In this document: piece after piece, positions 1 to 64,000 of the stretch
Position numbering within the stretch: position 1 is the first letter of the stretch
How the letters are laid out: every line of letters starts with the position of its first letter
Notes under the pieces: model-generated
What the model was told of the DNA's origin: nothing
Databases searched by the model: none
Seen by the model: the letters and a program-made list of their open reading frames with translations, nothing else
Assembly (NCBI GenBank): GCA_963757325.1
Contig: CAVWRF010000015.1
Coordinates: 9,010-73,009 of the forward strand
DNA from: Candidatus Melainabacteria bacterium
Lineage (GTDB): Bacteria; Actinomycetota; Actinomycetes; Mycobacteriales; Pseudonocardiaceae
Length of the DNA: 64,000 nt
Reading direction: 5' to 3'
Program-made: the position numbers and the translations under genes

Positions 1-1
1 G

Positions 2-535
2 GCACCGGCGTTCACGAACCCGGCCGCGGCCACGTTCACCACCGGTTCGGCAGGCAGCTTCGCGATCACCACGACCGGTTACCCGGTCGCCGCGCTGTCC
101 GAGTCCGGTGCGCTGCCCTCAGGCGTGACGTTCGTCGACAACCATGACGGCAGCGGCAGCATCGCCGGCACGCCCGCGGCCGGCACCGGTGGCACGTACC
201 CGGTGACGATGACCGCGAACAACGGGATCACCAGCACCACCGAGCAGGTGACGATCACGGTCGACCAGGCGCCCGGCTTCAGCAGCGCGTCGACCATGAG
301 CGGTTCGATCCTGCGCTCGGCGACGTTCACGATCACCGGCACCGGCTATCCGAAGCCGACGTTGACCTTGTCCGGGGCGCTGCCGCTCGGCCTGAAGTTC
401 AGCGGCGGCACGAACGGCACGGCCACGATCAGCGGCCGTCCGCTGCTGCCCGGCACGTACCGGGTCAGCATCAGCGCCAGGAACAGCAGCGGGACGGCGA
501 CCCAGTCGCTCGCGCTGAACATCACGGCACTGTAG
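2..535 (+). CDS. Surface/secreted protein, C-terminal fragment with tandem He_PIG-type putative Ig repeats (5' end outside window)
   Basis: Frame is open from the window edge to TAG 533-535. Two repeat units share the pattern F(A/T)ITTTGYP..L..SGALP.G..F....G...I.G.P...GTY.V...A.N. Confidence 0.55.
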   Translation, partial: APAFTNPAAATFTTGSAGSFAITTTGYPVAALSESGALPSGVTFVDNHDGSGSIAGTPAAGTGGTYPVTMTANNGITSTTEQVTITVDQAPGFSSASTMSGSILRSATFTITGTGYPKPTLTLSGALPLGLKFSGGTNGTATISGRPLLPGTYRVSISARNSSGTATQSLALNITAL

Positions 536-592
536 GGAATCCGAACCTCCGCCGGGGACCGCGACCGCGGTCCCCGGCCGAGGGCCGTGCGC

Positions 593-1828
593 TCAGGAAC
601 CGCTGGTGGACAGTTGCGGGACCGCGAGTACCCGGTCCGTCGGGTGGACCACGTTCAGGATCGGGCCGGTCATCGCGGTGGTGACGACCGCCATCACGAC
701 CAGCATCGAGTACAGCCGGGTGTCCAGGATGCCGACCTGAAGGCCCACGTTGAGGATGATCAGTTCGGTCAGCCCGCGCGTGTTCATCAGCGCGGCCAGT
801 GTCACGGAGTCCCGATTGACCAGGCCGGTCGCCCTGGCCGCCAGGTACGTCCCGGCGAACTTGCTCGCCACCGAGACGACCAGGATCAGCGCCAGTTCGC
901 CGAAGTCGGTGAGGGTCAGCCTGGCCAGGTCGACGTTGAGGCCGGACACCACGAAGAACACCGGCACGAAGAAGACGCCGTTGATCTGCTGCACCCGGTC
1001 CACGATCTGCCCGCGCAGCCAGGAGAAGGTCTCCCTCGGCACGATGACGCCGAACAGGAACGCGCCGAAGATGAAGTGCAGGCCCATCCACGACGTCAGG
1101 CCGCCGGAGAGCAGCAGACCGGCCACCAGCACCCCCAGCGTGTTGGCGCGCATCCGCCCCGACCGGTCGGAGGACAGGTAGCGCCGCAGCAGTGGACGGA
1201 CCACGAAGACGCACAGCGCGAGATAGGGCACCAGCAGCACGGTGCGGTACCAGGCGGACGGGCCGTTGACGATGCCGAGGATGGTGGCGAGGAACAGCCA
1301 GGCCAGCACGTCGTCCACGGCGGCGCAGGCCAGCGCCAGCGTGCCGATCCTGGTCCTGGTCAGGTCGCGGTCGGCGAGGATCCGCGCCAGTACGGGGAAC
1401 GCGGTGATGGACAGCGCCGCGCCGACGAACAGCACGAAGCCCAGTCGCGAGTGGGTCGGGTGCTGCCGGTAGATCGCCCACCCGACCAGCGCGCCGGTGG
1501 CCAGCGGCAGCAGCATGGCGCCCAGCGCGACGGAGACCACGGTGCGGCCACGGCCCCGCAACAGGTTCCGGTCCACCTCCAGACCGGTGACGAACATGAA
1601 CAACGCGACCCCGACGTCCGCGACGGGGGTCAGCAGCGGCCGCACGTCACGGGGGAACAGGGTATTGGCGATCGCGCCGTGGAACAGGGTCGGGCCGACC
1701 AGGATTCCGGCGGTGATCTCACCGATCACCGCCGGTTGGCCTAATCGCTGGGCCAGTGTTCCCAGCGCCCAGGCCATTATCACGATCAGGCCCAGATCGA
1801 GCAGCAGCGCCGCTTCGGAATTGTCCAT
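593..1828 (-). CDS. Cation:proton antiporter (CPA2 / Kef-type)
   Basis: ATG at 1828 gives MDNSEAALLLDLGLIVIMAWALGTLAQRLGQPAVIGEITAGILVGP, then about 12 hydrophobic segments. The 149 upstream codons of ORF 593..2275 are Arg/Ser-rich and look non-coding. Confidence 0.85.
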   Translation of the reverse strand: MDNSEAALLLDLGLIVIMAWALGTLAQRLGQPAVIGEITAGILVGPTLFHGAIANTLFPRDVRPLLTPVADVGVALFMFVTGLEVDRNLLRGRGRTVVSVALGAMLLPLATGALVGWAIYRQHPTHSRLGFVLFVGAALSITAFPVLARILADRDLTRTRIGTLALACAAVDDVLAWLFLATILGIVNGPSAWYRTVLLVPYLALCVFVVRPLLRRYLSSDRSGRMRANTLGVLVAGLLLSGGLTSWMGLHFIFGAFLFGVIVPRETFSWLRGQIVDRVQQINGVFFVPVFFVVSGLNVDLARLTLTDFGELALILVVSVASKFAGTYLAARATGLVNRDSVTLAALMNTRGLTELIILNVGLQVGILDTRLYSMLVVMAVVTTAMTGPILNVVHPTDRVLAVPQLSTSGS

Positions 1829-1988
1829 CGCAAACCTGACCTCTTCGTTCGCGCATTTACGGCAAGGACCGGGAGCGGCCGAATGGCGATCGTGTGTACG
1901 GCGGTGGAAGTGGCGATGAATACCGGATCGACCTGCCGTCGTGGTCGGTGCTGCGCCCTGTTTCGCACCGTAACATGAGGACACGGCT

Positions 1989-2004
1989 GTTACCGATCGG
2001 TAAC
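1989..2004. promoter_or_regulatory. Perfect 16-bp palindrome GTTACCGATCGGTAAC, candidate operator upstream of the antiporter gene
   Basis: Read directly from the sequence. It lies about 160 bp upstream of the antiporter start, inside a 1.1-kb non-coding stretch. Confidence 0.3.
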
Positions 2005-2686
2005 TCCGGCTTGTTCCGGTAGTAGAGATCGGGCACAGATCCTTGCATGTTTCGACGGCCCTTGAAGACCTGGTTGAGCGATGAACGACATGGTACGGTC
2101 GAATGCTTCGGGGGAGAATTTCGGACATCGCGCGCCGAAATGATGATGTGAATGACCGGGGGTCGGATGAAGACGTCGCCATCTGTCGCGCGACCGGACG
2201 AGGTGCTGCCGGCTCGGCGGGTCGACATCCGGTCCGCGGCCGGTCGCGGTACCGCGACCGGCTCGCCGTCGACACCGTCGGCCTCAGTTGTCAGAGGTTG
2301 CGCGACCACGCATGGGTGGCGAGACGGTGCAGTCCGTCTCGACGGCGAGACACGGCTCCGGCAACGGTTCCGGCGGAGCGGGCCACACCGTGAACCGGGG
2401 GCCGGCGCGCGGTTGAGCTGTCCGCGAACGGGGGTTCGGCCGTTCGGTGGTGTATTCCATGGTGTTCGTTCGACTGCCGAACGGTTGGGCGGGCGACGCC
2501 TTGAATTGAAGGACTTTTGTCTTTCCTGGTATGGCCCTACGGCCTTTCACCAAGAGTGACCGAGCCGTTCTTGTCCGCATTGATGGGCCGCTGTGGCGGC
2601 CCATGGCCAAACTTGATGCCGTGAGCGAACGGGTGCGGGTCGCGCGCGTATTGATGGTCGCGTGGGCCTGAACGGTCCATCGAAAA

Positions 2687-2694
2687 TCTATATT
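2687..2694 (+). promoter_or_regulatory. TCTATATT box, copy 1 (upstream of SARP-1)
   Basis: Exact 8-mer shared with copies at 6553-6560(-), 13080-13087(+) and 35419-35426(+). It has the same orientation as the downstream gene and contains a -10-like TATATT. Confidence 0.4.
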
Positions 2695-2935
2695 CGCTGG
2701 TCTGTCGCCTGACTTTCGGAACCCGTTGGTCGGCAAAGGGCCGCGCGGGCCAGCTTGACGCGTTCACACGATGGCTACTAGGCTAAACCAAAGTTACACA
2801 TTGATCGAACCAATGTGTCGACTGATAAAGAAACATATACGTCGGGGGCGACGGGCAGCAGGGGAACGGGCGAGAAAGGGCTGAACAGGTCCAATTGTGC
2901 CGCGTCCTCGTGGTGCGGCAGCGAGGGGATTCCAC

Positions 2936-3808
2936 ATGAGGCTGGCTTTACTGGGCCCGCTGTGCCTCACGCACAGCGGGTGTGAGGTCGTCATCAACTC
3001 GGGGCGGGCACGCACCGCGCTGGCGTTGCTGGGACTGAGTCCTGGTCGCACGGTGTCGTTCGACGAACTGATCAACGAGCTGTGGTCGGGCAGGCCGATC
3101 CGCGACGGGCGCAACGCACTGCACGCCACCATCGCACGACTGCGCAGGCTGCTGGTCTCGGTCGACGGAGGCAGGGACGTCATCCGGACCACCGGCGGTG
3201 GCTACGTGTTCGACCTGCTTGGCGGTTCGGTGGACGTGCAGCGGTTCGACTCGTTGTCCCGCGAGGGATCGGCACTGATCAAGCGGGAACCGCACCGGGC
3301 GATCGAGATGCTGCGCGAGGCGCTCGCGCTGTGGCGCGGGCCCGCGCTGGCCGACGTGGGCGACGGCGTGCGCTGCCGTGCGGCGGCGGCATACCTGGAC
3401 GAGCAGCGGCTCACCACCGAGGAGGACCTGTTGGCCTCCCGGCTGGCGATCGGGGAGGAGTGGCTGGCCACGGCGGAGCTGAAGCAGCTCGTCGGCGACC
3501 ATCCCGGCCGGGAACGGCTGAGCGAGTACCTGATGCTGGCGCTGTACCGCAGCGGCCGGCAGAGCGAGGCGGTGTCGGTCTTCCAGTGCACCTGCAACTG
3601 GTTGAGCAACGAGCTGGGTCTGCAACCGGGCAGGCCGCTGCAGGAGCTGTACCAGGCGATCCTGTTGCAGAGCCCGAGTCTGGACCACAGGGCCGATCCC
3701 AGATCGCTCGGTTCGGTCCGCGCGGCCGCTCCGGCCGCCGCCCGCGCGCATGTGCGCAACGGTGCGGATGCCCGGCTCGGCAGACCGGACGACCTGCGGG
3801 CCGGCTGA
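2936..3808 (+). CDS. SARP-family transcriptional activator (OmpR-type winged helix + BTAD)
   Basis: MRLALLGPLCLTHSG..ALLGLSPGRTVSFDELINELW..RLRRLL..GGGYVF, then a BTAD-like helical region (ALWRGPALADV...YLMLALYRSGRQSEA). GAGGGG lies 8 nt upstream of the ATG. Codon 5 is TTA. Confidence 0.85.
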   Translation: MRLALLGPLCLTHSGCEVVINSGRARTALALLGLSPGRTVSFDELINELWSGRPIRDGRNALHATIARLRRLLVSVDGGRDVIRTTGGGYVFDLLGGSVDVQRFDSLSREGSALIKREPHRAIEMLREALALWRGPALADVGDGVRCRAAAAYLDEQRLTTEEDLLASRLAIGEEWLATAELKQLVGDHPGRERLSEYLMLALYRSGRQSEAVSVFQCTCNWLSNELGLQPGRPLQELYQAILLQSPSLDHRADPRSLGSVRAAAPAAARAHVRNGADARLGRPDDLRAG

Positions 3809-3820
3809 CGATCCAACGGG

Positions 3821-5569
3821 TCAGGCCGGTCGGCCGGCCAGTTCCTCGACCAACCGGGCCACGGTGCGGCTGGTCATGACGTCGTGGACGGTGAACATCA
3901 GCCCGTGCCGGCGTGCCTCGTTCACCACGAGCGCCGCACCGAGGCTGGTGCCGCCGAGGGCGAAGAAGTCGTCGCCCGTGCCGACCGTGTCCTCCGTGCT
4001 GGAGAAGCGCGCGAACAGGTCGCACAGCAGTTGCTGCTCGGTCGTGCGCGGAGCTCGGAACCGCGCTCCGGTGCCGAATCTCGGTGCCGGCAGGGCGGCG
4101 GTGTCCAGCTTGCCGTTCGCGTTGAGCGGCAACGTGTCCAGCTCCACCCACACCGAGGGCACCATGTACTCCGGCAGGCTGGCCGCGGCGTGCTCGCGCA
4201 GCCACCGGTCACCGGACACGGCACCGTCGGCGACGACGACGTAGGCGAGGACATGCTGGTCCGACGCGACGACGGCGGCCTGCGCGATGTCCCTGTGGCA
4301 CAGCAGCACCGACCGGATCTCGCCCAGTTCGATCCGGTGACCGCGGATCTTGACCTGGTCGTCGGCGCGGCCGAGCATCACCAGCGCACCATCGGGCATG
4401 CGCCGGACGCGGTCGCCGGTGCGGTACATCCGGCTGCCCGGCGCCCCGTACGGATCGGCGACGAACCGCCCGGCGGTCAGGCCGGGACGCCGCAGGTAGC
4501 CGCGGGTCACCTGGCCACCGCCGATGTACAGTTCGCCCACCTCGCCGTCGGGCACCGGCCGCAGCCCCTCGTCCAGCACGTGCGGCACGGTCGTCCAGGT
4601 GGGACCGCCGATCGCGACCGGCCCGGGACCGACGTCGTCACCGGGGCGCACGAAGTGCACGCAGCAGCCGACGGTCGCCTCGGTCGGGCCGTACTCGTTG
4701 ACGACGGTGACGCCCGGGTTCGCGCGCCGGAACTCGGTGAGCACCTCCTCGGGCAGCACCTCACCGCCGACCACCAGATCCGTCGTCGGCGACGCGCTCG
4801 CCGGCAGGCCGGCCAGCAGCGGCAGGTGCGACGGTGTCGCCTTGAGCAGGGTGGGCGGCGTCGTCAGTTCGCCCAGCGCGGCGATCCGCACCCGGCCACC
4901 GGCCAACAGCGGTGCGTACAACGTCGTGACGGCCATGTCGAACGCGGTCGACGAATGCAGCACGGCCTCGCCGCGCACCCCCGGATAGTGCGCCAGGCAG
5001 TACGCCAGATAGACCGTCAGCGACCGGTGTTCCACCACGACGCCCTTGGGCACACCCGTGGAACCGGACGTGTAGATGACGTACGCGGGGTGTTCGGGCC
5101 GCAGCGGGGTCGTCCGGTCGGCGTCGGTCACGTCCGCCGTGGACGCGGCGGCGAGCGCGGTCTCCGTGTCCGGGTCGTCGGGCACGACCAGCGGCACGCC
5201 GAAACCTGCTGCCGCGTCCCGGTCGGCCGCCAGCGCGACGACCAGTGCGGGCCGCGCGTCGGCCATCATGTGCGCGATCCGCCCGCGCGGGTTGTCCAGT
5301 TCGACGGGCACGTACGCCGCGCCCGCCTTGAGCACCGCGAGGTACGCCACCAGCAGCTCGGCCGAACGGCGCATCAGCACGGCCACCAGGTTCTCCGGCC
5401 CCGCACCACGCGCGGCCAGCAGCCGCGCCAACCGGTTCACGGCCGCGTTCAGTTCGGCGTAGGTCAGCGTCGTCTCGTCGTCCGATACGGCGGGCGCGTC
5501 CGGGGTCGCGGCGACCTGCCGCTCGAACCATTCGGGCAGCAGGACCTGCGGGATGTCGGGGTCGTCCAC
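3821..5569 (-). CDS. Stand-alone NRPS adenylation-thiolation (A-T) didomain, Asn-type specificity code
   Basis: Motifs seen: [61 protein letters not shown], then the carrier motif FFALGGTSL. Start taken as GTG 5569, just after the upstream stop at 5599 (start uncertain). Extracted code is DMTKVGEVGK. Confidence 0.85.
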
Positions 5570-5598
5570 TGTGTGCCGTCCTCGGGTCCGGAGGGTGA

Positions 5599-6450
5599 TC
5601 AGGCCGGCTCGCCCGCTGTCGCGGTGCCGAGCAGGTCCGACAGCGCGCGGGCGGTGCCGGTGTGCCGCAACAGGTCGTCGTGGCCGACGTCCAGCACGAC
5701 GTCGTGCCCCACGTCGACGGCCCTGCCGCCGGCCGAACGGATCGCCGTCGCGCGAGCCCACCTCGGCTCCGGGTCGTACAGCGTCGCCGCCGTCAGATAC
5801 CGCACCAGGGTGCCGAACACGCCCGCCAGTTCGTCGCGGACCTCGTTGTCCAGACCGATCCGCTCGGCGATGCCGCCCATCGTCGCCGTGAACACCTCGC
5901 CCAACTCCCGGCCGACGGCGATCAGGTCGTCACCGCGCTCGGCGCGCACCCGGTCGGCAGCCGCGTGGTAGCGGTCCAGCTCACCGGGCATCATCATCGC
6001 CGCCATCGAGTCGCCCGCGGCGTGGAAGTCGCGGTACAGACCTGTCGAGTTGGGCAGTTCCGGGTCGAACAGCACCAGGCGCGGCACGGCCAGTTCGGCC
6101 GCGATCCGGGCCGCGAGCACGGCGCCAGCGCAGTAGCCGACGACGGCGTTCACCTGCCTGCCCGACCGCCGCACCTCGGCCAGCCACCAGTCGACGTAGG
6201 CGTCCGGCGTGACGGTAACGGGCGGCGCCGCGGTCTCCCACACCGTCAGCGGTGGATCGAGCAGCCCGACCAGGTCGCGGAACGCCGCCGTCGTGCGTCC
6301 CGTGCTGTTGAAATCCACCGCGAGCACGACGTCCCGTCCCGGACCCTGCGCAAGCACGTGCCACGACTTCCCGGTCACAGCGAATACCCCTCCGTGCGAG
6401 TTTTCCGCCGCAACGGCGGCCGCGAAATGCAGACCGAGGCATAGGAACAA
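5599..6450 (-). CDS. Alpha/beta-hydrolase-fold protein with Gly-x-Cys-x-Gly nucleophile elbow (SyrC/CmaE-like aminoacyl shuttle candidate)
   Basis: [15 protein letters not shown] sits where type II thioesterases carry GHSxG. Downstream Asp (LFDPE) and His (DVGHDD) are triad candidates. It lies directly upstream of the A-T gene on the same strand. Start uncertain. Confidence 0.6.
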
Positions 6451-6552
6451 GACCCCGGAATCCCCTTCGGGTCACCCTACTCCGGGGTGTACCGGCACCA
6501 CCAGCGTGTTGTCGCACAGCCATTTCGCGCCGTTGTCGGGCCCGGAAGAATT

Positions 6553-6560
6553 AATATAGA
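6553..6560 (-). promoter_or_regulatory. TCTATATT box, copy 2 (upstream of the hydrolase/A-T operon)
   Basis: The plus strand reads AATATAGA, which is TCTATATT on the minus strand. It lies about 100 nt upstream of the minus-strand start at 6450. Confidence 0.4.
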
Positions 6561-6927
6561 TCGGCCGGAGGACCGGACCGGTTTTCGGTTGGCACGGTAT
6601 CCGCCGTTTGCCTGCCGGGTTCTGTCAGCGCACGGTCATCCGCCTGTCATCGGGCCTCCGTAGTCTTCCGTTGGTTCTCCGCGCCGGGGTGTCGGCAACG
6701 GGACCGATACGGCTTGAGGAGGTTCGCCGGAAATGAGGGTTTCCGGCGAGCGGGACCGGACACAGGGGAGCTGAATAGTCATCGTGCTACTCGCGGGTCA
6801 TCGCCCGGGTGCCGCGCTGCGCGCGGCGGGCCGGCGGGACGCGCGACGTACGAAACGGTCCGGCTGGATCTCCCGGGGACGTGGTGGCTGGCGGAGGCGC
6901 CAGCGCTGAGACACCGGAGGGGCACAC

Positions 6928-7731
6928 ATGGAATACCGAATCCTGGGGCCGGTCGAGGTGCGCCATGAGGGGCGGCCACTGCCGCTGTACGGCGCCAAAC
7001 AGCGCACCGTGCTGACCGCCCTGCTGATGGCCGGCGACCTGGTCGTCTACGACACACAACTCGGCGAGCACCTGTGGGGACAGAACGCGCCGATCACGAT
7101 GAACGCGCAGATCTACACCTATATCTCGCGGCTGCGGAAGGTGCTCGGCCCGCACGCGCGGATCACCCGACATTCGCCCGGCTACCTGATGCAGATCGGC
7201 CACTCCTGGTTCGATCTGCACGAGTTCACCGAGCAGTCGCAGCGCGGCCACGAGGCTCTGGCCGTCGGTGACTACGAGAAGGCCGCGACGCTGCTGTCCG
7301 CCGCGCTGTCGCTGTGGCGCGGACCGGCGCTCGCCGACGTGTCGTCACACCTGGCCGACGCGGTGCGCCCGCAGTTGGAGGAGGCCAGGATCACCGCGCT
7401 GACCGGCCGGATCGAGGCCGATCTCGCGCTGGGCAGGCACGTCGCGCTGGTGCCCAGGCTGACCCAACTGGTGCGTCAGTACCCGTTGCAGGAACGGTTC
7501 CGCGCGCAGTTGATGACGGCGCTGTACCGCTGCGACCGGCAGGCCGACGCGCTCGCGCTGTACGAGGAGGGCAGGCGGATGCTGGCCGGCGAACTGGGTG
7601 TCGACCCGGGCGCGTTGTTGCACGACGTGCTGCTCGCGATCCTCAACTCCGACCCGAAACTGCTCGGCCCCGCGCGGGAGCGCTCGCTGGCCGGCGTCGG
7701 GTGCTCACCGCTGCCGGGATTCCTCGCCTGA
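6928..7731 (+). CDS. SARP-family transcriptional activator (second copy)
   Basis: MEYRILGPVEVRHEGRPLPLYGAKQRTVLTALLM...YISRLRKVL..GYLM, then a BTAD region (LSLWRGPALADV...LMTALYRCDRQADAL). Confidence 0.85.
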   Translation: MEYRILGPVEVRHEGRPLPLYGAKQRTVLTALLMAGDLVVYDTQLGEHLWGQNAPITMNAQIYTYISRLRKVLGPHARITRHSPGYLMQIGHSWFDLHEFTEQSQRGHEALAVGDYEKAATLLSAALSLWRGPALADVSSHLADAVRPQLEEARITALTGRIEADLALGRHVALVPRLTQLVRQYPLQERFRAQLMTALYRCDRQADALALYEEGRRMLAGELGVDPGALLHDVLLAILNSDPKLLGPARERSLAGVGCSPLPGFLA

Positions 7732-7806
7732 TCGGCACCGGCAGCCACTGACCCCCGCGGCGCGGGGCCCGACCCGCGCCCGGACCAACACAGTGGAGGC
7801 AATGTC

Positions 7807-8082
7807 ATGACCGCTTCACAACCGATGACCACGTTGAGCGACGGGGAACGCGCGCGCATCAAGGACGTGGTGTGCGAGGTGCTCGACGTCGAGCCCGGTG
7901 AGGTCACCCCGACCGGTTCGTTCACCGAGGACAACGGTGCCGACTCGATGTCGCTGGTGGCGCTGGGCGCGTCGCTGGAGCGCACCTTCGACATCGAGAT
8001 CGCGGACGACAAGGTGGACAGGATGAACAATCTGGAAGACGTGATCGCCGTGGTCGGCGAAGCACTCACGGCGAACCGCTGA
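7807..8082 (+). CDS. Acyl carrier protein
   Basis: 91 aa with the phosphopantetheine site DNGADSMSLVAL. GGAGG lies upstream. It is followed by KS genes. Confidence 0.8.
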   Translation: MTASQPMTTLSDGERARIKDVVCEVLDVEPGEVTPTGSFTEDNGADSMSLVALGASLERTFDIEIADDKVDRMNNLEDVIAVVGEALTANR

Positions 8083-8109
8083 GCCTGGTCACGACGCGAG
8101 GAGGGCGTA

Positions 8110-9333
8110 GTGCACCAGGAAGGGGACGTTGAGAGAGTTGTGATCACCGGTTTGGGTGTGGTCAGCAGTATCGGTACCGGCGCCGACGACTTCTGTGCCG
8201 CGCTGCGCGAGGGGCGCAGCGGGGCGAAGCCGATCACGGCGTTCGACACCACCGGCTTTCCGCACTCGGTGGGCTGCGAGGTCACGGGGTTCGACCCGCG
8301 GCGGTGGCTGGAGCGGCTGGAGCCGCGGGTGACCGGCCACGCCACCAGGTTCGCCGCCGCGGCCGCCCGGATGGCGGTCGCGGACTGCGGGCTCGACGTC
8401 GAGGAACTGCGCCGTCGCCGGGTGCTGGTGTCCATCGGCACCAACGACGGCGAGGCACGAGACCTCGACACGCTCACGGAACGACACCTGGCAGGCGAGT
8501 CGTTCGACCCGGCGCTGGCCGCGCGGGCCGACACCAACCGGCTGGCCTCCGGGGTGGTCCGTGAATTGGAGCTGCGTGACGTGGAGACGATGACGATCGT
8601 CACCGCGTGCGCGGCGGGCAACTACGCGATCGGCAGCGCGTTCGACGCGATCCGGTCCGGTGACGTGGACATCGCGCTGTGTGGTGGCGCGGATGCCGTG
8701 TGCCGCAAGACGTTCAGCGGCTTCTACCGGTTCGGCACGATCGCGCCGGAGATGTGTCAACCGTTCGACAGGGACCGCAAGGGCCTGCTCACCAGCGAGG
8801 GCAGTGGGGTGCTCGTGCTGGAGAGCCTGCGATCGGCTCGGGCCCGCGGTGCCTCGATCCACGCCGAGGTGCTCGGTTACGGGCTCAACTGCGACGCCGG
8901 CCACGCCGTCGCTCCTGACCAGGACAACCTGGCCAGATGCATCCGGCTCGCACACCACAACGCCGGCATCCAGCCGGCGGACGTGGACCTCATCTCGGCG
9001 CACGGCACCGGCACACCGACCAACGACGTGGTCGAGTCCGGCGCGATCCGCCAGGTGTTCTCCGCCCCACCGCCCACGGTGTCGGTGAAGAGCATGATCG
9101 GGCACGCGATGGGGGCGGCGAGCGCGCTGGCCGCCGTCGCGTGCGTGCTGGCCATCCGGGAGGGCTTCATTCCGCCCACGATCAACCACGCGAACACCGA
9201 TCCGGCCTGCGGGCTGGACTGTGTGCCCAACAGGGCTCGGCAGGCGGAGCTGAACGTGGTGCAGAACAACGCCCTCGCGTTCGCGGGCAACAACGCGGTT
9301 CTGTTGCTCGGCAGACACCGGGAGACCGTATGA
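8110..9333 (+). CDS. Beta-ketoacyl-ACP synthase (KS-alpha type, catalytically complete)
   Basis: VVITGLGVVSSIG; active-site Cys in TACAAGNYAIG; His residues in SAHGTGTPTND and KSMIGHAMGAAS. GTG start. Confidence 0.9.
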   Translation: MHQEGDVERVVITGLGVVSSIGTGADDFCAALREGRSGAKPITAFDTTGFPHSVGCEVTGFDPRRWLERLEPRVTGHATRFAAAAARMAVADCGLDVEELRRRRVLVSIGTNDGEARDLDTLTERHLAGESFDPALAARADTNRLASGVVRELELRDVETMTIVTACAAGNYAIGSAFDAIRSGDVDIALCGGADAVCRKTFSGFYRFGTIAPEMCQPFDRDRKGLLTSEGSGVLVLESLRSARARGASIHAEVLGYGLNCDAGHAVAPDQDNLARCIRLAHHNAGIQPADVDLISAHGTGTPTNDVVESGAIRQVFSAPPPTVSVKSMIGHAMGAASALAAVACVLAIREGFIPPTINHANTDPACGLDCVPNRARQAELNVVQNNALAFAGNNAVLLLGRHRETV

Positions 9334-10448
9334 CAATGGTGGAGGTACCCGGCCCGGCACGTGCGGGCCGGGCGGTGTCGGACACCCGGACGCTGGTGTT
9401 GTCCGGGTGGTCCGCGGTGACCGCCTACGGGATGGGTCGCGACTCGCTGCGGGAGGGCGTGCTGTCCGGCAGGTCGGCGATCGTCGACGTCGACCGGGAC
9501 GGGGCAGCGGGCACGTCCGACCGGGTGGCCGCCGTGCCCGGGTTCAACGCGGCGGATCACTTGGGGCGCAAGGGAACCCGCACGATGGGCCGATCGGTGG
9601 CATTCGCCGTCACCGCGATCGACCAGTTGCTGCGGGAACTGGGCCCCGACGTCACGGCCGATCCGGAGCGGATCGGGCTGGTGCTCGGCGTCGGCCAGGG
9701 CAACGTGCAGGTCGCGATGGAGTTCACCCGCGGCGCGCTGACCGCGACCAGGCCGTACCAGGTGGACGCCATCCGGTTCCCGGACACGTTCCTCAACCGG
9801 GCGGCGGGGCACAGCGCGATCTGGCACCGTCTCAAGGGGCCGAACACGACCATCGCGGGCGGCAGGCTGTCCGCGTTGCTTGCGCTGAGCTACGCGACGC
9901 GGCTGCACGACAACGGACACTGTCCCCGGCTGCTGGTCGGTGCCACCGAGGAGTACTCGGCGGCACGCGCGATGCTGGCCGACGCGACGGGCGTCTCGCC
10001 GGAACTGGGCGAGGGCAGCGTCGTGGCCCTGCTGGAGTCGGCCACCGACGCGGCCGACGCGGGCCGTACCCCGGTGGCCACCGTGCTGGCGACGCACTTC
10101 CGGGCCTGCCCGGAGCCGGCAGCCGGTGCCCTCGAACTGGCGGCGTGTGTCGGTGCGGTGCTCACCAAGGCCGGTGCCACGGCCGACCGGATCCGGCTGG
10201 TCGCGCCGCTGGACCTGTATCCGGAGCACGAGGCGGCAGGCATCCACGAGGTGATCGGCCACGCCCGGCCGCACTGGCTGCACTGCCGTCCGCTGCTGGG
10301 CGACGCGTTCGGCGCGTCGGCGGCCCTGCAGCTCGGGGCCGCGCTGGCCGTCGGGCAGTACTGGCCGGACCCCGGTGACCTGGCTCTGGTCACCGGCATC
10401 GAGCAGGACGGCACCGTCGGCGCCGCACTGCTCGGGCGTCCCGTTTGA
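9330..10448 (+). CDS. KS-beta / chain-length-factor-like protein (no active-site Cys)
   Basis: ATGA overlap with the KS stop. KS fold (GMGRDSL...GRKGTRTMGRS...), but TIAGGRLSAL replaces the Cys motif. Confidence 0.8.
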   Translation: MTMVEVPGPARAGRAVSDTRTLVLSGWSAVTAYGMGRDSLREGVLSGRSAIVDVDRDGAAGTSDRVAAVPGFNAADHLGRKGTRTMGRSVAFAVTAIDQLLRELGPDVTADPERIGLVLGVGQGNVQVAMEFTRGALTATRPYQVDAIRFPDTFLNRAAGHSAIWHRLKGPNTTIAGGRLSALLALSYATRLHDNGHCPRLLVGATEEYSAARAMLADATGVSPELGEGSVVALLESATDAADAGRTPVATVLATHFRACPEPAAGALELAACVGAVLTKAGATADRIRLVAPLDLYPEHEAAGIHEVIGHARPHWLHCRPLLGDAFGASAALQLGAALAVGQYWPDPGDLALVTGIEQDGTVGAALLGRPV

Positions 10449-10762
10449 CCGGGACGCACCACCTGGTCCGCGAGGTCTCGATCTCACCGGACGAACCGCT
10501 GTTCGCCGGGCACTACCCGGGTTTCCCGGTGGTGCCCGGCATGTTCGTGCTGGAACTGGTGCACAGGGCGGTCTGCGCCGAGCGCGGCATCGCCGGTGTG
10601 CCGGTTTCCGTTGTGCGGGCGCAGTTCCACCGGCCGGTGCGGCCGGGGGAGTCGCTGCGGATCGTGGTGAACTCGGTGGGTGGGGACGTGGTGGCGAAGG
10701 TGGACGTGGGCGGCGAGCCGGCGGCCGAGTTGAGGCTGCGGTATCCGGAGGTCGCGTCGTGA
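10445..10762 (+). CDS. Hotdog-fold (FabZ/FabA-like) dehydratase subunit carrying the His motif
   Basis: TTGA overlap with the upstream stop. LFAGHYPGFPVVPGMFVLELV matches the FabZ F.GHFP..PV.PG motif. Short, 105 aa. Confidence 0.7.
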   Translation: MTGTHHLVREVSISPDEPLFAGHYPGFPVVPGMFVLELVHRAVCAERGIAGVPVSVVRAQFHRPVRPGESLRIVVNSVGGDVVAKVDVGGEPAAELRLRYPEVAS

Positions 10763-11202
10763 AAGGGGATCGGGCCGCCATCGAGGCCGTGCTCGCGCAT
10801 CGGGAACCGATGCTGTTCGTCGATCGGGTGTCCGAAGTGGAGCCCGGGGTGCGCCTGGTCGCGCATCGTGTCGTGACCGGGCGGGAGCCGTGGTACCCGT
10901 TCGGTTCCGGCGTGCCGTGCCCGCCCGGGTTGTTGCTGGAGTCGTGGGCTCAGGCGGCCGTGCTGCTGACCCGCTGGGCCGATCCGGACGCGGTGGCCGG
11001 GCAGGTGGAGTTGCTCACGATGTTCCGGGGGGCCGAGGTGTTGCGGGCCGTGCTGCCGGGCGACGAACTGGTGCACAGCGTGCGGGTGGACAAGGTCGTC
11101 CGCGGTGCGGCTGTCGTGTCGGGCGGGGCCACCGTGGGTGGGTCGCCGGTGTTGGAGATCGGCATGTGCGTCATCGCGCGGCGTGCCGCCGGTCAGCTCT
11201 GA
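10759..11202 (+). CDS. Hotdog-fold dehydratase partner subunit (lacks the GH.P His motif)
   Basis: GTGA overlap. AHREPMLFVDRV resembles the FabZ N-terminal HRYPFLLVDRV, and LLLESWAQ contains a Glu. The GHFP-type His motif is absent. Confidence 0.65.
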   Translation: MKGDRAAIEAVLAHREPMLFVDRVSEVEPGVRLVAHRVVTGREPWYPFGSGVPCPPGLLLESWAQAAVLLTRWADPDAVAGQVELLTMFRGAEVLRAVLPGDELVHSVRVDKVVRGAAVVSGGATVGGSPVLEIGMCVIARRAAGQL

Positions 11203-11255
11203 CGCGCGGAATGCGGGACCGGTCCGTATCGGACCGGCCCCGCACTCGTCCCCGC

Positions 11256-12860
11256 TCAGCCCTTGCCGTGCAGCTTGCGGAGGTATTCGTAGGTGCTCGG
11301 CAGGTTCGCGGCCAGCTCCTTCTGCTTGGCCTTGATCCCCTCGAACACCGGCTCGGCCCTGTCCATCATGTCCTGGCGCGCCGCCAGCATCGGCAGCGTG
11401 TGCTCGGGCAGGTAGTCAAGGCCGGCGAAGATGCAGTAGTAGTTGCTGTTGTTCCAGAAGTTGCGGAACTCGGCGTCGAAGTTCGCGTAGTACGTGCTCT
11501 CGTCGGTGATCGGCATGTTCACCGGGAGGCCCGCCTTGTACATGGCGATCTTCTCCGTGATGTCGTCCGAGAGCTCCAGCTCCTTGCAGGCCCGCCAGAA
11601 CGCGGTGTCCTCGCGCGGCGCGAAGCTGAAGTGGGCCTGCAGGAAGTCCCGGGTGTCGTCGAACATCGTCTCGATCTCCGCGTTGAACTTGCGCAGCAGG
11701 ATCGGGTCGAACCGCTTGTCCGGGAAGTGCTTCGCCAGTTGGTACAGCGCCGCGTAGGTGAAGTAGATGCCGGTGGACTCCAGCGGCTCCAGGAAGCACG
11801 ACGCGAGGCCGATGCTGACGCAGTTGCGCACCCACGCGCGGCGGTTGCGGCCGACCCGGAACTTGATCTGGTTCAGCGGCTGCGTCTCCGGGTCCAGCCC
11901 CCACATGTTGCAGAACTCGAGCGTGGCGTCGTCACGGGACTGGAAGCGGCTGGAGAACACGTAACCCGTGCCGAACCGCCCCAGCATCGGGATCTTCCAC
12001 GCCCAGCCGGACGACATCGCGATCGAGCCGGTGTACGGCTCGACGCCCTCGGCCTCGTCGTCGTGCTGGATGGCCGTGGCGACGGCACTGTCGTTGAGCA
12101 GGTGGTCGCTCATGTCCAGGAACGGCTCGCGCATCACGCCGTTGATCAGCAGCGCGCGGAAGCCCGAGCAGTCGATGAACAGGTCACCCTCGATGACCCT
12201 GCCGGTCTCGGTCGTGATCGACGTGATGTAGCCGCGCTCGTCGACCGTGGCCTCGGTCATCTTGTCCTGGATGTGGATCGCGCCCTGCTTCTGCACCGCG
12301 AACCGGCACAGGAACTCCGCGACCAGGTTCGCGTCGAAGTGCCACGCGTAGTTCGTCCACTTGGTGCCGTCCAGGTACCGGGGCGAGAGGTTCATGTCCA
12401 TGATCGGGGGCTCGCGGTAGCACGCGTAGTCGAACGGCTCGTCGGTCTGGCCGGTCAGCTTCTTGTGCGTCCAGTGGTGTGAGATCGGCAGGTTGTCGGA
12501 GTTCGCCAGCAGACCGAACAGGTGGTAGTAGTAGTCCTTCCCCTCGCCCAGCGGGCGCGGGTTCGCCTCACCGGCACCGGGGGTGCGCCAGTTGGTGAAC
12601 TTGATGCCCATCTTGAAACTGGCGTTGCACTCCCGCATCCACTCCTCCTCGGCGAAGCCGAGGTAGTCGAAGAACGTCTTGTGCAGGTTGGGCACGGTCG
12701 CCTCGCCGACGCCGATCCGGCCCACCTGCGGCGATTCGAGCACCGTGATGGACACCTCCGGCCCGAGCGCCTTGCCCAGGTACGACGCCGACATCCACCC
12801 GGCCGTACCGCCACCGAGGACGACGACCCGCTTGATGCGATGATCTTCCACCGCTGACAT
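11256..12860 (-). CDS. Flavin-dependent tryptophan-type halogenase
   Basis: 534 aa. [17 protein letters not shown] (GxGxxG), [10 protein letters not shown] and [19 protein letters not shown] (WxWxIP motif). Size and motifs are typical of PrnA/RebH-class enzymes. Confidence 0.9.
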
Positions 12861-13079
12861 CCTTTCTGCACCGTCGTACGGCGCCCGACTGGTTTCGATC
12901 GCCGCACGCGAGATCCGTGTTCGCAGAGTGTTCAGGGGATTTTTCCCACGCGAGCGGGTTCTTACTCGGCTGGCGCTCCGCGGGAGTCGCTCCTCAAGTA
13001 ATTGTTGTCAATCTAGGTCGGCGGCGTCCGGGCTGTCAACGAATCCGCCGGGATGCCCCGTGCGAGAAGTTTCAAACTT

Positions 13080-13087
13080 TCTATATT
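13080..13087 (+). promoter_or_regulatory. TCTATATT box, copy 3 (upstream of the sbnB-sbnA-NRPS operon)
   Basis: Exact 8-mer about 125 nt upstream of ATG 13213, in the divergent halogenase/sbnB intergenic region. Confidence 0.4.
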
Positions 13088-13212
13088 TCCTCTGCCGTTG
13101 CGCATCCGCCCAGCTCGGAAAGTGTGCTGTCAGTGCGGTGTCAGCGGTTCGTCAGTGGCAGGCGCGATTATTGTCCGGTGTCGGAGGTCAGGGAATAGGG
13201 GTTGGCGAGAAC

Positions 13213-14247
13213 ATGTCGATGGCGGAGTCCCGGCCGGTCTTCTCGATCATTTCCGGAGCGCAGATCCATCGTGTTCTGTCCGGACGCGAAAAAAGCATTG
13301 TGGAGGCGATCGCACACACCTACCAGGCGCACGGCGCCGGCGGAACCGTCAATCCGCCGTCGTACTTCCTGCGTTTCCCCGACCGCCCCGGGTCGCGCAT
13401 CATCGCGCTGCCGGCGTCGCTGGGCGGGGCCGACGGGGTGGACGGGATCAAGTGGATCTCCAGCTTCCCCGGCAACATCACCAGCGGGCTGCCGCGCGCG
13501 TCCGCCGTGCTGATCCTCAACGACCCCGCGACCGGCTACCCGTACGCGTGCCTGGAGAGCTCGATCATCAGCGCCACGCGCACCGCCGCCTCCGCCGCGC
13601 TGGCCGCCGACCGGCTCAGCAGGGGCAGGCGACGCCCGCCGCGGATCGGGTTCTTCGGCACCGGCCTGATCGCGCGCTACATCCACCGGTTCCTGGCCGG
13701 CACCGGGTGGGCGTTCGACGACGTCGGCGTGCACGACACGAGCGCCGAGTACGCGGTGCGCTTCGCCGAGTACCTCACCGGCGCGGGCGAACCGGGCCGG
13801 ATCACCGTGCACGACACCGCGGAGGCGCTCATCCGCTCGGCCGATCTCGTGGTGTTCGCGACCACCGCGGGCGCGCCGCACGTGAGCGACCCGTCCTGGT
13901 TCGCGCACCGTCCGCTGGTGCTGCACGTGTCGCTGCGCGACCTGTCGCCGGACGTGATCCTCTCGGCCACCAACGTCGTGGACGACGTGGAGCACTGCCT
14001 GAAGGCGAACACGTCGGTGCACCTCGCCGAACAGCGCACCGGCGGCCGGGAGTTCCTGTCCGGGACGCTGCCCGAGGTGATGAGCGGAGCCGTGACCGTC
14101 GACCACGGCCGGCCCGTGGTGTTCTCACCGTTCGGGCTGGGCGTGCTGGACCTCGCGCTGGGCAGGCTCGTGCACGAGGAACTGCGGCAGGCGGGCGAAC
14201 TGGTGCACGTCGAGGACTTCTTCCACGATCTTCGCCGTTATGGCTGA
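13213..14247 (+). CDS. sbnB: SbnB-like NAD-dependent enzyme (ornithine cyclodeaminase family), Dap biosynthesis
   Basis: SRIIALPASLGGADGVDGIKWISSFPGN...ASAVLILNDPATGYPYACLESSIISATRTAA closely parallels staphyloferrin SbnB as I recall it. Start taken as ATG 13213, inside ORF 12928..14247. Confidence 0.8.
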   Translation: MSMAESRPVFSIISGAQIHRVLSGREKSIVEAIAHTYQAHGAGGTVNPPSYFLRFPDRPGSRIIALPASLGGADGVDGIKWISSFPGNITSGLPRASAVLILNDPATGYPYACLESSIISATRTAASAALAADRLSRGRRRPPRIGFFGTGLIARYIHRFLAGTGWAFDDVGVHDTSAEYAVRFAEYLTGAGEPGRITVHDTAEALIRSADLVVFATTAGAPHVSDPSWFAHRPLVLHVSLRDLSPDVILSATNVVDDVEHCLKANTSVHLAEQRTGGREFLSGTLPEVMSGAVTVDHGRPVVFSPFGLGVLDLALGRLVHEELRQAGELVHVEDFFHDLRRYG

Positions 14248-14262
14248 GCGCCGGGGGACGAG

Positions 14263-15255
14263 ATGCCGGTGATCACCCGCCCCGAGCAGTTCAACGTCGG
14301 CGACCTCTACGTGGCCATGGAGCCGATGTTCGACCTGCCGCTGTACCTCAAGTGCGAGGGCTTCAACTTCGCCGGTTCGGTGAAGCTGAAGGCGGCACTG
14401 GAGATGATCGAGGTGGCGGAGCGGTCCGGCGCGCTGCGGCCGGGCACGACGATCGTCGAGAGCTCGTCGGGCAACCTCGGCGTCGCGCTGTCCATGGTCG
14501 CCGCCAGCTACGGCTACGGCTTCGTGTGCGTCACCGACTCGCGCTGCACGGTCAGCGCTCAGCGGTTGATGCGGGCGCAGGGCGCGGACGTGCGCGTGGT
14601 GACCGAACCGGACGCCGAACGCGGGCTGCTCGGCGCGCGGCTGGCGCTGGTCGGGCGGCTGTGCCGGGAGAACGACAGGTACGTGTGGCTCAACCAGTAC
14701 GGCAATCCGGCGAACTGGGGCGCGCACGCGCGCACCACCGGTCCTGAGGTCCTCAAGGAGTTCCCGGAACTGGACGTGCTGTTCGTCGGCGCCGGCACCA
14801 CGGGCACGCTGATGGGCTGCGCGCGCTACCTGCGCGAGGAGAAGCCGTCGGTGCGGATCGTCGCGATCGACGCGGAGGGCTCGATCACGTTCGGGTTCCC
14901 GCCCGGGCCACGGCTGCTCCCCGGCCTCGGCACCGCGGTGCGGCCGGCGCTGCTGGACCGGTCCTACGTCGACGACGTCGTCCTGGTGTCCGAACTGGAC
15001 ACCGTGCGTGCCTGTCGGACCTTGCAGCGCAACGGTTTCCTGTTCGGCGGATCGACGGGGACGGTGGTCAGCGGTGCGCTGCGGTGGCTGGCCGAGCACG
15101 CGCCCGGTGGTGACGTGACCGCCGTGGCGATCGCGCCGGACCTCGGCGAGCGGTACCTGGACACCATCTACGACGACGAATGGGTGGTCGACCACTTCGG
15201 TGCCGGGGTGCTGGCCCCGGCGGGATCCGGCACCACCACGAGGAGCGATTCGTGA
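14263..15255 (+). CDS. sbnA: SbnA-like PLP-dependent enzyme (cysteine synthase fold), Dap biosynthesis
   Basis: GSVKLKAA (PLP Lys), IVESSSGNLGVALSM, WLNQYGNPANW, IVAIDAEGSITFG, LFGGSTGTVVSGA and IAPDLGERYLDTIYDDEW parallel SbnA. Confidence 0.85.
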   Translation: MPVITRPEQFNVGDLYVAMEPMFDLPLYLKCEGFNFAGSVKLKAALEMIEVAERSGALRPGTTIVESSSGNLGVALSMVAASYGYGFVCVTDSRCTVSAQRLMRAQGADVRVVTEPDAERGLLGARLALVGRLCRENDRYVWLNQYGNPANWGAHARTTGPEVLKEFPELDVLFVGAGTTGTLMGCARYLREEKPSVRIVAIDAEGSITFGFPPGPRLLPGLGTAVRPALLDRSYVDDVVLVSELDTVRACRTLQRNGFLFGGSTGTVVSGALRWLAEHAPGGDVTAVAIAPDLGERYLDTIYDDEWVVDHFGAGVLAPAGSGTTTRSDS

Positions 15256-18200
15256 CCACAGCACAGCGGCGCCAGGTGGCGGCGGACCGGACGGTGTTCC
15301 CGCTGATGGCCGGTCAGGCTGAGATCTGGTACGACGAGCGGTTCTCCGGCGGCACGCCCGCCTACAACTCCGGTGTGTGCGTGCACATCGACGGCCCGCT
15401 GGACGCGGGCGTGCTGGAGGCGTCGGTCCGGCAGTTGGTGGACGAGGCCGAGTGCACGCGGATCCGGTTCGTCGAACAGGACGGCCTGCCCCGGCAGACC
15501 GTGCGACAGCTCCCCACACTGCCGATGGGCTGGCACGACCTGTCCGGCCGGCCGGACCCGGACGCGGCCGCCCGGCGGTGGATCAACGCGGATCTGGTCC
15601 GCCCGTTCTCGATGACCGACTTCCCGCTGATGCGGCTGGCCGCGCTGCGGCTGGGCCCCGAGCGCACCCAGCTCTACCTGAACATCCACCACGCGGTCAG
15701 CGACGGCTTCAGCCATGTCGTGTACTGGCGGCGGTTCGCCGAGATCTACGCCGCGCGCGCCACCGGCGGCGACCCGGGCCGCGGCGCGCTGCCGCCGCTG
15801 CGGCTGCTGATCGAGGAGGAGGAGTCGTACCTGGGGTCCCGGTTCGAGCAGCGGGACAGGGCGTTCTGGCGGGACCGGTTCCCGAAGCCCACCGAGGTGA
15901 CGACGCTGTCCACCCGGTCGCCGGTGGACTCGCTGCCGCGTGAGTTCCTGCGCAGCACCAGCGTGCTGGACGAGCGGATCACCGGCGCGGTGCGCGCCGC
16001 GGCCGCCGGGGCCGGCGTGACCACCGGCGCGCTGCTGATGGCCGCGACATCGTTGTACGTCAACCGGATCACCGGCGCCCCCGACGTGACGCTGACCGTC
16101 GCGGCAGGCGCCCGGATGAGCGCCGCCGCGCGCAAGATCCCCGGCATGACGGCGAACTTCCTGCCGATGACGGTGCGCGTGGACCGTGCCGAGCAGCGGC
16201 CGGACCTGCTCCGGCGGACGTCGGCGGAGCTGGCCGGACTCCTCCGCCACCAGCGGTACCGCGTCGGCGCGATCCGCCGTGATCTCGGCCTGGGGGCCGA
16301 CGACCGGTGGCCGGCAGGGCCGTTCGTGAACATGCTGCCGCTGCTGGTCGCGCTGGACATGGGGCCGTGCGTGGGAACGGTGGAGAACATCACCACCGGT
16401 CTGGTCAGCGACATGATGGTGACCACTGTCGACACGCCGGGCGAGAACCTGCGACTGAACATCAACGGCAACCCCGATCTGTACCACCCGGACGAGGTGT
16501 CCGACCACCTGGCGCGGTTCGGCGCGTTCCTCGGCCGGTTCGCCGGCAGCGCGTCGGACACGCCGGTCGGTGACGTGCCGCTGCTCGGCTCGGTCGAGAT
16601 CGGCCGGTACGACCACATGTCGGCGGGCCCGGTGCGCGAGGACCCGCACCTGAGCGTGCCGGCGGCGATCCGCGCCGTCGCCGCGCAGGACCCGGACGCG
16701 GTCGCGCTGGTCGACGGCCGCGCGGACGACCCGCGCGAGGTGACGTACGGGCAGTTGGTGGCGCGCGCGAACGCGCTGACCCGGCGGCTGCCGGCTGTCG
16801 GGCTGGTCGGCGTGTTGGCCGGACCGGGCGCCGACTTCGTCGTCGGCGTGCTGGGTACGTGGGGTGCCGGCGCGGCGTACGTGCCGCTCGACGTGCGGGC
16901 ACCCGCCGCGCGCACCGCGGCCCTGGTGGCGGACAACGGGATCGGCTGCCTGCTGGTGGACGCGGAACACCGCGAACTGGCGGAGGAGGTCGTCGCGGGG
17001 TCCGATGTGGACATCCTGCTGCTCGCCGACGTCGAGGACGGGGAACTGGCCGCGCTGCCCGACGATCCGGCCGAACTGGCGTACGTGATCTTCACGTCCG
17101 GTTCCACCGGCACGCCGAAGGGCGCGATGGTGCAGCACGGCGGCATGGTGAACCACCTGCGCGCCAAGATCGAGGATCTGCGCCTCGCGTCGACCGACCT
17201 GGTGGTGGCCAACGCGCCGCTCACCTTCGACATCTCCGTGTGGCAGCTCTTCGCGGCGCTGCTGGTCGGCGGCCGGGTGCGGATCGTGCCACGGGAGGTC
17301 GCCGCCGACCCGAACCTGCTGTTCCCGCTGACCGTGCGGGACGGCGGGACGGTGCTGGAGGTGGTGCCGTCGCTGCTGCGCGCCGCGTTGGACTCGTGGG
17401 ACGCGCTGGACGGTGGCCCCCGGCTGCGTGGCCTGCGCTGGCTGCTGGTCACCGGTGAGGCGATGCCGGTCGAGCTGTGCCGTCGGTGGTTCGCGCGCGA
17501 GCCGAAGGTGCCGGTGCTCAACGCGTACGGCCCGACCGAGTGCTCGGACGACGTGACACACGCGGTGCTGACGGCGAAGGACGGCGTTGCCACCACCGCG
17601 CAGCGGCGGGTGCCGATCGGCCGTGCGGTGCGCAACACGGCGCTGTACGTGCTGGGTGACGACCTGTGCGCGGTGCCGCGTGGCGCGATCGGCGAGCTGT
17701 ACGTCGGCGGCTGTGGCGTCGGCCGTGGCTACCTCGGTGACCCGGTGAAGACGTCGGCCACGTTCCTGCCCGACCCGTTCGCCGGCCGGGGAGCGCGGAT
17801 GTACCGCACCGGTGACCGGGTCGTGTGGCGGCCGGACGGCCAGTTGGAGTTCGTGGAACGCCGCGACCACCAGGTGAAGGTGCGCGGCAACCGGATCGAG
17901 CTGGCCGAGGTCGAGGCCGCGATGCACGGGCTGCCTCGGGTGCGCGACGCTGCCGTGGCCGTGTTCGGCGAGTCGGGCAGGCAGCGGCTGATCGGCTACG
18001 TCGTGCCAGCGGGCCCGGCCACGATCGACCTGGAACTGCTGCGCGAACGGCTGGCCGGTGTGCTGCCCGAGTACATGGTGCCCTCGGTCCTCATGACGCT
18101 GCCGGCGCTGCCGCTGACGTCGCACGGCAAGGTGGACCGCAAGGCGCTGCCCGAACCGGAGACGGCGACCGTCACCGCGCGCGAGGGCAGGGGTGCGGAG

Positions 18201-19850
18201 ACGCCGGAGGAGGAACTGCTCTGCCGGCTGCTCGCCGACGCGCTCGGTCTGCCGGTGATCGGGCCGGACGACAACTTCTTCACCCTCGGCGGCGACAGCA
18301 TCATCTCGATCCAGGTGTCCAGCCGCATCCGGCGGGAGGGTCTGCTGGTCACCCCGCAGCAGATCTTCCGGCTCAAGACGCCCGGCGCGATCGCCGCGGC
18401 CGCGAAACCGGTGCGGCCGCTGGCCGTGCCGCGCTCCGAGGACGGTGTCGGCGAGGTCGAGCCGCCGCCGGTCGCCCAGCAGCTACGCGAGGATCTGGCG
18501 CCACTGGGTGCGGACGGCCTGCCGGAGGCCGCTCGCCGCTACGGCCAGTACGTCGTGTTCGAGCTGCCGTCCGATGTGGACGCCGACCGGCTCACGTTCG
18601 CGTTGCAGGCCGTACTCGACCACCACGACGCGCTGCGCATGCGGGTGACCGTGCCGGCGCCGGGGCAGTGGGCGCTGGAGGCGCTGCCGCCGGGTTCGGT
18701 GAAGGCGGCCGACGTGCTCACCGAGACCGATGCGGCGCCGGTACCCGAACTGGCCGCCGCCGCGCAGCGCGGGCTGGACCCGGAGAACGGGATCGTCACG
18801 CGGGTGGTACTGGTGCGCGGTGCGGCTGGCGAGCCGGACCGGTTGCTGTGGCTGGTGAACCACCTGTGCGTCGACGGCGTGTCCTGGCGGGTGCTGGTGC
18901 CGGACCTGCGTGAGGCGTGGCAGTCCGTGCTGGCCGATCAGGAGATCGCGCTGGCCGCCGTCGGCACGTCGTACCGCCGCTGGTGCCGCGCGCTCGGCCG
19001 GAGCGCGGGTTCCGCCGCGCGGCTCGCGGAGTTCCCGGAGTGGCTGGCCGCGGTGCGCGATCCGGGGCCACCACTGGCCGACCGGCCGCTGGACCCGCTG
19101 CGCGACACGTATGCCACCGGGCACTCGCTGCGCCTGGTGCTGCCGCCGGAGATCACCCGGCCGCTGCTCACCTCGACGCCCGCGGACCTGGGCGTCGAGG
19201 TGAACGACGTGCTGCTGACCGCGCTGGGCATCGCCGTCGCCGACTGGCGGCGCCGCAGGGGAGAGCCGGCGGAGCAGGTTCTGGTGGAACTGGAGGGTCA
19301 CGGCCGGGAGCCGATCGCGGAGGAGGACCTTGCCCGCACGGTCGGCTGGTTCACCAGCATCTTCCCGGTGCGGCTGGACGTGTCGGCTGCCGGCGCGGCA
19401 CCGGACCGGGACGACATCTGGGCGGGCGGCACCGCACTGGGCGCGCTCGCCACGGCGAGGCACGCCGTGCCCGACCGAGGTCTGGGCTACGGCCTGCTGC
19501 GCTACCTGAACGCACAGACCGAGACCGCGCTCGCGCGGTTCGCGCCGCCCGAAGTCGGCCTGAACTACCTGGGCTGGTTCACCGCGGGCGCCGGGACGGG
19601 CGCATGGCGGCTGGACGGCGGCAACGCGGTGATCAGCACCGCGACGACCCCGGACATGCCGTTGCGGCACGTGCTGGCGGTCACGCCCGTCACCGAGGAC
19701 CGGCCGGGCGGGCCGTGCCTGGTGGCCGACTGGCTCTGGGCGGGCGAGCTGTTCGCCGACGCCGACGCCGAGGACATCGCGCGCACCTGGTTCCGGGCGC
19801 TGCGCACACTGGTGATCCACAGTGGACACAATGGTGGGGAGACATCGTGA
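15252..19850 (+). CDS. NRPS-1: starter C - A - T - E (module 1)
   Basis: GTGA overlap with the sbnA stop. C domain HHAVSDG. A domain YVIFTSGSTGTPKG, NAYGPTE, YRTGD, PLTSHGKVD (code DIWELTADDK). T domain FFTLGGDSI. E domain NHLCVDGVSWRVL plus ELEGHGRE. Confidence 0.9.
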   Translation: MTTAQRRQVAADRTVFPLMAGQAEIWYDERFSGGTPAYNSGVCVHIDGPLDAGVLEASVRQLVDEAECTRIRFVEQDGLPRQTVRQLPTLPMGWHDLSGRPDPDAAARRWINADLVRPFSMTDFPLMRLAALRLGPERTQLYLNIHHAVSDGFSHVVYWRRFAEIYAARATGGDPGRGALPPLRLLIEEEESYLGSRFEQRDRAFWRDRFPKPTEVTTLSTRSPVDSLPREFLRSTSVLDERITGAVRAAAAGAGVTTGALLMAATSLYVNRITGAPDVTLTVAAGARMSAAARKIPGMTANFLPMTVRVDRAEQRPDLLRRTSAELAGLLRHQRYRVGAIRRDLGLGADDRWPAGPFVNMLPLLVALDMGPCVGTVENITTGLVSDMMVTTVDTPGENLRLNINGNPDLYHPDEVSDHLARFGAFLGRFAGSASDTPVGDVPLLGSVEIGRYDHMSAGPVREDPHLSVPAAIRAVAAQDPDAVALVDGRADDPREVTYGQLVARANALTRRLPAVGLVGVLAGPGADFVVGVLGTWGAGAAYVPLDVRAPAARTAALVADNGIGCLLVDAEHRELAEEVVAGSDVDILLLADVEDGELAALPDDPAELAYVIFTSGSTGTPKGAMVQHGGMVNHLRAKIEDLRLASTDLVVANAPLTFDISVWQLFAALLVGGRVRIVPREVAADPNLLFPLTVRDGGTVLEVVPSLLRAALDSWDALDGGPRLRGLRWLLVTGEAMPVELCRRWFAREPKVPVLNAYGPTECSDDVTHAVLTAKDGVATTAQRRVPIGRAVRNTALYVLGDDLCAVPRGAIGELYVGGCGVGRGYLGDPVKTSATFLPDPFAGRGARMYRTGDRVVWRPDGQLEFVERRDHQVKVRGNRIELAEVEAAMHGLPRVRDAAVAVFGESGRQRLIGYVVPAGPATIDLELLRERLAGVLPEYMVPSVLMTLPALPLTSHGKVDRKALPEPETATVTAREGRGAETPEEELLCRLLADALGLPVIGPDDNFFTLGGDSIISIQVSSRIRREGLLVTPQQIFRLKTPGAIAAAAKPVRPLAVPRSEDGVGEVEPPPVAQQLREDLAPLGADGLPEAARRYGQYVVFELPSDVDADRLTFALQAVLDHHDALRMRVTVPAPGQWALEALPPGSVKAADVLTETDAAPVPELAAAAQRGLDPENGIVTRVVLVRGAAGEPDRLLWLVNHLCVDGVSWRVLVPDLREAWQSVLADQEIALAAVGTSYRRWCRALGRSAGSAARLAEFPEWLAAVRDPGPPLADRPLDPLRDTYATGHSLRLVLPPEITRPLLTSTPADLGVEVNDVLLTALGIAVADWRRRRGEPAEQVLVELEGHGREPIAEEDLARTVGWFTSIFPVRLDVSAAGAAPDRDDIWAGGTALGALATARHAVPDRGLGYGLLRYLNAQTETALARFAPPEVGLNYLGWFTAGAGTGAWRLDGGNAVISTATTPDMPLRHVLAVTPVTEDRPGGPCLVADWLWAGELFADADAEDIARTWFRALRTLVIHSGHNGGETS

Positions 19851-21270
19851 CGCGGTCGGAGAAAGCTGTGACGGGCGACAGGGAACGCGACGTGGCGGAC
19901 GTCGCGCTGACCCCGCCGGTGCAACGGCTGCGGGACCGGACCGGCGTGCTGGACGGACCGGCGCAGCGGCTCGGCGAGTACCTGATCGTGCCGGCGCCGA
20001 AGGGCACGAACCTCGCCGTGCTGACCGAGGCCGTGCGGGCGCTGGTGGACCGGCACGAGGCGTTGCGGCTGTGTCTGGCCGAACCGGTCGAGGGCCTGTG
20101 GTCGGCAGGCGTGCTGCCGCCCGGCGCGGTGCGCGCGGAGTCGTTGGTCAGCAAGGCGCCCCCGAAGGCCGAACCGGCCGAAGTGGCCGCGAAGGCGCGG
20201 GCCCGGCTGGCCGTGCGGGACGGCGTCGTGCTCCAGGCGGTGCTGCTCACCGGACGGCGTGTCCTGGTGCTGGCCCACGAACTGGTCGTCGACGCGGCGT
20301 CCTGGCGGGTGCTCGTCGACGATCTGCTCGCGTGCTGCGCGGACGTCGTCGCGGGCCGTGAGCCGATGGTGCCCGACGTGGCCGTGACCTATCGGGACCG
20401 GGCAGCGGACCTGGCCGGTCAGGCTCGGGCCGCGCGGCGGGTGCGGGAACTCCCGACGTGGACGGAGCAACTCGACCCGGACGCGCGGCTGGTGCCGGGG
20501 GCAGCGCTGGATCCGTTGGTGCACAACGTGTCCGCGCTGCGCCACCACCGGCAGGAGCTGTCCGCCGCCACCAGTTCGGCGTTGCTGGGCGCGCTGCCGG
20601 CGGCGTTCCACGCGCGGACCGAGGACGCGCTGCTGACCGCGCTGGCGCTGGCCGGTTCCGCGCACCGCGGCGAGGCCGAGGCCGGTCGCACGGCCGTGCT
20701 CGTCGAACTGGCCGCGCCGCACGCCGGTGCCGACCGCACGATCGGCCGCTGTGTCACGGGTTTCCCGGTCCGCGTGGACGCCGCCGTGACCTGTGTCGAG
20801 GACCTGGCCGCCGGTGACGCCGATCTGGACGGTGCGGTCAAGCGCGTCAAGGAGCAGGTGCGGGCGCTGCCCGACGGCGGCAGCGGCTACGGCGTGCTGC
20901 GGCACCTCAACCCGCAGACCGGCGGTGTGCTGGCCCGCCGTGGCACGCCGCAGGTGCTGCTGCGCTTCGACGGCGAACTGCCCGCCCCTGTGACCGCCGA
21001 GGCCGACCCGAGGACGCCGGTCAGCCACGTCGTCACCGTGACCGTGACGGTGTGCGACGGCAGGCTGGTCGCGGACTGGGCGTACCTGCCGGATCTGCTG
21101 CCCGGCGGCGGGGAACTGGCCGCCGAGTGGTCGCGGCTGCTGGACCTGCTCGCCGCGCACACCGCGACGCCGCACGCCGGCGGCCGCACGCCCTCGGATC
21201 TGACCGTCTCGACGCTCACCCAGTACGAGATCGAGAACTTCGAGGCCGATCTCGGCCGGCTGCAGGACGT
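19847..21270 (+). other. E* domain: epimerisation-like domain with both catalytic motifs degenerate
   Basis: Motif comparison with the E domain of NRPS-1 immediately upstream (18440-19850). Confidence 0.7.
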
Positions 21271-21442
21271 GCTGTCGCTGTCGCCGCTGCAGAAGGGCAT
21301 GCTGTTCCACGCGGGCATGCACAAGGACGAACTGGACGTCTACCACGTCCAGGTGCTCGCCGACCTGACCGGCCCGCTGGACGCGGGCCGGCTGCGTGCC
21401 GCGGCGGCCGCGCTGCTGGACCGGCACGTGAACCTGCGCGGG
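19847..21442 (+). CDS. NRPS-2, fragment a: degenerate E-like domain (E*) plus the N-terminal part of C2; frame breaks near 21440
   Basis: GTGA overlap with the NRPS-1 stop. E-like fold with [14 protein letters not shown] and VELAAPHAG in place of HHxxxDG and EGHGRE, then [18 protein letters not shown] and [11 protein letters not shown]...[10 protein letters not shown]. Confidence 0.8.
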
Positions 21443-21443
21443 C

Positions 21444-24400
21444 TGCTTCCGCTACAGCGCGACCGGCGAGCAGTTGCAGATCATCCCGGAGTCGGTCGAA
21501 CTGCCCTGGACCGACGTCGACCTGAGCGGCGCGTCAGAGGACGAGCTGGCCGGGTTCGCCGCCGCCGACCGGGACCACGGTGTCGACCTGGCCGTGGCAC
21601 CGCTGATGCGGTTCACGCTGATCCGCACCGGAGCCGACTCGCACCGTCTGTTGTGGACGTTCCACCACATCGTGGCCGACGGCTGGTCCACGCCGATCGT
21701 GATGCGCGAACTGCTGGCCGCCTACCACGCGGGCGCGGGTTCGCTCACCGAGCCGCGTCCGTACCGGGACTACCTGAGCTGGCTGGAGAGCCGGGACGAC
21801 AGGGCCGCCAGGCAGGCGTGGCGGGCCGCGATGTCGGCCATCACCGAGGCGACGCTGATCGCGCCGCACGGCGAACAGACCCCGCCGGTGCGGCCCGAGT
21901 ACGTGTTCGTCGAACTGCCGCAAGCCCTGACGTCCGCCCTCACCGAGTTCGCGCGCGGGCGCGATCTGACCCTGGGCACCGTGATGCACTGCTGCTGGGC
22001 GATCCTGGTCGGCCAGCTCACCGGCAGCAGGGACGTCGTGTTCGGCAGCGTGCAGTCGGGGCGGCCCGCCGACCTGTCCGGTGTGGACGAGATGGTCGGC
22101 ATGTTCGTCAACACGCTGCCGGTGCCGGTGCGGCTGGACCCCTACCGGTCGTTCGCCGAGGTGGCCGCCGGTGTGCAGGACGAGCAACTCGGCCTGACCG
22201 AGCACCAGCACCTCGGCCTGGGCGACATCCAGCAGCTCACCGGTGTCCGCAGGCTGCTGGACACGTCGGTGACCATCCAGAACTACCCGATGGACGTCGC
22301 CGAGCTGAGCGCGATCGTCCCGGACCTCGCGGTCACCGGCATCCGCGCCGAGTTGTCCGGCGAGTACTCGATGGCGCTGCTGGTGCACCCGGGCAGCCGC
22401 ATCCGGCTGCAGTTGGCGTACCGCCCGGACCTGTTCCGCCCCACCGACGCCGAGCGCGTCGCGGAACGGCTGACCGGGCTGCTGGGCACCGTCGTGCACG
22501 ACGCCGACCGGCCGCTGGGCGCGCTCACCACGCTGACCGCCGCGGAGCGGGCCGACATCACCGGCGCGTGGGCGGGTTCGATCGAGCGGCGCAGGGTGTG
22601 CGACGCACCGACGCTGTTCGCCGAGCGTGTCGCCGCCGCGCCGGACGCGCCCGCGCTGAGCTGGACCGGCGGGTCGATGAGCTACGCCGAACTCGACGGG
22701 CGGGCCAACCGGATGGCCCGCGAGATGGTGGCGCGCGGCGCGGGGCCGGACACGATCGTCGCGCTCGTGCTGCCGCGCACGTCCGAACTGCTGGTGTCGG
22801 TGCTGGCCACGCAGAAGGCGGGCGCCGCCTACGTTCCCGTCGACCCGCGGTACCCGGCCGACCGGATCGCGTTCATGCTGGAGGACTCCCGGCCGGCCGT
22901 CGTCGTGTCCACAGTGGATATCGGTGCCGGCCTGCCGGCCACCGGCGCCCGAACGATCCTGGTCGACGACCCGGCCGACACGGCACGCGTCGCGGCACGT
23001 CCCGACGGCGATCTCACCGACGCCGACCGCACCCGGCCGCTGCTGCCGACCGACGCCGCGTACGTGATCTACACGTCCGGCTCGACCGGGCGGCCCAAGG
23101 GCGTCGTCGTGGACCACACCGGATTCACGAAGATGGTGTTCGACCTGATCACGCGGTTCGACGTCGGGCCGGACACCCGGATGCTGCAGTTCGCGCCCTC
23201 CAGCTTCGACGCGTCGATCTGGGAGTGGTCGATGGCGCTGCTCGGCGGCGGCACGCTGGTGCTGACCGACGAACTGAGCAGGCTGCCCGGCCCGGCGCTG
23301 GTCGACCTGATCGCGGAGCAGCGGGTCAACCTGCTGGCCTTCCCGCCCGCGGTGGCCGCCGCGCTGCCCGAGGGCAGCACCCTGCCCGCCGACCTGACCA
23401 TGGTGGTGGCCGGCGAGGCGTGCCAGAAGGAGGTCGTGGCGCGCTGGTCGGACAGCGTCCGGATGTTCAACGGCTACGGCCCGACCGAGACCGTGCTGGC
23501 GGCGACCGCGGAAGGCCCGCTGCACGGCCCGGAACGGCCCGCGATCGGCAGGCCGCTCGGCGCGCACCGGGTCCACCTGCTGGATTCGGCGCTGCGGCCG
23601 GTGCCGGCAGGAGTGACCGGCGAGATCTACGTCAGCGGCGGCCTGGCCCGCGGTTACCTGAACCGGGCCGGTTTCACGGCGACGCGGTTCGTCGCGTCGC
23701 CGTTCGACGCGTCGGGCGAGCGGATGTACCGCACAGGTGACCTGGCGCGCTGGGACGAGCGCGGCGTGCTGCACTACGCCGGCCGCGTCGACGACCAGGT
23801 GAAGCTGCGCGGCTACCGGATCGAACTGGGCGAGGTCGAGGCAGCGCTGCGCGGTGCGCCCGCGGTCGGCGACGCGTCCGTGGTGATCGGCGAGGACCGC
23901 GGCGGCAAGCGGCTGGTCGGCTACGTCGTGCCCGTGCCCGGCGGTGGCCTGCCGGACGTGGATGTGGTGCGCGAACACATCTCCGGTTCGCTGCCCGACT
24001 ACATGGTGCCCGCCGCACTGGTCGTGCTGGAGACGCTGCCGCTGACCCCCAACGGCAAGGTGGACCGCAAGGCGCTGCCCGAACCCGGCGCCGTGGCCCG
24101 CCCGGCCGGCCGGGCGCCCCGGACGCCGCTGGAGGAGACGCTGGCGTTCGTGTTCGCCGACGTGCTCGGCGTCGACTCGATCGGCATCGACGACGACTTC
24201 TTCGCGATGGGCGGCCATTCGCTGCTGGCCACCAGGGTGATCGGCCGGCTGCGGTCGATGCTGAAGCTGGAGGTGCCGATCAGGGCGCTGTTCGAGGCGC
24301 CGACGGTCGCGGGCCTCGCGCCGCGGATCGGTGGCGTGGCAGCGGCCCGGCCACCACTGCGGCCGGCGCCTGCCGGTGAACCGGTCGGGTTGTCGTTCGC

Positions 24401-27400
24401 GCAGCAGCGCCTGTGGTTCCTGGACCGGCTGGAGGACACCGAGGCCGCCGGCACGTACATCGTGCCGATCGTGGTCCGGCTGGCCGAGGCGGCCGACGTG
24501 CCGGCACTGCGCGCGGCACTGGCCGACGTGACGACACGGCACGAGGTGTTGCGGACCGTCTACACCGACGACGGCGGCACGGCCGCGCTGCGCGTGCTCG
24601 ATCCGCCGGCCGAACTGCCGGTCGGCGTCGAACAGGTCGCGGCAGGCGAACTGGACGACGCGCTCGGCGCGCAGGCCGCCGTCGGGCTGGACCTGAACCG
24701 GATGCCGCTGCGCTGCGTACTGTACGAAGTGGACAACGGCGAACGCGTGCTGCTGTTGGTGATCCACCACATCGCGTTCGACGGCGCCTCGATCTCGCCG
24801 CTGGTCCGCGATCTGGGCGTCGCGTACGCGGCGCGGGCCGCCGGGCACGCACCGGACTGGGCGCCCTTGCCCGTGCAGTACTCGGACTTCGCCGCGTGGC
24901 AGCGCGATTTCCTCGGCCGCACGGACGATCCGGACAGTGTCGCCGGGCGGCAGTTGGAGTACTGGCGCGGCACGCTGGCCGGCCTGCCGGAGGCGGTCGA
25001 CGTCACGACCGACCGCCTGCGGCCCGCAGTGGCCCGGTACGAGGGCGAGGAACTGCCGTTCGAGGTCCCGGTGCGGCTGCACCGCGACCTGACGAAGCTG
25101 GCCGGCGAGCTGGGCGTCAGCCTGTTCATGGTGGTGCAGGCCGCGTTCGCGACCCTGCTCACGCAGTTGGGTGCCGGCACGGACGTGCCGATCGGCAGCC
25201 CGGTGTCCGGGCGCGGCGACGAGGCGCTGGAGGATCTGGTCGGTTTCTTCGTGAACACCGTGGTGCTGCGCACCGACACCGGCGGCGACCCGACGTTCGC
25301 CGAACTGCTGAACCGGGTCCGGGAGACCGATCTGGCGGCCTACGCGAACCAGGACCTGCCCTTCGAGCACCTGGTCGAGGCGCTCAACCCGGACCGGTCG
25401 CCGGCCCACCAGCCGCTGTTCGAGCACATGCTGGCGATGACCAGCAGGGATGCCGCGCCGACGACGTCGGCGTTCGGGGCGGTCGAGCCGGTTCCGTTGC
25501 GCAGCGCCAAGTTCGACCTGTCGCTGCTGCTGGACGAGTGCTTCACCGACGGCGAGCCCAGTTCGATGTTCGGTGTGCTGGAGTACCGCACCGACCTGTT
25601 CGCCGGGAGCACGGCGCGGCGCGTCGTGGACCGGTTCCTCACACTGCTGGCGGCCGTGCTCGCCGACCCGCACGCCCGGCTGAGCGCGCTGTCCGCGCTG
25701 CCGGCCGCGGAACTGGAGCACCTGCGTGCGCTGGGCACCGGGCCGGTCGTGGAGCAGCGCTACGAGGGTGTCGTGGCGAGGGTCAGGGCGCACGCCGCGA
25801 TCCGGCCGGACGATGTCGCGATCGTCGACGACGAGGGCACCACCAGCTACGCGCGGCTGGCCGGCAGGGCGAGCGCGCTGTCCCGGCGGCTGGCCGGCCA
25901 CCAGCGCGTCGCCGTGCTGGCACGGCCCGGTGCCGGTCGGGTCGCGGCTGTGCTGGGCGTGCTGGGTGCCGGCGCGGTGTACGTGCCGCTGGACGTGCAC
26001 GCGCCGCGGGACTCGCTCGTCGGCACGCTGCTCGACAGCGGCGCGCGGACGCTCGTCGTCGACGACGACCCCGCCACGCCGATGCGGTGGGCCGATGGGG
26101 TCGAGGTGGTCCGGCTGGGCGATGCCGCCGATCCGGTGGCCCGGCTCGTGCCGGACGTGGACGACCCGGACTCGCCGGTCTCCCCGTCCGGACCGACGCG
26201 CACCGCACTGGTCGACCGGCTGCTGGCCAAGGTCGAGGAGCTGGGGCTCACGTCCGCGGACCGGTTGCTGTACAACGGTTCGCTGTGGCAGCTAGTGGCG
26301 CCGTTGCTGGCCGGCGGCGCCGTGGTGTTCCCTACCGGCGAGCCGTTGGGCGACATCACGGTGCTGCCGCTGGGACCTGCCGCGCTGTCCGCCTTGCTGG
26401 ACGACGCCGTGCTGGACGACGCCGCGCTGGACGCGGGGCGGCTGCGCCGGGTGGTGGTCACCGGGGAACCGCCGGCACCGGATCTGTGTGCCAGGTGGCT
26501 GTCCCGGTTCCCTGGCGTGCCGCTGCTCACCGGCTGTGCCGACGTCACGTCGGCCGTGATCCGCACGCCGCCGCCTGCCGCCACGCGGGTGCCGGTCGGC
26601 AGGCCGGTCCGCAACACCACGCTGTCGGTGCTGGGCGCCGATCAGCGGCCGGTGCCGTGCGGAGTGCCCGGTGAGCTGTACGTCGACGGTGTCGGCGGGA
26701 CCGGTGAACTGGTCCGCTGGGGCGCCGAGGGAGAGCTGGAGTCGCTGGGCCGGATCGACGAGCAGGCGGCGGTCCGCGGGTTCCGGGTCGAGCGGGTCGA
26801 GGTCGAGACCGCGCTGCGCACGCTGCCGTACGTACGGGACGCGGCCGTGCGGGTGGAGGGCCGGGACGGTGACACGTGGTTGTCCGGCTACGTCGTGCCG
26901 GCACCGGGTTCGACGGTGCCGGACACGGCGGCGATGCGGGCGGCGCTCGCCGGGACGTTGCCCGATCACCTGGTGCCATCCGCCGTGCTGGTGCTCGACT
27001 CGCTGCCGCTGACCGCCGACGGAATGGTCGACCGGGCGGCGCTGCCGCCGATCGGGCCGACAGCCGCGCCGGCGGGGCGGCAGCCGCGCACGCCGGTGGA
27101 ACGGTTGCTGTGCGGTGTGTTCGCCGACGTATTGGGCCGTGCCGAGATCGGCATCGACGACGACTTCTTCAAGCTGGGCGGGCATTCGCTGCTGGCGATC
27201 TTCGCGCTGGGCAGGGTCCGTGCCGAACTCGGTGTCGACCTGCCGGTGCGGGCGCTGTTCGAGGCGTCCACGCCTGCCGCGCTGGCCGCGCTGCTGCCCG
27301 ACGCGGGCACGGTGGACCGGCCGCCGTTGCGGCCCGCGCCGCCGCTGGCCGGCGGTGAGCGGTGGCCGCTGTCGTACGCGCAGCGCAGGCTGTGGTTCCT

Positions 27401-30077
27401 CAACAGGATGGCCGAGGGCGACACCGGCACCTACAGCGTCCCGATGGCGGTGCGCTACTCGGGGGTGCCCGATCCGGCCGCGTTCGAGGCGGCGCTGGGT
27501 GACGTCGTGGCACGCCACCAGGTGCTGCACACGGTGTATCCGCAGGACGCGGACGGCGTGCCGCACCAGGTGCCGGTGCCGGAGTTCCGGCCGCGGCTGC
27601 GGGTGCTCGACCTGCCTGCCGCCGACCTCGCCGCCGAACTGGCGCGCGAGGTGGACCGCGGCTTCGACGTGCGGTCCGAGTGCCAGGTGCGGGCCACGCT
27701 GTACCGGCTGGACGACGGCGACTCCGTGTCGCTGCTGGTGTTCCACCACATCGCGCTGGACGGTGTGTCACTCGGCCCGCTGCGCGGGCAGCTCGTCGAC
27801 GCGTACACCGCACGGCTGGCCGGCAACGCGCCGGACTGGGCGCCGGAACCGTTGCAGTACAAGGACTTCGCGGTGTGGCAGCGGGACATGTTCGGTTCCG
27901 GGCGGGACCCGGGCGGCCCGCTGGCCACGCAGTTGGAGCAGTGGCGCGAGGAACTGGCCGAGCTGCCCGACGAACTGGAGCTGCCGCGCGACTTCGCGCG
28001 GCCCGCGGTCAGCGGACACACCGGTGACATGGTCCGCTTCGATCTGGACGCCGATCTGCACCGCGGCCTGGCCGAGCTGGCCCAGCGGCACAACGCGACG
28101 CTGTTCATGGTGGTGCAGGCCGCGGTGGCCGCGCTGCTCACGAAACTGGGTGCCGGCACGGACATCCCGCTGGGCAGCACCGTGGCGGGGCGGGACGACG
28201 AGGCCCTGCACGACATGGTCGGGTTCTTCGTGAACACGCTCGTGCTGCGCACCGACACCGGTGGCGACCCGAGTTTCGCCGAACTGCTGGGCAGGGTGCG
28301 GGAAACCGATCTGGCCGCCTACACACGGCAGGACGTGCCGTTCGAGTTCCTCGTCGAGGCGCTCAACCCGGCGCGGTCGCTGGCGCGGCACCCGCTGTTC
28401 CAGGTGATCGTGCAGTTCACCCACGACGACGGCGAAACCGTCGCCGCCCTGCCCGGCCTGGAGTGCGCCGAGGAACCGCTGTACACCACGCGGCCCAAGG
28501 TGGACCTCGCCTTCGACCTGGCCGAGCGGCGGTCGGCAGGTGAGCCGGACGGCATCGCGGGGGTCCTGGTCTACAGCGGTGACCTGTTCACGCGGGACTC
28601 CGCACGACTGATCGGCGAGCGGCTGACGCTGCTGCTGCGTGCGGTCACCGAGCGGCCGGCGGAGCCGCTGAGCGGGATCGACGTGCTGGAACCGGCCGAG
28701 CGGGACGCGATCCTGGTGCGGCGCAACGACACCACCGTCGCCGTGCCGGACGAACTGCTGCCAGGACTGGTCGCCGCTTCCGTGCGCCGCAACGCCGATC
28801 TGATCGCGCTGCGCGGCACCACGGAGGCGCTCACGTACCGCGAACTGGACGAGCGGGCCGGCCGGTTGGCCGCGACGCTGCTGGCGAAGGGCGCCGGGCC
28901 GGAGACCGTGGTCGGCATCGCGTTGCCGCGCGTGCCGGATCTGGTGGTGGCCGCGCTCGCGGTGACGCGGGCCGGCGCCCAGTACCTGCCGCTGGACCCC
29001 GAGCACCCCGCCGACCGCATCCGCTACATGCTCGCCGACGCCCGGCCGCTGCTGGTGATCACCGACTCGGCGACGTCGGTCGCGCTGCCCGGCGCTGACA
29101 TGCCGCTGCTGCTGCTGGAGGACGTGCCGGCCACGGGCGCCACGGCGCCGTCGGTGCCTGCCGGGCTGGACCCGGAGCACCCGGCTTACACGATCTACAC
29201 GTCGGGTTCGACCGGCAGGCCCAAGGGTGTCGTCGTGCCGCACGGCGCGCTGCGCAACCTGTTGGCCGACATGCGCGACCGGCTCGCGGTCCGGCCGGGG
29301 GAGCGGTTCCTCGCGGCCACCACGTTCGGCTTCGACATGGCGAACCTGGAACTGCTGGTGCCGCTGCTGGCCGGTGCCGAGGTGGTGCTGGCCGACCGGG
29401 CGGCGGTGCGGGACACGCAGGCGCTGGCCGCGATGCTGCTCGCCGAGCGGATCGACGTCCTGCAGGCCACACCGAGCCTCTGGCAGGCGCTGCTGGACGT
29501 GGACGCGAACGCCTTGCGTGGGCTCAAGGTGGTCACCGGCGGCGAGGCGGTCGGCGAATCGCTCGCCGCGGGCCTCGCCGCGGCGGCCCGCTCGGTGCTC
29601 AACGTCTACGGCCCGACGGAGACCACGGTCTGGTCGACGTCGTCCGAAGTGGACACCGAGCGGGCCGGCCCGCCGGCGATCGGCCTGCCGATCGCGAACA
29701 CCCGGGTGTACGTGCTGGACGCGAGCCTGCGGCCGGTGCCGGACCGGGTGCTGGGCGAGCTGTACATCGCCGGTGACGGCCTGGCCCGCGGCTACCACGA
29801 CCGGCCCGGCCTGACGTCGGAACGCTTCACCGCCGACCCGTACGGTCCGCCCGGTGCCCGGATGTACCGCACCGGCGACCTGGTCCGCTGGGGCCACGAC
29901 GGCATCCTGGAGTACGTCGGCCGCCGGGACCACCAGGTCAAGATCCGCGGTTACCGGATCGAACTGGGCGAGGTCGAGGCCGCGCTGCGGACGCTGCCGG
30001 ATGTCAGGGACGCGCTCGTCACCGTCGACGGTGGACGGTCGCGGCTGCTGGGCTATCTGGTGCCGGTACCGGGCACC
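21444..30077 (+). CDS. NRPS-2, fragment b: rest of C2 - A2 - T2 - C3 - A3* - T3 - C4 - most of A4
   Basis: Continues C2 in another frame ([16 protein letters not shown]...[10 protein letters not shown]). A2 has [30 protein letters not shown] (code DAWAVAGLAK). T2 has GGHSL. C3 has HHIAFDG. A3* is degenerate. T3 has GGHSL. C4 has HHIALDG. A4 has [26 protein letters not shown] (code DMLQVGVVWK). Confidence 0.9.
25740..27040 (+). other. A3*: adenylation-like domain lacking all core catalytic motifs
   Basis: [13 protein letters not shown] replaces TSGSTGxPKG; YNGSLW replaces FDxSxW; LTGCADVTS replaces NxYGPTE; GELVRWG replaces YRTGD; PLTADGMVD replaces PLTPNGKVD. Confidence 0.8.
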
Positions 30078-30079
30078 CG

Positions 30080-31338
30080 ACCGACCCGACCCGGCTGCGC
30101 GCACAGTTGGCCGAATGGCTGCCGGAGTACCTGCGGCCCGCCACGCTGACCGTGCTGGACGCGTGGCCGCTGACGCCCAACGGCAAGGTGGACCGGTCGA
30201 AGCTGCCGGTGCCGGACACGGCCGGCACCGACCAGCGTGCGCCGGAAACCGTGCTGGAGGAACTGCTCTGCGGCGTGTTCGCCGACGCGCTCGGCCTGCG
30301 CGAGGTCGGCGTGCTGGACGACTTCTTCGAACTGGGCGGACACTCGCTGCTCGCGCCGGGATTGATCGGGCGCGCCGTGCGGGCCGGGCTGCGACTGGAC
30401 ATCGCCGACCTGTTCACCCACCGCACTGCAGCCGGCCTGGCCGCGGTCGCGGGCCGGCGGCAGGCGCCCGAACAGGCCGCGGCGTGGCGGGGCGAGGCGA
30501 TGGGCAGGGTGTTCGACGACGCGGCGGGCATCGGCGAACTGGATCCGGTGGCACCCGTGCTGCCGATCCGGCCGGACGGCGATCTCGCGCCGTTGTTCTT
30601 CGTGCACAGCGGTGTCGGGTTCGCACTGCCCTACATCGGTCTCGCCAGGCACCTGGAATCCGGCCACCCGGTGTACGGCCTGCAGTCGCCCGCACTGTCC
30701 GGCGATGGCAGGCTGCCCGACAGCGTCGCCGAACTGGCCGACGGGTACCTGGCCCGCATCCGCGAGATCCAGCCGGCCGGCCCGTACCACCTGTTCGGCT
30801 GGTCGTTCGGCGGCCTCGTGGTGCACGAACTCGCCGTCCGGCTGCGGGAGGCGGGCGAGAACGTCGCGCTGGTGGTCAACATGGACGGCTATCCCGAGCA
30901 CGACCAGCCCGCCGATCCGCGCACCGAGTCGGAGATGCTGGCCGGCGTCCTGGAAGTGATCGGGCACGACAGGGCCGGGTTCGAGGGCCGCGAACTCACC
31001 CGGACGACGTGCTCGCCGTGCTGCGTGAGGACGATCATCCGCTGCTCGCGCTGGGCGAGGACAGGGTGCGCCGCATCCTGGCGCTGTCCGACCGGCACGG
31101 GACGCTGGTGCGGCGGTTCACACCCCGGCACTACGACGGCGAACTGCACCTGGTGGTCGCCACGGCCGAACGTGAGGACGCGGCTGAAGCCGCGCTGGTC
31201 GACCGCTGGCGGCCGTTCGTCGGGCGGCTGACCCGGCACGGTCTCGACGTCGGGCACGAGTACCTGATGCACCCGGAGCCGCAGGCATGGCTGGCGGCGC
31301 TGATCGACGAACTGCTCAAGGGCGGCGCGGCCCGATGA
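30080..31338 (+). CDS. NRPS-2, fragment c: end of A4 - T4 - TE (a further frame break near 31000)
   Basis: [39 protein letters not shown], then T4 FFELGGHSL and [11 protein letters not shown]...FGWSFGG. After about 31000 the TE continues in another frame ([15 protein letters not shown]...HLVVAT...GHEYLM) to TGA 31338. Confidence 0.85.
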
Positions 31339-31372
31339 GCCCGCAACCGGCCGACACGAAAGGGAGTGCGGT

Positions 31373-32191
31373 ATGACCGCGCAGATCGCGGTGCCCCGGC
31401 AGAACCCGGTGGCACCGGCCGTGATCGAGATCGGGACCGTGGCCGGCAGGCGGCTGCGCAGGCTGCGCCGCGCGCCGGGGCGGCTGGTCGGGATCATCAT
31501 GAACCCGATCATCGTGCTGGTGGCGTTCGGCTACCTGCTCGGCGGTTCGATGACGGCGCCCGGCGACACGAACTACGCCGAGTACATCTTCGCCGGTGGC
31601 CTGATGCAGGTCGGCCTGGCCGGCATCACCCCGACGGCCGTCGCCGTCGCGCTGGACCTGCGCAGCGGCCTGGTGGACCGGCTGCGGTCACTGCCGATCG
31701 CGCGGGCCACGGTCCTGATCGGCAACTCGCTCGGCGACCTGGCGATGGGCGTGATCGGCATCGCCGTCGTCACGCTCGCCGGCTTGGTGCTGGGCTGGCG
31801 GCCGCACGCGGCGCCGCTGTCGGTGCTGGCCGGTTTCGGTGTGGCCGCGGTGTTCGTCTACGCCATGATCTGGGTCGGCATGATGCTCGGCCTGCTGTGG
31901 CACAACCTGGAGACCATCGAGTCGGTCGGCGGCCTGCTCGCGGTGCTGTTCTCGTTCCTGTCCACCGGTTTCATCTCACCGGACAAGATGCCGGCGCTGG
32001 TCCGGCCGATCGCCGAGTGGAACCCGGTCAGCGCCGTCGTCACCGTGGTGCGGCAACTGTGGGGCAACCCGCAGCACATCGACGGGTTCGCCGCCACCAA
32101 CTCCACCCTCGTCGTCGTGGTGTCCATCGCCGCGGTCCTGCTGATCACCGGCGCGATCAGCATCCGGCGCTACCGCACCAGTTCGCGCTGA
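31373..32191 (+). CDS. ABC-2-type transporter permease (DrrB-like)
   Basis: 272 aa with six hydrophobic segments. RLRRLRRAPGRLVGIIMNPIIVLVAFGYL is typical of the ABC-2 family. AGGGAG lies upstream. Confidence 0.8.
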   Translation: MTAQIAVPRQNPVAPAVIEIGTVAGRRLRRLRRAPGRLVGIIMNPIIVLVAFGYLLGGSMTAPGDTNYAEYIFAGGLMQVGLAGITPTAVAVALDLRSGLVDRLRSLPIARATVLIGNSLGDLAMGVIGIAVVTLAGLVLGWRPHAAPLSVLAGFGVAAVFVYAMIWVGMMLGLLWHNLETIESVGGLLAVLFSFLSTGFISPDKMPALVRPIAEWNPVSAVVTVVRQLWGNPQHIDGFAATNSTLVVVVSIAAVLLITGAISIRRYRTSSR

Positions 32192-32250
32192 ACCGTGCGC
32201 GCCGACAGTCCGAGCCCAGCAAAAGGAGTTCCGATTCCCATGGAGACGCC

Positions 32251-33480
32251 ATGACAGCGGAACCGGTCAGCACACCGGCCGGTCCGCGGGTACCGGATCT
32301 GGCCGATCCGCGCACGTTCGTCGACGAGGACGTGCGGACGATGTGGCGGCGGCTGCGGGCCGAGGCACCGGTGTACTGGAACCCGGCCACCGACGACCGG
32401 CCCGGTTTCTGGTCCGTGACGCGCTACGCGGACGTGCTCGCGGTCTACAAGGACAACACGCGGTTCACGTCGGAGAAGGGCAACGTGCTCTCCACGCTGC
32501 TGCGGGGCGGCGACTCGGCGGGCGGCAAGATGCTCGCCGTCACCGACGGCCCACGGCACCGCGAGACGCGCAAGCTGATGCTGAAGTCGTTCTCGCCGCG
32601 CGTACTGGAGCACATCGGCCAGCTTGTGCGCAGGCGCACCCGGCGGCTGGTCGCGGAGGTGGTGGCGCGCGGCGAGGCGGACTTCGCCACCGACGTCGCC
32701 GACCACATCCCGATCAACACCATCGGCGACCTGATGGACATCCCGGTCGCCGACCGGGGCAAGCTCGTCGACTGGAACAACCGCACGCTGTCGCGCTACG
32801 ACGAGGGCGACTCGCAGCTTGAGGAGTGGCTGGCGCGCAACGAGATCCTGCTGTACTTCGGTGAACTGGCCGCCCGGCGCCGCGCGGCGCCGGGCGAGGA
32901 CGTGATCAGCGCTCTGGCCACCGGCCTGGTCGGCGGTGAGCCGCTGTCCGAGGACGAGATCGTCTTCAACTGCTACAGCCTGGTGCTGGGTGCGGACGAG
33001 TCCAGCCGGATGTCGTCGATCGGCGCGGTGATCGCGTTCACCGAGCACCCCGACCAGTGGCGGGCGCTGAAGGACGGCGAGGTCGGTGTCGCGGACGCCA
33101 CGGAGGAGGTACTGCGCTGGACCACGCCGGCCATGCACTTCGGTCGGCGGGCGCTGGAGGACGTGCCACTGGGCGGCCGGGTGATCAGGGCAGGCGACGT
33201 GGTCGCGCTGTGGAACAGTTCGGCCAACTTCGACGAGGACGCGTTCGACGACCCGGACCGGTTCGACCTGGGCCGCAAACCCAACCGGCACGTCGCGTTC
33301 GGCCACGGCCCGCATTTCTGTATCGGCGCGTTTCTCGGTCGCTCCCACGTTTCCGCCGTGCTGGAGGCATTGCGCGACCAGGTCGCCGAAATCGAGCTGC
33401 GCGGTGAGCCGCGGCGCCTGTATTCCAATTTCGTGCACGGTTATCGCGGCCTGCCGGTCGCATTCACCCCGGAACGTTGA
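32251..33480 (+). CDS. Cytochrome P450
   Basis: 409 aa from ATG 32251. I-helix [15 protein letters not shown] (ExxR) and the heme loop [14 protein letters not shown]. Confidence 0.9.
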
Positions 33481-33505
33481 CAGCGCGCACAGGAGGAGTG
33501 GGACA

Positions 33506-33721
33506 TTGAGCAGCAACCCGTTCGACGACGAGAACGGCACCTTCCTGGTGCTGACCAACCCGGACGAGCAGTACTCGCTGTGGCCGTCGTTCGCGCAGCT
33601 CCCGGACGGCTGGACCGTGGTGCGTGAGCCGGGCACCAGGGCCGAGGCGCTGGAGTACGTGGAGACGCACTGGACCGACATGCGGCCCAGGTCGCTGCGG
33701 GATCGCGCGGCACGGCTGTGA
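33506..33721 (+). CDS. MbtH-like protein
   Basis: [38 protein letters not shown] carries the three MbtH Trp positions. TTG start follows AGGAGGAG. Confidence 0.85.
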
Positions 33722-34684
33722 CGCGCGCGATCTGGGCCGAGGGCCTCGTCCGGCGCTATGCCGGGGTGACCGCGCTGGCCGGCATCGATCTCGACGTGCC
33801 GGCGGGCACCGTGCTGGGCCTGCTCGGCCCGAACGGCGCCGGCAAGACGACGGCGGTGCGCATCCTGTCCACGCTGCTGGCACCCAGCGGCGGGCGCGCC
33901 GAGGTGGCCGGCTACGACGTGGCGAAGAGAACCCGCGCGGGTCCGGCGGCGGATCGGGCTGGCCGGCCAGTACGCGGCGGTCGACGAGCTGCTCACCGGG
34001 CGGGAGAACCTGGTGATGTTCGGCAGGCTGCTGCATCTGAGCCGCTCGGCCGCGCGGGCGCGGGCCAGCGAGCTGCTGGAGCGGTTCGAGCTGACCGGCG
34101 CGGCGGACCGGTCCGCCGGCACGTACTCCGGCGGCATGCGCAGGCGGCTGGACCTGGCTAGCTGTCTCGTCGGGTCGCCGGAGGTGCTGTTCCTGGACGA
34201 GCCGACGGTCGGGCTGGACCCGGCCAGCCGGATCGTGCTGTGGACGACGGTGCGCGGCCTGGTCGAGGACGGCATGACGGTGCTGCTGACCACGCAGTAC
34301 CTGGACGAGGCCGACTGGCTGGCCGACGAGATCGTGGTGATCGAGGCGGGCCGGGTGATCGCGGCCGGCTCACCGGAGGAGCTCAAGCGCAAGGTCGGTG
34401 AGGACCGGCTGGAGGTGGCGCTGGTCGCGGCCGGTGCCGACCAGATCGCGTCGGCGACGTCGGCCGCTGTGCGCGCGCTCACCCCGATCGCGCTGGCGAC
34501 GCCCACTGTGGACGGTACGACGGGGCGGGTTTCGGTGCAGCTCAACGACGGGGCGCAGGGCGTCGGCGCGGCGGCTGTCGCGCTGCGCGACGCGGGTGTC
34601 CACGTGGCCGACTTCGTGCTGCGCAGGCCCACGCTGGACGACGTGTTCCTCAACCTGGTCGGCCACTCGGCCGACAACCACTGA
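33718..34684 (+). CDS. ABC transporter ATP-binding protein (DrrA-like), frame break near 33928
   Basis: GTGA overlap with the mbtH-like stop. Walker [10 protein letters not shown], then the frame changes: [28 protein letters not shown] reads in the frame of ORF 34013..34684. That ORF carries YSGGMRRRL and LFLDEPT. Confidence 0.8.
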
Positions 34685-34687
34685 AAA

Positions 34688-34723
34688 CCGCTGCCGGTCC
34701 GGAAGATCCCGGACCGGCAGCGG
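34688..34723. terminator. Bidirectional hairpin between convergent genes
   Basis: Perfect 15-bp inverted repeat CCGCTGCCGGTCCGG / CCGGACCGGCAGCGG with a 6-nt loop, between the stops at 34684 and 34748. Confidence 0.6.
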
Positions 34724-34747
34724 CCTTCCTCGCACAGGATGGTCTGC

Positions 34748-35317
34748 TCAGGGTGTCGGTGCCATGAGCTGGCTGGTGGCCAGGGTGTGGTGGCCGTTGG
34801 TCTCGTGCTCGGGCCACGCGCCGTAGCGGCGGCGGCCGTACAGCAGCGCGGGCCGCTCGTCGTGTGTCCGGAAGCGGTAGATCTCGCCGAACACCACGAC
34901 GTGGTCGCCCACGTGCTCGGTGTGCGCGACCCGGCAGTCGGCGATCGCGTGCGCGTAGTCGGCCAGGTGCGGGCCGCCCGCGTCGTCGGCCAGGTGCCAG
35001 CGGATGCGGTCGAAGCGGTCCGGGTCGCCGGAGGCGAACAGTTCGGCCACCGGCTGACCCTCGACGTGCAGGATGTTGACGGTGAACCGGTTGCGCTCCA
35101 GCACCGAGTCCAGGGTGGGGCTGCCGTGCCGCAGGCAGACCAGCAGGGTCGGCGGCAGCGGCGTCACGCTGCACACCGAGGAACAGGTCATGCCGCGGGG
35201 GGCGCCGTCGGAGTCCACGGTCGTGACGACCGCGACGCCGCTGGGAAACTGCGCCATCAGCTCGCGGAAACCGCTCTGTGGCACGGATGTCGACGGCTCG
35301 GACGGGTCCTGGGCCAT
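34748..35317 (-). CDS. Flavin reductase (HpaC/flavin_reduct domain), likely partner of the halogenase
   Basis: FRELMAQFPSGVAVVTT..DGAPRGMTCSSVCSVTPLPPTLLVCL is typical of NAD(P)H-flavin reductases. Confidence 0.85.
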   Translation of the reverse strand: MAQDPSEPSTSVPQSGFRELMAQFPSGVAVVTTVDSDGAPRGMTCSSVCSVTPLPPTLLVCLRHGSPTLDSVLERNRFTVNILHVEGQPVAELFASGDPDRFDRIRWHLADDAGGPHLADYAHAIADCRVAHTEHVGDHVVVFGEIYRFRTHDERPALLYGRRRYGAWPEHETNGHHTLATSQLMAPTP

Positions 35318-35418
35318 CGGCCCTCACCACCTCGGCTCGCGGGAGCGGTGACCGGGGTACCCGGACACCGCGCGTGCCGCAACGGTATCTCCGCCTGCCG
35401 GTGGTCCCGTAGCGCATT

Positions 35419-35426
35419 TCTATATT
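35419..35426 (+). promoter_or_regulatory. TCTATATT box, copy 4 (upstream of the O-methyltransferase)
   Basis: Exact 8-mer about 150 nt upstream of GTG 35577, in the divergent reductase/OMT intergenic region. Confidence 0.4.
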
Positions 35427-35576
35427 TTTCAATGCAGGCGGCGTTCCATTCTCTGGTCCGACCGGACGGCCTTGGTTCTCGCTGTTCACGAATACCCGGG
35501 CCGGTTGTACGATCGAATCATTTCCGGTGCCTCATCGCATCCGATCGAGGCGAGTCAATTACTCGGAGGATTCCCC

Positions 35577-36599
35577 GTGAGCGATGTGAGTAGTGTCCGG
35601 GTGCGCGAGACCATGTACGCGGGCTGGCTGAGCGCCGCCGTCTACAGCGCCGCACGGCTGGGCGTGGCCGACCACCTGGCCGACGGCGTGAGCGACATCG
35701 ACGAACTGGCCAAGCGGACCGACACGCACGCGGAGTCGCTGTACCGGCTGATGCGCGCGCTGGCCGGCGCGGGCTACTTCCGTGAGGAGGACGGCAGGCG
35801 GTTCGTGACGACGCCGCTGGCCGAGTATCTGCGCTCGGACACCGAGGACTCGGTGAAGGACCTCGTGCTGTTCTACGGCCAGGAGGTCTACCGGGCCTAC
35901 GGCGCGCTGTCCGAGGCCGTGCGCACCGGCGAGCGCGCGTTCGACATCGAGTACGGCATGCCGCTGTGGGACTACCTGAACACGGTGCCGGCCACCGGTG
36001 ACGCGTTCCGCAAGGGTATGGGCGCGGCGACCTGGAACGAGCAGTTGCCGCTGCCGCGGACCTACGACTTCACCGGCGTCGGCACGCTGGTCGACGTCGG
36101 CGGTGGTACGGGCTCGATGCTGGCCGCCGTCCTGCACGAGCACCCCGGGATGCGGGGGGTGCTGGTGGAGATCCCGGCGGGGATCGACCGCACGATGCGC
36201 CACTTCGTGGCCGCGGGCGTGGCCGAGCGGGTGGAGCTGTGCGAGGGCAGCGCGTTCGACGTACTGCCCGAGGGCGACTGCTACCTGATCAGCTGCGTGC
36301 TGCACGCGATGGACGACGAGCAGAGTGTCCGCGCGCTGCGCCGGATGCGCGATTCGGTGCGGCCGGGTGGCCGGGTGGTCATCCTGGAGCGGATCGTGCC
36401 GGACGGCAACGAACCCGGCCTGGCCAGGATGCTGGATCTGACGATGATGTTGATGAACGGCGGCAAGGAGCGCACCGAGCGGCAGTGGCGGACCCTGCTC
36501 GCGGCGGGCGGCTTCCGGTTCACGCGTGCGGTGCGTATGCCGTATTTCAGCGGCGGCGCGGAGTTGTACGCCATCGAGGGTGTACCGGCGGCGGACTGA
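35577..36599 (+). CDS. SAM-dependent O-methyltransferase (family 2, with dimerisation domain)
   Basis: GTG 35577 follows GGAGGA. N-terminal winged-helix dimerisation region (VADHLADGVSDIDELAK) and the SAM motif LVDVGGGTGSMLAAVL. Confidence 0.85.
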   Translation: MSDVSSVRVRETMYAGWLSAAVYSAARLGVADHLADGVSDIDELAKRTDTHAESLYRLMRALAGAGYFREEDGRRFVTTPLAEYLRSDTEDSVKDLVLFYGQEVYRAYGALSEAVRTGERAFDIEYGMPLWDYLNTVPATGDAFRKGMGAATWNEQLPLPRTYDFTGVGTLVDVGGGTGSMLAAVLHEHPGMRGVLVEIPAGIDRTMRHFVAAGVAERVELCEGSAFDVLPEGDCYLISCVLHAMDDEQSVRALRRMRDSVRPGGRVVILERIVPDGNEPGLARMLDLTMMLMNGGKERTERQWRTLLAAGGFRFTRAVRMPYFSGGAELYAIEGVPAAD

Positions 36600-36765
36600 C
36601 ACCCTTTCGGCCGCTCATGACGCTGTGAGATCAGCACAGCGTGACCACCGCGCTGGGACACGGGGCACCACCCGGTCCCGGCGCGGTGGCGTTTCTACCG
36701 GAAACCGGCCCGTGCCAACGGAAACCAGGGCTGGTCGGTTCCGTGGACGAGTTGACACCCTGGGT

Positions 36766-36797
36766 TATCACCTGTAAGTTCTTTCTTACAGGTGATA
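36766..36797. promoter_or_regulatory. 13-bp perfect inverted repeat TATCACCTGTAAG-N6-CTTACAGGTGATA, candidate ArsR operator
   Basis: Read directly from the sequence. It is AT-rich relative to its surroundings and ends about 25 nt upstream of the proposed ArsR start. Confidence 0.5.
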
Positions 36798-36821
36798 GGA
36801 ACTGGTGAGCGGAGCAGGGGA

Positions 36822-37142
36822 GTGGCCCAACAGACCAGCGACGAGCTGCTGGCACTGTTGGCCGCTCTCGGGCACATCCAACGCCTTCGGATCATCGGCG
36901 AGCTGGCTTCGGGGAGGTTGCACGTGAGTGAGCTGGCCCGCCGACTGCGACTGTCCCGCCCGCTGATCTACATGCACCTGGAACGGTTGGAGAAGGCGAA
37001 TCTGGTGACAGGGCATCTTGAGCTGTCGTCGGACGGCAAGGCGCTGAAGTTCTACGAACTGCAACCGCTGGATCTGAGGGTGACCACCGATATGATCATC
37101 GACATTCTCGGGGAAGACGAACACGAGGACACGGAAGACTAG
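36822..37142 (+). CDS. ArsR/SmtB-family HTH transcriptional regulator
   Basis: LLAALGHIQRLRIIGELASGRLHVSELARRLRLSRPLIYMHLERLEKANLV. Start taken as GTG 36822 after AGGGGA. The longer ORF from 36792 would overlap the palindrome. Confidence 0.75.
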   Translation: MAQQTSDELLALLAALGHIQRLRIIGELASGRLHVSELARRLRLSRPLIYMHLERLEKANLVTGHLELSSDGKALKFYELQPLDLRVTTDMIIDILGEDEHEDTED

Positions 37143-37150
37143 GAGTCCAG

Positions 37151-37384
37151 ATGGCCGGCGCCGTCGTCGCAATCGTCATCGTGTTGATCACGGTCGGCGG
37201 CATCACGCTCAGCGTTGTCGGTTACTTCCGCCTTCAGCGCCACCGGGCGGACGCGGTCGCGATGGCCGGGTACCGCAAGCTGGCCGAACAGGCCGTGTCC
37301 AACCAGGAGCTGCTGGTCGCCGAGCTGGCCAGGCTCGGCGAGCGGATCGCCGCGGTGGAGGAGCTGCTGCGGAGCGTCGAATGA
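37151..37384 (+). CDS. Small membrane protein (one TM helix plus a coiled-coil tail)
   Basis: AGGAG lies 6 nt upstream of the ATG. AVVAIVIVLITVGGITLSVVGYF is followed by a heptad-like tail. ATGA overlap with the next gene. Confidence 0.55.
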   Translation: MAGAVVAIVIVLITVGGITLSVVGYFRLQRHRADAVAMAGYRKLAEQAVSNQELLVAELARLGERIAAVEELLRSVE

Positions 37385-38106
37385 AACCCGTCGTGGCGCG
37401 TCGTGCCCCGTTGCGCAACATCGCGGGGCGAGGACCATGGCTCGCCACGGCGTACCTGCTCAGTTACCTGCCGGTCGGCCTGGCGCTCTTCGGTCTCGGC
37501 CTGGTCGTGGCGGTGGCCTGCCTGGTGCCGGCCATCACCTGGCTCGGCCTGCCGTTGGTGGTCGGCGCGGCGGCGCTGGCCAGGGGAGCGTCGCACGTCG
37601 AACGGCGGCGGGCGCTGCTGGTCGGCCAGCGGATCGAACCCGCGCCCCACAGCCCGGTCGGGCCCGGACTGTCGGCGAAGGTTCGATCCGCGTTGCGGGA
37701 CCCCGGCACCTGGCGGGCCTTCGCCTACGTGCTGCCGATGTTCCCGTTGCTGTTCCTGATGGACATGGGCGTCCTGGTGCTGTGGGCGTTCATCCTCGCC
37801 GGCGTTGCCCTGCCGGTCTGGTACTGGTCGGTGCCACTGCGACTGCCCGACGGCACCCGTGCGCACGGGCTGTGGTTGGGCTACCCGGTGGACAACCTGC
37901 CGGTCGCGCTGCTGACCGCGCTCGGGTTCGCCGTGCTGGCGCTGGCCATGGCGTACCTGGTGATCGGCGCCGCGCTGCTGCACAGGGCGGTCGCCAGGGG
38001 ACTGCTGGGACCACGGCTGGATCCGCTGCGGGAGGCGAAGCGGATGCTGGCCGAACCGGGCCCGCTGACCCCGCACGGCCTGCTCGACGCCACGACAGAT
38101 CTGTAG
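37381..38106 (+). CDS. Integral membrane protein with putative-sensor-type domain
   Basis: Four or more hydrophobic segments. The architecture resembles the N-terminal sensor domains of actinobacterial histidine kinases. Translationally coupled to the upstream gene. Confidence 0.55.
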   Translation: MKPVVARRAPLRNIAGRGPWLATAYLLSYLPVGLALFGLGLVVAVACLVPAITWLGLPLVVGAAALARGASHVERRRALLVGQRIEPAPHSPVGPGLSAKVRSALRDPGTWRAFAYVLPMFPLLFLMDMGVLVLWAFILAGVALPVWYWSVPLRLPDGTRAHGLWLGYPVDNLPVALLTALGFAVLALAMAYLVIGAALLHRAVARGLLGPRLDPLREAKRMLAEPGPLTPHGLLDATTDL

Positions 38107-38245
38107 CACACGCGATCCGCGGCACAGCCGCGCCGACCCGATCGTGTGGCACCACCGCGCTTCGACTGCTCCGGTGGTCGGTCCGCGCTGCCGGAGATTC
38201 CCGAGAGCAAGGAGATTCGTCATGCGCTCGAAAGAGGAGCGGCCG

Positions 38246-39013
38246 ATGACCGACGATGTGCTGCGACTGCAGGACGTCCGCAAGGTGTACGGGCGGTCGC
38301 GCAACAGCGTCCAGGCATTGGCAGGCGTGACACTCGGCTTCCGCCGCAACACCTTCACCGCGGTGATGGGGCCGTCCGGTTCGGGCAAGAGCACGTTCCT
38401 GCACTGCGCGGCGGGCCTCGACCGGCCGACGTCGGGCAGTGTGTGGCTGGACGGCGAGAACCTGACGGCGATGAGCGAACGCTCGCTGACGAAGCTGCGC
38501 CGGGACCGGATCGGGTTCGTGTTCCAGGACTTCAACCTGTTACCCGCGCTGAACGCGACGGAGAACATCACGCTGCCGCTGCGGCTGGCCGGCAGACGGC
38601 CGGATCGCAAGCTGGTCAACGAGGTCATCGAGCGCACCGGTCTGACGTCGCGCCGCAAGCACCGTCCGGGCGAACTGTCCGGCGGTCAACAGCAGCGTGT
38701 CGCGATCGCCCGCGCGCTGGTCACCCGGCCGGTCATGCTGTTCGGTGACGAGCCGACCGGCGCCCTGGACACCCAGACGGCACTGGAGATCCTGCAGTTG
38801 CTGCGCCAGGCCGTGAACACCGGCGGCCAGACCGCGGTGATCGTGACGCACGACCCGGTCGCCGCGTCGCACGCCGATCGCGTCGTGTTCCTCGTGGACG
38901 GTCAGGTGTCCGGGGAACTGGAGCGGCCGACCGTCGAGCAGGTGGCCGAGCAGATGACGCAACTCGGTGCGTGGGCCAGGATGCGGCGCGCGGACACGGA
39001 GCGGGTGAACTGA
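38246..39013 (+). CDS. ABC transporter ATP-binding protein (MacB/LolD type)
   Basis: Walker [11 protein letters not shown]-loop FVFQDFNLLP, signature [15 protein letters not shown], Walker [13 protein letters not shown]. Confidence 0.9.
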   Translation: MTDDVLRLQDVRKVYGRSRNSVQALAGVTLGFRRNTFTAVMGPSGSGKSTFLHCAAGLDRPTSGSVWLDGENLTAMSERSLTKLRRDRIGFVFQDFNLLPALNATENITLPLRLAGRRPDRKLVNEVIERTGLTSRRKHRPGELSGGQQQRVAIARALVTRPVMLFGDEPTGALDTQTALEILQLLRQAVNTGGQTAVIVTHDPVAASHADRVVFLVDGQVSGELERPTVEQVAEQMTQLGAWARMRRADTERVN

Positions 39014-41577
39014 TGTTACGCCTGGCACTGAAGATCCTGGCTCGCCGCAAGGGCGGCTTCCTCGCGACACTGGTCGCGCTGTTCGTCGGCGCCGTCGTCG
39101 TGCAGGCCTGTGGTGGCCTGCTGGAGACCGGAATCCTGGCGCACGTCAAGGCGGAACGGCTGGCCGCCGCTCCGGTCGTGGTGACCGGCAGCCAGGACTA
39201 CCCGGGCCACCCGGTCGGTTCCGGCACCAACCCGCTGACCGAGCGCGTGCTGCTGGACGCGAACCTGGTCGACGCCGTGGCGAGGGTGCCCGGCGTGACG
39301 TCCGCGGTGCCGGACTTCTCGGTGCCGATCACGTCGCTGGGCGGCCAGCCGGCCACCGCGTTCGGGCACGGCTGGTCCACCGCGCGGCTCTCGCCCTACC
39401 ACCTGGTCGCCGGCAACGAGCCGAGCGGCTCCGGTGACGTCGTGGTGGACAGCGCGACCGCGAGCCGGTTCGGGTTGCGTCCCGGGTCACCGGTGCGGGT
39501 CGCCGTGCGCGGCACGCCGCAGGACTTCCGGGTCAGCGGCGTCGCCGAGAGCGCGACCGCGACGCAGTCGACGCTGCTGTTCTCCGACGACGAGGCGAGC
39601 CGGCTCTACGACCGGCCCGGCAAGATCGACGACATCGCGGTGTTCGCGGCACCGGGCACCGACGGGCAGGCGCTGTCCGACCGGATCTCCTCGGCGATCG
39701 CGCACCGCGACGCCCAGGTGCTCTACGGCGACGGGCGCGGCCTGGCCGAGTTCCCCGAGGCGATCAGCGGCTCGCAGAACCTGATCCCGCTGGCCGCCGC
39801 GTTCGGCGGCCTGGCGACGCTGGTCGCGATCTTCGTGGTCGGCAGCATCGTGGGCCTGCTGATGCAGCAGCGCCGCCGGGAGATGGCGCTGATGCGCACG
39901 GTCGGCCTGACACCGGGCCAGCTGCGCCGCATGGTGATGACCGAGACGTTCGTGATCGCGGTGATCGCGGCGGTCCTGTCGCTGCTGCCGGGCCTGGCGT
40001 TCGGCCACATCATGTACTCGATCCTGGTCGACCAGGGCCTGATCCCCGGCGTGATGGTGTTCAGCGAGGGCTTCATCCCGAAGCTCGCCGGTTTCGGTGT
40101 CACCCTGATCGCCGCGCTGGTGGCCGCGTTCGTCGCGTCGCGCCGGGTGTCGAAGGTGCGGCCGACCGAGGCGCTGGCCGAGGCGACGCTGCAGACCCGT
40201 TGGGTCAGCCCGATCCGTGCCGTCCTGGCCGTGCTGTGCCTTGGTGGTGCGACCGCACTGGCGATCGTGACCGCGTCGGTGATGACCGGTCCGGTCGCGG
40301 CGAGCACGTCGGCGCCCGCCGCGATGCTGTGGGCGATCGGCGTCGCACTGGTGGCACCAGGTCTGTGCCGGTGGCTGGCGGGCCTGCTGCGTTACCCGGT
40401 CGGCATGTTCACCGGTGTGCCGGGGCGGTTGGCGATGCTGAACGCGTCGGTGCGCAAGGTCCGGCTCGCCGCAGCCGTCACGCCGATCATGCTGGTGACC
40501 GGCCTGGCCACTGCCCTGATCTACCTCCAGACCAGCCAGGACGACGCCAGCCGGCAGGTGTTCGTGGACAGCCTGAAGGCCGATGCCGTCGTCAGCTCGC
40601 AGACCGGCGCGCTGCCACCATCCCTTGTGGACCGTATCGCCGGGCTGCCTCAGGTGGCCGGTGCGTCGGCGTCGCTGTCCGGCGAGGGACACCTGGAGAC
40701 CGAGGTCGGTCCGGGCAGGGATCTCAACGGCGACGTGGTGAACCAGCGGGTCGCGCCGACCCGCATCCAGTTGCAGGGCGTCACGGCGGCGGGCGCGACG
40801 CAGACGATCGCGAAACCGGCCGTGCAGGGCGACTACGGCGACCTGACCGGTGACAGCATCGTGCTGCCGACCGGCGTGATGGCCGACAGCGGCAAGCACG
40901 TCGGCGACCAGGTGGCGCTGCGCTGGGGTGACGGCGAGTCGGACACGATGCGGGTGGTCGGATCGTTCACACCGCCGCGCGGTTTCGACTCCGCGCTGGT
41001 GCCGGCGGACATGCTGTTGCGCCACACCACGACCGGCACGCTGCCGCAGATCCTGGTGAAGGCTCGGCCCGGTGTGTCGTCCGCCGATCTGACGGCCGCG
41101 CTGACCGGGGCGACGCAGGGCGTGCCCGGTGCCGTGGTGGCCGACCGTGCCGCGGCGACGGCTGAGTACGCGCACACCGACCAGACCGGCAGGGTCGCCA
41201 GCTTCCTGTTGGCCGCCATCGTGGTCGGCTACGCGGTGATCGCGCTGATCAACTCGCTGATCGTGGCGACGGCCGAACGCCGCAGGGAGTTCGCGCTGCA
41301 GCGGCTGATCGGCTCGACCCGCGGCCAGGTGATGCGGATGATGTCGGTGGAGGCACTGGTGACGGCGGTGGTCGGCATCATCCTCGGCACGGCCGTCGCG
41401 GCGGGCGCGCTGATCCCGTTCGGCATCGCCCTGGACGGCTCGGTACTGCCCAGCGGACCGGCGTGGATCTACCCGCTGATCCTGTTCGCCGCTGTGGCAC
41501 TGACGTTCGCGACCATCCTGTTCCCGACGTCGGTGGCGCTGCGCGCCGCGCCCGTGGAGGCAGCGGTCGCCACGTGA
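39013..41577 (+). CDS. ABC transporter permease with two FtsX domains
   Basis: ATG overlaps the TGA of the ATPase gene. 854 aa with two blocks of TM helices separated by large extracytoplasmic regions. Codon 2 is TTA. Confidence 0.85.
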   Translation: MLRLALKILARRKGGFLATLVALFVGAVVVQACGGLLETGILAHVKAERLAAAPVVVTGSQDYPGHPVGSGTNPLTERVLLDANLVDAVARVPGVTSAVPDFSVPITSLGGQPATAFGHGWSTARLSPYHLVAGNEPSGSGDVVVDSATASRFGLRPGSPVRVAVRGTPQDFRVSGVAESATATQSTLLFSDDEASRLYDRPGKIDDIAVFAAPGTDGQALSDRISSAIAHRDAQVLYGDGRGLAEFPEAISGSQNLIPLAAAFGGLATLVAIFVVGSIVGLLMQQRRREMALMRTVGLTPGQLRRMVMTETFVIAVIAAVLSLLPGLAFGHIMYSILVDQGLIPGVMVFSEGFIPKLAGFGVTLIAALVAAFVASRRVSKVRPTEALAEATLQTRWVSPIRAVLAVLCLGGATALAIVTASVMTGPVAASTSAPAAMLWAIGVALVAPGLCRWLAGLLRYPVGMFTGVPGRLAMLNASVRKVRLAAAVTPIMLVTGLATALIYLQTSQDDASRQVFVDSLKADAVVSSQTGALPPSLVDRIAGLPQVAGASASLSGEGHLETEVGPGRDLNGDVVNQRVAPTRIQLQGVTAAGATQTIAKPAVQGDYGDLTGDSIVLPTGVMADSGKHVGDQVALRWGDGESDTMRVVGSFTPPRGFDSALVPADMLLRHTTTGTLPQILVKARPGVSSADLTAALTGATQGVPGAVVADRAAATAEYAHTDQTGRVASFLLAAIVVGYAVIALINSLIVATAERRREFALQRLIGSTRGQVMRMMSVEALVTAVVGIILGTAVAAGALIPFGIALDGSVLPSGPAWIYPLILFAAVALTFATILFPTSVALRAAPVEAAVAT

Positions 41578-41658
41578 CCACGGTCGGCCGGGCTCCCCTC
41601 AGCTCGGCCGGACCGGTCCCGTGCGGCAGGCCCGGGGTTGGTGAGCCTGCGGCACGAA

Positions 41659-41697
41659 GCCGCGGCGGCAGGCACGTCCCCGGCCTGCCGCCGCGGC
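41659..41697 (+). terminator. GC-rich hairpin after the permease gene
   Basis: Perfect 15-bp inverted repeat GCCGCGGCGGCAGGC / GCCTGCCGCCGCGGC with a 9-nt loop. No U-tract. Confidence 0.5.
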
Positions 41698-41823
41698 CTG
41701 TTCCCAGCTCGTGCCGGGTGGTGGCCGCCGCGGTGACCGGTCGGACACGGTCCGCTCGGGTAGTCTGGCGCATGTTCACATCGTGAACGTGTGTTCGGAC
41801 ATTGATCACCAGGCGGAGGCCCC

Positions 41824-42621
41824 GTGACGAAATCGACGCGGCCACCGGACGCCGCCTACGCCGAGCGCGGTGACCAGGCCGAGATCCAGGCGGTGAGCCG
41901 GGTCAGCCAGATCCTGTCGCTGTTCGAGCCCGCCACGCCGGAGGTGACCGCGACGCAGGTCGCCGAGCGGCTCGGCCTCAACCGCACCACCGCGTACCGG
42001 TACTGCACGTCGCTGGTCTCGGCAGGACTGCTGGAACGCGGCTCGGACGGCGGTTACGCGCCCGGCCGGCTGCTGTTGCAGCTCGGTGCGTTCGCGATCG
42101 GCAACCGGCGCGTCATCCAACTCGCGCCACGGCACATGCAGGCGCTGGCCCGCGCCACCGGGACCAGTGTCGTGCTCAGCCTCTGGGGCCTGACCGGCCC
42201 GGTGGTCTCCCGCGTCGAGGACACCATCTCCACGGTCGTCGTGTCCGTCCGGGTCGGCAGTCACCTGCCGCTGGACACCGCGCAGAGCAAGGTGTTCCTC
42301 GCCTACCACGCCGATCAGCTGGCCATGGAGCGGTTGCTGGCCAACCTGCCCGGCCCCGTCCTGGCCGACCTGCGGGCCGACGTCGAGCGGGTGCGTGCGG
42401 TCGGCCACTGCTCGGCGATGAGCACGCCCGGTGTGGTCGCCGTGGCCGCGCCGGTGTTCGGCGAGTCCGGCATCTGCGCGACGCTGGCCATCGTCGGCCC
42501 CGACAACACGCTGTCGATGTCGGATGACGCCGCCGAGCTGCGGGTCGTCGTCGACACGGCGCGTGAGCTGACCCGTGAGCTGGGCGGCCACTACCGGCCG
42601 GACGACGTCGTGGCGGGGTGA
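41824..42621 (+). CDS. IclR-family transcriptional regulator
   Basis: VSRVSQILSLFEP...TATQVAERLGLNRTTAYRYCTSLVSAGLLER, followed by an IclR effector domain. Confidence 0.85.
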   Translation: MTKSTRPPDAAYAERGDQAEIQAVSRVSQILSLFEPATPEVTATQVAERLGLNRTTAYRYCTSLVSAGLLERGSDGGYAPGRLLLQLGAFAIGNRRVIQLAPRHMQALARATGTSVVLSLWGLTGPVVSRVEDTISTVVVSVRVGSHLPLDTAQSKVFLAYHADQLAMERLLANLPGPVLADLRADVERVRAVGHCSAMSTPGVVAVAAPVFGESGICATLAIVGPDNTLSMSDDAAELRVVVDTARELTRELGGHYRPDDVVAG

Positions 42622-42707
42622 TCGGTACCACATCGGAGCACCCAGTGGGTTGACGTCCGGTCGTATAGTGAACAGCGACTTCACAATGCGAACGAAGGGC
42701 GGTTCCG

Positions 42708-43631
42708 GTGAGCCAGAGTCCCGCCGTCATGTCCGATCCGGGAACCGCCGGGCACACCTGGCCGGCCAGCGCGCTGTCCATCACCGAACTCGACGGCCTC
42801 GACCGCGCGGGCGCCGTGCGCTTCCTGCGCCACCTCCAGGACAGCGGCCACCGGATGGTCTGGATTCCCGAGGTGGCGGGCCGGGAGGCGTTCACCACCG
42901 CGAGCCTCGCGCTCGGCGCGACCGACCGGTTGATCGTCGGCAACGGCGTCGCCCGCGCGCTGGAACGGATTCCGAAGTCCGCGGCGTCGGCGGCCCAGGA
43001 CCTCGCAGGCGACTTTCCCGGCCGCTACGTGCTCGGTCTGGGCGTCAGCGGCGCGGTGCGGGAGCGCGGCATCGGCCCGCTGCCGTTCCTGCGCGACTAC
43101 CTCGACGGCGTCGACGAGACCATCCGACGCCGTGGCGGTGACCGGGCCGACGTGCCGCGCGTGCTCGGCGCGTATTCGGCGGGGATCACCAAGCTGGCCG
43201 CCGAACGCGCCGACGGGCTGATCACGTTCCTCGTCACGCCCGAGCACACCCGATGGGCCCGCGAGACGGTCGGCCCCGACCTGTTCCTGTCCGTCGTGCA
43301 GTGGGCCGTCGTCGGCCGGGACCGCGCGTCGGCACGGGAGGTCGTACGCGGACGCCTCGCGTACTACCTGACCCTGCCGCACCAGATCGCGAAACTGACC
43401 CGGCTCGGGTTCACCGAGGCCGATCTCGCGCCGCCCGGCTCCGACCGGATGATCGACGCGCTCGTCGCGTGCGGCACGCCCGACCAGGTGGCAGAAGCGC
43501 TGCGGCAGCAGTACGACGCGGGCGCGACGCAGGTCGCGATCAGCCTGGTCGGCCCGCTGGACGACGCGAAACGCGACGCGTACCGGGCGCTCGCACCGAC
43601 ACGGGACACGGCCGGCGAGGAGGAGAACTGA
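42708..43631 (+). CDS. Luciferase-like (LLM-class, probably F420-dependent) oxidoreductase
   Basis: MVWIPEVAGREAFTTASLALGATDRLIVGNGVA...YVLGLGVSG is typical of the LLM class. Confidence 0.7.
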   Translation: MSQSPAVMSDPGTAGHTWPASALSITELDGLDRAGAVRFLRHLQDSGHRMVWIPEVAGREAFTTASLALGATDRLIVGNGVARALERIPKSAASAAQDLAGDFPGRYVLGLGVSGAVRERGIGPLPFLRDYLDGVDETIRRRGGDRADVPRVLGAYSAGITKLAAERADGLITFLVTPEHTRWARETVGPDLFLSVVQWAVVGRDRASAREVVRGRLAYYLTLPHQIAKLTRLGFTEADLAPPGSDRMIDALVACGTPDQVAEALRQQYDAGATQVAISLVGPLDDAKRDAYRALAPTRDTAGEEEN

Positions 43632-44572
43632 TGCGCACAGCCGAGAAGGTCATCATCACGACGGCGATCACGGGTTCGGTGAACGTGCCCTCGCAGAGTC
43701 CCTACCTTCCGCTGTCCGCGGAGCAGGTGAGCCAGGCGGCTTTGGAGGCGATCGAGGCGGGGTCGGCGATCGTGCACCTGCACGCCAGGCAACCCGACGG
43801 CAGGCCGTCGTTCGAGCCGGAGGTCTTCGAGGAGATCCTCGAGCCGATCACCGCGAACACCGACGTTGTCGTCAACATCACCACCGGCGGCGCGTCGTCG
43901 ATGACGATGGACCAGCGGCTGGCCGCCGCCATGCACATCAAGCCCGAGATCGCGTCGATGAACATGGGCACGATGAACTTCGTCTTCTCGGGCATCGCGG
44001 ACAAGGTGACGGAGTGGCGCCACGACTGGGAGCGGCCCTACGTGCTGAACACGTACTCCCACCCCTTCGTCAACACGTTCGACCGCATCGAGGACACGCT
44101 GCGCACGCTCGGCGCGCACGGCACCAGGTTCGAGTACGAGTGCTACGACATCGGCCACCTGTACTCGCTGGCGTACTTCGTGGACAAGGGCCTGGCCAAG
44201 CCACCGCTGCTGATCCAGGGCGTGTTCGGTGTCCTCGGCGGCATCGGTGCCGACCACGCGAACCTCGAACACATGGTGCGGATCGCCGACAAGCTGTTCG
44301 GCGACGACTACTACTTCTCCGCCTTCGCCGGTGGCCGCGACCAGTTGCAGTTCTGCACGCACAGCGCGTGGCTCGGCGGGCACGTCCGCGTCGGCCTTGA
44401 GGACAGCCTCTGGATCGCCAGGGGTGAGCTGGCGAAGAGCAACGCGGAGCAGGTCCGCAAGGTGCGCGCCGTCGTCGAGGACATGGGCAAGCAGATCGCC
44501 ACACCGGCCGAAGCGCGCGCGATGCTCGCGTTGCGTGGCAACGGCACGACCGAGGGGAGCATGGCATCATGA
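43631..44572 (+). CDS. BKACE-family enzyme (3-keto-5-aminohexanoate cleavage enzyme-like, DUF849)
   Basis: VIITTAITGSVNVPSQSPYLPLSAEQVSQAALEAIEAGSAIVHLHAR...VVNITTGG...MNMGTMNF. The ATG overlaps the upstream TGA. Confidence 0.8.
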   Translation: MRTAEKVIITTAITGSVNVPSQSPYLPLSAEQVSQAALEAIEAGSAIVHLHARQPDGRPSFEPEVFEEILEPITANTDVVVNITTGGASSMTMDQRLAAAMHIKPEIASMNMGTMNFVFSGIADKVTEWRHDWERPYVLNTYSHPFVNTFDRIEDTLRTLGAHGTRFEYECYDIGHLYSLAYFVDKGLAKPPLLIQGVFGVLGGIGADHANLEHMVRIADKLFGDDYYFSAFAGGRDQLQFCTHSAWLGGHVRVGLEDSLWIARGELAKSNAEQVRKVRAVVEDMGKQIATPAEARAMLALRGNGTTEGSMAS

Positions 44573-45339
44573 CGACGCCGACCGGCGGGAAACTGTTGGC
44601 GGGCAAGGTGGTTCTCCTCGTCGGCGCGAGCGCGGGAATCGGCGCCGACGCCGCCCGCGTGTTCGCGGGGGACGGCGCCGCGCTGATGCTGGTAGCCCGC
44701 ACCAAGGGCCCGCTGGCCGACATCACCGACGAGCTGAGCGCCGCGGGCCACGACGTCGCCTACACCACCGGTGACGTGTCGGACGCCGCGGACGTCGCCG
44801 CGTTCGTCGACGCGACCGTGACCCGGTTCGGCAGGCTGGACGGAGCGTTCAACAACGCGGCCATGACGCAGGGCGGGCGGCTGGACTCGGTGCCGGAGCA
44901 GGACTTCGACCGGATCATGGCCGTCAACGTGAAGGGCACGTGGCTGTGCATCCGCGAGGAGGTGCGCGTCATGCAACTGCGGGGCTCCGGGTCGATCGTC
45001 AACATGAGCAGCATCGGGGGCCTGCGCGGCAGTTCCGGCATGGGTGCCTACCAGGCCACCAAGCACGCCGTCATCGGCCTGACCAGGACGGCGGCACACG
45101 ACTTCGGGCCGCTGGGCATCCGCGTGAACGTGATCGCCCCCGGTCCGACGGAGACGCCGATGCTCGCGCGGACGCGGCTGGCCATCCCCGGCGGTGTCGA
45201 GGCGCGGATCGCGGCCACACCGCTGCGCAAGGCGGGTACCGGGGCGGAAGTCGCTGCCGCCGCGTCATTCCTGTTCAGCGACCGGGCCGGCCACGTCAGC
45301 GGGGTCGTGCTGCCGCTCGACGGAGGATTCAGTGCCTGA
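44569..45339 (+). CDS. Short-chain dehydrogenase/reductase (SDR)
   Basis: VGASAGIGAD (TGxxxGxG-like), NNAAM, and SS...YQATKHAV (YxxxK). Confidence 0.85.
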   Translation: MTTPTGGKLLAGKVVLLVGASAGIGADAARVFAGDGAALMLVARTKGPLADITDELSAAGHDVAYTTGDVSDAADVAAFVDATVTRFGRLDGAFNNAAMTQGGRLDSVPEQDFDRIMAVNVKGTWLCIREEVRVMQLRGSGSIVNMSSIGGLRGSSGMGAYQATKHAVIGLTRTAAHDFGPLGIRVNVIAPGPTETPMLARTRLAIPGGVEARIAATPLRKAGTGAEVAAAASFLFSDRAGHVSGVVLPLDGGFSA

Positions 45340-46558
45340 CCGGCTGGGCACACTGCGGCTGCCGGCGCGGGTCCACTTCGGTTACGGCGCCCGCACCCAA
45401 CTGCCGGAGGTCACCGCCGTGCACGGCAGGCGGGTGCTCGCCGTCATCGACCCGTTCCTCGCCGGCACGCCGTTGTTCGCCGGCATCACGGATTCGCTGG
45501 CCGCCGCCGGGCTGGAGGTGCGGACGTATTCGGACATCACGCCGGAACTGCCCGTCGACACGCTGGACGCGGGCGCGGCGCTGGCGCGGGAGTACGCGGT
45601 CGAGGTCGTCCTCGCGATCGGTGGCGGCAGCGCGCTGGACGCGGCGAAGCTGATCGCGCTGCTGTCCGTGCACGACGGTCCGCCGAGCCGGTACTACGGC
45701 GAGAACCTCGTGCCGGGCCCGGTCGTGCCGATCGTGGCCGTGCCGACGACGGCCGGCACCGGTTCGGAGGTGACGCCGGTCGCTGTCGTGTCCGATCCGG
45801 ATCGTGACCTCAAGGTCGGTGTGTCCAGCCCGTTCCTGGTGCCGGCGGCCGCCGTCGTCGACCCCGAGCTGACACTGGGCGCACCGGCGACGGTGACGGC
45901 GTACTCCGGCATCGACGCGCTGGTGCACGCGGTCGAGTCCTACACGGCACGGCCGCTGGACCTGGACTGGGCCGCGCCGCTGCCGGTGTTCACCGGTCGC
46001 AACGCGCTGGCCGAACCGGTCGCGCTGCGTGCCGCTCGGTTGCTCGGGCCGTGGCTCGAAGTGGCCGTGCGGGAGCCCGGCCACCGGCAGGCGCGGCGCG
46101 AGGTCGCGCTGGGCTCGCTGTTGGCCGGGATCGCGTTCGGGTCCACCGGAACACACCTGTGCCATGCCGTCCAGTACCCGATCGGGGCGATGACCAGGAC
46201 GCCGCACGGCCTGGGCACGGGCCTGCTGCTGCCGTACGCGATCGACGTCCTGCGGGTCGATCCTGTCGTCGCCGAGCGGCTCGCCGACCTGGACGCGGCC
46301 CTTGAGGGTGTGCCGGCGGGTGAGGCGTCCGCCGAGCGGCTACTGGCCGGGGTCGTCGAGATCAACGCCGCCATCGGGGTGCCGGCGACACTGGCCGAGA
46401 TCGGCATCGAACGCGACCAACTGCCCAGAATCGCCGAGCTGGCAACGCGATCAGCCCGACTGCTGGCGATCGCGCCGGTCGAGCCGACGCGGGAACTGCT
46501 GCTCGATCTGCTCCAGCGTGCCTATGCTGGGGTCCTTGACGATCGGAGCGCCGCATGA
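45332..46558 (+). CDS. Iron-containing alcohol dehydrogenase
   Basis: GTG 45332 follows GGAGGA. VLAIGGGSALDAAK, VPTTAGTGSEVT and GIDALVHAVES motifs. Confidence 0.8.
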   Translation: MPDRLGTLRLPARVHFGYGARTQLPEVTAVHGRRVLAVIDPFLAGTPLFAGITDSLAAAGLEVRTYSDITPELPVDTLDAGAALAREYAVEVVLAIGGGSALDAAKLIALLSVHDGPPSRYYGENLVPGPVVPIVAVPTTAGTGSEVTPVAVVSDPDRDLKVGVSSPFLVPAAAVVDPELTLGAPATVTAYSGIDALVHAVESYTARPLDLDWAAPLPVFTGRNALAEPVALRAARLLGPWLEVAVREPGHRQARREVALGSLLAGIAFGSTGTHLCHAVQYPIGAMTRTPHGLGTGLLLPYAIDVLRVDPVVAERLADLDAALEGVPAGEASAERLLAGVVEINAAIGVPATLAEIGIERDQLPRIAELATRSARLLAIAPVEPTRELLLDLLQRAYAGVLDDRSAA

Positions 46559-47982
46559 ACCTGTACGCGGACCTGTTCATCGACGGGAAGTGGCGGCCGG
46601 GCTCGGACGACACCCGGTTCGACGTCGTCGACCCGGCCGACCTGTCCACCATCGCCCGGTTCGCCATCGCCACCGAACAGGACTGCATGGCAGCGGTGGA
46701 CGCCGCCGCGGCGGCGGCCGGATCGTGGGCGGCCACGGCGCCGCGCACCCGCGGTGAGCTGTTGCGCGCCGCGTACGAGGTGCTCACCGACGAGGTCGAG
46801 GACTTCGCCGAGATCATGGTGCGGGAGAACGGCAAGTCGTGGTCCGACGCGATGGGCGAGGCGAACTACGCGAAGGAGTTCTTCCGCTGGTTCGCCGAGG
46901 AAGCCGTGCGCGTGCCCGGCGACTACCGGCTGTCGCCCGCCGGTGACAAGCGGATCGTCGTCGACCGCCAGCCGATCGGCGTGTCGCTGCTGATCACGCC
47001 GTGGAACTTCCCGGCGGCGATGGCCACCCGCAAACTCGCACCCGCGCTCGCCGCCGGCTGTACGACGGTACTCAAGCCGGCCCGCGAAACACCGCTCACC
47101 GCCGCGTACGTGGTCGACGTGCTGCGGCGGGTCGGTGTGCCCGACGGCGTGGTCAACCTGGTGACGCCCGTGCCGACCGGACCGCTGGTGCGCCGGATGA
47201 TCGACCGGCCCGAGGTCAGGAAGCTGTCGTTCACCGGTTCCACGGAGGTGGGGCGGGAACTGCTGCACGCGTGTGCCGACTCGGTGGTCAGCACGTCGAT
47301 GGAACTGGGCGGCAACGCACCGCTGATCGTGCTGCCGGGCGCGGACATGGACATGACGATCGAGGGCGCGCTGTCGGCCAAGATGCGCAACGGCGGGTCT
47401 GCCTGTACGGCCGCCAACCGGTTCTACGTGCACGGTTGGCTGCACGACGAGTTCGTGGCGCGGATGGATGCCGCACTGGCCGAGTTCGCCGTCGGCCCCG
47501 GTCTGACGCGTACGAACACGCTCGGTGCGCTCGTTTCCGTTGCTGAGCGCGACAAGGTCGCCGCTCTGGTGGATGGCGCCGTGGCGGATGGTGCCACTGT
47601 CGTGCGTGGCGGCCACTCGTCCGGGGAAGGTGCGTTCTACGACGCGACTCTGTTGACCGGTGTGACGCACGGGTCGGCGATCAATGCCACCGAGATCTTC
47701 GGCCCGGTGACCGCCGTGGTTCGGTTCGACGATGTGGATGACGCTGTTCGGATGGCAAATGACACCGTGTACGGGCTGATGGCCTATGTGTTCGGTGAGG
47801 AACGGGCCGCGGTGGCCGTGGCTCGGCGGTTGGAGGCCGGGATGGTCGCCGTGAACCGAGGTGTGGTCAGTGATCCGGCGGCCCCGTTCGGTGGGGTCAA
47901 GCAGAGTGGACTCGGGCGGGAGGGTGGTTCGGAGGGGATTCTGGAATTCTTGGAGGAGAAGTACATCGCTCTGACCGCTTGA
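46555..47982 (+). CDS. NAD(P)-dependent aldehyde dehydrogenase (succinate-semialdehyde DH-like)
   Basis: ITPWNFPAAM, FTGSTEVGR, ELGGNAP and GSACTAANR (catalytic Cys). Confidence 0.9.
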   Translation: MNLYADLFIDGKWRPGSDDTRFDVVDPADLSTIARFAIATEQDCMAAVDAAAAAAGSWAATAPRTRGELLRAAYEVLTDEVEDFAEIMVRENGKSWSDAMGEANYAKEFFRWFAEEAVRVPGDYRLSPAGDKRIVVDRQPIGVSLLITPWNFPAAMATRKLAPALAAGCTTVLKPARETPLTAAYVVDVLRRVGVPDGVVNLVTPVPTGPLVRRMIDRPEVRKLSFTGSTEVGRELLHACADSVVSTSMELGGNAPLIVLPGADMDMTIEGALSAKMRNGGSACTAANRFYVHGWLHDEFVARMDAALAEFAVGPGLTRTNTLGALVSVAERDKVAALVDGAVADGATVVRGGHSSGEGAFYDATLLTGVTHGSAINATEIFGPVTAVVRFDDVDDAVRMANDTVYGLMAYVFGEERAAVAVARRLEAGMVAVNRGVVSDPAAPFGGVKQSGLGREGGSEGILEFLEEKYIALTA

Positions 47983-47994
47983 CCTCCTTTCCGG

Positions 47995-48864
47995 TCACCG
48001 CCGCAGTTCCACCACTTTGTCCAGACGCGCCAGTTTGTTCGGGTTGCGGATGGCGTTGATGCGGATGATGCGGCCGTTTTCGACGATGAACGTGACCGCC
48101 GTGTCCAGTTCACCTTCCGGGTCCAGCCGCAGCGCCGCCGAGCCGTTGAGCTGGAGCTCGGCGATCGGGACGCCCGGCGCCAGCACCGGGAAGCGGGCCA
48201 GGAGCGCCGACACCTTCTGGATTCCGGCCACGGGGCGTCTGGTGGCCGGTGCCAGGCCGCCGCTGTCGGCGATCAGGATCACGTCCGGTGCCAGCACGTC
48301 CAGCAGGCCCTGTACGTCACCTGTGGTCAGCGCGGCCAGGAATCGTTGCACCACCCGCTGTTGCTCGCTGTGGCTCACCCTCGTTCTCGGGCGCCTCGCC
48401 GCCACGTGCTTGCGGGCCCGTAGCGCGATCTGGCGGACCGCCGTCGGTGACCTGTCCAACGCCCTCGCGATCTCCTCGTACGGCACGTCGAACACCTCGC
48501 GCAGCACGAACACCGCTCGCTCGGCGGGTGCCAGCGTCTCCAGCACCGTCAGCATCGCCATCGACACGCTGTCCGCCAGTTCGACGTCCTCGGCCACGTC
48601 CGGGCTGGTCAACAACGGCTCGGGCAGCCATTCGCCGACGTAGTCCTCGCGTCGCCGGGAGATCGACCGGAGGCGGTTGAGCGCCTGGCGCGTGATGATC
48701 CGCACGAGGTACGCGCGCGGGTCCAGGACCTCGGTCCGGTCGGTGTCCGCCCAGCGCAACCAGCTCTCCTGTACCACGTCCTCCGCGTCGGCCGCCGAGC
48801 CGAGCAGTTCGTACGCGACGGTGAACAGCAGGCCGCGGTGGGTGAGGAACGGGTCGTCGCTCAT
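47995..48864 (-). CDS. ECF sigma factor with C-terminal SnoaL-like extension (SigJ-like)
   Basis: Region 2 DAEDVVQESWLRW, region 4 PAERAVFVLREVFDVPYEEIARAL, plus a C-terminal extension of about 110 aa. Confidence 0.85.
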   Translation of the reverse strand: MSDDPFLTHRGLLFTVAYELLGSAADAEDVVQESWLRWADTDRTEVLDPRAYLVRIITRQALNRLRSISRRREDYVGEWLPEPLLTSPDVAEDVELADSVSMAMLTVLETLAPAERAVFVLREVFDVPYEEIARALDRSPTAVRQIALRARKHVAARRPRTRVSHSEQQRVVQRFLAALTTGDVQGLLDVLAPDVILIADSGGLAPATRRPVAGIQKVSALLARFPVLAPGVPIAELQLNGSAALRLDPEGELDTAVTFIVENGRIIRINAIRNPNKLARLDKVVELRR

Positions 48865-49439
48865 GCCGGCGAGGGTAGGGCCAGCGGTCGTAGTTGGCAG
48901 GACTCGGCGAAACCCTGCGAGCGCACGCCGAACGCGACGTTGCTGCGGCTGGCCATGTTCGCCAGTCCGACATACGCCGTCAGCTCGACCAGCGCGGGCG
49001 CGCCGAGCCGCTCCAGCAGCCGCGCCGACAACTCGTCCGTCACCGTCGGCGGGGTCATGGTCACCGCCTCCGCGTACTCCATGACGTCACGTTCCAGCGG
49101 CGTGAACACCGTCGACTCCCGCCATCTCGGCACCTCCCGCGCCTTCGCCTCGTCCAGGCCCTCGTTGTGCGCCATGAAATAGCCCAGGTCGAGGCAGAAC
49201 GAGCAGCCGACCAGCGACACCGCGGCCATGTGCGCGAACGATTTCAGGCTCTCGTCACACGCGTGCCACCGCTGCGCCCTGCGGCCCATGCCGAGTGTCG
49301 CCGCCAGCACCTTCCTGTTGTGCCACGTCACCTCGACCGGCTCGGCCACCTCGCCGAGCATTCTGCGGGACAGCATCTTCACGAGCGCGCCGCGGACACC
49401 GGTCAGTCGCGCGGCGGGAATCCGGGTGTTACCGGCCAT
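48861..49439 (-). CDS. Carboxymuconolactone decarboxylase / AhpD-like family protein
   Basis: ATG 49439 follows GGAGGAGA. CxxC motif VGCSFCLD. Overlaps the sigma-factor start by 4 nt. The upstream 348 codons of ORF 48861..50483 look non-coding. Confidence 0.75.
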   Translation of the reverse strand: MAGNTRIPAARLTGVRGALVKMLSRRMLGEVAEPVEVTWHNRKVLAATLGMGRRAQRWHACDESLKSFAHMAAVSLVGCSFCLDLGYFMAHNEGLDEAKAREVPRWRESTVFTPLERDVMEYAEAVTMTPPTVTDELSARLLERLGAPALVELTAYVGLANMASRSNVAFGVRSQGFAESCQLRPLALPSPA

Positions 49440-49529
49440 GTCTCCTCCAAGGGGTTCGTCAGCATGAAGACACCGGCCGGCGCCCGGATGTGACATCCGG
49501 GCAACGGCGGATCCGGATATGATCACTTC

Positions 49530-50381
49530 GTGTACTGGGGGATGGCGGGGGCGCTGTTCTCCGCCGTGTGCGGTGGTGTGGCGTCCGTGCTCCAGGCCAT
49601 CGCCGTGCGCGCCACCACGGACGCCGGGAGCGATTTCGATCCCCGGTTCCTGTTGCGGCTGTTGCGCGAGTGGCGGTATCTGGCCGGTCTGGCACTGGGG
49701 CTGATCGGGTTGTCGGCGCAGGTCGACGCGCTGCGCTCGCTGCCGTTGTTCGTGGCGCAGGCCAGCCAGTCCGCCGCCGTTCCGGTCACGGCGGTGGTCG
49801 CCGTGCGGTGGCTCGGGCTGCGGATGCGGCGTACCGAATGGCTCGCGGTCGGTGCCGTGTGCGTCGGACTGTCGCTGCTCGGCGCGTCCTCGTCGGGCGC
49901 CGGAAACACGAGTCCCGGCTTCGGTTTCCACGTCGACGTGTTGGTCGTCGCGGGTCTGCTGGTGTCGGTCGCCCTGCTGATGGACCGGTTGCCGCGGCGC
50001 GTTCGTGGCGCGGCACTGGGACTGGTCGCCGGGCTCGGTTTCGGCGTGCTCGGCGTCGCCATCCGTGTGCTGCCGGGGTTCGCGCCCGCCGCCGTGGTGC
50101 TCGATCCGGCCGCGTACGCGATCGTCGTCGCGGGCGTCATCGCGAACTGGTCCTACGCCGCCGCACTGCGGCGCGGTGACGTGATCGTGCCGACCGTGAC
50201 GATGCTGATCGGCATGACCGTGCCGCCCGCCGTGATCGGCGAGTTGCTGTTGGGCGACCACACGCGAACCGGGTGGGCTCCGGTGGCGTTCGCCGGGTTC
50301 GTGGCCGCGCTGGCGGGTGCGGTGGCGTTGGCTCGTTTCGGACAGATCGAGGTCACGGATGCCGCCGAAGCCGTGACGTGA
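49530..50381 (+). CDS. Polytopic membrane protein (DMT/EamA-like)
   Basis: 283 aa with about 9 hydrophobic segments. No soluble-domain motifs recognised. Confidence 0.55.
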   Translation: MYWGMAGALFSAVCGGVASVLQAIAVRATTDAGSDFDPRFLLRLLREWRYLAGLALGLIGLSAQVDALRSLPLFVAQASQSAAVPVTAVVAVRWLGLRMRRTEWLAVGAVCVGLSLLGASSSGAGNTSPGFGFHVDVLVVAGLLVSVALLMDRLPRRVRGAALGLVAGLGFGVLGVAIRVLPGFAPAAVVLDPAAYAIVVAGVIANWSYAAALRRGDVIVPTVTMLIGMTVPPAVIGELLLGDHTRTGWAPVAFAGFVAALAGAVALARFGQIEVTDAAEAVT

Positions 50382-50482
50382 ACTGTTGACGAGCGCGCCG
50401 CCCCGGTCGGCCGTTGTCCCGCGCCTGATCACCGTGGTACTTCCGAACATGACGTAGCCGATCACGATCGCGAGGTGCCGCA

Positions 50483-51952
50483 ATGCGTCGTCGGACCTTT
50501 TTGGCAGCGGCGGGAGCGGCGGTGGTCGGCGCGGCCGTCGGCCAGCTTCCCGCGCACGCCGACTACTCGACCACCGTCGACCCCGCGACGACGTGGGGCA
50601 CGTGGGAGGGCTGGGGCACGTCCCTGTGTTGGTGGGGCAAGGCCTACGGCACGAACACCACGATGGCCGACATCATGTTCACCACGGACGACGTGAGCTA
50701 CGACGGCACGTCGTTACCCGGCCTCGGGCTGAACATCGTGCGGTACAACGCGGGCGCGTGCACGACGAACAGCATCGAGGGCGACAGCATGCAGGTGTCG
50801 CCGAACATCTCGCCGAGCCGCCAGATGGAGGGCTACTGGCTGGACTGGTTCAGCAGTGACCCGTCGTCGTCGAGCTGGAACTGGTCGGCCGACGCGAACC
50901 AGCGCGCGATGCTGCTCGCGGCGAAGGCAAGGGGCGTCGACCGGTTCGAGCTGTTCTCCAACTCGCCGATCTGGTGGATGTGCTACGACCACAACCCGTC
51001 CGGCAGCCTCATCGGCATCACCGACAACCTGCAGAACTGGAACTACCAGCAGCACGCGGTCTACCTGGCCACGATCGCGAGGTACGCGCACGACAACTGG
51101 GGCATCGACTTCACGTCGGTGGACGCGTTCAACGAGCCGATCTCGCCCGGCTGGCTCTCCACCGGCAACCAGGAGGGCTGCCACTTCGACCCGTCGACGC
51201 AGGCCACGGTGATCCCGTACCTGCGCTCGGAACTGGACGACCGCGGCCTGAACAGCACGCTGGTCGCCGCGTCCGACGAGAACAGCTACGACCTGGCGCT
51301 GGCGTCCTGGCTGCTGCTGGGCTCGAACGCGCAGGGCGTCGTCGACAAGATCAACGTGCACGGCTACCAGTACGGCGGCGGCCGCCGCGACCTGCTCTAC
51401 ACGGCGGCCAGAGCGGCCGGCAAGGTGCTGTGGAACTCGGAGTACGGCGAGGGTGACGCGACCGGTTTGTCGTTGGCCGGCAACCTGAACCTGGACATGC
51501 GCTGGCTGCACCCGACGGCGTGGGTGTACTGGCAGGTCCTCGACGGCGGCGGCTGGGGCCTGATCCAGGCCGACGAGAACGCGGGCACGATCGGCGCGGT
51601 GAACACGAAGTACTACGCGCTGGCGCAGTACTCCCGCCACATCCGCCCCGGCATGACGATCATCGACGGCGGCGAGGGCAACACGTCGGCCGCCTACGAC
51701 GCGGCGAACCACCGCCTGGTCCTGGTCACCACGAACTACGACACGGCCCAGACGATCACCTACGACCTGTCGAAGTTCTCGTCGGCCACGGGCGGCACGA
51801 ACGGCCTCGTCGAGCGCTGGGCCACCGACACCAGCGGCACGGGTGACAACTACGCCCACCACACGGACACGTACCTGACCGGCACGACGTTCGCGGTCCC
51901 CTTCCCCGCCAACACGATCCAGACCTTCCAGATCGACAACGTGTACCTCTGA
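50483..51952 (+). CDS. Secreted glycoside hydrolase family 30-like enzyme
   Basis: Tat-type signal MRRRTFLAAAGAAVVGAAV. WGTWEGWGTSLCWW and NSEYGEG are typical of GH30 (O-glycosyl hydrolase family 30). Confidence 0.75.
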   Translation: MRRRTFLAAAGAAVVGAAVGQLPAHADYSTTVDPATTWGTWEGWGTSLCWWGKAYGTNTTMADIMFTTDDVSYDGTSLPGLGLNIVRYNAGACTTNSIEGDSMQVSPNISPSRQMEGYWLDWFSSDPSSSSWNWSADANQRAMLLAAKARGVDRFELFSNSPIWWMCYDHNPSGSLIGITDNLQNWNYQQHAVYLATIARYAHDNWGIDFTSVDAFNEPISPGWLSTGNQEGCHFDPSTQATVIPYLRSELDDRGLNSTLVAASDENSYDLALASWLLLGSNAQGVVDKINVHGYQYGGGRRDLLYTAARAAGKVLWNSEYGEGDATGLSLAGNLNLDMRWLHPTAWVYWQVLDGGGWGLIQADENAGTIGAVNTKYYALAQYSRHIRPGMTIIDGGEGNTSAAYDAANHRLVLVTTNYDTAQTITYDLSKFSSATGGTNGLVERWATDTSGTGDNYAHHTDTYLTGTTFAVPFPANTIQTFQIDNVYL

Positions 51953-52021
51953 CCAGGTTCGCGACGCGATTGCGACGCCGCTGGGACGGTGCTGCCACGT
52001 GGTGGCGGCACCGTCTGTGGC

Positions 52022-53193
52022 ATGACGCATGTGTTGTCGGATGGTGCTGGTTCCGTTGCCGGGCAGCGGAAGCAGCATCTGCCGGCGCTGGACGGGCTGC
52101 GGGGGCTGGCGATCCTCGGGGTGTTGCTGTTCCACACCGGGCTGCTGGCCGGTGGCTTTCTGGGGGTGGACCTGTTCTTCGCGTTGTCCGGGTATCTGAT
52201 CACCGGGCTGTTGTCGCGGGAGGTCTCGGCGACCGGTGGCGTGTCGCTGGTCGCCTTCTGGGGACGGCGGATCCGGCGGCTGCTGCCCGCGTCGGCCCTG
52301 CTGCTGGTCGTCGTCTCGGTGCTCGTCACGGCCTTCGGGACCGCTGATCTGCGGCGGACGACACTGTCGGACGGGCCGTGGGTGCAGGCGAACCTCGTCA
52401 ACTGGCACCTGCTGGCCGAATCGGCCGACTACTGGGACCGGTTCGGGTCGTCCCGCGTGTTCGAGCATCTCTGGAGCATCGCCGTCGAGGAGCAGTTCTA
52501 CCTCGTGTGGCCGGTCGTCGTCGTGATCCTCGCCCGGTGGGGGCAGCGGTGGGTCGCCTTCGCCGCGGCCACCGGTTCGGTCGTCTCGCTCGTACTGATG
52601 GTGGTGCTGGTCGATCCGGCCGACCCGACCCGCGTCTACACCGGCACCGACACACGCGCTTTCTCCTTGTTGCTGGGGGCTTTCGTCGCCACCAGGCCGG
52701 TCGGCGACTGGTTGGGGCGAGTGGTCGGCCGGTGGGTGGTGCCTGCTGCTCGTGGTCGGGATGGGCGTCGCCTGGGTGTTCGTCGACGGCACCGGTTCGT
52801 CGTGGCTGTATCGCGGTGGGTTGTTCGTGCATTCCGCCGCCGCCGCGGTCGGGCTGTGCGTCGGGCGCCGGACGGTGTGGTCGGTCACGTGCTCGCGTGG
52901 CGACCCCTGCGGTGGCTCGGGTTCTGTCTCCTACAGCCTCTATCTGTGGCACTGGCCCGTGTCTCGTGCTGCTCGGACCCGGACGGGCGGCGCTCGCGGC
53001 TGTCGTGTCGGTCGTCGGCTTGGCCGTCGTGTCGAAGTACTGTGTCGAGGACCCGATCCGGTTCCGGGCCGGGTGGGCGCGGGGACGGCGCGGGGTGGTG
53101 GCGTTCGTCGCCGTGATGGCCGGGCTCGCCGTGTCGTGGCTCGTGCTGCCCGCTCCGGCGCCCGTCACCATCGACATCAGCCGGTTGGGCTGA
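52022..53193 (+). pseudogene. Acyltransferase family 3 (OafA-like) membrane protein, reading frame broken at least 4 times
   Basis: LPALDGLRGLAILGVLLFH...HLWSIAVEEQFYLVWP reads in one frame. LLLVVGMGVAW..., VLAWRPLRWLG, SVSYSLYLWHWPV and LVLLGPGRAAL...VEDPIRF then alternate between three frames (about 52740, 52865, 52920, 52960). Confidence 0.7.
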
Positions 53194-53666
53194 TCAGCGG
53201 GCACGTCCGCTGCTTGTCCGACTCCGGCGTGGGCTCGGTGAACATGACCTGCACCTTCGCCGTCCTCGGGCCACCGCCCTGGACGTACCCGGCCAGTGCC
53301 GTGCACACGATCTGGTCGATGCCCAGCGCCGTCACGTCGTGGATCGTCAGCGGCACCTGCAACTGGATCAGTGTCGGTGCCGTCGTCACGGTCGCGCGTG
53401 CCGGGTCGTTCTGGCGCGATCTCGGTGTGCAGGTCCGATGACACGCCGGGACCGGTCAGCAACAACCCCATCGCCTCGGCGATCGTGCCGAGCCGGCCGG
53501 TTCCCCGTTGCTGCGCGACCAGTCTCTCGCGCGCGTCGACGAAGTACAGCGTGGCGCCCGGCGCGATGCCGGTCGGCGCCGTGCCGGCCTCGGTCACACC
53601 GGAGGGCCGCACACCGCAGCCGACGAGCAGGAAAGCCAGCGCCACCGGAATGAGATCCGCCTCACC
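53177..53666 (-). pseudogene. Small lipoprotein downstream of the two-component system (GerMN/LpqB-like), frame-disrupted
   Basis: GTGA overlap with the HK stop. MRRI then LIPVALAFLLVGCG (lipobox) in a second frame. ...LHTEIAPE switches near 53410 to NDPARATVTTAPTLIQLQVPL... in a third frame. Confidence 0.45.
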
Positions 53667-55069
53667 GGGCCTCCACCTCCCGAGGCAGTCGCAGCACGAA
53701 CCGCGCACCGGCCCCGGTGTTCGTCGCGACGATGTCGCCACCGTGCAGCCGCGCGTTCTCCAGCGCGATCGCCAGCCCGAGCCCGCTGCCCGGGGTGCGG
53801 GTGCGGGCCGCGTCCGCCTTGTAGAAACGGTCGAACACGTGCGGCAGTATGTGCTCGGGCAGGCCGGGGCCGTTGTCGGTGACCTCGATCCACACGTGGT
53901 CCCGGTCGGCGCACGACACGTACGCGCACCGGCGGCGCACCGTGCCGCAGTGCGTTGCCGGCCAGGTTCGCCACGATCACGTCCAGCCGGCGCGGGTCGA
54001 GCCGCACCCGGATTCCTTGCGGCGCGGTGACTTCCACCCGGTTCGTGCCAGCCCCTGGCACGCAGACACTCCCGGACCGCGTCGAGCCGCGTCGACCTCC
54101 TCGACCCGCAGGTGCGCGGTGCCGGCGTCGAAGCGCGACACCTCCATCAGGTCCTCGACGAGCCGCACCAGCCGATGGGTCGCGGCGATCGCCATCAGCG
54201 CGGACTCGCGCGCGTCGCCCGCCATGTCGTCGGTCGCCGTCGCCAGGACCTCCACCACGGCCGCCAACGCGCTCAGCGGGGTGCGCAGTTCGTGTGACAC
54301 GTCGGCGGCGAAGCGCCGCGCGTCGGCCTGCATGTGCCGCATCGCGGCCATCGACGTCTGCACCGACTCGGCCATCTCGTTGATCGTCACGGTCAGCGCG
54401 GCCAGCTCGTCGGCACCCTGCGGCGGCGAGCGTGCCGCCAGGTCACCGGCGGCCAGCCGACGTGCCGTGTCCCGCAGCCGACGCACCGGCCGCAACACGC
54501 TGCCGGCGGCCAGCAGCGCCAACAACACCGCCAGCGGCAACGCCCATGCCGCCGTGATCCCCGCCGACCGGGTCATGTCGTCGATCTGCTGCCCCACTTC
54601 GGTCAGATCGCGTACGCAGTACACCTCGACGCCCGACGGCGTCCGCGTCCCGTCCGGCGCCGTGATCGTGACGGGCGTGCCGACCAGCAGGAACGGCGTG
54701 CCGTGCGCGGTGATCCGCTGCGTGGCGATCTCGGCCCGCATCCGCACGGCGGTGCGCAGCGCGCCGGTGACCAGGCCGAGTCGGCGCCGTCCGCGGAGCG
54801 CAGGTTCCGGTACGTCACCAGCGTGTCCGCGCCGACGGCGACCCGTAGCCGGTCCAGCGAGTCCTGGTCGGGCGGGTAGGTCAGCTGCGGGGCGATCGCG
54901 GTGATCTGGTCGCGACGGTGTCGGTGATGCGCCGCTGTGTCGTGGTGACCAGCGCGGTGCTCGCCGACCCCGCGCTCGACCACGCCGCCGCCGCGGCGCC
55001 GACCACGGTCACCAGCACGAACGCGACCAGCAGCCGGGTCCGCAGGCCACGCGGCCAGAGCTTCGTCAT
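53662..55069 (-). pseudogene. Sensor histidine kinase (HAMP-HisKA-HATPase), reading frame broken at least 5 times
   Basis: ATGA overlap with the RR stop. MTKLWPRGLRTRLLVAFVL (TM), DQITAIAPQLTYPP, HAMP and SHELRTPLSAL, LDAVRECLRARGW, VEVTAPQGIRVRLDPRRLDVIVANLAGNALRH and WIEVTDNGPGLP...GSGLGLAI lie in different frames. Confidence 0.75.
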
Positions 55070-55740
55070 ACCGGTCCGAAGCGGTAGCCGAACCCGCGCA
55101 CCGTCTGCACGTACGCGGGGCTCGCCGGCTGTGTCTCGATCTTGGCGCGCAGCCGCTGCACGCAGTTGTCGACCAGCCGGGAGTCGCCGAGATAGTCGTG
55201 CTCCCAGACCTCTTCCAGCAGTTGCTGCCGGCTGAACACGCGGCCGGGCGCGCGGGAGAGGGTGAGCAGCAGCCGCAGTTCGGTCGGCGTGAGCGCGAGG
55301 GGCTCGCCGCGCAGTGACACGGTGAGCGCGTCGGTGTCGATGCGCAGGTCGCGGTGTATCCGAACGCCGTCCGGCGTCCCGGTGGCACGGCGCAGCACGG
55401 CGCGGATGCGCGCGTCCAACACGCTGGGCCGCGCCGGTTTCACCACGTAGTCGTCGGCGCCGGCAGCCAGCCCGCCGACGACGTCGGAGTCGTCGCCGCG
55501 CGCCGTCAGCATGATCACCGGCGTCTCGCCCGCCGACCGGATGCGCCGGCACACCTCGAAGCCGTCCATCCCGGGCAGCATCAGGTCGAGTACCACGAGA
55601 TCGGGCGGTGCGGCGCGCAACCGGTCCAGACCGGCCTCGCCGGTCTCGGCGGTGCGCACGTCGTGCCCGTGCCTGCCCAGCGCAAGCTGTAGACCGCGCC
55701 GGACCAGCGGATCGTCCTCGATGAGCAGAATGGCCACCAC
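55066..55740 (-). CDS. OmpR-family response regulator
   Basis: VVAILLIEDDPLV...DLVVLDLMLPGMDG...DDYVVKP, then the winged helix LTPTELRLLL...VRGFGYRF. GTG start. Confidence 0.85.
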   Translation of the reverse strand: MVAILLIEDDPLVRRGLQLALGRHGHDVRTAETGEAGLDRLRAAPPDLVVLDLMLPGMDGFEVCRRIRSAGETPVIMLTARGDDSDVVGGLAAGADDYVVKPARPSVLDARIRAVLRRATGTPDGVRIHRDLRIDTDALTVSLRGEPLALTPTELRLLLTLSRAPGRVFSRQQLLEEVWEHDYLGDSRLVDNCVQRLRAKIETQPASPAYVQTVRGFGYRFGPV

Positions 55741-55854
55741 CCGTGCAGTATGGCCGCGCCGACGGGTTCGCCAGGTGAGGACGGCGCGCGCTGCGACAAA
55801 CCCGCGACACGGCGGTGGTCGCGCCCGGGACATCCCACCGCCACGGTGGTGACC

Positions 55855-56580
55855 ATGAAACCCGTTCTGGCCATCGGCCTCGTCGCACTGCTGGCCACGG
55901 CCTGCGCCCAGCCCGCTCCCGCCCGTCCCGGTACCGGCGGCCTGGCCACGGTCGTGTTCCTCGGCGACTCGATCGCCGTCGGCGAGGCGCAACCGCTTGC
56001 GGCCGCGTTCCAGGCCGGCGGTGTCACGTTCCGGTCGATCGCGGCCGACGGCGGCGGCAACGTCGTGGGCCCGTTCGCCGACCAGCAGTGGAAGACGCTG
56101 CCCGAACAGATCACGTCGGCGAAACCGACGGTCGTCGTGTACCAGATCACGACCTACGACTGGGGCAGCGAACAGGACCAACAGGCGGCGTACACGAAGC
56201 TGTTGGCGACGGCCACCGACGCGGGCGCGAAGCTGGACTTCGTCACGATGCCACCGATCCGCCCCGACGACTTCTACCGCTCGCACATGGCCGACCTGGC
56301 GCGGACCACGTCGGTCGCGCGGACGGTGGCGGCGGGCTCGGCGGGGCGGGCGAGCGTGCTGGACGCGGGCCAGGTGTGGGGGAGCAGCTACCAGCAGATC
56401 AGGGACGGCCACGCCGACCGCAGCTCGGACGGCATCCACACGTGCCCCCAGGGAGCGGCCCGGTTCACGACGTGGCTACTGGGCGCCCTGGCCGGACAGT
56501 TCGCGGGCTTCACCCCGGCGCAGCCGCGAACGTGGGCGAACACGGGCTGGTCGGCCGACAGACACTTCCAGGGTTGCTGA
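55855..56580 (+). CDS. SGNH/GDSL-type hydrolase lipoprotein
   Basis: Signal and lipobox MKPVLAIGLVALLATAC. Block I VVFLGDSIAVG. C-terminal DGIH (catalytic Asp/His region). Confidence 0.7.
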   Translation: MKPVLAIGLVALLATACAQPAPARPGTGGLATVVFLGDSIAVGEAQPLAAAFQAGGVTFRSIAADGGGNVVGPFADQQWKTLPEQITSAKPTVVVYQITTYDWGSEQDQQAAYTKLLATATDAGAKLDFVTMPPIRPDDFYRSHMADLARTTSVARTVAAGSAGRASVLDAGQVWGSSYQQIRDGHADRSSDGIHTCPQGAARFTTWLLGALAGQFAGFTPAQPRTWANTGWSADRHFQGC

Positions 56581-57255
56581 CCGTGACCGGACGCGGGTGA
56601 CGTGCCACGGATTCGGTAGCCGACTCCGGTGATGGTTTGGATGAGGTGATGAGGATGGCCCAGTTTGCGGCGCAGGGCGGTCATCGTCACTCGGACCACG
56701 TTGGTGAACGGGTCCATGTGTTCGTCCCATGCTCTGTGCAGCAACGACTCCGCTGACACCACCGCTCCATCCGCGAGCAGGAGTTCCGCCAGGACCGCGA
56801 ATTCCTTGCGGGTCATCCGGGTCGGGACGTCGTCCCTCGTCATCTCGTGCCGGGCCGGGTCCAGCCGCACCCGCGTGCAGCAGGACCGGGGGTGCGGCGG
56901 CACGGGAGTGGCGGGCCGGCGCACGGACGCGAGCCGTCAGTTCGGTGACCGCGAACGGCTTCGCGAGGTGGTCTTCCGCGACGAGTTCCAGGCCCGCCAG
57001 CCGTTCGGCGACACCGGCCGCCGCCGTCAGCAGCAGGATGCGGGTCGTCGCCGAGCCTGCCACCAGTGATCGGCAGACCTCGTCGCCGTGCACGACGGGC
57101 AGGTCGCGGTCCAGGACCACGACGTCGTACTCCGTCACGCCACAACGTTCCAGCGCCACCTCGCCGTCGTAGACCACGTCGACCGCGAAGCCTCGGTCCC
57201 TCAGGCCGACGCCGATCGTGTCGGCGAGCACCGTCTCGTCCTCCACCACCAGCAC
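56388..57255 (-). pseudogene. Orphan OmpR-family response regulator, paralog of 61232..61891, frame-shifted and lacking a native stop
   Basis: The receiver (MLVVEDETVLAD...VVLDRDLPVVHG...LAKPF) is in one frame. The winged helix (VRLDPARHEM...RKEFAVLAELLL...GVGYRI) is in another, with the break near 56890. The ORF then runs about 220 nt past the GYRI end (56610) into the convergent SGNH gene. Confidence 0.65.
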
Positions 57256-57315
57256 GCACCGTCGATCTCCCTTCGCCGCGCACCGGGCCCGACGAGAGCC
57301 GGGCCCGGTGCACGG

Positions 57316-58542
57316 TCAACTGGTGGCCAACGCCTCGACCGGGGTCAGCCGTCCGGCTCGTGACGCCGGGTACAGGCCGACCAGCGCCCCGACCGCGACC
57401 GCCGCCGCGACACCGCCCGCCAGCGCGCCGACCGGCAGCGATGTCGGCCAGCCGCGCCACGTCGCGTAGCCGGCTGTGATCGCGACGCCGAGCAGCAGGC
57501 CGCCGACTCCGCCGAGGCCGGACAGCAACGTCGACTCGATCAGGAACTGGAATCTGATCTGGCCCCGCGCGGCGCCGATGGCTCGGCGCAAACCGATTTC
57601 CTGGCGGCGTTCCAGCACCGAGATCACCATCGTGTTCGCCACGCCGACACCGCCGACCAGCAGCGCCACCGCGCCCAGCCCGATGAACAGACCGGTGAAC
57701 GTCGTGTTCACGGCGTACTCGGCCGCCAGCACGTCCGACGGGCGCGTCACGTCGACGTCGCCGGGGGACTGCGGGTCGACCGTCGCGGCCAGCACCTGGT
57801 AGACGGCGTTCACCTCGGCCGGGTCGGACCGCTCGTACACCGTGGTCGGGTGGCCGTCGAAGCTCGCGTACGTCCGCGCCGCCGACCAGCCGATCATCGC
57901 CGACCTGTCGATCTCCGGCGCCAGCGCCACCGGCCGCAGGATGCCGACGACCGTGAAGTAGTGGCCTGCCAGGTAGACCTGTTCGCCGGGGTGCGCGACC
58001 CCCAGGCGCTGGGCGGCGAGCGCGCCGAGTACCACCGCCGGGTACCGGTCGGTCGCCGGGTTCAGGAACGATCCCCGCGCGACCGAGCCGCCGATCGTGG
58101 ACAGCAGGTCGTCCCTGGTCGCCACGACGGTGATCCCGCCGGTGATGCCGGAGTCGACCAGCGTGGAACGGCGCACCGTCGTGTTGATCGAGCCGGTGGC
58201 CGACGCCGATCTCACGGGGCCGATGCGGCGCACCATGTCCACCGCGTCGTCCGGCATGGTCGCCCTGCCGCCGAACACGGTCTGACCGGGGCTCGCGGTG
58301 AGCAGGTTGGTACCCAGTGCGGCCAGTCGCTCGCGCAGCGACGCCTGGCTGGACGCTCCGATGCCGATCACCGCGATCATCGCCGCGATGCCGATCGCGA
58401 TGCCCAGTGCCGACAGCACCGCCCTCGCCGGTCGGCCCGTCACGCCCGCGAAACCGACCGCGAGCACGTCGGACGCGTACAGCCTGCGCGGCTTGGGCAG
58501 CGCGATCGCCGTCGGTGCCTGCTCGATGTCCGTTGTGGTCAC
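57316..58542 (-). CDS. ABC transporter permease (MacB-type, FtsX domain with periplasmic core domain)
   Basis: 408 aa. An N-terminal TM helix, a large extracytoplasmic domain and a C-terminal FtsX 3-TM block ([16 protein letters not shown]). Confidence 0.85.
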
Positions 58543-59219
58543 CGCGGGCTCCCTGTGTCGTCGACGATCCGCCCGTCGAGGAACTCGACCCTGCGCGGCA
58601 GCGCCGCCGCGAGCATCCGGTCGTGTGTGATCACCGCGATGGTCACGCCGTCGGAATTGAGTTCCCGCAACAATTCCAGCACTCCGGCGCCGGAGCGTGA
58701 ATCCAGCGCGCCGGTCGGTTCGTCCGCCAGCACGATCGCCGGGTGCCCGATCAGCGCGCGGGCGATCGCGACGCGCTGCTTCTCGCCGCCGGACAGTTCG
58801 TGCGGCCGGTGGTCCAGCCGGTGGCCGAGGCCGACCCTGCGCAGCGCCGCGATCGCGCGCCGCACGCGCTGCCGGCGCGGCACCGCGTGGTACAGCAGGC
58901 CGGTGGCCACGTTCTCGGTCGCGGACAGGTGTGCCGACAGGAAGAACTGCTGGAACACGAAGCCGATCCAGCGCGACCGCACCGCGGAGAGCTGCCGGTC
59001 GCGCAGTCGGGCCACGTCGTGGCCGAGCAGGCGGACCGTGCCGGTGCTCGGCGCGTCCAGGGTGCCCATCACGTTGAGCATCGTGGACTTGCCCGAACCC
59101 GACGGCCCGACGATCGCGACCAGTTCGCCCGCGTCGATGCGCAGCGACACTTCCCGGACGGCGTGCACGTCCTCGCCGTAGGTCTTGGACACGTCGACCA
59201 GTTCGATGACGGCGTTCAT
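58539..59219 (-). CDS. ABC transporter ATP-binding protein (MacB/LolD type)
   Basis: [43 protein letters not shown]. Confidence 0.9.
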
Positions 59220-60490
59220 TCGGTGGATGCCACCTCGACCTTCAGCCCCTCCCGCACACCCGGACCGGACACCTCGACCGTGCCGCCCGCGAACATGCCC
59301 AGATGCACGCCGAGCAGGTGCGTGTGGCCGTTCGGGTCCACCACGTCGACCGCGTAACCGCCCTCGGCCAGCGCGAGCAGCGCGCCGACCGGCACGGTCA
59401 GCACACCGTCCTCCTCGGCGCTGGTGAACGAGACCGTGACCGGAGCATCGTCGAGGTGGCCGGTGGCCGACGCGTTGTCCGGTGTGATCGTGACCGGGAT
59501 GACCGGCGCGGCACCGGAACCGGAACCCGAGCCGGAGCCGGAGCCGGAGCCCGAACCGGAGCCCGAGCCGCCGGGGTTGACCGCGACGGTGCCGATCGAG
59601 GCGACGTGGCCGGTGGTGGCGGAACCGTCCGGCAACTGCACCTGCACCACGGCGCCGACCTTCGCCAGCGTCTGCGACGCGACCGGCAGGTTCACCGTGA
59701 TCACCTTCGACGTGCTGGACACCGTCATCAGCGCACCGCTCGCCTGGGCGCCCAGGTTCGCCGACACCGCCGTGACCACCACCGCTCCCGGCTGGATCAC
59801 CGCGTCACCGGGGGAGACCGTGCCGGTCCGCGGCACGCCGAGCGCCTTCTGCCAGTCCTTGACCGCCTGCGTGGTGCCCGACGTGAAACCGGGACCGCTC
59901 GGCGCTGCCCGGTAGCCCAGGGCACGCAGGGCCTGGTTGAGTTCCCGCACGTCGTCGCCGTCGGACACGCCGGCCGACAGCGACCGGTACAGCGGCACCG
60001 ACCCGTACAGCAGCGGCACGGAATGGCCGTCGACGCCGTAGAGCCGGTTGCCCTCGTCGATCACGGTACCGGGTGAGGGCAGCCACGTGAGCGTCCCCGA
60101 ACCGCCGCCGCCGGGCGACGGACCCGTGCCTGTGCCCGCCGGCGGGTTGGCGGCGGGCGCCGACTGACCGACCACCGTCGACGAGCCCGCGAAGGCCAGC
60201 GTGCCCTGTTCCTGCTGCGTGTTGACCAGGTTCTGCTTGCTCACGGTTGCCGTCGCCGGTGGTGGCGGGGAGGTGGCCGCCACGGCCGGTGGGTGCCTGG
60301 TCAGCACGTACGTACCGCCCGCGCCCACCAGCAGTGCGCCGACCAGCGCACCGGCCGTCACCGCCCTGCGGTGCCTGCCGCGCCGGTGCCGTGCCCGCGT
60401 CCGGTCCTCGGTGTCGGTGTCCTCCCCCGTCGAGGGCACCGGCCCGGTCTGCTCATCGGGCCGTACGTCGGCGTACTGCTCAGCCGCCAC
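59216..60490 (-). CDS. Membrane-anchored periplasmic adaptor (HlyD/MFP-like) with peptidoglycan-binding domain and (Gly-Ser)9 linker
   Basis: TM helix [19 protein letters not shown]_binding_1-like [15 protein letters not shown]...[12 protein letters not shown]. Beta-barrel-like C-terminal part. 4-nt overlap with the ATPase gene. Confidence 0.65.
59514..59572. repeat. GGHTCN-type hexanucleotide microsatellite encoding (Gly-Ser)9
   Basis: The plus strand reads ccggaaccggaacccgagccggagccggagccggagcccgaaccggagcccgagcc. Confidence 0.7.
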
Positions 60491-61049
60491 TGGTGACGCT
60501 CCCGGCGGGCATGCACGCGGTGAGCGCGGCCTTGGTCTTCGGGTCGTCCATGCTGATGCTCATGGACTGGCCGGGGGTCGGGTCGGCCATGTTGACGCCG
60601 TGTGCGCGCATGCACTGCGCGAACTTGGCGCCGCGCTCGCTGTCCTGCTTGGTCGGCTTGCCGCCGTTGGGCAGGAGACCGGAACACGTCTTGCTCGCGG
60701 TCTGGAGCTGTTGTACCTGCTGCGGGCTGCTGGCCGGGATGGCCTGGCGTGCGCCGCCCTGCGCGCCTGCCGGCGGGTCGGGCATGTCGACGCCGTGTGC
60801 GCGCATGCACTGTGCGTACTTGACCAGCGCGTCCCGCTCGGACGTGTCCTGGCCCTGGCCGGAGTTGACAGCGGCCTGCGCCGACGTCGTGTCGTCCAGC
60901 GAGGCGACGTTGTTCTGACCGCCGCCGGACGAGCAGCCGGCCACGCCGAGCGCGAGCAGCAACCCGAGCACCGCCATCGCCTTCGGTGCGCGCCCGCGGG
61001 CCGCAGCCGGGTCGAGCGTCCTCGTCGCGGGATACATCGGCAGATGCAT
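60480..61049 (-). CDS. Lipoprotein with two copies of a (Y/F)AQCMRAHGV(D/N)M.DP motif
   Basis: Lipobox LLALGVAGCSS. Internal duplication KYAQCMRAHGVDMPDP / KFAQCMRAHGVNMADP. First gene of the adaptor/ABC operon. Confidence 0.6.
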   Translation of the reverse strand: MHLPMYPATRTLDPAAARGRAPKAMAVLGLLLALGVAGCSSGGGQNNVASLDDTTSAQAAVNSGQGQDTSERDALVKYAQCMRAHGVDMPDPPAGAQGGARQAIPASSPQQVQQLQTASKTCSGLLPNGGKPTKQDSERGAKFAQCMRAHGVNMADPTPGQSMSISMDDPKTKAALTACMPAGSVTSGG

Positions 61050-61231
61050 CGTGGTCCGTCCTTTCCGTGGGAACTCGGGATCACCGTGGATCTCGAGGGA
61101 GCCGGCGTGATGCGGCTGATCACGACCGGGGAAAGGTTTATCGGATACGAGGTTGCACGGATGTCGCCATATTTCTTTATCTTTTCGAAAACCCCGATGG
61201 GATATACAGGTGTCGCGTCGTCGAGTGAGGA

Positions 61232-61891
61232 GTGTGCATGCGGGTTCTGGTCGTCGAGGACGAACAGGTGCTTGCCGACCGGTTGGCCGCGGGCCTGCGG
61301 CGCCAGTCGTTCGCCGTCGACGTGGCCTACACCGGTGACGCGGCGCTGGAACTGGTCGCCGTCAATCCCTACGACGTGCTGATCCTGGACCGCGACCTGC
61401 CCGGCGTGCCGGGCGACGACGTGTGCCGCGCCGTGGTGAACTCCGGAGCGCCGACCAGGGTGTTGATGCTCACGGCTGCCGGTTCGCTGCACGACCGCGT
61501 GCACGGGCTGGACATCGGCGCGGACGACTACCTGCGCAAACCCTTCGAGTACCCGGAACTGCTGGCCCGGATCCGGGCACTGGGCCGACGTTCCCAGCCG
61601 CCGCTGCCGCCCACGCTGGAACGCGCCGGCATCACGCTGGACTCGGCGCGCCGCCAGGTCGCCCGCGACGGTCGATTCGTTCCGTTGTCCCGCAAGGAGT
61701 TCGCCGTGCTGGAGATCCTGTTGGCCGCCGACGGCGCCGTGGTCAGCCAGGAGGACCTGCTGGCCCGCGCCTGGGACGAGCACGCCGACCCGTTCACCAA
61801 CGCGGTGCGTGTCACGGTCAGCAAGCTGCGCGCGAAGCTGGGCGAGCCACCCGTGATCACGACGGTGCCGGGCTCCGGGTACCGCATCTGA
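61232..61891 (+). CDS. OmpR-family response regulator
   Basis: MRVLVVEDEQVLAD...VLILDRDLPGVPG...DDYLRKPF, then the winged helix SRKEFAVLEILL...VPGSGYRI. Confidence 0.9.
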   Translation: MCMRVLVVEDEQVLADRLAAGLRRQSFAVDVAYTGDAALELVAVNPYDVLILDRDLPGVPGDDVCRAVVNSGAPTRVLMLTAAGSLHDRVHGLDIGADDYLRKPFEYPELLARIRALGRRSQPPLPPTLERAGITLDSARRQVARDGRFVPLSRKEFAVLEILLAADGAVVSQEDLLARAWDEHADPFTNAVRVTVSKLRAKLGEPPVITTVPGSGYRI

Positions 61892-63240
61892 TGTGCGCCG
61901 ACCGGAAACGCCTGCCGTTCGGCGGCCTGACCGTGCGGGCCAGGCTGGCGCTGCTGTACGGGCTGGTCTCCGCGCTGATCGGGATCGTCCCGGTGATCCT
62001 GGTGTGCGTGCTGATCGACCACGATCTCGGCTCCACGGTGGCGATCGCGGTGCAGCAGACCAGCGTGCCGCTGGACGTGCAGACGAGGACCATCGCCCAG
62101 ACGCCGACGAACTACGGCCCGGCGGACCCAGGCCTGTACGGACGGACCTCACCGAACTCGATGGTCGTGGTGTGCGCGCAGCACACCGGGCAGAAGTCGG
62201 GCAGGATGTCGGACTGCCTGCTGCCGGCCAACCGGATCGTGCCGGCGCGCGGGATCACGCTCTCCCAGTTGGGCACCGGTGTGTCCGCGGAGATCGTGGG
62301 CCAGATGGTGCTGTACTCCGCGCTGGCGCTCGGGGTGCTGGTGCTGCTGGCGTTCGGCCTCGGCTGGTGGCTGGCCGGTCGGGCGTTGCGGCCCGTGCAC
62401 CGGATGGCCGCCGCGACCCGGCGGCTGTCCTCGGTGAACCTGCACGAGCGGCTCCCGCTGCACCGGCCCAAGGACGAGCTGCGTGACCTCGGTGAGTCGT
62501 TCAACGCGCTGCTGGACCGGCTGGCCGCCGCGTTCGCCAGCCAGCAGCGGTTCGTCGCGAACGTGGCGCACGAACTGCGCACGCCGCTGACCATCCAGCG
62601 CGCCACCATCCAGATCGGGCTGGGCGACCTGGCCATCGAGCCCACCGAACTGGCCGCCGTACGGGACGAACTGCTGGCCGCCAACCGCCGGCACGAGACG
62701 CTGATCGACCGGTTGCTGCTGCTGGCAAGGGGTGACGCCGGTCTGGGCCACCGGGAACAGCTGGACCTGGCCGCCGTCGTCGGCGACGCGATCGCGCCAC
62801 TGGCCGCGTCGGCCGACGATCACGGGATCACGCTGGCCGTCCGGACCGAGCGGCTGCCGGTCGAGGGCGATCCGGTGCTGCTGGCGGCGCTGGTGACGAA
62901 CCTGGTACAGAACGCGTTGCGCTACAACCATTCCGGCGGTCGCGTCGTGGTCACGACGTCGAAGCGTGGCCTGCTGGTGAGCAACACGGGTCCTGCCGTC
63001 GCGCGGGATGCGGTGGAGGGGCTGTTCGAGCCGTTCCGGCGGCTGCACACCGATCGCATCGGATCGGCCACCGGAACCGGACTGGGCCTGTCCATCGTGC
63101 GGTCGATCGTCGCGGCGCACGGCGGTCACCTCAGCGCACGGCCCAACGACTCCGGCGGCGGACTGACCGTCCGGGTGCGGTTTCCCGCGCCCGGACGGTC
63201 GTTGCCGGAACAGATTTCCGTCGTGGCAGCGCCGTCTTGA
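61891..63240 (+). CDS. Sensor histidine kinase (TM-HAMP-HisKA-HATPase)
   Basis: The ATG overlaps the RR TGA. Two TM segments, AHELRTPLT (H-box), LVQNALRYN (N-box) and GTGLGLSIV (G2-box). Confidence 0.9.
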   Translation: MCADRKRLPFGGLTVRARLALLYGLVSALIGIVPVILVCVLIDHDLGSTVAIAVQQTSVPLDVQTRTIAQTPTNYGPADPGLYGRTSPNSMVVVCAQHTGQKSGRMSDCLLPANRIVPARGITLSQLGTGVSAEIVGQMVLYSALALGVLVLLAFGLGWWLAGRALRPVHRMAAATRRLSSVNLHERLPLHRPKDELRDLGESFNALLDRLAAAFASQQRFVANVAHELRTPLTIQRATIQIGLGDLAIEPTELAAVRDELLAANRRHETLIDRLLLLARGDAGLGHREQLDLAAVVGDAIAPLAASADDHGITLAVRTERLPVEGDPVLLAALVTNLVQNALRYNHSGGRVVVTTSKRGLLVSNTGPAVARDAVEGLFEPFRRLHTDRIGSATGTGLGLSIVRSIVAAHGGHLSARPNDSGGGLTVRVRFPAPGRSLPEQISVVAAPS

Positions 63241-63302
63241 CCCCTGCCGTCTTGACCCCCTTTGACCCCTGCCGTCCTGATCCCTGCCGTCCTGATCTCT
63301 CA
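63229..63302. repeat. Tandem copies of the HK gene's 3' end ((C/T)CCCTGCCGTC(T/C)TGA, 15 nt) filling the whole convergent intergenic gap
   Basis: gccgtcttga | cccctgccgtcttga | ccccctttga | cccctgccgtcctga | tccctgccgtcctga | tctctca. Confidence 0.7.
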
Positions 63303-64000
63303 GCCGGAGAACGGTTGCTGGTCCTGCTGGCACACCGTGCCCGGCGCGGGAAGCGTGCCGCCGGTGAAGTAGGCGCTCTCGGCCGCGTCGACGCACGCGC
63401 TCGGGTTGCCCAGCGCGCTGTGGCCGTAGCCGTGCAGGGTCAGCAGCCGCGCGTCGGCCAGGTCGTGTGTCATGGCCACCGCGTTCCGGTACGGCGTGGC
63501 CGGGTCGAACGTGTTGCCGACCACCAGGATCGGGTGAGCTGTGGGCCGGTTCCACGGTCCGGTGTAGCGCTGCCGCGACAGCACCGGCCAGTGTGCGCAC
63601 GCCTCGGTCGACCAGGCCCAGAACCGGCCGACCACCCCGGAACGGGCCGACGCCAAGGCCGCCTGCGCCGCGTACTCCGCCGGCACGCGCGGGTTCGGTT
63701 CGTCGGAGCACAGCACGCCCATCTCCGACTCGCGGCCCGAGTACGGCACGTCGTCGGACGGCGTCAGACCGAGGCTCGGCAGCGTGAGGTCCTTGGCGGC
63801 CATGGCATTCGGCACGCTCGTGCCACTCGACTCCAGCCACAGGTCCCGCAACACGTCGGCCAGGCCCGCCCAGCCGACCGAGATGTTCGGGATCGCCGGC
63901 ATCTCGTACAGCAGGTCGACCGTGACGCCCACGGCGACGTCCTGGGTGAAGGTCACACCGTCGAACGGCACGGGGTTCGCGGTCAGCCGGTCGAGCAGCG
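63300..64000 (-). CDS. Secreted alpha/beta hydrolase, tripeptidyl-aminopeptidase (TAP)-like C-terminal part (5' end outside window)
   Basis: The frame stays open to the window edge. ILVVGNTFDPATPY...LLTLHGYGHSAL is the typical TAP C-terminal domain with the catalytic His. Confidence 0.7.
   Translation of the reverse strand, partial: LLDRLTANPVPFDGVTFTQDVAVGVTVDLLYEMPAIPNISVGWAGLADVLRDLWLESSGTSVPNAMAAKDLTLPSLGLTPSDDVPYSGRESEMGVLCSDEPNPRVPAEYAAQAALASARSGVVGRFWAWSTEACAHWPVLSRQRYTGPWNRPTAHPILVVGNTFDPATPYRNAVAMTHDLADARLLTLHGYGHSALGNPSACVDAAESAYFTGGTLPAPGTVCQQDQQPFSG

What the first reader, a model, noticed from the sequence alone, without database searches (positions are those of the whole stretch)
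2687..36599. Complete-looking hybrid cluster: type II PKS-like acyl-chain factory plus a 4-module NRPS with Dap, halogenase, P450 and OMT (predicted halogenated N-acyl lipotetrapeptide)
Seen in sequence: two SARP regulators; ACP/KS/CLF-like/two hotdog dehydratases; an NRPS that opens with a starter-type C domain and ends in a TE; an SbnA/SbnB pair; a Trp-type halogenase with a flavin reductase; a P450; an MbtH-like protein; an OMT; and a DrrAB-like exporter. Genes are tightly packed, with 4-nt start/stop overlaps in several places. Collinear reading gives acyl - D-Xaa1 (code DIWELTADDK) - Xaa2 (DAWAVAGLAK, aromatic-like) - residue 3 loaded in trans (Asn-type) - Xaa4 (DMLQVGVVWK, close to the Gly code DILQLGLIWK) - TE release. 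A KS/CLF/DH acyl-chain set joined to a starter C domain is the logic known from cinnamoyl/polyene lipopeptides such as skyllamycin and WS9326A. This short 4-module layout with a Dap cassette and a Trp-type halogenase is not one I can assign to a known product.
Basis: partly seen in the sequence, partly recalled or inferred. Interest (0 to 1): 0.8.

Follow-up and report, generated by a model that had tools for sequence, protein, structure and literature searches.

The report
Uncharacterised chlorinated acyl-tetrapeptide gene cluster
This is a real actinomycete gene cluster for a small fatty-acylated, probably chlorinated four-residue peptide with no product I could find, and its main curiosity is that an enzyme type known for ring-closing "Dieckmann" chemistry sits where an amino-acid shuttle is needed.

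Summary
Three things were missed.

- **Broken reading frames.** The large NRPS gene (19847-31338) reads through only after three frame changes (~21440, ~30080, ~30998), and the DrrA-like ATPase needs one (~33915). Similar breaks occur in unrelated genes at 52-57 kb, and two metagenomic orthologues carry an intact 3915-3929 aa gene. The breaks are therefore most likely sequencing indels, not decay.
- **Inactive adenylation domain.** Module 3 is C-A*-T; A* lacks core motifs A3, A5 and A7 and the A10 lysine.
- **An unrecognised gene.** Gene 5599-6378(-), beside the stand-alone Asn-type A-T gene, is an NcmC/TrdC-type "Dieckmann cyclase" (E=6e-40, model TM 0.87, Cys-Asp-His conserved). The same trio occurs in the bripiodionen tetramate pathway. 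Here it serves an internal module with no beta-keto donor, so I infer a T-to-T aminoacyl shuttle.

Other assignments:
- KS/CLF are closest to the ishigamide polyene system; no cinnamoyl cyclase or in-cluster ketoreductase was found.
- The P450 is a close P450sky homologue.
- SbnA and SbnB pass NCBIfam equivalog cut-offs.
- The halogenase is ThaL/RebH-like.

No known product matched, but MIBiG could not be queried. I rate it a new variant of a known kind, of moderate interest.

The parts
2897..3808 (+). SARP regulator 1 (start 2897 or 2936)
   Evidence: Pfam Trans_reg_C + BTAD, E=3.7e-40. 80% identical orthologue at the same position in L003/L086.
3821..5569 (-). Stand-alone A-T didomain, Asn-type code DMTKVGEVGK
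   Evidence: Pfam AMP-binding, AMP-binding_C, PP-binding. Code by motif anchoring. Orthologues 73-80% in L003/L005. Relatives at 52-67% always lie next to an NcmC-type gene.
5599..6378 (-). NcmC/TrdC-type 'Dieckmann cyclase' homologue; proposed aminoacyl shuttle
   Evidence: No Pfam or NCBIfam hit. phmmer to NcmC 6e6t, E=6.4e-40, with the catalytic Cys aligned. Cys83, Asp105 and His233 invariant or nearly so in 23 homologues. AF2 model pLDDT 91.8; Foldseek top hit NcmC, TM 0.87.
6928..7731 (+). SARP regulator 2
   Evidence: Pfam BTAD E=2.4e-44 + Trans_reg_C.
7825..8082 (+). Acyl carrier protein
   Evidence: Pfam PP-binding; DSM serine motif.
8110..9333 (+). Ketosynthase (active-site Cys and two His present)
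   Evidence: Pfam ketoacyl-synt N+C. Below the FabF equivalog cut-off. Motifs TACAAG, HGTGT and GHAMG.
9330..10448 (+). CLF-like partner, no active-site Cys, Iga12-like
   Evidence: Best PDB hit 6kxd_B at E=2.6e-53, against about 1e-16 for FabF. Exact 372-aa protein P0001.
10445..11202 (+). Two small hotdog dehydratase subunits (10445-10762 and 10759-11202)
   Evidence: Pfam FabA; ApeI-like and FabA on the identical Logan contig, ApeI-like and ApeP-like on the orthologues in L003/L086; weak FabZ matches.
11256..12860 (-). Flavin-dependent tryptophan halogenase, ThaL/RebH clade
   Evidence: Pfam Trp_halogenase E=1e-148. GGGTAGW motif. PDB: Trp 6-halogenases 823 bits, RebH 799 bits.
13213..14247 (+). 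SbnB (Dap biosynthesis)
   Evidence: TIGR03944 equivalog, 412 bits against cut-off 327.
14263..15255 (+). SbnA (Dap biosynthesis)
   Evidence: TIGR03945 equivalog, 388 bits against cut-off 350.
15276..19850 (+). NRPS-A: starter-type C, A (DIWELTADDK), T, E
   Evidence: Pfam. The C domain is most like the N-terminal C of MxcG and EntF. EGHGRE motif. Orthologues of 1527 and 1532 aa.
19847..31338 (+). NRPS-B: E*(inactive)-C-A(DAWAVAGLAK)-T-C-A*(dead)-T-C-A(DMLQVGVVWK)-T-TE. Frame changes near 21440, 30080 and 30998.
   Evidence: Frame plots and translations. Pfam on segments. A* lacks A3, A5 and A7, and A10 Lys is Met. E* has HE in place of HH and is conserved in L087. Orthologues are single ORFs of 3929 and 3915 aa.
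31373..32191 (+). ABC-2 (DrrB-like) permease
   Evidence: Pfam ABC2_membrane.
32251..33480 (+). P450sky-type cytochrome P450
   Evidence: PDB 4l0e/4pxh, E=1e-157, aligned end to end from Met1.
33506..33721 (+). MbtH-like protein
   Evidence: Pfam MbtH E=9e-25.
33718..34684 (+). DrrA-like ABC ATPase; frame change near 33915
   Evidence: Frames.
34748..35317 (-). Flavin reductase (halogenase partner)
   Evidence: Pfam Flavin_Reduct E=4e-35.
35577..36599 (+). SAM-dependent O-methyltransferase of the aromatic-OH type (start uncertain, 35472-35601)
   Evidence: Pfam Dimerisation + Methyltransf_2. Best PDB hits 6c5b, AlpH, CalO6 and MmcR.

Best explanation
The region is one biosynthetic gene cluster for an N-acylated tetrapeptide.

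Proposed pathway:
1. ACP, KS, the Cys-less CLF partner and a two-subunit hotdog dehydratase build an unsaturated, probably linear polyene acyl-ACP. A ketoreductase must be borrowed from elsewhere (inferred).
2. The starter-type C domain of NRPS-A joins this chain to residue 1. Residue 1 is a short diamino acid, most likely Dap made by SbnA/SbnB. It is epimerised to D by the E domain.
3. NRPS-B docks through an inactive second E-type domain. Its DCL-type C2 adds an aromatic residue, most likely tryptophan. The ThaL/RebH-like halogenase and its flavin reductase chlorinate free Trp at C6 or C7.
4. The A domain of module 3 is dead. The separate A-T protein (Asn-type code, probably MbtH-dependent) activates Asn on its own carrier domain. 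The adjacent NcmC-type Cys-Asp-His enzyme takes the aminoacyl group onto its cysteine and passes it to the carrier domain of module 3.
5. Module 4 adds a Gly-like residue. The TE then releases the product, possibly by lactam closure onto the Dap beta-amine (guess).
6. The P450sky-type enzyme hydroxylates a carrier-bound residue at the beta-carbon. The O-methyltransferase caps a hydroxyl. The DrrAB-type pump exports the product, and two SARPs switch the cluster on.

Shown: gene families, domain order, catalytic motifs, codes, and conservation of the layout.
Inferred: substrates, the shuttle role, the targets of the P450 and OMT, and the mode of release.

The four frame breaks are most likely sequencing errors.
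For: - Domain and family assignments.
- Codes and motif loss in A*.
- C2 begins [11 protein letters not shown] and follows an E domain.
- CLF is closest to Iga12.
- The P450 aligns with P450sky from end to end.
- The halogenase is closest to ThaL and RebH.
- SbnA and SbnB exceed their equivalog cut-offs.
- g5 has the NcmC fold and triad.
- Gene order SARP, A-T, NcmC-like, SARP, ACP, KS, CLF, DH, DH, halogenase, SbnB, SbnA, NRPS-A, NRPS-B is identical in a 177-kb ENA contig. It is nearly so in a JGI contig. NRPS-B is intact there at 3929 and 3915 aa.
- Outside its own orthologues, every closest relative of g5 (45-60% identity) lies directly beside an A-T gene 52-67% identical to g4. Each also has an A-less or A-dead C-(A*)-T module, and no stand-alone type II thioesterase in the 10-kb flanks of the loci read gene by gene (L028, L167-L169).
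- In bripiodionen biosynthesis the same trio exists. Both carrier domains are essential, the in-line A domain is naturally dead, and no shuttle enzyme was found (PMC10956176).
- Shuttling from A-T didomains to A-less modules by alpha/beta-hydrolase-fold enzymes is established for SyrC, WS5/WS20 and LgnA (PMC8748450, PMC12532209, PMC13464078).
- Frame breaks of the same kind occur in unrelated genes at 52-57 kb.
Against: - g5 keeps every residue implicated in Dieckmann catalysis, including the Tyr (Tyr194), and the four-helix lid thought to hold a polyketide tail. Sequence alone therefore does not separate a shuttle from a cyclase.
- No biochemical evidence exists for shuttle activity in this family.
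- The A domain of g4 could load module 3 directly, with no shuttle.
- No ketoreductase lies in the cluster, so chain length and saturation of the acyl group are unknown.
- The Dap assignment for DIWELTADDK rests on acidic pocket residues plus the presence of SbnA/SbnB. Dab is not excluded, and the JGI orthologue lacks SbnB.
- The sequence as given does not encode an intact NRPS-B or ATPase.
- MIBiG could not be searched.
Confidence: 0.6

Rival explanations
1. The NcmC-type enzyme does genuine Dieckmann chemistry here. A beta-ketoacyl chain from the KS/CLF/ACP set is joined to Asn on the stand-alone A-T protein and cyclised to an Asn-derived 3-acyl tetramic acid. This would be either a second product or part of a non-collinear assembly.
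For: The closest relatives of g4 and g5 lie in type I PKS-NRPS clusters of the bripiodionen kind (PMC10956176). g5 retains the full catalytic set and the lid. No ketoreductase lies in the cluster, so a beta-keto chain is conceivable. An OMT of the same family sits beside the trio in L167 and L169.
Against: There is no free C domain to join acyl-ACP to Asn on g4. The only C domains lie in cis in NRPS-A and NRPS-B. Module 3 has a dead A domain, and g4 is the only free A domain that could serve it. The starter C of NRPS-A needs an acyl donor, and the KS/CLF/ACP set is the only candidate. C3 has an ordinary peptide-donor N-terminal motif and follows T2 in the same polypeptide.
Confidence: 0.15
2. 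The A domain of g4 charges the module-3 carrier domain directly in trans. g5 is only an editing or rescue hydrolase for stalled carrier domains, or it acts on the lipid ACP, as the NcmC-type gene in the WS9326A cluster might.
For: Trans-acting A domains are known. An NcmC-type gene (41% to g5) also sits among the lipid genes of the S. calvus WS9326A cluster, not next to an A-T gene.
Against: g4 keeps its own intact carrier domain. In bripiodionen the carrier domain of the A-T protein is essential (PMC10956176). The g5/A-T adjacency is conserved across many genera.
Confidence: 0.2
3. The cluster is a decaying pseudogene cluster, and the frame breaks in NRPS-B and the ATPase are real.
For: Four frame changes lie within 13 kb. 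A search with the N-terminal 531 aa of NRPS-B did not return this protein itself, which is consistent with the gene having no annotated product.
Against: Equal or higher density of breaks occurs in unrelated genes at 52-57 kb: an acyltransferase, a lipoprotein and an OmpR-type regulator. After repair there are no in-frame stops or large deletions. Third-position GC stays at 0.92-0.93 throughout. Orthologues are intact.
Confidence: 0.12

Closest known systems
Skyllamycin and WS9326A cinnamoyl lipopeptide clusters (Streptomyces)
   Same: Type II PKS-like KS/CLF/ACP/hotdog set feeding a starter C domain. P450sky-type P450 (close homologue). MbtH. In WS9326A, a stand-alone Asn A-T didomain (WS23/Cal23) serves a module without a working A domain (PMC7539972, PMC8748450).
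   Different: Only four modules. No cinnamoyl cyclase or isomerase genes. Dap cassette and Trp halogenase present. The in-line A domain is a dead remnant rather than absent. No TEII-like WS5/WS20 shuttle; an NcmC-type enzyme sits beside the A-T gene instead.
Bripiodionen (bpd) tetramate pathway: BpdC (C-A*-T), BpdD (A-T, Asn), BpdE (TrdC/NcmC-type Dieckmann cyclase)
   Same: The same three-part unit: a dead in-line A domain, an Asn-type A-T didomain, and an adjacent NcmC-type enzyme with a Cys-Asp-His triad (PMC10956176).
   Different: In bpd the unit is the last module after a type I PKS and releases a tetramic acid. Here it is module 3 of 4 in a pure NRPS, with a peptide donor, a following module and a TE.
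Ishigamide highly reducing type II PKS (Iga10-Iga16)
   Same: The CLF-like partner is closest to the Iga12 structure 6kxd_B. The KS/CLF/ACP/DH logic matches that for a polyene chain.
   Different: No in-cluster ketoreductase. The chain goes to an NRPS starter C domain, not to an amide synthase.
[quoted passage not shown]
   Same: A small acylated tetrapeptide containing D-Dap, an aromatic residue and Gly. SbnB-like gene and SARP in the cluster (PMC11204786).
   Different: Their acyl unit comes from a KSIII, an ATP-grasp enzyme and a decarboxylase. None of these is present here, and they have no halogenase.
SyrB1/SyrC (syringomycin) and other aminoacyl shuttles
   Same: A stand-alone A-T protein plus an alpha/beta-hydrolase-fold enzyme with a GxCxG cysteine, moving an aminoacyl group to a module that cannot load itself. 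(The GxCxG detail for SyrC is from my own knowledge; SyrC is cited in PMC8748450.)
   Different: g5 shows no detectable sequence relation to SyrC-type proteins in my searches. It belongs to the NcmC family.

Membership tests
TrdC/NcmC-type Dieckmann cyclases | Alpha/beta-hydrolase core plus four-helix lid | tested here: met
   AF2 model pLDDT 91.8 with helices 111-124, 133-148, 152-173 and 178-198. Foldseek top hit NcmC, TM 0.87, rmsd 2.2; next hits are FAS TE at TM 0.58.
TrdC/NcmC-type Dieckmann cyclases | Cys-Asp-His triad (Cys in GxCxG) | tested here: met
   Cys83 aligns with the residue mutated in the NcmC C89S entry 6e6u. Cys83 and Asp105 are invariant and His233 nearly invariant in 23 homologues.
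TrdC/NcmC-type Dieckmann cyclases | Acts on a beta-ketoacyl-aminoacyl thioester made by a PKS module directly upstream of the amino-acid module | tested here: not met
   The served module is internal (C3-A*-T3). It follows T2 of an amino-acid module and precedes C4-A4-T4-TE. No PKS module exists in the assembly line.
TrdC/NcmC-type Dieckmann cyclases | Dieckmann cyclisation activity | not testable with these tools
   Needs an enzyme assay with N-acetoacetyl-aminoacyl thioester mimics.
Highly reducing type II PKS (Iga-type) | KS with Cys-His-His, plus a Cys-less CLF partner related to Iga12, plus a discrete ACP | tested here: met
   Motifs. CLF to 6kxd_B at E=2.6e-53. ACP.
Highly reducing type II PKS (Iga-type) | Dedicated ketoreductase and dehydratase in the cluster | tested here: inconclusive
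   Two hotdog dehydratase subunits are present. No SDR lies within 2.9-36.6 kb; the nearest is at 44569-45339 in a catabolic-looking operon.
Cinnamoyl-containing lipopeptide clusters | Cinnamoyl cyclase/isomerase genes in addition to KS/CLF/DH | tested here: not met
   All ORFs between 2.9 and 36.6 kb are assigned to other families. No extra KS, isomerase or cyclase is present.
SbnA/SbnB 2,3-diaminopropionate pathway | Both proteins reach the NCBIfam equivalog cut-offs | tested here: met
   TIGR03945 388 bits (cut-off 350) and TIGR03944 412 bits (cut-off 327).
Flavin-dependent tryptophan halogenases (free-Trp type) | GxGxxG and WxWxIP motifs, close similarity to characterised Trp 6- or 7-halogenases, and a partner flavin reductase | tested here: met
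   Regiochemistry (C6 or C7) is not resolved: 823 against 799 bits.
A-T didomain plus TEII-like shuttle systems (WS9326A, legonmycin, rotihibin, aglomycin) | Stand-alone A-T didomain and an acceptor module without a working A domain | tested here: met
   g4. A* lacks A3, A5 and A7, and A10 Lys is Met.
A-T didomain plus TEII-like shuttle systems (WS9326A, legonmycin, rotihibin, aglomycin) | Stand-alone type II thioesterase-like (PF00975) shuttle gene | tested here: not met
   PF00975 is found only as the C-terminal TE domain of NRPS-B. g5 matches no Pfam family.
Enamidonin/autucedine cluster | KSIII, ATP-grasp enzyme and decarboxylase for the acyl-dehydro-beta-alanine unit | tested here: not met
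   None is present in the window. Gene list of the ole cluster.

The most novel reading that the evidence does not exclude
In this cluster, NcmC/TrdC-type 'Dieckmann cyclases' found next to Asn-type A-T didomain genes are (also) carrier-to-carrier aminoacyl shuttles, and by extension the same holds in the bripiodionen-like tetramate clusters. The enzyme would take Asn from the stand-alone carrier domain onto its cysteine and hand it to a module whose own A domain is dead or absent. This would be a new activity for the family. It would supply the missing transfer step noted in the bripiodionen study. This cluster is the natural case where that role is separated from chain release.
Probability: 0.4. 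Interest if true: 0.65.

Novelty: new variant of a known kind. Interest (0 to 1): 0.5.

Why it matters
It is a compact target for genome mining: about 34 kb, with two SARP switches. It should give a chlorinated, Dap-containing acyl-tetrapeptide of a type I could not find described. I found the whole layout in only two or three metagenomic contigs. No GTDB species representative found by scanning for the NcmC-type gene showed it; those loci cover only the left half of the cluster.

Mechanistically, it places an NcmC-type enzyme where Dieckmann chemistry has no substrate. Whether this enzyme family can shuttle aminoacyl groups between carrier domains therefore becomes directly testable. The question was left open for bripiodionen.

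The conserved inactive second E-type domain at a subunit junction is also unexplained.

Tried and rejected
- **Enamidonin/autucedine identity.** Rejected: its acyl-unit genes (KSIII, ATP-grasp, decarboxylase) are absent.
- **Nonopeptin (5-Cl-Trp, Dap, OH-Asn heptapeptide) and rotihibin.** Read and rejected on module number and gene content.
- **Cyclocinamide-like scaffold.** Recalled from memory only; the paper read did not give the structure. Not used.
- **Full-text search for the four adenylation codes.** No paper found.
- **Further literature searches** combining halogenase, Dap, lipopeptide and type II PKS found nothing that matches.
- **Genome scan with g5 alone.** Found nothing.
- **Genome scan with an alignment of g5 homologues.** Gave 80 loci. 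None had KS/CLF, halogenase, SbnA/SbnB or NRPS-A at orthologue-level identity (best 36%) within 10 kb of the NcmC-type gene.
- **Metagenome scan with module 4.** Gave only distant NRPSs at 26-44%.
- **Protein search with the 2891-aa NRPS-B ORF.** Timed out.
- **Protein search with the N-terminal 531 aa of NRPS-B.** Returned no orthologue, so I could not read the downstream half of the orthologous clusters.
- **Is g5 a WS5/WS20 equivalent?** The S. calvus locus shows its NcmC-type gene is a different gene from the TEII-like cal5.
- **Plasmid search.** Found only a related halogenase/SbnAB/KS-CLF cassette, not this cluster.

Full report
**Sequence and gene calling.** The window is 71% G+C, so raw ORF lists are useless. 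I called genes from third-position G+C and checked the calls with a six-frame Viterbi segmentation. Between 2.9 and 36.6 kb this gives about 20 genes. All were then assigned by Pfam, NCBIfam or comparison with solved structures.

**Check of the observation.**
- Two SARPs: 2897-3808 and 6928-7731.
- ACP, KS, CLF-like protein and two hotdog proteins: 7825-11202.
- A Trp halogenase on the opposite strand: 11256-12860.
- SbnB and SbnA: 13213-15255.
- NRPS genes: 15276-31338.
- ABC-2 permease, P450, MbtH, DrrA-like ATPase, flavin reductase and O-methyltransferase: 31373-36599.

SbnB and SbnA exceed the NCBIfam equivalog cut-offs (412 against 327 bits; 388 against 350 bits). Four-base start/stop overlaps occur at KS/CLF, CLF/DH1, DH1/DH2, NRPS-A/NRPS-B and MbtH/ATPase. 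For the stand-alone A-T protein the automatic alignment slipped at position 278. Anchoring on the LLKATPS motif gives DMTKVGEVGK, which is 9 of 10 to the Asn code DATKVGEVGK as I recall it.

NRPS-B is not one ORF in this sequence. The coding frame changes near 21440 (inside C2), near 30080 (between A9 and A10 of module 4) and near 30998 (inside the TE). The DrrA-like ATPase changes frame near 33915. After joining the frames the protein is 3831 aa with no internal stop.

I asked whether this is decay or poor sequence, and three lines of evidence point to poor sequence.
- The Viterbi pass found the same kind of break outside the cluster. An acyltransferase-3-like gene at 51989-53193 is read in three frames. 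A small lipoprotein-like gene near 53177-53660 is broken. An OmpR-type response regulator at 57255-56388(-) has its receiver and DNA-binding domains in different frames.
- Third-position G+C stays at 0.92-0.93 along NRPS-B.
- Two orthologous clusters carry an intact single gene of 3929 and 3915 aa.

Indel errors in a draft assembly are therefore the best reading. Real pseudogenisation gets about 0.12.

- NRPS-A is C-A-T-E. Its C domain is most like the N-terminal, acyl/aryl-accepting C domains of MxcG and EntF.
- NRPS-B starts with GTG at 19847, overlapping the stop of NRPS-A. It opens with a second E-type domain, not with a C domain. Its best PDB relatives are the E domains of PvdL, TycA and GrsA, and it is 35% identical to the E domain of NRPS-A.
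- In this second E domain the catalytic second His of HHxxxD is Glu, and the EGHGRE motif is deleted. The JGI orthologue has Gln at that position and is 74% identical overall. It is therefore a conserved, inactive domain at the subunit junction, and its role is unknown.
- Then come a DCL-type C2 ([11 protein letters not shown]), A2-T2, C3-A*-T3 and C4-A4-T4-TE.
- A* gives only fragmentary AMP-binding matches. It lacks A3, A5 and A7. Asp235 is Asn, and the A10 Lys is Met. It cannot adenylate, so module 3 must be loaded in trans. The only free A domain is the Asn-type A-T protein at 3821-5569(-).

The gene beside that A-T gene (5599-6378, minus strand) has no Pfam or NCBIfam match.
- It hits the solved Dieckmann cyclase NcmC at E=6.4e-40. 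Its GYCAG cysteine aligns with the residue changed in the NcmC C89S entry.
- In an alignment of 23 homologues, Cys83 and Asp105 are invariant and His233 nearly so.
- An AlphaFold model (pLDDT 91.8) has the alpha/beta core plus a four-helix lid. It superposes on NcmC at TM 0.87, and the next hits are FAS thioesterases at TM 0.58.
- The family is small: 195 representatives at E<=1e-10 among 1.8 billion proteins.

**Is the trio an accident of this genome?** No.
- A 177-kb ENA metagenome contig has exactly the same order. The genes run SARP, A-T, NcmC-type, SARP, ACP, KS, CLF, DH, DH, halogenase, SbnB, SbnA, NRPS-A, NRPS-B, at 61-92% protein identity.
- A JGI contig has nearly the same order but lacks SbnB and has a different gene in place of the two hotdog genes.
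- Beyond these, the nearest relatives of g5 (45-60% identity) in Streptomyces, Micromonospora, Saccharothrix and metagenomes all lie directly next to an A-T gene 52-67% identical to g4. Next in line is a C-T or C-A*-T gene, and in the metagenomic loci a type I PKS follows.

This is the arrangement published for bripiodionen. BpdC is C-A*-T with a naturally inactive A domain. BpdD is an A-T didomain with an Asn code, 52% identical to WS23. BpdE is a TrdC/NcmC-type Dieckmann cyclase. Both carrier domains are essential, and the authors found neither a TEII nor a SyrC-like shuttle (PMC10956176).

**Inference on mechanism.** In tetramate pathways the NcmC-type enzyme takes a beta-ketoacyl-aminoacyl chain onto its cysteine and closes the ring. 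Here the served module is number 3 of 4. Its C domain follows the carrier domain of an amino-acid module in the same polypeptide, and it is followed by another module and a TE. No beta-keto donor exists at that point. The defining substrate requirement for a Dieckmann cyclase is therefore not met, although fold and triad are.

A dead-A module with a stand-alone A-T partner does need a way to move the aminoacyl group. That is the job of SyrC, WS5/WS20, LgnA and their kind (PMC8748450, PMC12532209, PMC13464078). No PF00975-type stand-alone thioesterase lies in this cluster. I therefore propose that g5 shuttles Asn from the g4 carrier domain to T3 through an Asn-S-Cys83 intermediate.

This is an inference, at about 0.4 on its own. 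There are two rivals. One is true tetramate formation on g4 with a chain from KS/CLF (0.15); it fails for want of a free C domain. The other is direct trans loading with g5 as an editing enzyme (0.2). An NcmC-type gene also sits among the lipid genes of the S. calvus WS9326A cluster, separate from the TEII-like cal5. The family may therefore have more than one role in type II PKS/NRPS hybrids.

**The other parts.**
- **Acyl chain.** The CLF-like protein is far closer to Iga12 of the ishigamide highly reducing type II PKS (6kxd_B, E=2.6e-53) than to FabF (about 1e-16). The KS keeps Cys-His-His and the CLF has no Cys. No cyclase, isomerase or extra KS is left unassigned. A linear unsaturated chain is thus more likely than a cinnamoyl group. 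No ketoreductase lies in the cluster; the nearest SDR is in a catabolic-looking operon at 44.6 kb.
- **P450.** It aligns with P450sky (4l0e/4pxh) from Met1 to the end at E=1e-157. P450sky hydroxylates carrier-bound amino acids at the beta-carbon (my knowledge of those entries). The target here is unknown; Asn on g4 or T3, or Trp on T2, are candidates.
- **Halogenase.** It is closest to ThaL-type 6-halogenases (823 bits) and RebH (799 bits). It should therefore act on free Trp at C6 or C7.
- **O-methyltransferase.** It belongs with the aromatic-hydroxyl methyltransferases 6c5b, CalO6 and MmcR. Its substrate is unknown.
- **Residue 1.** The code DIWELTADDK has acidic residues at positions 278, 330 and 331, which fits a short cationic side chain. 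With SbnA/SbnB present I assign Dap, but Dab is not excluded.

**Cluster limits.** The left limit is the first SARP, which is conserved in the ENA orthologue. A cation:proton antiporter just outside (593-1729) recurs next to or inside related clusters and may belong. To the right of the OMT come a small membrane protein, a 'Sensor' protein, an ABC/FtsX pair and then a catabolic-looking operon. I could not read the right half of the orthologous clusters, so the right limit is not confirmed by synteny.

**Is it known?**
- I could not query MIBiG.
- Eight full-text searches and ten papers gave no product with this gene set.
- Enamidonin/autucedine is the nearest small Dap lipotetrapeptide, but it uses a different acyl machinery.
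- The best plasmid match is a related but A-domain-free cassette on several Streptomyces sp. NBC_ linear plasmids.
- None of the 80 GTDB loci found through the NcmC-type gene, which span about 10 kb either side of it, shows the KS/CLF, halogenase, SbnA/SbnB or NRPS-A genes at orthologue level.

**Verdict.** This is a new variant of a known kind: a lipopeptide NRPS primed by a type II PKS-like set, with a trans-loaded module. Interest is moderate (0.5). It rests mainly on the NcmC-type enzyme in a context that separates a possible shuttle role from chain release, and on the rarity of the cluster.

Noticed in passing
window 51989-53193 (+), ~53177-53660 (-), 57255-56388 (-): Three genes outside the cluster are split across reading frames: an acyltransferase-3-like gene, a small lipoprotein-like gene and an OmpR-type response regulator. 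The density matches that inside the cluster, which points to indel errors throughout the assembly.
   Followed up: partly
window 19847-21280 (+); L087 16522-18000: NRPS-B begins with a second E-type domain. Its catalytic His is Glu (Gln in the orthologue), and in the window its EGHGRE motif is deleted. It directly follows the active E domain that ends NRPS-A. It is conserved at 74% identity, and its function is unknown; docking or enzyme recruitment are possibilities.
   Followed up: partly
L170 (NZ_CP107961.1 286275-303186) and about nine other Streptomyces sp. NBC_ linear plasmids: A compact cassette with no adenylation domain. It runs SbnB, anthranilate synthase I/II, TrpD, antiporter, flavin reductase, Trp halogenase, SbnA, ACP, KS, CLF, FabG, DsbA, stand-alone C domain and FAD monooxygenase. 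Identities to the window are halogenase 64%, SbnB 70% and KS 66%. The product is unknown.
   Followed up: partly
window 593-1729 (-); L087 43-474; L170 24925-26265: A cation:proton antiporter lies beside or inside three related clusters (about 40% identity). It may be a conserved accessory of this cluster family rather than a neighbour.
   Followed up: no
L036 10007-10780 (S. calvus, WS9326A cluster): An NcmC-type gene (E=5.5e-57 to NcmC, 41% to g5) sits between the P450 and the hotdog genes, at the position of cal14. It is distinct from the TEII-like cal5. I found no assigned role for it in the papers read.
   Followed up: partly
L167, L168, L169, L028 (loci around g5 relatives): A recurring cassette runs amidase, NcmC-type gene, Asn-type A-T, then C-T or C-A*-T. 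In the three metagenomic loci L167-L169 a large gene follows, a type I PKS in L167 and L169, and L167 and L169 also carry an O-methyltransferase; no PKS or OMT is seen in the flanks of L028. The amidase next to an Asn-loading unit is unexplained.
   Followed up: no
window 41824-47982 (+): An operon of IclR regulator, luciferase-like monooxygenase, BKACE, SDR, Fe-alcohol dehydrogenase and aldehyde dehydrogenase. It looks catabolic and unrelated to the cluster, but it holds the nearest SDR that could serve as the missing ketoreductase.
   Followed up: no
L001/L002 (Streptomyces sp., GCA_040640975.1 and GCA_044386595.1): The same SARP-ACP-KS-CLF block (72-83% identity) is joined to a TauD gene and a different NRPS that starts with an A domain. 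It has no hotdog genes, A-T gene or NcmC-type gene. The lipid cassette therefore moves between assembly lines.
   Followed up: no

Follow-up and report, generated by a model that had tools for sequence, protein, structure and literature searches.

A cysteine α/β-hydrolase of the NcmC/TrdC family and an asparagine-type A-T didomain: a candidate aminoacyl shuttle for a dead-A NRPS module

Introduction

How is the T domain of an NRPS module loaded when the A domain of the same module is dead? The question is raised by a DNA stretch of 64,000 nucleotides, referred to here as the window, in which a four-module NRPS contains such a module in third position. At the edge of the cluster two adjacent genes encode a stand-alone A-T didomain of Asn type and a small α/β-hydrolase with a Cys nucleophile. 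It is well recognized that building blocks are swapped in nature by loading A-less NRPS modules in trans. We tentatively propose, at somewhat under an even chance, that the hydrolase/A-T pair is a trans-loading cassette that delivers Asn to T3, the T domain of module 3. The features on which the argument is based are collected in Table 1.

Table 1. Positions of the features discussed in the text (numbering of the window)
Feature	Position	Strand	Basis
SARP-family regulator, at the cluster edge, flanking the A-T gene	2897..3808	+	Pfam
Stand-alone A-T didomain, code DMTKVGEVGK (Asn-type)	3821..5569	-	ORF, Pfam, code extraction
Cys α/β-hydrolase, NcmC/TrdC family (Dieckmann-cyclase-type), candidate aminoacyl shuttle	5599..6378	-	ORF, start site, AF2, Foldseek, phmmer
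His233 codon (VGHDDLL; catalytic His position of the NcmC/TrdC family)	5680..5682	-	alignment
Asp105 codon (LFDPE; aligns with NcmC Asp116)	6064..6066	-	alignment
Cys83 codon (GYCAG; aligns with the nucleophile, NcmC Cys89)	6130..6132	-	alignment
Intergenic region separating the hydrolase/A-T pair from the divergent SARP/ACP/KS operon	6379..6927	.	ORF positions
NRPS gene 1: starter C, A1 (DIWELTADDK), T1, E1	15180..19850	+	domains, code; database protein P0178, 1532 aa
NRPS gene 2: E2(degenerate)-C-A2-T2-C-A3*-T3-C-A4(Gly-like)-T4-TE	19847..31335	+	domains
Dead A domain A3* of NRPS module 3	~25752..27044	+	motif inspection
Ppant Ser codon of the intact T3, proposed acceptor (13 protein letters, not reproduced here; GGHS)	27186..27188	+	motif
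P450sky-like cytochrome P450	32281..33480 (start approximate)	+	PDB search
MbtH-like protein	33512..33721, true start slightly upstream	+	motif SNPFDDENG...LWP only

The A-T didomain and its gene

The A-T gene most likely starts with the GTG at 5569, which follows GAGGA, and ends with the stop at 3821, giving a protein of 582 residues. Pfam recognizes AMP-binding, AMP-binding_C and PP-binding domains. The core motifs are complete, from the P-loop through the intervening ones (28 protein letters, not reproduced here) to GGTS. The T domain is encoded by approximately 3824-4054, and its Ppant attachment residue, Ser542 (codon 3944-3946), is found in FFALGGTSL. The GGTS motif of this T domain is unusual.

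Ten-residue specificity codes were extracted against a PheA/1AMU reference fragment, which is 100% identical to residues 234-526 of 1AMU; the PheA control gave DAWTIAAICK. The code obtained for the A-T protein, DMTKVGEVGK, is the one given in the first-pass annotation of this DNA, and its assignment to the Asn type is confirmed. Compared with DATK(L/V)GEVGK, which we take to be the canonical Asn code, the only clear mismatch is at position 236; Val occupies position 299, where that code allows Leu or Val. The length and code of the protein fit a free-standing A-T of the WS23/BpdD type, which has about 580 residues. The window carries further hallmarks of that type, namely the dead-A acceptor module (A3*-T3) and an MbtH-like ORF recognized by its motif.

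The hydrolase gene is directly upstream of the A-T gene, as had been reported earlier. Both are on the minus strand within 3821-6450, 29 nt apart, and there is no terminator-like site in the gap, which makes co-transcription of the pair plausible. The divergent intergenic region on the far side of the hydrolase gene presumably houses the promoters of both sides; no sigma-70-like consensus was found in it.

The hydrolase

The hydrolase most likely starts with the GTG at 6378, positioned 8 nt 3' of GGAGGGG, and its reading frame stops at 5599. The protein has 259 residues and is identical in sequence to a database entry (P0001). Both the ORF and the alignment agree with the earlier reading of the nucleophile elbow as GYCAG, having Cys in the place of Ser. 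Cys83 is invariant in 18 of 18 homologs and forms, together with Asp105 and His233, a Cys-Asp-His triad that aligns to the corresponding positions of NcmC.

A Pfam search with the hydrolase gave zero hits, and an NCBIfam search gave only a weak BchO-like match. The AlphaFold2 model (pLDDT 90) is an α/β-hydrolase with a four-helix lid, comprised of helices 111-124, 133-148, 152-173 and 178-198. The best Foldseek match of this model is NcmC (6E6T), with a TM score of 0.88 and an rmsd of 2.1 Å over the full length, at 39% identity. NcmC is also the sole sequence-level match found in the PDB by phmmer (E 4.8e-40, residues 4-250 of 259). By sequence and predicted fold, the hydrolase clearly belongs to the TrdC/NcmC family of Dieckmann cyclases.

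The first-pass annotation had likened the hydrolase to SyrC and CmaE. In the database searches, the identity, fold and triad shared with NcmC point instead to the TrdC/NcmC family, known for tetramate ring closure, which had not been considered; the earlier family choice appears to be wrong. Comparison with type II thioesterases, which had been suggested at the same time, gave a negative answer as well: the elbow has Cys for Ser (no GHSxG) and PF00975 is not matched, so the hydrolase is not TEII-like.

The NRPS and the rest of the cluster

The A3* domain has suffered multiple lesions. The P-loop and the A7 region are deleted, D235 and A5 are lost, the A8 Lys is replaced by Ala, and Lys517 is replaced by Met. 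T3 is intact, and the dead-A module described in the first-pass annotation therefore stands. The module is internal, not terminal, and the NRPS line ends in T-TE, the TE having the motifs GWSFG and GHEYLM. An arrangement in which the free A-T would act as a split module between the tandem E-like domains was rejected, because no C domain is available for it and E2 lacks the EGHGRE motif.

In the window, NRPS gene 2 is broken by three frameshifts, at ~21440, ~30070 and ~30990; each of its orthologs is one unbroken ORF of 3915-3929 aa. At the DNA level, two of the frameshifts were inspected and were seen to fall within short G/C runs, a context typical of assembly errors. With gene 2 broken in this way, the pathway may be inactive in this strain.

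The lipid is supplied by an ACP/KS/CLF/dehydratase set that feeds the starter C domain. Its operon adjoins the cassette and is transcribed divergently from it; the CLF-like gene lies within the ORF 8937..10448. No type II thioesterase and no type I PKS is encoded in the 64-kb window, nor was a cinnamoyl-type isomerase motif found there. The best solved match of the cytochrome P450 is P450sky (PDB 4L0E, E 1e-155), and OxyD was matched too; the enzyme is thus of the type that hydroxylates amino acids on their carrier proteins. The pI values of the donor and acceptor T domains, 5.14 and 4.93, are uninformative. Among the known products considered, colibrimycin, a halogenated compound with a C8 triene from a type II system (antiSMASH 'ladderane/NRPS'), may be related. 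The nonopeptins, which contain 5-Cl-Trp, Dap and OH-Asn, were rejected as the product because they belong to a different heptapeptide system.

Relatives of the hydrolase and their gene neighborhoods

A search of the hydrolase family gave 526 members. In a neighbor-joining tree of 76 family members, in which BpdE was not included, the window hydrolase falls into a clade of 15 loci. The next gene encodes an A-T didomain with the code DMTKVGEVGK in all 14 clade loci that read far enough downstream; in the fifteenth (L002) the contig breaks off within that gene. The A-T code of a second A-T-linked clade is DMTK(V/I)GEVGK. The TrdC-like, NcmC-like and WS9326A-cluster clades are without an A-T didomain neighbor.

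Wherever the acceptor is visible, it has no active A domain. The acceptors are free C-T proteins in L003, L005 and L008, a C-T-C protein in the Nocardia loci, and C-A*-T in the window. The nearest clade members are located in type I PKS clusters, which probably make tetramates. The O-methyltransferase of the cluster was considered as part of a conserved cyclase/A-T/OMT cassette of the PKS-type loci, and was rejected because it is only ~32% identical. Among NRPS-linked relatives of the hydrolase, the Asp and His of the triad have been lost repeatedly, with the Cys retained.

Sister clusters and the history of A3

Sister clusters were found through orthologs of NRPS gene 1, and the comparison is one of five clusters only; the further genomes with an NRPS1 ortholog are NPDC021225, MZ04, S. 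fumanus and P0183. A homolog search for gene-2 orthologs with the E2 domain returned distant matches only, and a single metagenome scan with the A3*-T3 region returned no ortholog. Only 4 of the roughly 9 related clusters carry the cassette.

The sister clusters display three states: an intact A3 with no cassette seen, as in the locus of Streptomyces sp. SYP-A7185; a dead A3 with the cassette; and an intact A3 with a crippled cassette. In the window and in L090/L094, A3 is dead and the triad of the cyclase is intact. The lesions of A3 differ between the window and L090/L094 and are therefore independent. In the L001/L093 cluster the cassette is kept and A3 is intact; the cyclase carries the substitution His233 to Arg and has VRF in place of VDF. 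Measured by nonsynonymous changes, the branch of this lineage is roughly twice as long for the cyclase and for the A-T; NRPS1, KS and the halogenase show no such lengthening.

The intact A3 of L093 has exactly the code of A1 (DIWELTADDK), and that of L091 is near-identical. These codes show that module 3 ancestrally shared the amino acid of residue 1 (probably Dap) and did not use Asn. In the orthologous cluster of S. aurantiacus, A3 is dead (Lys517 to Thr, P-loop damaged). No cassette was seen in the 24.6 kb locus, and a search of 5.8 billion proteins yielded no close homolog for this species; it therefore seems that T3 can be supplied by another route.

Proposed role of the cassette and its alternatives

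In the proposed mechanism, the free A domain would activate L-Asn and load its own T domain. In a thioester exchange, the normal first half-reaction of the TrdC/NcmC family, the hydrolase would then acquire the aminoacyl group on Cys83, and would hand it to the phosphopantetheine thiol of T3 without cyclizing. C3 would condense the upstream acyl-dipeptide with Asn-S-T3, and the chain would pass to module 4 and the terminal TE. The P450sky-like enzyme might hydroxylate the residue on its carrier. According to the mechanism proposed for the family, the acyl group first moves from the T domain to the Cys (PMC10956176); a shuttle would therefore need only to run this step backwards with a second T domain.

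The shuttle to T3 proposed in the first-pass annotation remains the best single explanation of the pair, because the line has a TE of its own and offers no β-ketoacyl-aminoacyl substrate. The strict pairing with an Asn-type A-T and the lack of an active A domain in every visible acceptor of the clade support it. So do the bripiodionen parallel and a reciprocal decay in the sister clusters, in which A3 is dead beside an intact cyclase triad and intact beside a damaged one. The delivery step itself should be regarded as proposed rather than established, and the sister clusters have brought forward a rival. Several facts speak against a shuttle. TrdC, SlgL, LipX2 and NcmC, as well as BpdE on the basis of mutagenesis, are all described as Dieckmann cyclases; the L001 cluster keeps the cassette alongside an intact A3; and the closest characterized relatives of the A-T, WS23 and Cal23, have Ser-type TEII-like enzymes as their proposed shuttles.

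A broader and even more tentative proposal is that the BpdE-like, Asn A-T-linked clade of Dieckmann cyclases might as a whole serve A-less or dead-A modules by moving aminoacyl groups from one carrier to another. The lipopeptide-type cluster of the window, with its own TE and no Dieckmann substrate, would then be a natural case in which the shuttle role alone is left. In tetramate pathways, members of the same clade may do both jobs, cyclase and shuttle. If the clade acts in this way, loss of the Asp and His with retention of the Cys would mark enzymes that perform thioester exchange only.

The ancestral A3 code, the S. aurantiacus cluster and the L001 cluster, which holds both the cassette and an intact A3, make loading of T3 in trans by A1 a serious rival, albeit an unlikely one. 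The A-T/hydrolase pair would then use Asn otherwise, for example by attaching it to the Dap side-chain amine of the peptide. CouN7, which transfers an acyl group from a carrier to a small molecule via an acyl-S-Cys intermediate, provides a model for such a decoration. SbnA/SbnB-like genes beside the NRPS agree with loading by A1, and trans-iterative loading of Dap onto an A-less module has been published for CmnA-A1 (PMC12400406). However, elsewhere the same pair always accompanies an A-less or dead-A C-T module, and in bripiodionen biosynthesis Asn enters the backbone via the second T domain. Furthermore, the faster evolution of the cassette and the loss of the His fall exactly in the lineage with an intact A3, pointing to redundancy of the cassette with A3, and acylation of an amine is without precedent in the enzyme family of the hydrolase. 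It is rather improbable that the A domain or the A-T delivers Asn to T3 unaided, by trans-adenylation or spontaneous T-to-T transfer, with the hydrolase only editing or releasing. The authors of the bripiodionen study did suggest that BpdD might act alone. Bhp frees β-hydroxytyrosine, and a release of modified Asn can be likened to this reaction. Sets of an A-T, a P450 and a hydrolase that free a β-hydroxy amino acid are known (cited in PMC7966384), and the relationship of the window P450 to OxyD is in line with them. Nevertheless, the dead A3* could not re-activate a freed amino acid, the Cys nucleophile and the thioester-exchange mechanism suit transfer more than hydrolysis, and an editing or releasing role does not sit well with the strict pairing of the clade with A-T genes.

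The intact triad and the family membership of the hydrolase would be explained most directly by a canonical Dieckmann condensation on an N-(β-ketoacyl)-aminoacyl thioester, for instance of polyenoyl-β-keto-Asn to a tetramic acid. The ACP/KS/CLF/dehydratase operon directly next door and the probable tetramate clusters of the nearest clade members are also in its favor. This role is nonetheless very unlikely. There is no C domain to join a β-ketoacyl-ACP to the free A-T, the sole starter C of the cluster being fused to A1-T1, and the acceptor module is internal to a line that has its own TE. The KS/CLF/dehydratase set resembles those making fully dehydrated polyenes, and an ortholog from the same cluster type lacks the general-base His. 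An equally slight chance is given to the cassette, or the whole cluster, being a decaying remnant with no current function in this strain. The three frameshifts of gene 2, the position of the cassette at the cluster edge and its patchy occurrence could be understood in this way, but neither cassette gene is broken, no catalytic motif is missing from them, and their pairwise dN/dS is 0.2-0.47. Two of the frameshifts, moreover, resemble assembly errors.

Significance

The shuttles known so far belong to two families, SyrC/CmaE/CysB on the one hand and the TEII-like LgnA and WS20 on the other. If an NcmC/TrdC-type enzyme is a shuttle, this chemistry has been taken up by a third, unrelated α/β-hydrolase lineage. 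A candidate catalyst would then also be named for the T-to-T step of bripiodionen-type pathways, and the annotation 'Dieckmann cyclase = tetramate' would mislead genome mining wherever such a gene stands beside an Asn A-T. The sister clusters make it possible to compare how a portable loading cassette of two genes takes over from an in-line A domain, and they are a useful template for engineering residue swaps. A switch of residue 3 from Dap to Asn, as predicted, corresponds to +27.99 Da.

Comparison with known systems

The sequence (39% identity to NcmC), the fold, the four-helix lid and the Cys-Asp-His triad of the hydrolase are those of NcmC, TrdC, SlgL and LipX2. These cyclases form a separate clade, however, are encoded beside an active C-A-T of a PKS-NRPS, and act on β-ketoacyl-aminoacyl thioesters. 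Their tetramate/pyridone context, a PKS-NRPS without a terminal TE or R domain, is not the one seen in the window.

SyrC, CmaE and CysB resemble the hydrolase in having a Cys elbow (GxCxG) in an α/β-hydrolase fold and, as proposed, an aminoacyl-S-Cys intermediate between two carriers. The context is similar too, with an adjacent A-T donor and, in T3, an acceptor that has no active A domain. In cystobactamid biosynthesis, CysB, CysH and CysK-M3 deliver Asn to a dead-A module (PMC7966384). Pfam and PDB searches detected no relationship of the hydrolase to these enzymes, and the fold appears to have been recruited independently.

In the WS23/Cal23 and WS20 (WS9326A) and the LgnB and LgnA (legonindolizidines) systems, a free A-T likewise feeds an A-less C-T via a small α/β-hydrolase. 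Cal23 was confirmed in vitro to use Asn, the substrate assigned to the WS23/Cal23 A-T. The shuttles of these systems are Ser-type and TEII-like (GHSxG, PF00975), whereas the window has none of this kind. The published identity of BpdD to WS23 is 52%; the A-T of the window is linked to WS23, Cal23 and BpdD by its architecture and code and by this published value. A WS9326A-type cluster also carries an NcmC-like gene, for which no role was found in the accessible literature. In capreomycin biosynthesis, CmnI is served by the A domain of another module, CmnA-A1, of the same specificity (Dap), and neither a separate A-T nor a hydrolase is needed (PMC12400406). That system is the model for loading of T3 by A1.

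The closest parallel to the proposed Asn shuttle is bripiodionen from Streptomyces reniochalinae, with the cyclase BpdE, the Asn A-T BpdD (~585 aa) and BpdC, a C-A*-T protein (PMC10956176). There, both T domains are essential, and deletion of a type II thioesterase was without effect. T-to-T transfer was shown genetically and no catalyst was found; a BLAST search with SyrC detected no homolog in the genome, which encodes BpdE (PMC10956176). Both loci combine a Cys-Asp-His enzyme, a free Asn A-T and a dead-A C-A*-T that needs a second T domain in one cassette. The bripiodionen line is a type I PKS-NRPS that lacks a TE and has its dead-A module in final position; the product is a tetramate, and a Dieckmann step is therefore required. 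In the window, the dead-A module occupies an internal position in a four-module NRPS with a terminal TE. The three-part set of cyclase, Asn A-T and dead-A module has thus already been published for bripiodionen, and its general logic for cystobactamid and WS9326A.

The hydrolase and its stand-alone A-T partner

The window carries a high-GC actinomycete biosynthetic cluster, in which a hydrolase gene and a stand-alone A-T gene form a pair flanked by two SARP regulators. The hydrolase is identical to database protein P0001 and has no match in a Pfam search; AMP-binding, AMP-binding_C and PP-binding domains are recognized in the A-T protein. The gap between the two genes contains no terminator-like site, so it is plausible, as an inference, that they are co-transcribed.

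Specificity codes were read against a PheA reference, confirmed to be identical to residues 234-526 of 1AMU, which returns DAWTIAAICK for itself. The A-T code obtained in this way, DMTKVGEVGK, is the one reported in the first-pass annotation. The other two observations of that annotation are also confirmed: the hydrolase has a GYCAG nucleophile elbow, its cysteine being Cys83, and the A domain of module 3 (A3*) is dead. Their interpretation as a SyrC/CmaE-type shuttle, carrying Asn from the free A-T protein to the carrier domain T3, is partly supported.

The donor T domains of the window and of all hydrolase-linked A-T genes have GGTS (FFALGGTSL) in place of the usual GGHS or GGDS, and the acceptor C-T proteins of three relatives (L003, L005 and L008) have GG(T/S/N)S. 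Motifs of this kind may act as a signature by which the partner enzyme recognizes its carriers.

Coordinates of features in the window and in the S. calvus locus L019
Feature	Position	Strand	Remarks
Hydrolase gene	within ORF 5599-6450; stop side 5599	-	start most likely GTG 6378, GGAGGGG ribosome-binding site upstream; 259 aa
A-T gene	5569 to 3821	-	GTG start preceded by GAGGA; 29 nt past hydrolase stop
Ser codon of donor GGTS	3944-3946
OCD-like/PALP pair	12928-15255
NRPS gene 1 (A1)	15180-19850		DIWELTADDK, probably Dap
A2			DAWAVAGLAK, aromatic-like
A4			DMLQVGVVW-, Gly-like
E1	18450-19847		canonical: NHLCVDG, EGHGRE, TVGWFT
E2	19847-21250		degenerate, N-terminus of gene 2
Frame change in C2	~21437-21445
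Frame change in A4 C-terminal subdomain	~30066-30072
Frame change in TE	~30985-31000
P450	32281-33480
MbtH-like gene	~33512-33721		directly after P450
O-methyltransferase	35472-36599
L019 NcmC-like gene	10001-10780		Streptomyces calvus
L019 PF00975 thioesterase	16831-17619		separate gene

Relationship to Dieckmann cyclases

An AlphaFold2 model of the hydrolase, built with 18 homologues, has a mean pLDDT of 90. Its best Foldseek match in the PDB is NcmC, the nocamycin Dieckmann cyclase (E 1e-25, TM 0.88, 39% identity), followed by thioesterase domains with TM of about 0.6. In a PDB sequence search C83, D105 and H233 align with the NcmC triad, and only NcmC and its C89S point variant are matched (E 5e-40). 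The proposed likeness to SyrC and CmaE thus holds for chemistry and fold, but apparently not for family. The authors of the bripiodionen study report no hit for SyrC in a BLAST search of a genome encoding a member of the hydrolase's family (PMC10956176). Sequence and predicted fold assign the hydrolase to the TrdC/SlgL/LipX2/NcmC Dieckmann cyclases, a family of alpha/beta-hydrolases that have a Cys-Asp-His triad and a lid of four helices. In these enzymes the triad cysteine accepts the T-bound beta-ketoacyl-aminoacyl chain, which is then cyclized to the tetramic acid (PMC10956176). The family, for which Pfam has no model, is of moderate size: a set of 1.8 billion representative proteins contains 526 members.

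Relatives were collected as 72 loci, one genome per species, with several metagenome loci in addition; domains were annotated locally, all A-domain codes were extracted, and a neighbor-joining tree of the hydrolases was built. The window's clade contains L001/L002 and the Streptomyces loci L003, L005, L008, L009-L014, L017 and L027. Wherever the locus reads far enough (that of L002 ends within the next gene), the following gene on the same strand encodes an A-T protein of about 585 residues with the code DMTKVGEVGK and the motif FFALGGTSL. An A-T neighbor is also found in a second clade, formed by Nocardia loci, L063 and L064. Every acceptor visible in the A-T-linked loci is without an active A domain, being a free C-T protein (L003, L005, L008) or a C-T-C protein (Nocardia loci). 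In the TrdC-like clade an active C-A(Gly)-T gene comes next; NcmC clusters with Amycolatopsis sequences, and a further clade lies in WS9326A-type clusters.

In the Streptomyces loci of the window's clade the order is hydrolase, A-T(Asn), an optional C-T, O-methyltransferase and then type I PKS genes. In most of them an amidase gene precedes that for the hydrolase; in L017, where the contig extends only about 1.1 kb upstream of the hydrolase, a thioesterase-like gene takes its place. This widespread cassette probably represents an Asn-derived tetramate family.

The catalytic His has been replaced by Arg or Gln repeatedly and independently (L001/L002; L053, L054, L059, L062, L063, L064; L067, L073, L074; L038, L060, L061). 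In the Nocardia/L063/L064 group, where the change is to Arg, Asp is replaced by Asn as well. The nucleophile Cys is retained in all His-less NcmC-like relatives, which may be enzymes of thioester exchange only, or pseudo-enzymes.

In the WS9326A-type cluster of S. calvus (L019) the homolog, about 42% identical to the window's hydrolase, keeps Cys and His and has Glu at the Asp position (LFEPE). It lies between a P450 beside cal17 and a double-hotdog dehydratase. Because WS9326A has no tetramate, this is another non-Dieckmann setting for the NcmC-like family; a literature search found no published role for the NcmC-like gene of this cluster type.

The assembly line

Divergent from the pair are genes for an ACP, a KS, a CLF-like protein and FabA/ApeI/ApeP-like dehydratases, followed by a tryptophan halogenase, an OCD-like and PALP pair and two NRPS genes. 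The OCD-like and PALP pair resembles SbnB/SbnA, the enzymes that produce 2,3-diaminopropionate. Downstream of the NRPS genes are a P450, an MbtH-like gene, ABC transporters, a flavin reductase and an O-methyltransferase; the last hints at an O-methyl-Tyr-like or a hydroxy/methoxy residue. The P450 closely resembles P450sky (PDB 4L0E, E 1e-155) and is also related to OxyD, so that the suggested hydroxylation of Asn on its carrier is possible.

The domain order is Cstarter-A1-T1-E1 / E2-C-A2-T2-C-A3*-T3-C-A4-T4-TE. In A3* the P-loop is deleted and D235 and A5 are lost; a deletion of about 29 residues takes out A7, and Ala replaces the Lys of A8 and Met replaces Lys517. The neighboring T3 is intact. 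Two E-like domains meet at the gene boundary, one on either side of it. In the second, sequence of 14 protein letters (not shown) is lost. E2 may serve for docking or recruitment, and the idea that it acts like an X domain toward the P450 is purely speculative.

Sister clusters

A search with NRPS gene 1 gave eight orthologs of 74-81% identity, and four clusters were examined. Gene 2 is a single ORF of 3915-3929 residues in all four, so the three frame changes in the window are either assembly errors or lesions of a gene broken in this strain; the two that were read at the DNA level lie in short G/C runs. The similar length of gene 2 suggests that E2 is retained.

Loading of module 3 in the window and its sister clusters
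Cluster	Cassette	A3
Window	present, intact Cys-Asp-His	dead (deletions, Lys517 to Met)
L090/L094	present, intact Cys-Asp-His	dead (point changes: P-loop, D235 to Gly, Lys517 to Thr)
L001/L093	present, His to Arg, VDF to VRF	intact, DIWELTADDK as in A1
L091 (Streptomyces sp. SYP-A7185)	none in locus	intact
L092 (S. aurantiacus; gene 2 residues ~1950-2500)	none in 24.6 kb locus	dead (damaged P-loop, Lys517 to Thr)

The intact sister A3 domains share the A1 code (exactly in L093, nearly in L091), which shows that module 3 ancestrally used the amino acid of residue 1 and not Asn. DIWELTADDK presumably specifies 2,3-diaminopropionate; together with the upstream OCD-like/PALP pair, the shared code suggests that the ancestral peptide carried this residue in positions 1 and 3.

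Across the three cassette-bearing clusters the decay of cassette and A3 is reciprocal, and the A3 lesions of the window and L094 differ and thus arose independently. The nonsynonymous branch of the L001 lineage is about doubled for the hydrolase (0.153 versus 0.113 and 0.081) and the A-T protein (0.128 versus 0.070 and 0.058); NRPS1, KS and the halogenase show no such lengthening. With five clusters, this pattern is suggestive rather than decisive: it is the one expected from redundancy of loading in cis by A3 and in trans by the cassette. S. aurantiacus is a counter-example. No close hydrolase homolog turned up for its genome. With a dead A3 and no cassette in the locus, T3 must be bypassed or receive its residue in some other way.

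How T3 might be loaded

Delivery of Asn to T3 by the hydrolase is the best single explanation, held tentatively and at slightly below an even chance. The enzyme would take the aminoacyl group from the donor T domain to its Cys by thioester exchange, which is the first half-reaction of its family, and would then need only the reverse of this step onto a second T domain. The canonical Dieckmann reaction is a rival suggested by the family's own chemistry; no route to the N-(beta-ketoacyl)-aminoacyl thioester that it uses is visible in the cluster. The acceptor module is internal, the NRPS line has its own TE, the sole starter C domain is fused to A1-T1, and the lipid genes resemble sets making dehydrated polyenes. 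The finding cautions against taking the TrdC/NcmC-type family as a marker of tetramates.

The main rival is that A1 loads T3 in trans and that the cassette serves another acceptor. It draws on S. aurantiacus, where A1 is the obvious candidate for T3, just as CmnA-A1 loads CmnI with Dap in trans (PMC12400406). In two other rivals transfer is unaided, the hydrolase only editing, or the arrangement reflects decay. The whole 64 kb window has no type II thioesterase gene, and the cassette triad is intact in two of the clusters with a dead A3.

Comparison with known systems

The window shares a three-part set with the bripiodionen cluster: a member of the cyclase family (BpdE), an Asn A-T protein (BpdD, 52% identical to WS23) and a C-A*-T protein with a dead A domain (BpdC) (PMC10956176). 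C89, D116 and H245 of BpdE are essential, both T domains are required, deletion of the type II thioesterase is without effect, and there is no SyrC homolog; no catalyst was assigned to the T-to-T transfer (PMC10956176). Transfer by the hydrolase would provide a testable candidate for this step. Elsewhere, the dead-A module CysK-M3 of the cystobactamid pathway receives Asn that CysB carries over from CysH, LgnA and WS5/WS20 act as TEII-like shuttles of the Ser type, and Cal23 adenylates Asn in vitro. The concept of trans-loading is thus already known; the window departs from these precedents in enzyme family and setting.

Follow-up and report, generated by a model that had tools for sequence, protein, structure and literature searches.

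A catalytically degenerate epimerisation domain at the N-terminus of an NRPS subunit, with a possible scaffold and docking role

The COM element is a scaffold sandwiched between an epimerisation (E) and a condensation (C) domain, with extensive contacts to both bodies, and it is said to accompany every integrated E domain (PMC12402864). The E domain is active both in the cis E-COM-C unit of BacC modules 4/5 (PDB 9rde) and in the trans-COM pair TycA/TycB1, and natural splits of the trans type lie inside COM, separating a donor helix from an acceptor hand. An inactive E domain is found at a subunit junction in LgrA, the linear gramicidin synthetase (F-A-T-C-A-T-E*), where it has been interpreted as a remnant of evolution (PMC10510592, PMC11824870); it was the only case that a literature search on tandem, N-terminal or degenerate E domains returned. 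The X domain of glycopeptide NRPSs (Tcp12, 4tx2/4tx3) is a non-catalytic member of the C superfamily with a degenerate HHxxxDG motif, which serves as an interaction platform for Oxy enzymes in a T-X-TE arrangement. Cytochromes of the P450sky type, on the other hand, recognise PCP domains directly (PMC8857579).

The locus described here lies in a window of 64,000 nucleotides, the whole stretch of DNA analysed, and encodes two synthetases, NRPS-1 and NRPS-2. Like LgrA, it has an epimerase-dead domain of the E clade (called E* below) at a subunit junction, before a C domain. However, the LgrA domain is C-terminal on the upstream subunit, after its own carrier and an achiral Gly, and is the sole E there, whereas the dead E domain of the present locus occupies the N-terminus of the downstream subunit, without a carrier and opposite a live E domain (E1) on the upstream one. 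As in BacC, TPSD, an amphipathic linker and a DCL-type C domain come after E*, but the E domain of the known unit is active. Instead of falling inside COM, the split precedes a complete additional E domain, and the active E1 lacks COM altogether, against the rule. The likeness to X domains, with a platform role that for E* is only proposed, is offset by the clade (E instead of X), the N-terminal position and the P450, which is P450sky-like, of a PCP-binding type and also present in relatives that have no E*. Finally, fused homologues of the two synthetases (loci L006-L009) differ in being single polypeptides with a single E domain and an intact A3.

The junction and the two subunits

The features, all on the + strand, are as follows (positions in the window; evidence in brackets).

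15180..19850, +, NRPS-1, C(starter position)-A-T-E (Pfam, ORF, GC3 frame 0)
18450..19847, +, E1, presumably active epimerisation domain (motifs, dN/dS)
19836..19850, +, junction: RBS GGGGAG at 19836-19841, GTG start at 19847, TGA stop at 19848-19850
19847..21199, +, E*, N-terminal, carrier-less E-fold domain of NRPS-2 (motifs, Pfam, PDB, AF2, Foldseek)
21200..21310, +, cis COM-like E-to-C linker that continues into motif C1 of C2 (pN/pS, alignment)
21278..22790, +, C2, DCL-type condensation domain, HHIVADGWS at 21663-21689 (PDB matches)
21434..21443, +, frameshift 1, frame 2 to frame 0, inside C2 (+1) (orthologue comparison)
21444..31332, +, rest of NRPS-2: A2-T2-C3-A3(dead)-T3-C4-A4-T4-TE (tblastn, Pfam)
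32269..33480, +, P450sky-type cytochrome P450 (Pfam p450; PDB 4l0e/4pwv/4pxh, P450sky, 1e-155)

The Pfam matches of NRPS-1 are Condensation, AMP-binding, PP-binding and a second Condensation stretch. Its E1 domain carries NHLCVDG (18858-18878) as the HHxxxDG-type motif and EGHGRE (19293-19310), and its terminus, GGETS followed by the stop, falls just short of the usual TPSD position of E domains, leaving no TPSD/COM tail. A sequence-only reading of the window had already described an E domain that keeps the catalytic His and EGHGRE, lacks the TPSD tail and is followed by a GTGA-coupled NRPS-2, and each of these features was located: the GTG start overlaps the TGA stop, with the RBS ahead. The same split between NRPS-1 and NRPS-2 occurs in five other Streptomyces species (L001-L005), where NRPS-1 ends at the identical point and the GGGAGA...GTGA junction is found at 5/5 loci. 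In the window, the GC3 signal moves from frame 0 to frame 2 exactly at the junction, and codon usage at the terminus of NRPS-1 falls to non-GC3 codons. The split could in principle be an artefact, either a single ORF that a sequencing error has interrupted or an E* that is a mis-assembled E1 repeat, and the window does hold other frameshifts, three in NRPS-2 and one in an ABC ATPase gene. Against this stand the stop/start overlap with its RBS in six independent genome assemblies and the non-GC3 codons before it; moreover, E1 and E* are only 33% identical and are therefore not collapsed or mis-assembled repeats. The likelihood of an artefact is negligible, the orthologous sequences having already refuted it.

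TPSD, the COM-like linker and a DCL-type C domain all lie directly downstream of the E* body. Constraint is strongest in the linker (pN/pS 0.2-0.28), which shares 50-59% identity with its E-C counterpart in the fused homologues. The best PDB match of C2 is BacC C5 in the E-COM-C structure (9rde, 1e-64), and further top matches are SrfA-C, TycB1 and PvdL C3, each, like BacC C5, a C domain located after an E domain. TycC6, an LCL domain, reaches no more than 2.6e-18. An AF2 model of E*-COM-C2 (residues 1-897, frameshift-corrected), built on an alignment without depth for C2, is of low confidence outside E* (pTM 0.54), with pLDDT below 50 at residues 453-499 and across much of C2.

Frameshift 1 lies about 170 nt past the stretch considered in the sequence-only reading, which had missed it; the window has CTGCGC-GGGC-TGC where four orthologues have CTGCGC-TGC-TGC. 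Two more frameshifts are found near 30069-30090 and 30992-31005, so that the intact 3918-aa orthologue P0015 maps by tblastn to four frame segments of NRPS-2 in the window. None of the three is present in the orthologues, and NRPS-2 is a single intact ORF of more than 3812 aa in all five. Because of these frameshifts and a gutted A3, the window copy of NRPS-2 may be inactive. It does not behave as an old pseudogene, however: dN/dS is not raised in comparisons of the window with the orthologues, which means that the frameshifts are either recent or sequencing errors. The TE lies about 3400 aa downstream of E*. As to the product, the enamidonin/autucedine/olenamidonin cluster (Phe, Gly, two Dpr) was considered and set aside, because its NRPSs (2183 and 2416 aa) differ in size and its residue order is different; no other match for the product was found in the literature.

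Sequence, conservation and origin of E*

E* starts at about residue 15 of NRPS-2, and its N-terminus aligns with the stretch that links T to E in the fused homologues. Residues 1-455 match the Condensation superfamily (PF00668, 4.7e-21), and no carrier (T) domain lies upstream in the same polypeptide. HELVVDA occupies the position of HHxxxDG (20276-20296) and VELAAPHAG that of EGHGRE (20702-20728), and the domain ends with GGRTPSD (21179-21199). The initial description of a carrier-less E-like domain that opens NRPS-2 with HELVVDA and ends in the E-to-C tail TPSD is thus borne out. Its AAPHAG was also read correctly, but this sequence stems from a net in-frame deletion of 21 nt, unique to the window, and not from substitution alone.

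The closest solved relatives of E* in a PDB sequence search are all E domains (PvdL E2, 2e-34; TycA E, 4e-18), TycB3 E and GrsA E being also among the top matches. At E <= 0.01, 10/10 matches are PvdL, TycA, TycB, BacC or GrsA chains, with no X-domain or teicoplanin NRPS chain among them, and E domains also make up 80/80 nearest genomic relatives. Modelling of E* by AF2 (pLDDT 88.2, pTM 0.85) predicts both CAT-like lobes. When the model was submitted to Foldseek, ranks 1-13 were all E domains (E 1e-31 to 1e-25), and the first non-E match, at rank 14, was AmbE CmodAA, a dehydrating C-type domain; the X domains 4tx3 and 4tx2 came at ranks 31 and 37 (E ~1e-17, TMq 0.60), level with generic C domains. 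Sequence matches and predicted fold together support the assignment of E*, in its degenerate form, to the E clade and set it apart from glycopeptide X domains.

A genome scan combined with an exhaustive HMMER search (P0015) found the E* orthologues, whereas a word-indexed protein search with E* gave only generic E domains at no more than 37% identity. The five orthologous loci are 68-74% identical across all 474 aa. In 6/6 species the second catalytic His is replaced by Glu (Glu144), within a motif HELV[VA]D[AT] that is present in every E* sequence. By comparison, a scan for this first motif at the 75 next-nearest E-domain loci gave 66 with HH, one with NH (L006), 8 with no pattern match and none with HE. 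For the second motif, most of the 75 loci of the same neighbourhood have EGHGR, and 16 do not match the pattern. The E* orthologues have DGYERE, DGHGRE, AGHGGR, DGHPRE and DGYGPE at that position, so that the Glu of EGHGRE is Asp in four, Ala in one and deleted in the window; as judged from these sequences, the region is relaxed in the orthologues, not erased. The WFT and FNYLG motifs have been remodelled, and the six sequences share the remodelled forms RTVGRCTSGFPVR and RLRFxGEL. These changes to the catalytic motifs show that catalysis by E* has been lost; as E* has no carrier domain in cis, its epimerase chemistry would have been redundant. Other apparent N-terminal E domains were discarded: P0066 is truncated by a contig edge, 181 nt from the contig end, and P0040, P0053 and P0094 are T-E fragments that start inside T domains.

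Over the six species, dN/dS is 0.34 for E* (bootstrap 0.29-0.40), compared with 0.33 for E1, where the minimum falls at the two catalytic motifs, 0.31 for C2 and 0.34 for C3. The decaying A3, an internal control in the same gene, gives 0.63 (0.54-0.72). E* is free of frameshifts and stops in 6/6 genomes. The E* fold has thus been under purifying selection as strong as that on catalytic domains since the six species diverged. Within E*, constraint is displaced from the catalytic motifs toward the C-lobe and the linker.

The fused NRPSs occur in Actinosynnema, Umezawaea and Actinocrispum (Pseudonocardiaceae), in clusters that share the halogenase and SbnA/SbnB-like genes; the P450 is shared by L006 at least. 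Their order, C1-A1-T1-E-C2-A2-T2-C3-A3-T3-..., is collinear with NRPS-1/NRPS-2, at 45-65% identity per domain. The lone E domain has HH/NH and EGHGRE and is joined directly to COM-C2, and A3 is intact, with a specificity code identical to that of A1. Since the fused homologues have one E, E* probably arose by duplication of that domain together with gene fission, as far as gene order and domain similarity indicate. The ancestor would have been a single polypeptide, C1-A1-T1-E-COM-C2-..., as in these three genera. An E segment of about 1.4 kb would then have been duplicated in a Streptomyces lineage, and a stop, an RBS and a start would have formed at the duplication junction. NRPS-1 would thereby have retained T1-E1, with a live catalytic site and without the COM tail, and NRPS-2 would have retained E*-COM-C2. 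E* and E1 have their six nearest E domains in common, and each retains ancestral segments missing from the other. In a neighbour-joining (NJ) tree, E* sits on a branch too long for its origin to be read from the tree, sister to nearly all E domains in 55/100 bootstraps and joined to the cluster family in 27/100. Distance trees do not group E* with E1, and the case for duplication therefore rests on the similarity ranking and collinearity. The duplicated E domain proposed at the outset is thus probable in the form of a diverged duplicate of the assembly-line E lineage, but it is not a recent one, given the 33% identity to E1 and a split common to six species. The appearance of E* and the decay of A3 fall in the same clade.

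Possible roles of E*

We consider it on balance probable that E* is a dead E paralogue retained both to supply the E half of an E-COM-C scaffold and to serve as a docking platform for NRPS-1, a role inferred from conservation and position. E* would be kept as part of a rigid E-COM-C unit, by which the donor side of C2, a DCL-type domain, is oriented, and the COM scaffold model (PMC12402864) would explain why an E body is retained beside C2. Since neither subunit terminus has a conventional docking peptide, the likeliest place for NRPS-1 to land is again E*. Its contact may be with T1, for which it would act as a pseudo-partner, or with E1 itself, and docking would bring the D-configured acyl-aminoacyl-S-T1 to the C2 donor site in trans.

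The alternatives differ in how much they ask of the domain. A neutral relic, a redundant duplicate without a role that has yet to decay, would fit the catalytic degeneracy, the drift of the EGHGRE region with its partial deletion in the window, and the view of the LgrA domain as a remnant. It is nevertheless improbable, for E* evolves at the rate of active domains and clearly below A3, the gene's own example of relaxation, has acquired no stop or frameshift in any of the six genomes, and has a confidently predicted fold. About equally improbable is neofunctionalisation, in which Glu144 in place of His would serve a new catalytic or substrate-handling activity, such as a role tied to the loading of T3 in trans or the modification of a side chain on a carrier-bound residue. 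The conservation of HELVxDA, RTVGRCTSGFPVR and RLRFxGEL in six orthologues, the dehydrating AmbE CmodAA as first non-E structural match, and the arrival of E* in the clade in which A3 decays speak in its favour. However, the second catalytic position is Asp, Ala or deleted in close orthologues, constraint within E* is weaker in the regions of the catalytic motifs, and motif conservation among only six sequences at 70-80% identity is weak evidence. The conserved Glu144 and the remodelled RTVGRCTSGFPVR motif could also signal a new ligand-binding role.

The sequence-only reading had offered, as a speculation, an analogy with the P450-recruiting X domains. On such an analogy, E* would bring the cluster P450, or the halogenase, to a carrier-bound intermediate. 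E* is indeed a C-superfamily domain with a ruined HHxxxDG that adjoins such an intermediate, and the P450 gene that had been reported is present at 32269-33480. Yet 13 E-domain chains precede any X domain in Foldseek, the PDB sequence matches contain none, and the subunit N-terminus is not a T-X-TE placement. The P450 is a P450sky homologue, of the type that binds carriers directly, and in L006 (Actinocrispum) a 70%-identical orthologue immediately follows an NRPS that is fused and has no E*. Both points suggest, indirectly, that the cluster P450 does not depend on E* for carrier access. The analogy is thus unsupported and P450 recruitment very unlikely; what stands of the docking or recruitment platform first proposed is the non-catalytic scaffold and docking role, our preferred reading.

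NRPS-1/NRPS-2 is a natural experiment on the open question of what the E-COM-C unit is for: a working E1 does without COM, and a dead E*, maintained by selection in no fewer than six species, keeps COM and the contact to a DCL-type C. With A3 as internal control, the case documents an assembly line being split through the duplication of a domain and then complementary loss. At D-residue junctions, where swaps of COM have given poor results, a docking E* would offer a new, portable way to split NRPSs.

A more far-reaching version, which we regard as tentative, makes E* a whole-domain docking module born of the duplication, with the fission also freeing NRPS-1. The pseudo-epimerase would capture the T1-E1 end and pass the D-configured intermediate to C2, replacing the COM split that is, to our knowledge, the sole docking type reported so far at E/C subunit junctions. 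With NRPS-1 freed as a mobile subunit, A1, whose code is that of the ancestral A3, could also load T3 in trans, which would explain the clade-wide decay of A3.

The NRPS-1/NRPS-2 junction and the domain E*

The window carries an actinomycete biosynthetic cluster of high GC content (about 70-74%), with the following genes in order:

Two SARP regulators
3821-5929, minus strand: stand-alone A-T didomain
8083-11202: type II KS/CLF pair and two FabA-like dehydratases, upstream of the NRPS with an initial C domain
Tryptophan halogenase
13053-14247: ornithine-cyclodeaminase-like (SbnB-like) gene
PLP enzyme (SbnA-like), beside the SbnB-like gene and ahead of the NRPS genes
15180-19850: NRPS-1
From 19847: NRPS-2
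ABC-2 permease
32269-33480: P450
~33490-33721: small MbtH-like gene, GTGA-coupled to the next gene and shorter than the length cut-off used in ORF calling
33718-34684: ABC transporter ATPase, starting in frame 1, with Walker A GPNGAGKT at 33826-33849, then in frame 2
Flavin reductase, then O-methyltransferase

NRPS-1 has the Pfam domain order C-A-T-E. Its epimerisation domain, E1, has the motifs NHLCVDG and EGHGRE and terminates inside the GGxTPSD motif, which usually lies just before the COM linker that joins E to C domains. GC3 analysis places the switch from coding frame 0 to frame 2 precisely at 19847, where the GTG start of NRPS-2 overlaps the TGA stop of NRPS-1, with GGGGAG five bases ahead. 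The final NRPS-1 codons are atypical and of low GC3, the pattern of a true gene end. The first ~455 residues of NRPS-2 constitute E*, which matches the Condensation family of Pfam and has no carrier domain upstream of it in NRPS-2. HELVVDA stands in place of HHxxxDG and VELAAPHAG in place of EGHGRE; after the domain come GGRTPSD, an amphipathic linker and the C1 motif of the next C domain, C2. Thus, the description given by the sequence-only reading was borne out: a GTGA-coupled, carrier-less domain with degenerate motifs opens NRPS-2 and bears the TPSD tail that E1, whose catalytic motifs are kept, lacks.

E domains lead the PDB sequence matches of E* (PvdL E2 at 2e-34, then TycA, TycB3, BacC and GrsA). 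The AF2 model has a complete C/E fold (pLDDT 88.2, pTM 0.85), and a Foldseek search of the PDB with this model puts 13 E-domain chains on top (E 1e-31 to 1e-25, TMq 0.72-0.77), including the BacC E-COM-C and TycA/TycB1 structures. In the PDB, C2 is closest to C domains preceded by an E domain (BacC C5 at 1e-64, SrfA-C, TycB1 and PvdL C3), the LCL domain TycC6 scoring 2.6e-18; C2 carries the motif LSPxQxGMLFH, and C3 and C4 carry LSxAQxRLWFL. Judged by these relatives and this motif, C2 is of the DCL type and is therefore expected to take a D-configured donor, which E1 can make.

Conservation, selection and origin of E*

Scanning one genome per GTDB species recovered full-length E* at 68-74% identity in five loci (Streptomyces sp. 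NPDC097640, NPDC005876, S. aurantiacus, S. fumanus JCM 4477 and Streptomyces sp. MZ04), all remaining matches being at most 42% identical. All five share the GTGA junction and ribosome-binding site, and in each a single uninterrupted ORF, longer than 3812 aa, encodes NRPS-2 (3918 aa in P0015, the database representative). The first motif reads HELV[VA]D[AT] in all six species. The second reads DGYERE, DGHGRE, AGHGGR, DGHPRE or DGYGPE in the orthologues, and the window copy has a net in-frame deletion of 21 nt there. Among the 75 other nearest E-domain loci, HH was found in 66, NH in one and HE in none (in eight the scan pattern matched nothing); 59 carried EGHGR, and upstream modules or a T domain precede the E domain in all 75. 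From this motif comparison, the loss of both catalytic residues is, at the sequence level, stable and clade-specific. The suggestion that corrected sequence might restore the canonical motifs thus fails for the histidine, while the orthologues return to EGHGRE only loosely. In the 150 top-ranking representatives from a set of 1.8 billion proteins, an N-terminal E* start was seen only in the orthologue cluster.

dN/dS by domain (Nei-Gojobori, 15 pairwise comparisons of six orthologues; 95% intervals from column bootstraps)
E*: 0.34 (0.29-0.40)
E1: 0.33 (0.27-0.39)
C2: 0.31
C3: 0.34
A2: 0.18
A3: 0.63 (0.54-0.72)

E* is not decaying. A3, the internal control for a dispensable domain, shows relaxed selection on the window branch (0.53) as well as between the remaining five orthologues (0.70). 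Within E*, the surroundings of the former catalytic motifs are least constrained (0.4-0.46), and the C-terminal lobe, together with the linker that leads to C2, is most constrained (0.2-0.36); in E1 the trend is reversed, the lowest values falling at HHxxxDG and EGHGRE.

Next in similarity to E* come members of the same cluster family in Actinocrispum (L006), Umezawaea (L007) and Actinosynnema (L008 and L009). In all four loci the NRPS is preceded by SbnB-like and SbnA-like genes; L006, L007 and L009 also have the halogenase, and L006 has the ABC-2 permease and the P450 downstream of the NRPS. In each, a single polypeptide forms the NRPS; it is collinear with the combined NRPS-1 and NRPS-2, individual domains being 45-65% identical, and its only E domain is directly attached to the COM linker and C2. 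E1 shares 51-54% identity with this E, and E* shares 38-40%; among all candidates the six nearest E domains are the same set for E1 and E*. Ancestral segments are retained in a complementary manner: E* keeps one ending ...LRHLNPQT that is lost in E1, and E1 keeps EGHGRE...RTVGWFTS and PDMPLRHVLAVTPVTEDRP, lost in E*. Moreover, E1 stops at the expected end of a duplicated unit (GG) and E* starts at its expected beginning (the T-E linker). Parsimony would have the E segment duplicated in tandem in an ancestor with the fused NRPS, and a stop, ribosome-binding site and start then arising at the duplication junction, after which E* would have diverged fast before coming under stable purifying selection. 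We infer this from similarity ranking and collinearity rather than tree topology; E1 and E* share only 33% identity, and NJ trees give E* a long branch, which 55 of 100 bootstraps place as sister to nearly all E domains.

A proposed scaffold or docking role for E*

The sequence comparisons thus establish a domain devoid of both E-domain catalytic residues and of a carrier in cis, kept under selection and covalently linked through a COM-type linker to what they class as a DCL domain. The COM of BacC is a compact fold between E and C that makes substantial contacts with both bodies and orients them for short PCP shuttling, and every integrated E domain is reportedly accompanied by a COM in cis or in trans (PMC12402864). 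E1 departs from this rule, and E* conforms to it. E* may therefore persist as the E half of an E-COM-C scaffold. NRPS-1 extends only 13 residues beyond its last helix and the first 20 residues of NRPS-2 are poorly conserved (dN/dS 0.78), which would not accommodate a conventional docking pair and makes E* the likeliest docking surface for NRPS-1. Docking would involve either E* binding T1 as a pseudo-partner or E* contacting E1, and would deliver acyl-D-aminoacyl-S-T1 to the donor site of C2. The AF2 model of E*-COM-C2 is unreliable outside E*.

The sequence-only reading had drawn a speculative analogy with the X domain by which glycopeptide NRPSs recruit P450s, and had noted a P450 in the cluster. 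In the Foldseek search, however, the X domain of teicoplanin biosynthesis appears at ranks 31 and 37, amid ordinary C domains (E about 1e-17, TMq 0.60). The P450 is a close homologue of P450sky (PDB 4l0e/4pwv/4pxh, 1e-155), the beta-hydroxylase of skyllamycin biosynthesis, whose substrates are carrier-bound amino acids. Its orthologue in Actinocrispum (70% identity) lies downstream of a fused NRPS that has no E*, and in the P450sky-PCP7 co-structure the carrier domain is recognised directly (PMC8857579). An X-domain-like role for E* is therefore unlikely. The closest precedent is found in LgrA, whose C-terminal E domain is inactive and is viewed as a remnant (PMC10510592, PMC11824870); E* differs from that domain in being N-terminal, carrier-less, paired in trans with a live E domain and under demonstrable purifying selection. 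Full-text literature searches on E domains that are tandem, N-terminal, degenerate or second copies turned up no account of an arrangement like that of E*.

Integrity of the assembly line and neighbouring genes

Relative to the intact 3918-aa orthologue, NRPS-2 contains three frameshifts, which the sequence-only reading had missed: at 21434-21443, inside C2 (CGC-GGGC here versus CGC-TGC, with a GGG run at 21440-21442), near 30069-30090 in a CCCGAC-rich repeat, and near 30992-31005 (ACCCGG here, ACCCCGG implied by the orthologue protein, ...DLTPDDV...). The first and third are at short G or C runs. A fourth, near 33925-33930, lies in AAGAGAA of the ABC ATPase gene. All four fall between 21.4 and 33.9 kb of the window; no frameshifts were seen in the ~25 kb of non-cluster genes in the window, where Pfam matches are full-length, and dN/dS of the window against its orthologues is not elevated. 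The frameshifts would reflect sequencing errors or, alternatively, an assembly line only recently inactivated in the window strain.

A3 (~25800-27100) is dead in the window, having lost 76 residues relative to the orthologues, core motifs included: SGSTGxPKG, NxYGPTE and YRTGD are absent, and Lys517 is replaced by Met. In the fused homologues A3 is intact and shares with A1 the specificity code DIWEVTADDK, the window A1 reading DIWELTADDK (code positions derived against a GrsA reference). Throughout the Streptomyces clade (six orthologues) A3 is relaxed or destroyed and T3, C3 and C4 are still constrained. Taken with the common code, this makes trans-loading of T3 probable, with A1 as a possible loading enzyme. 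The decay of A3 coincides with the fission that gave rise to E*; a link between the two is speculation.

The KS, CLF-like and FabA-like genes precede an NRPS beginning with a C domain and would fit a polyene or cinnamoyl-type acyl starter, by analogy with skyllamycin-type lipopeptides; neither an ACP nor a KR gene was located. The derived code of the stand-alone A-T didomain, DMTAVGEVGK, matches none of the four in-line A domains; the protein could act as a trans-loader or carry substrates for the halogenase or P450. The ornithine-cyclodeaminase-like gene and the PLP enzyme gene are an SbnB/SbnA-type pair for 2,3-diaminopropionate. An SbnB-like gene occurs in the window and in L006-L009 of the Pseudonocardiaceae; the five orthologous Streptomyces loci lack it at the corresponding position (about 3950-4400), which makes the window a gene-content outlier of its clade. 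Free-standing T-E didomain proteins of ~600 aa, carrying HHLAxDSxSW and HLEGHGRE, occur in seven further Streptomyces loci (L040, L041, L051, L054, L063, L067 and L070) and may be trans-acting epimerases.
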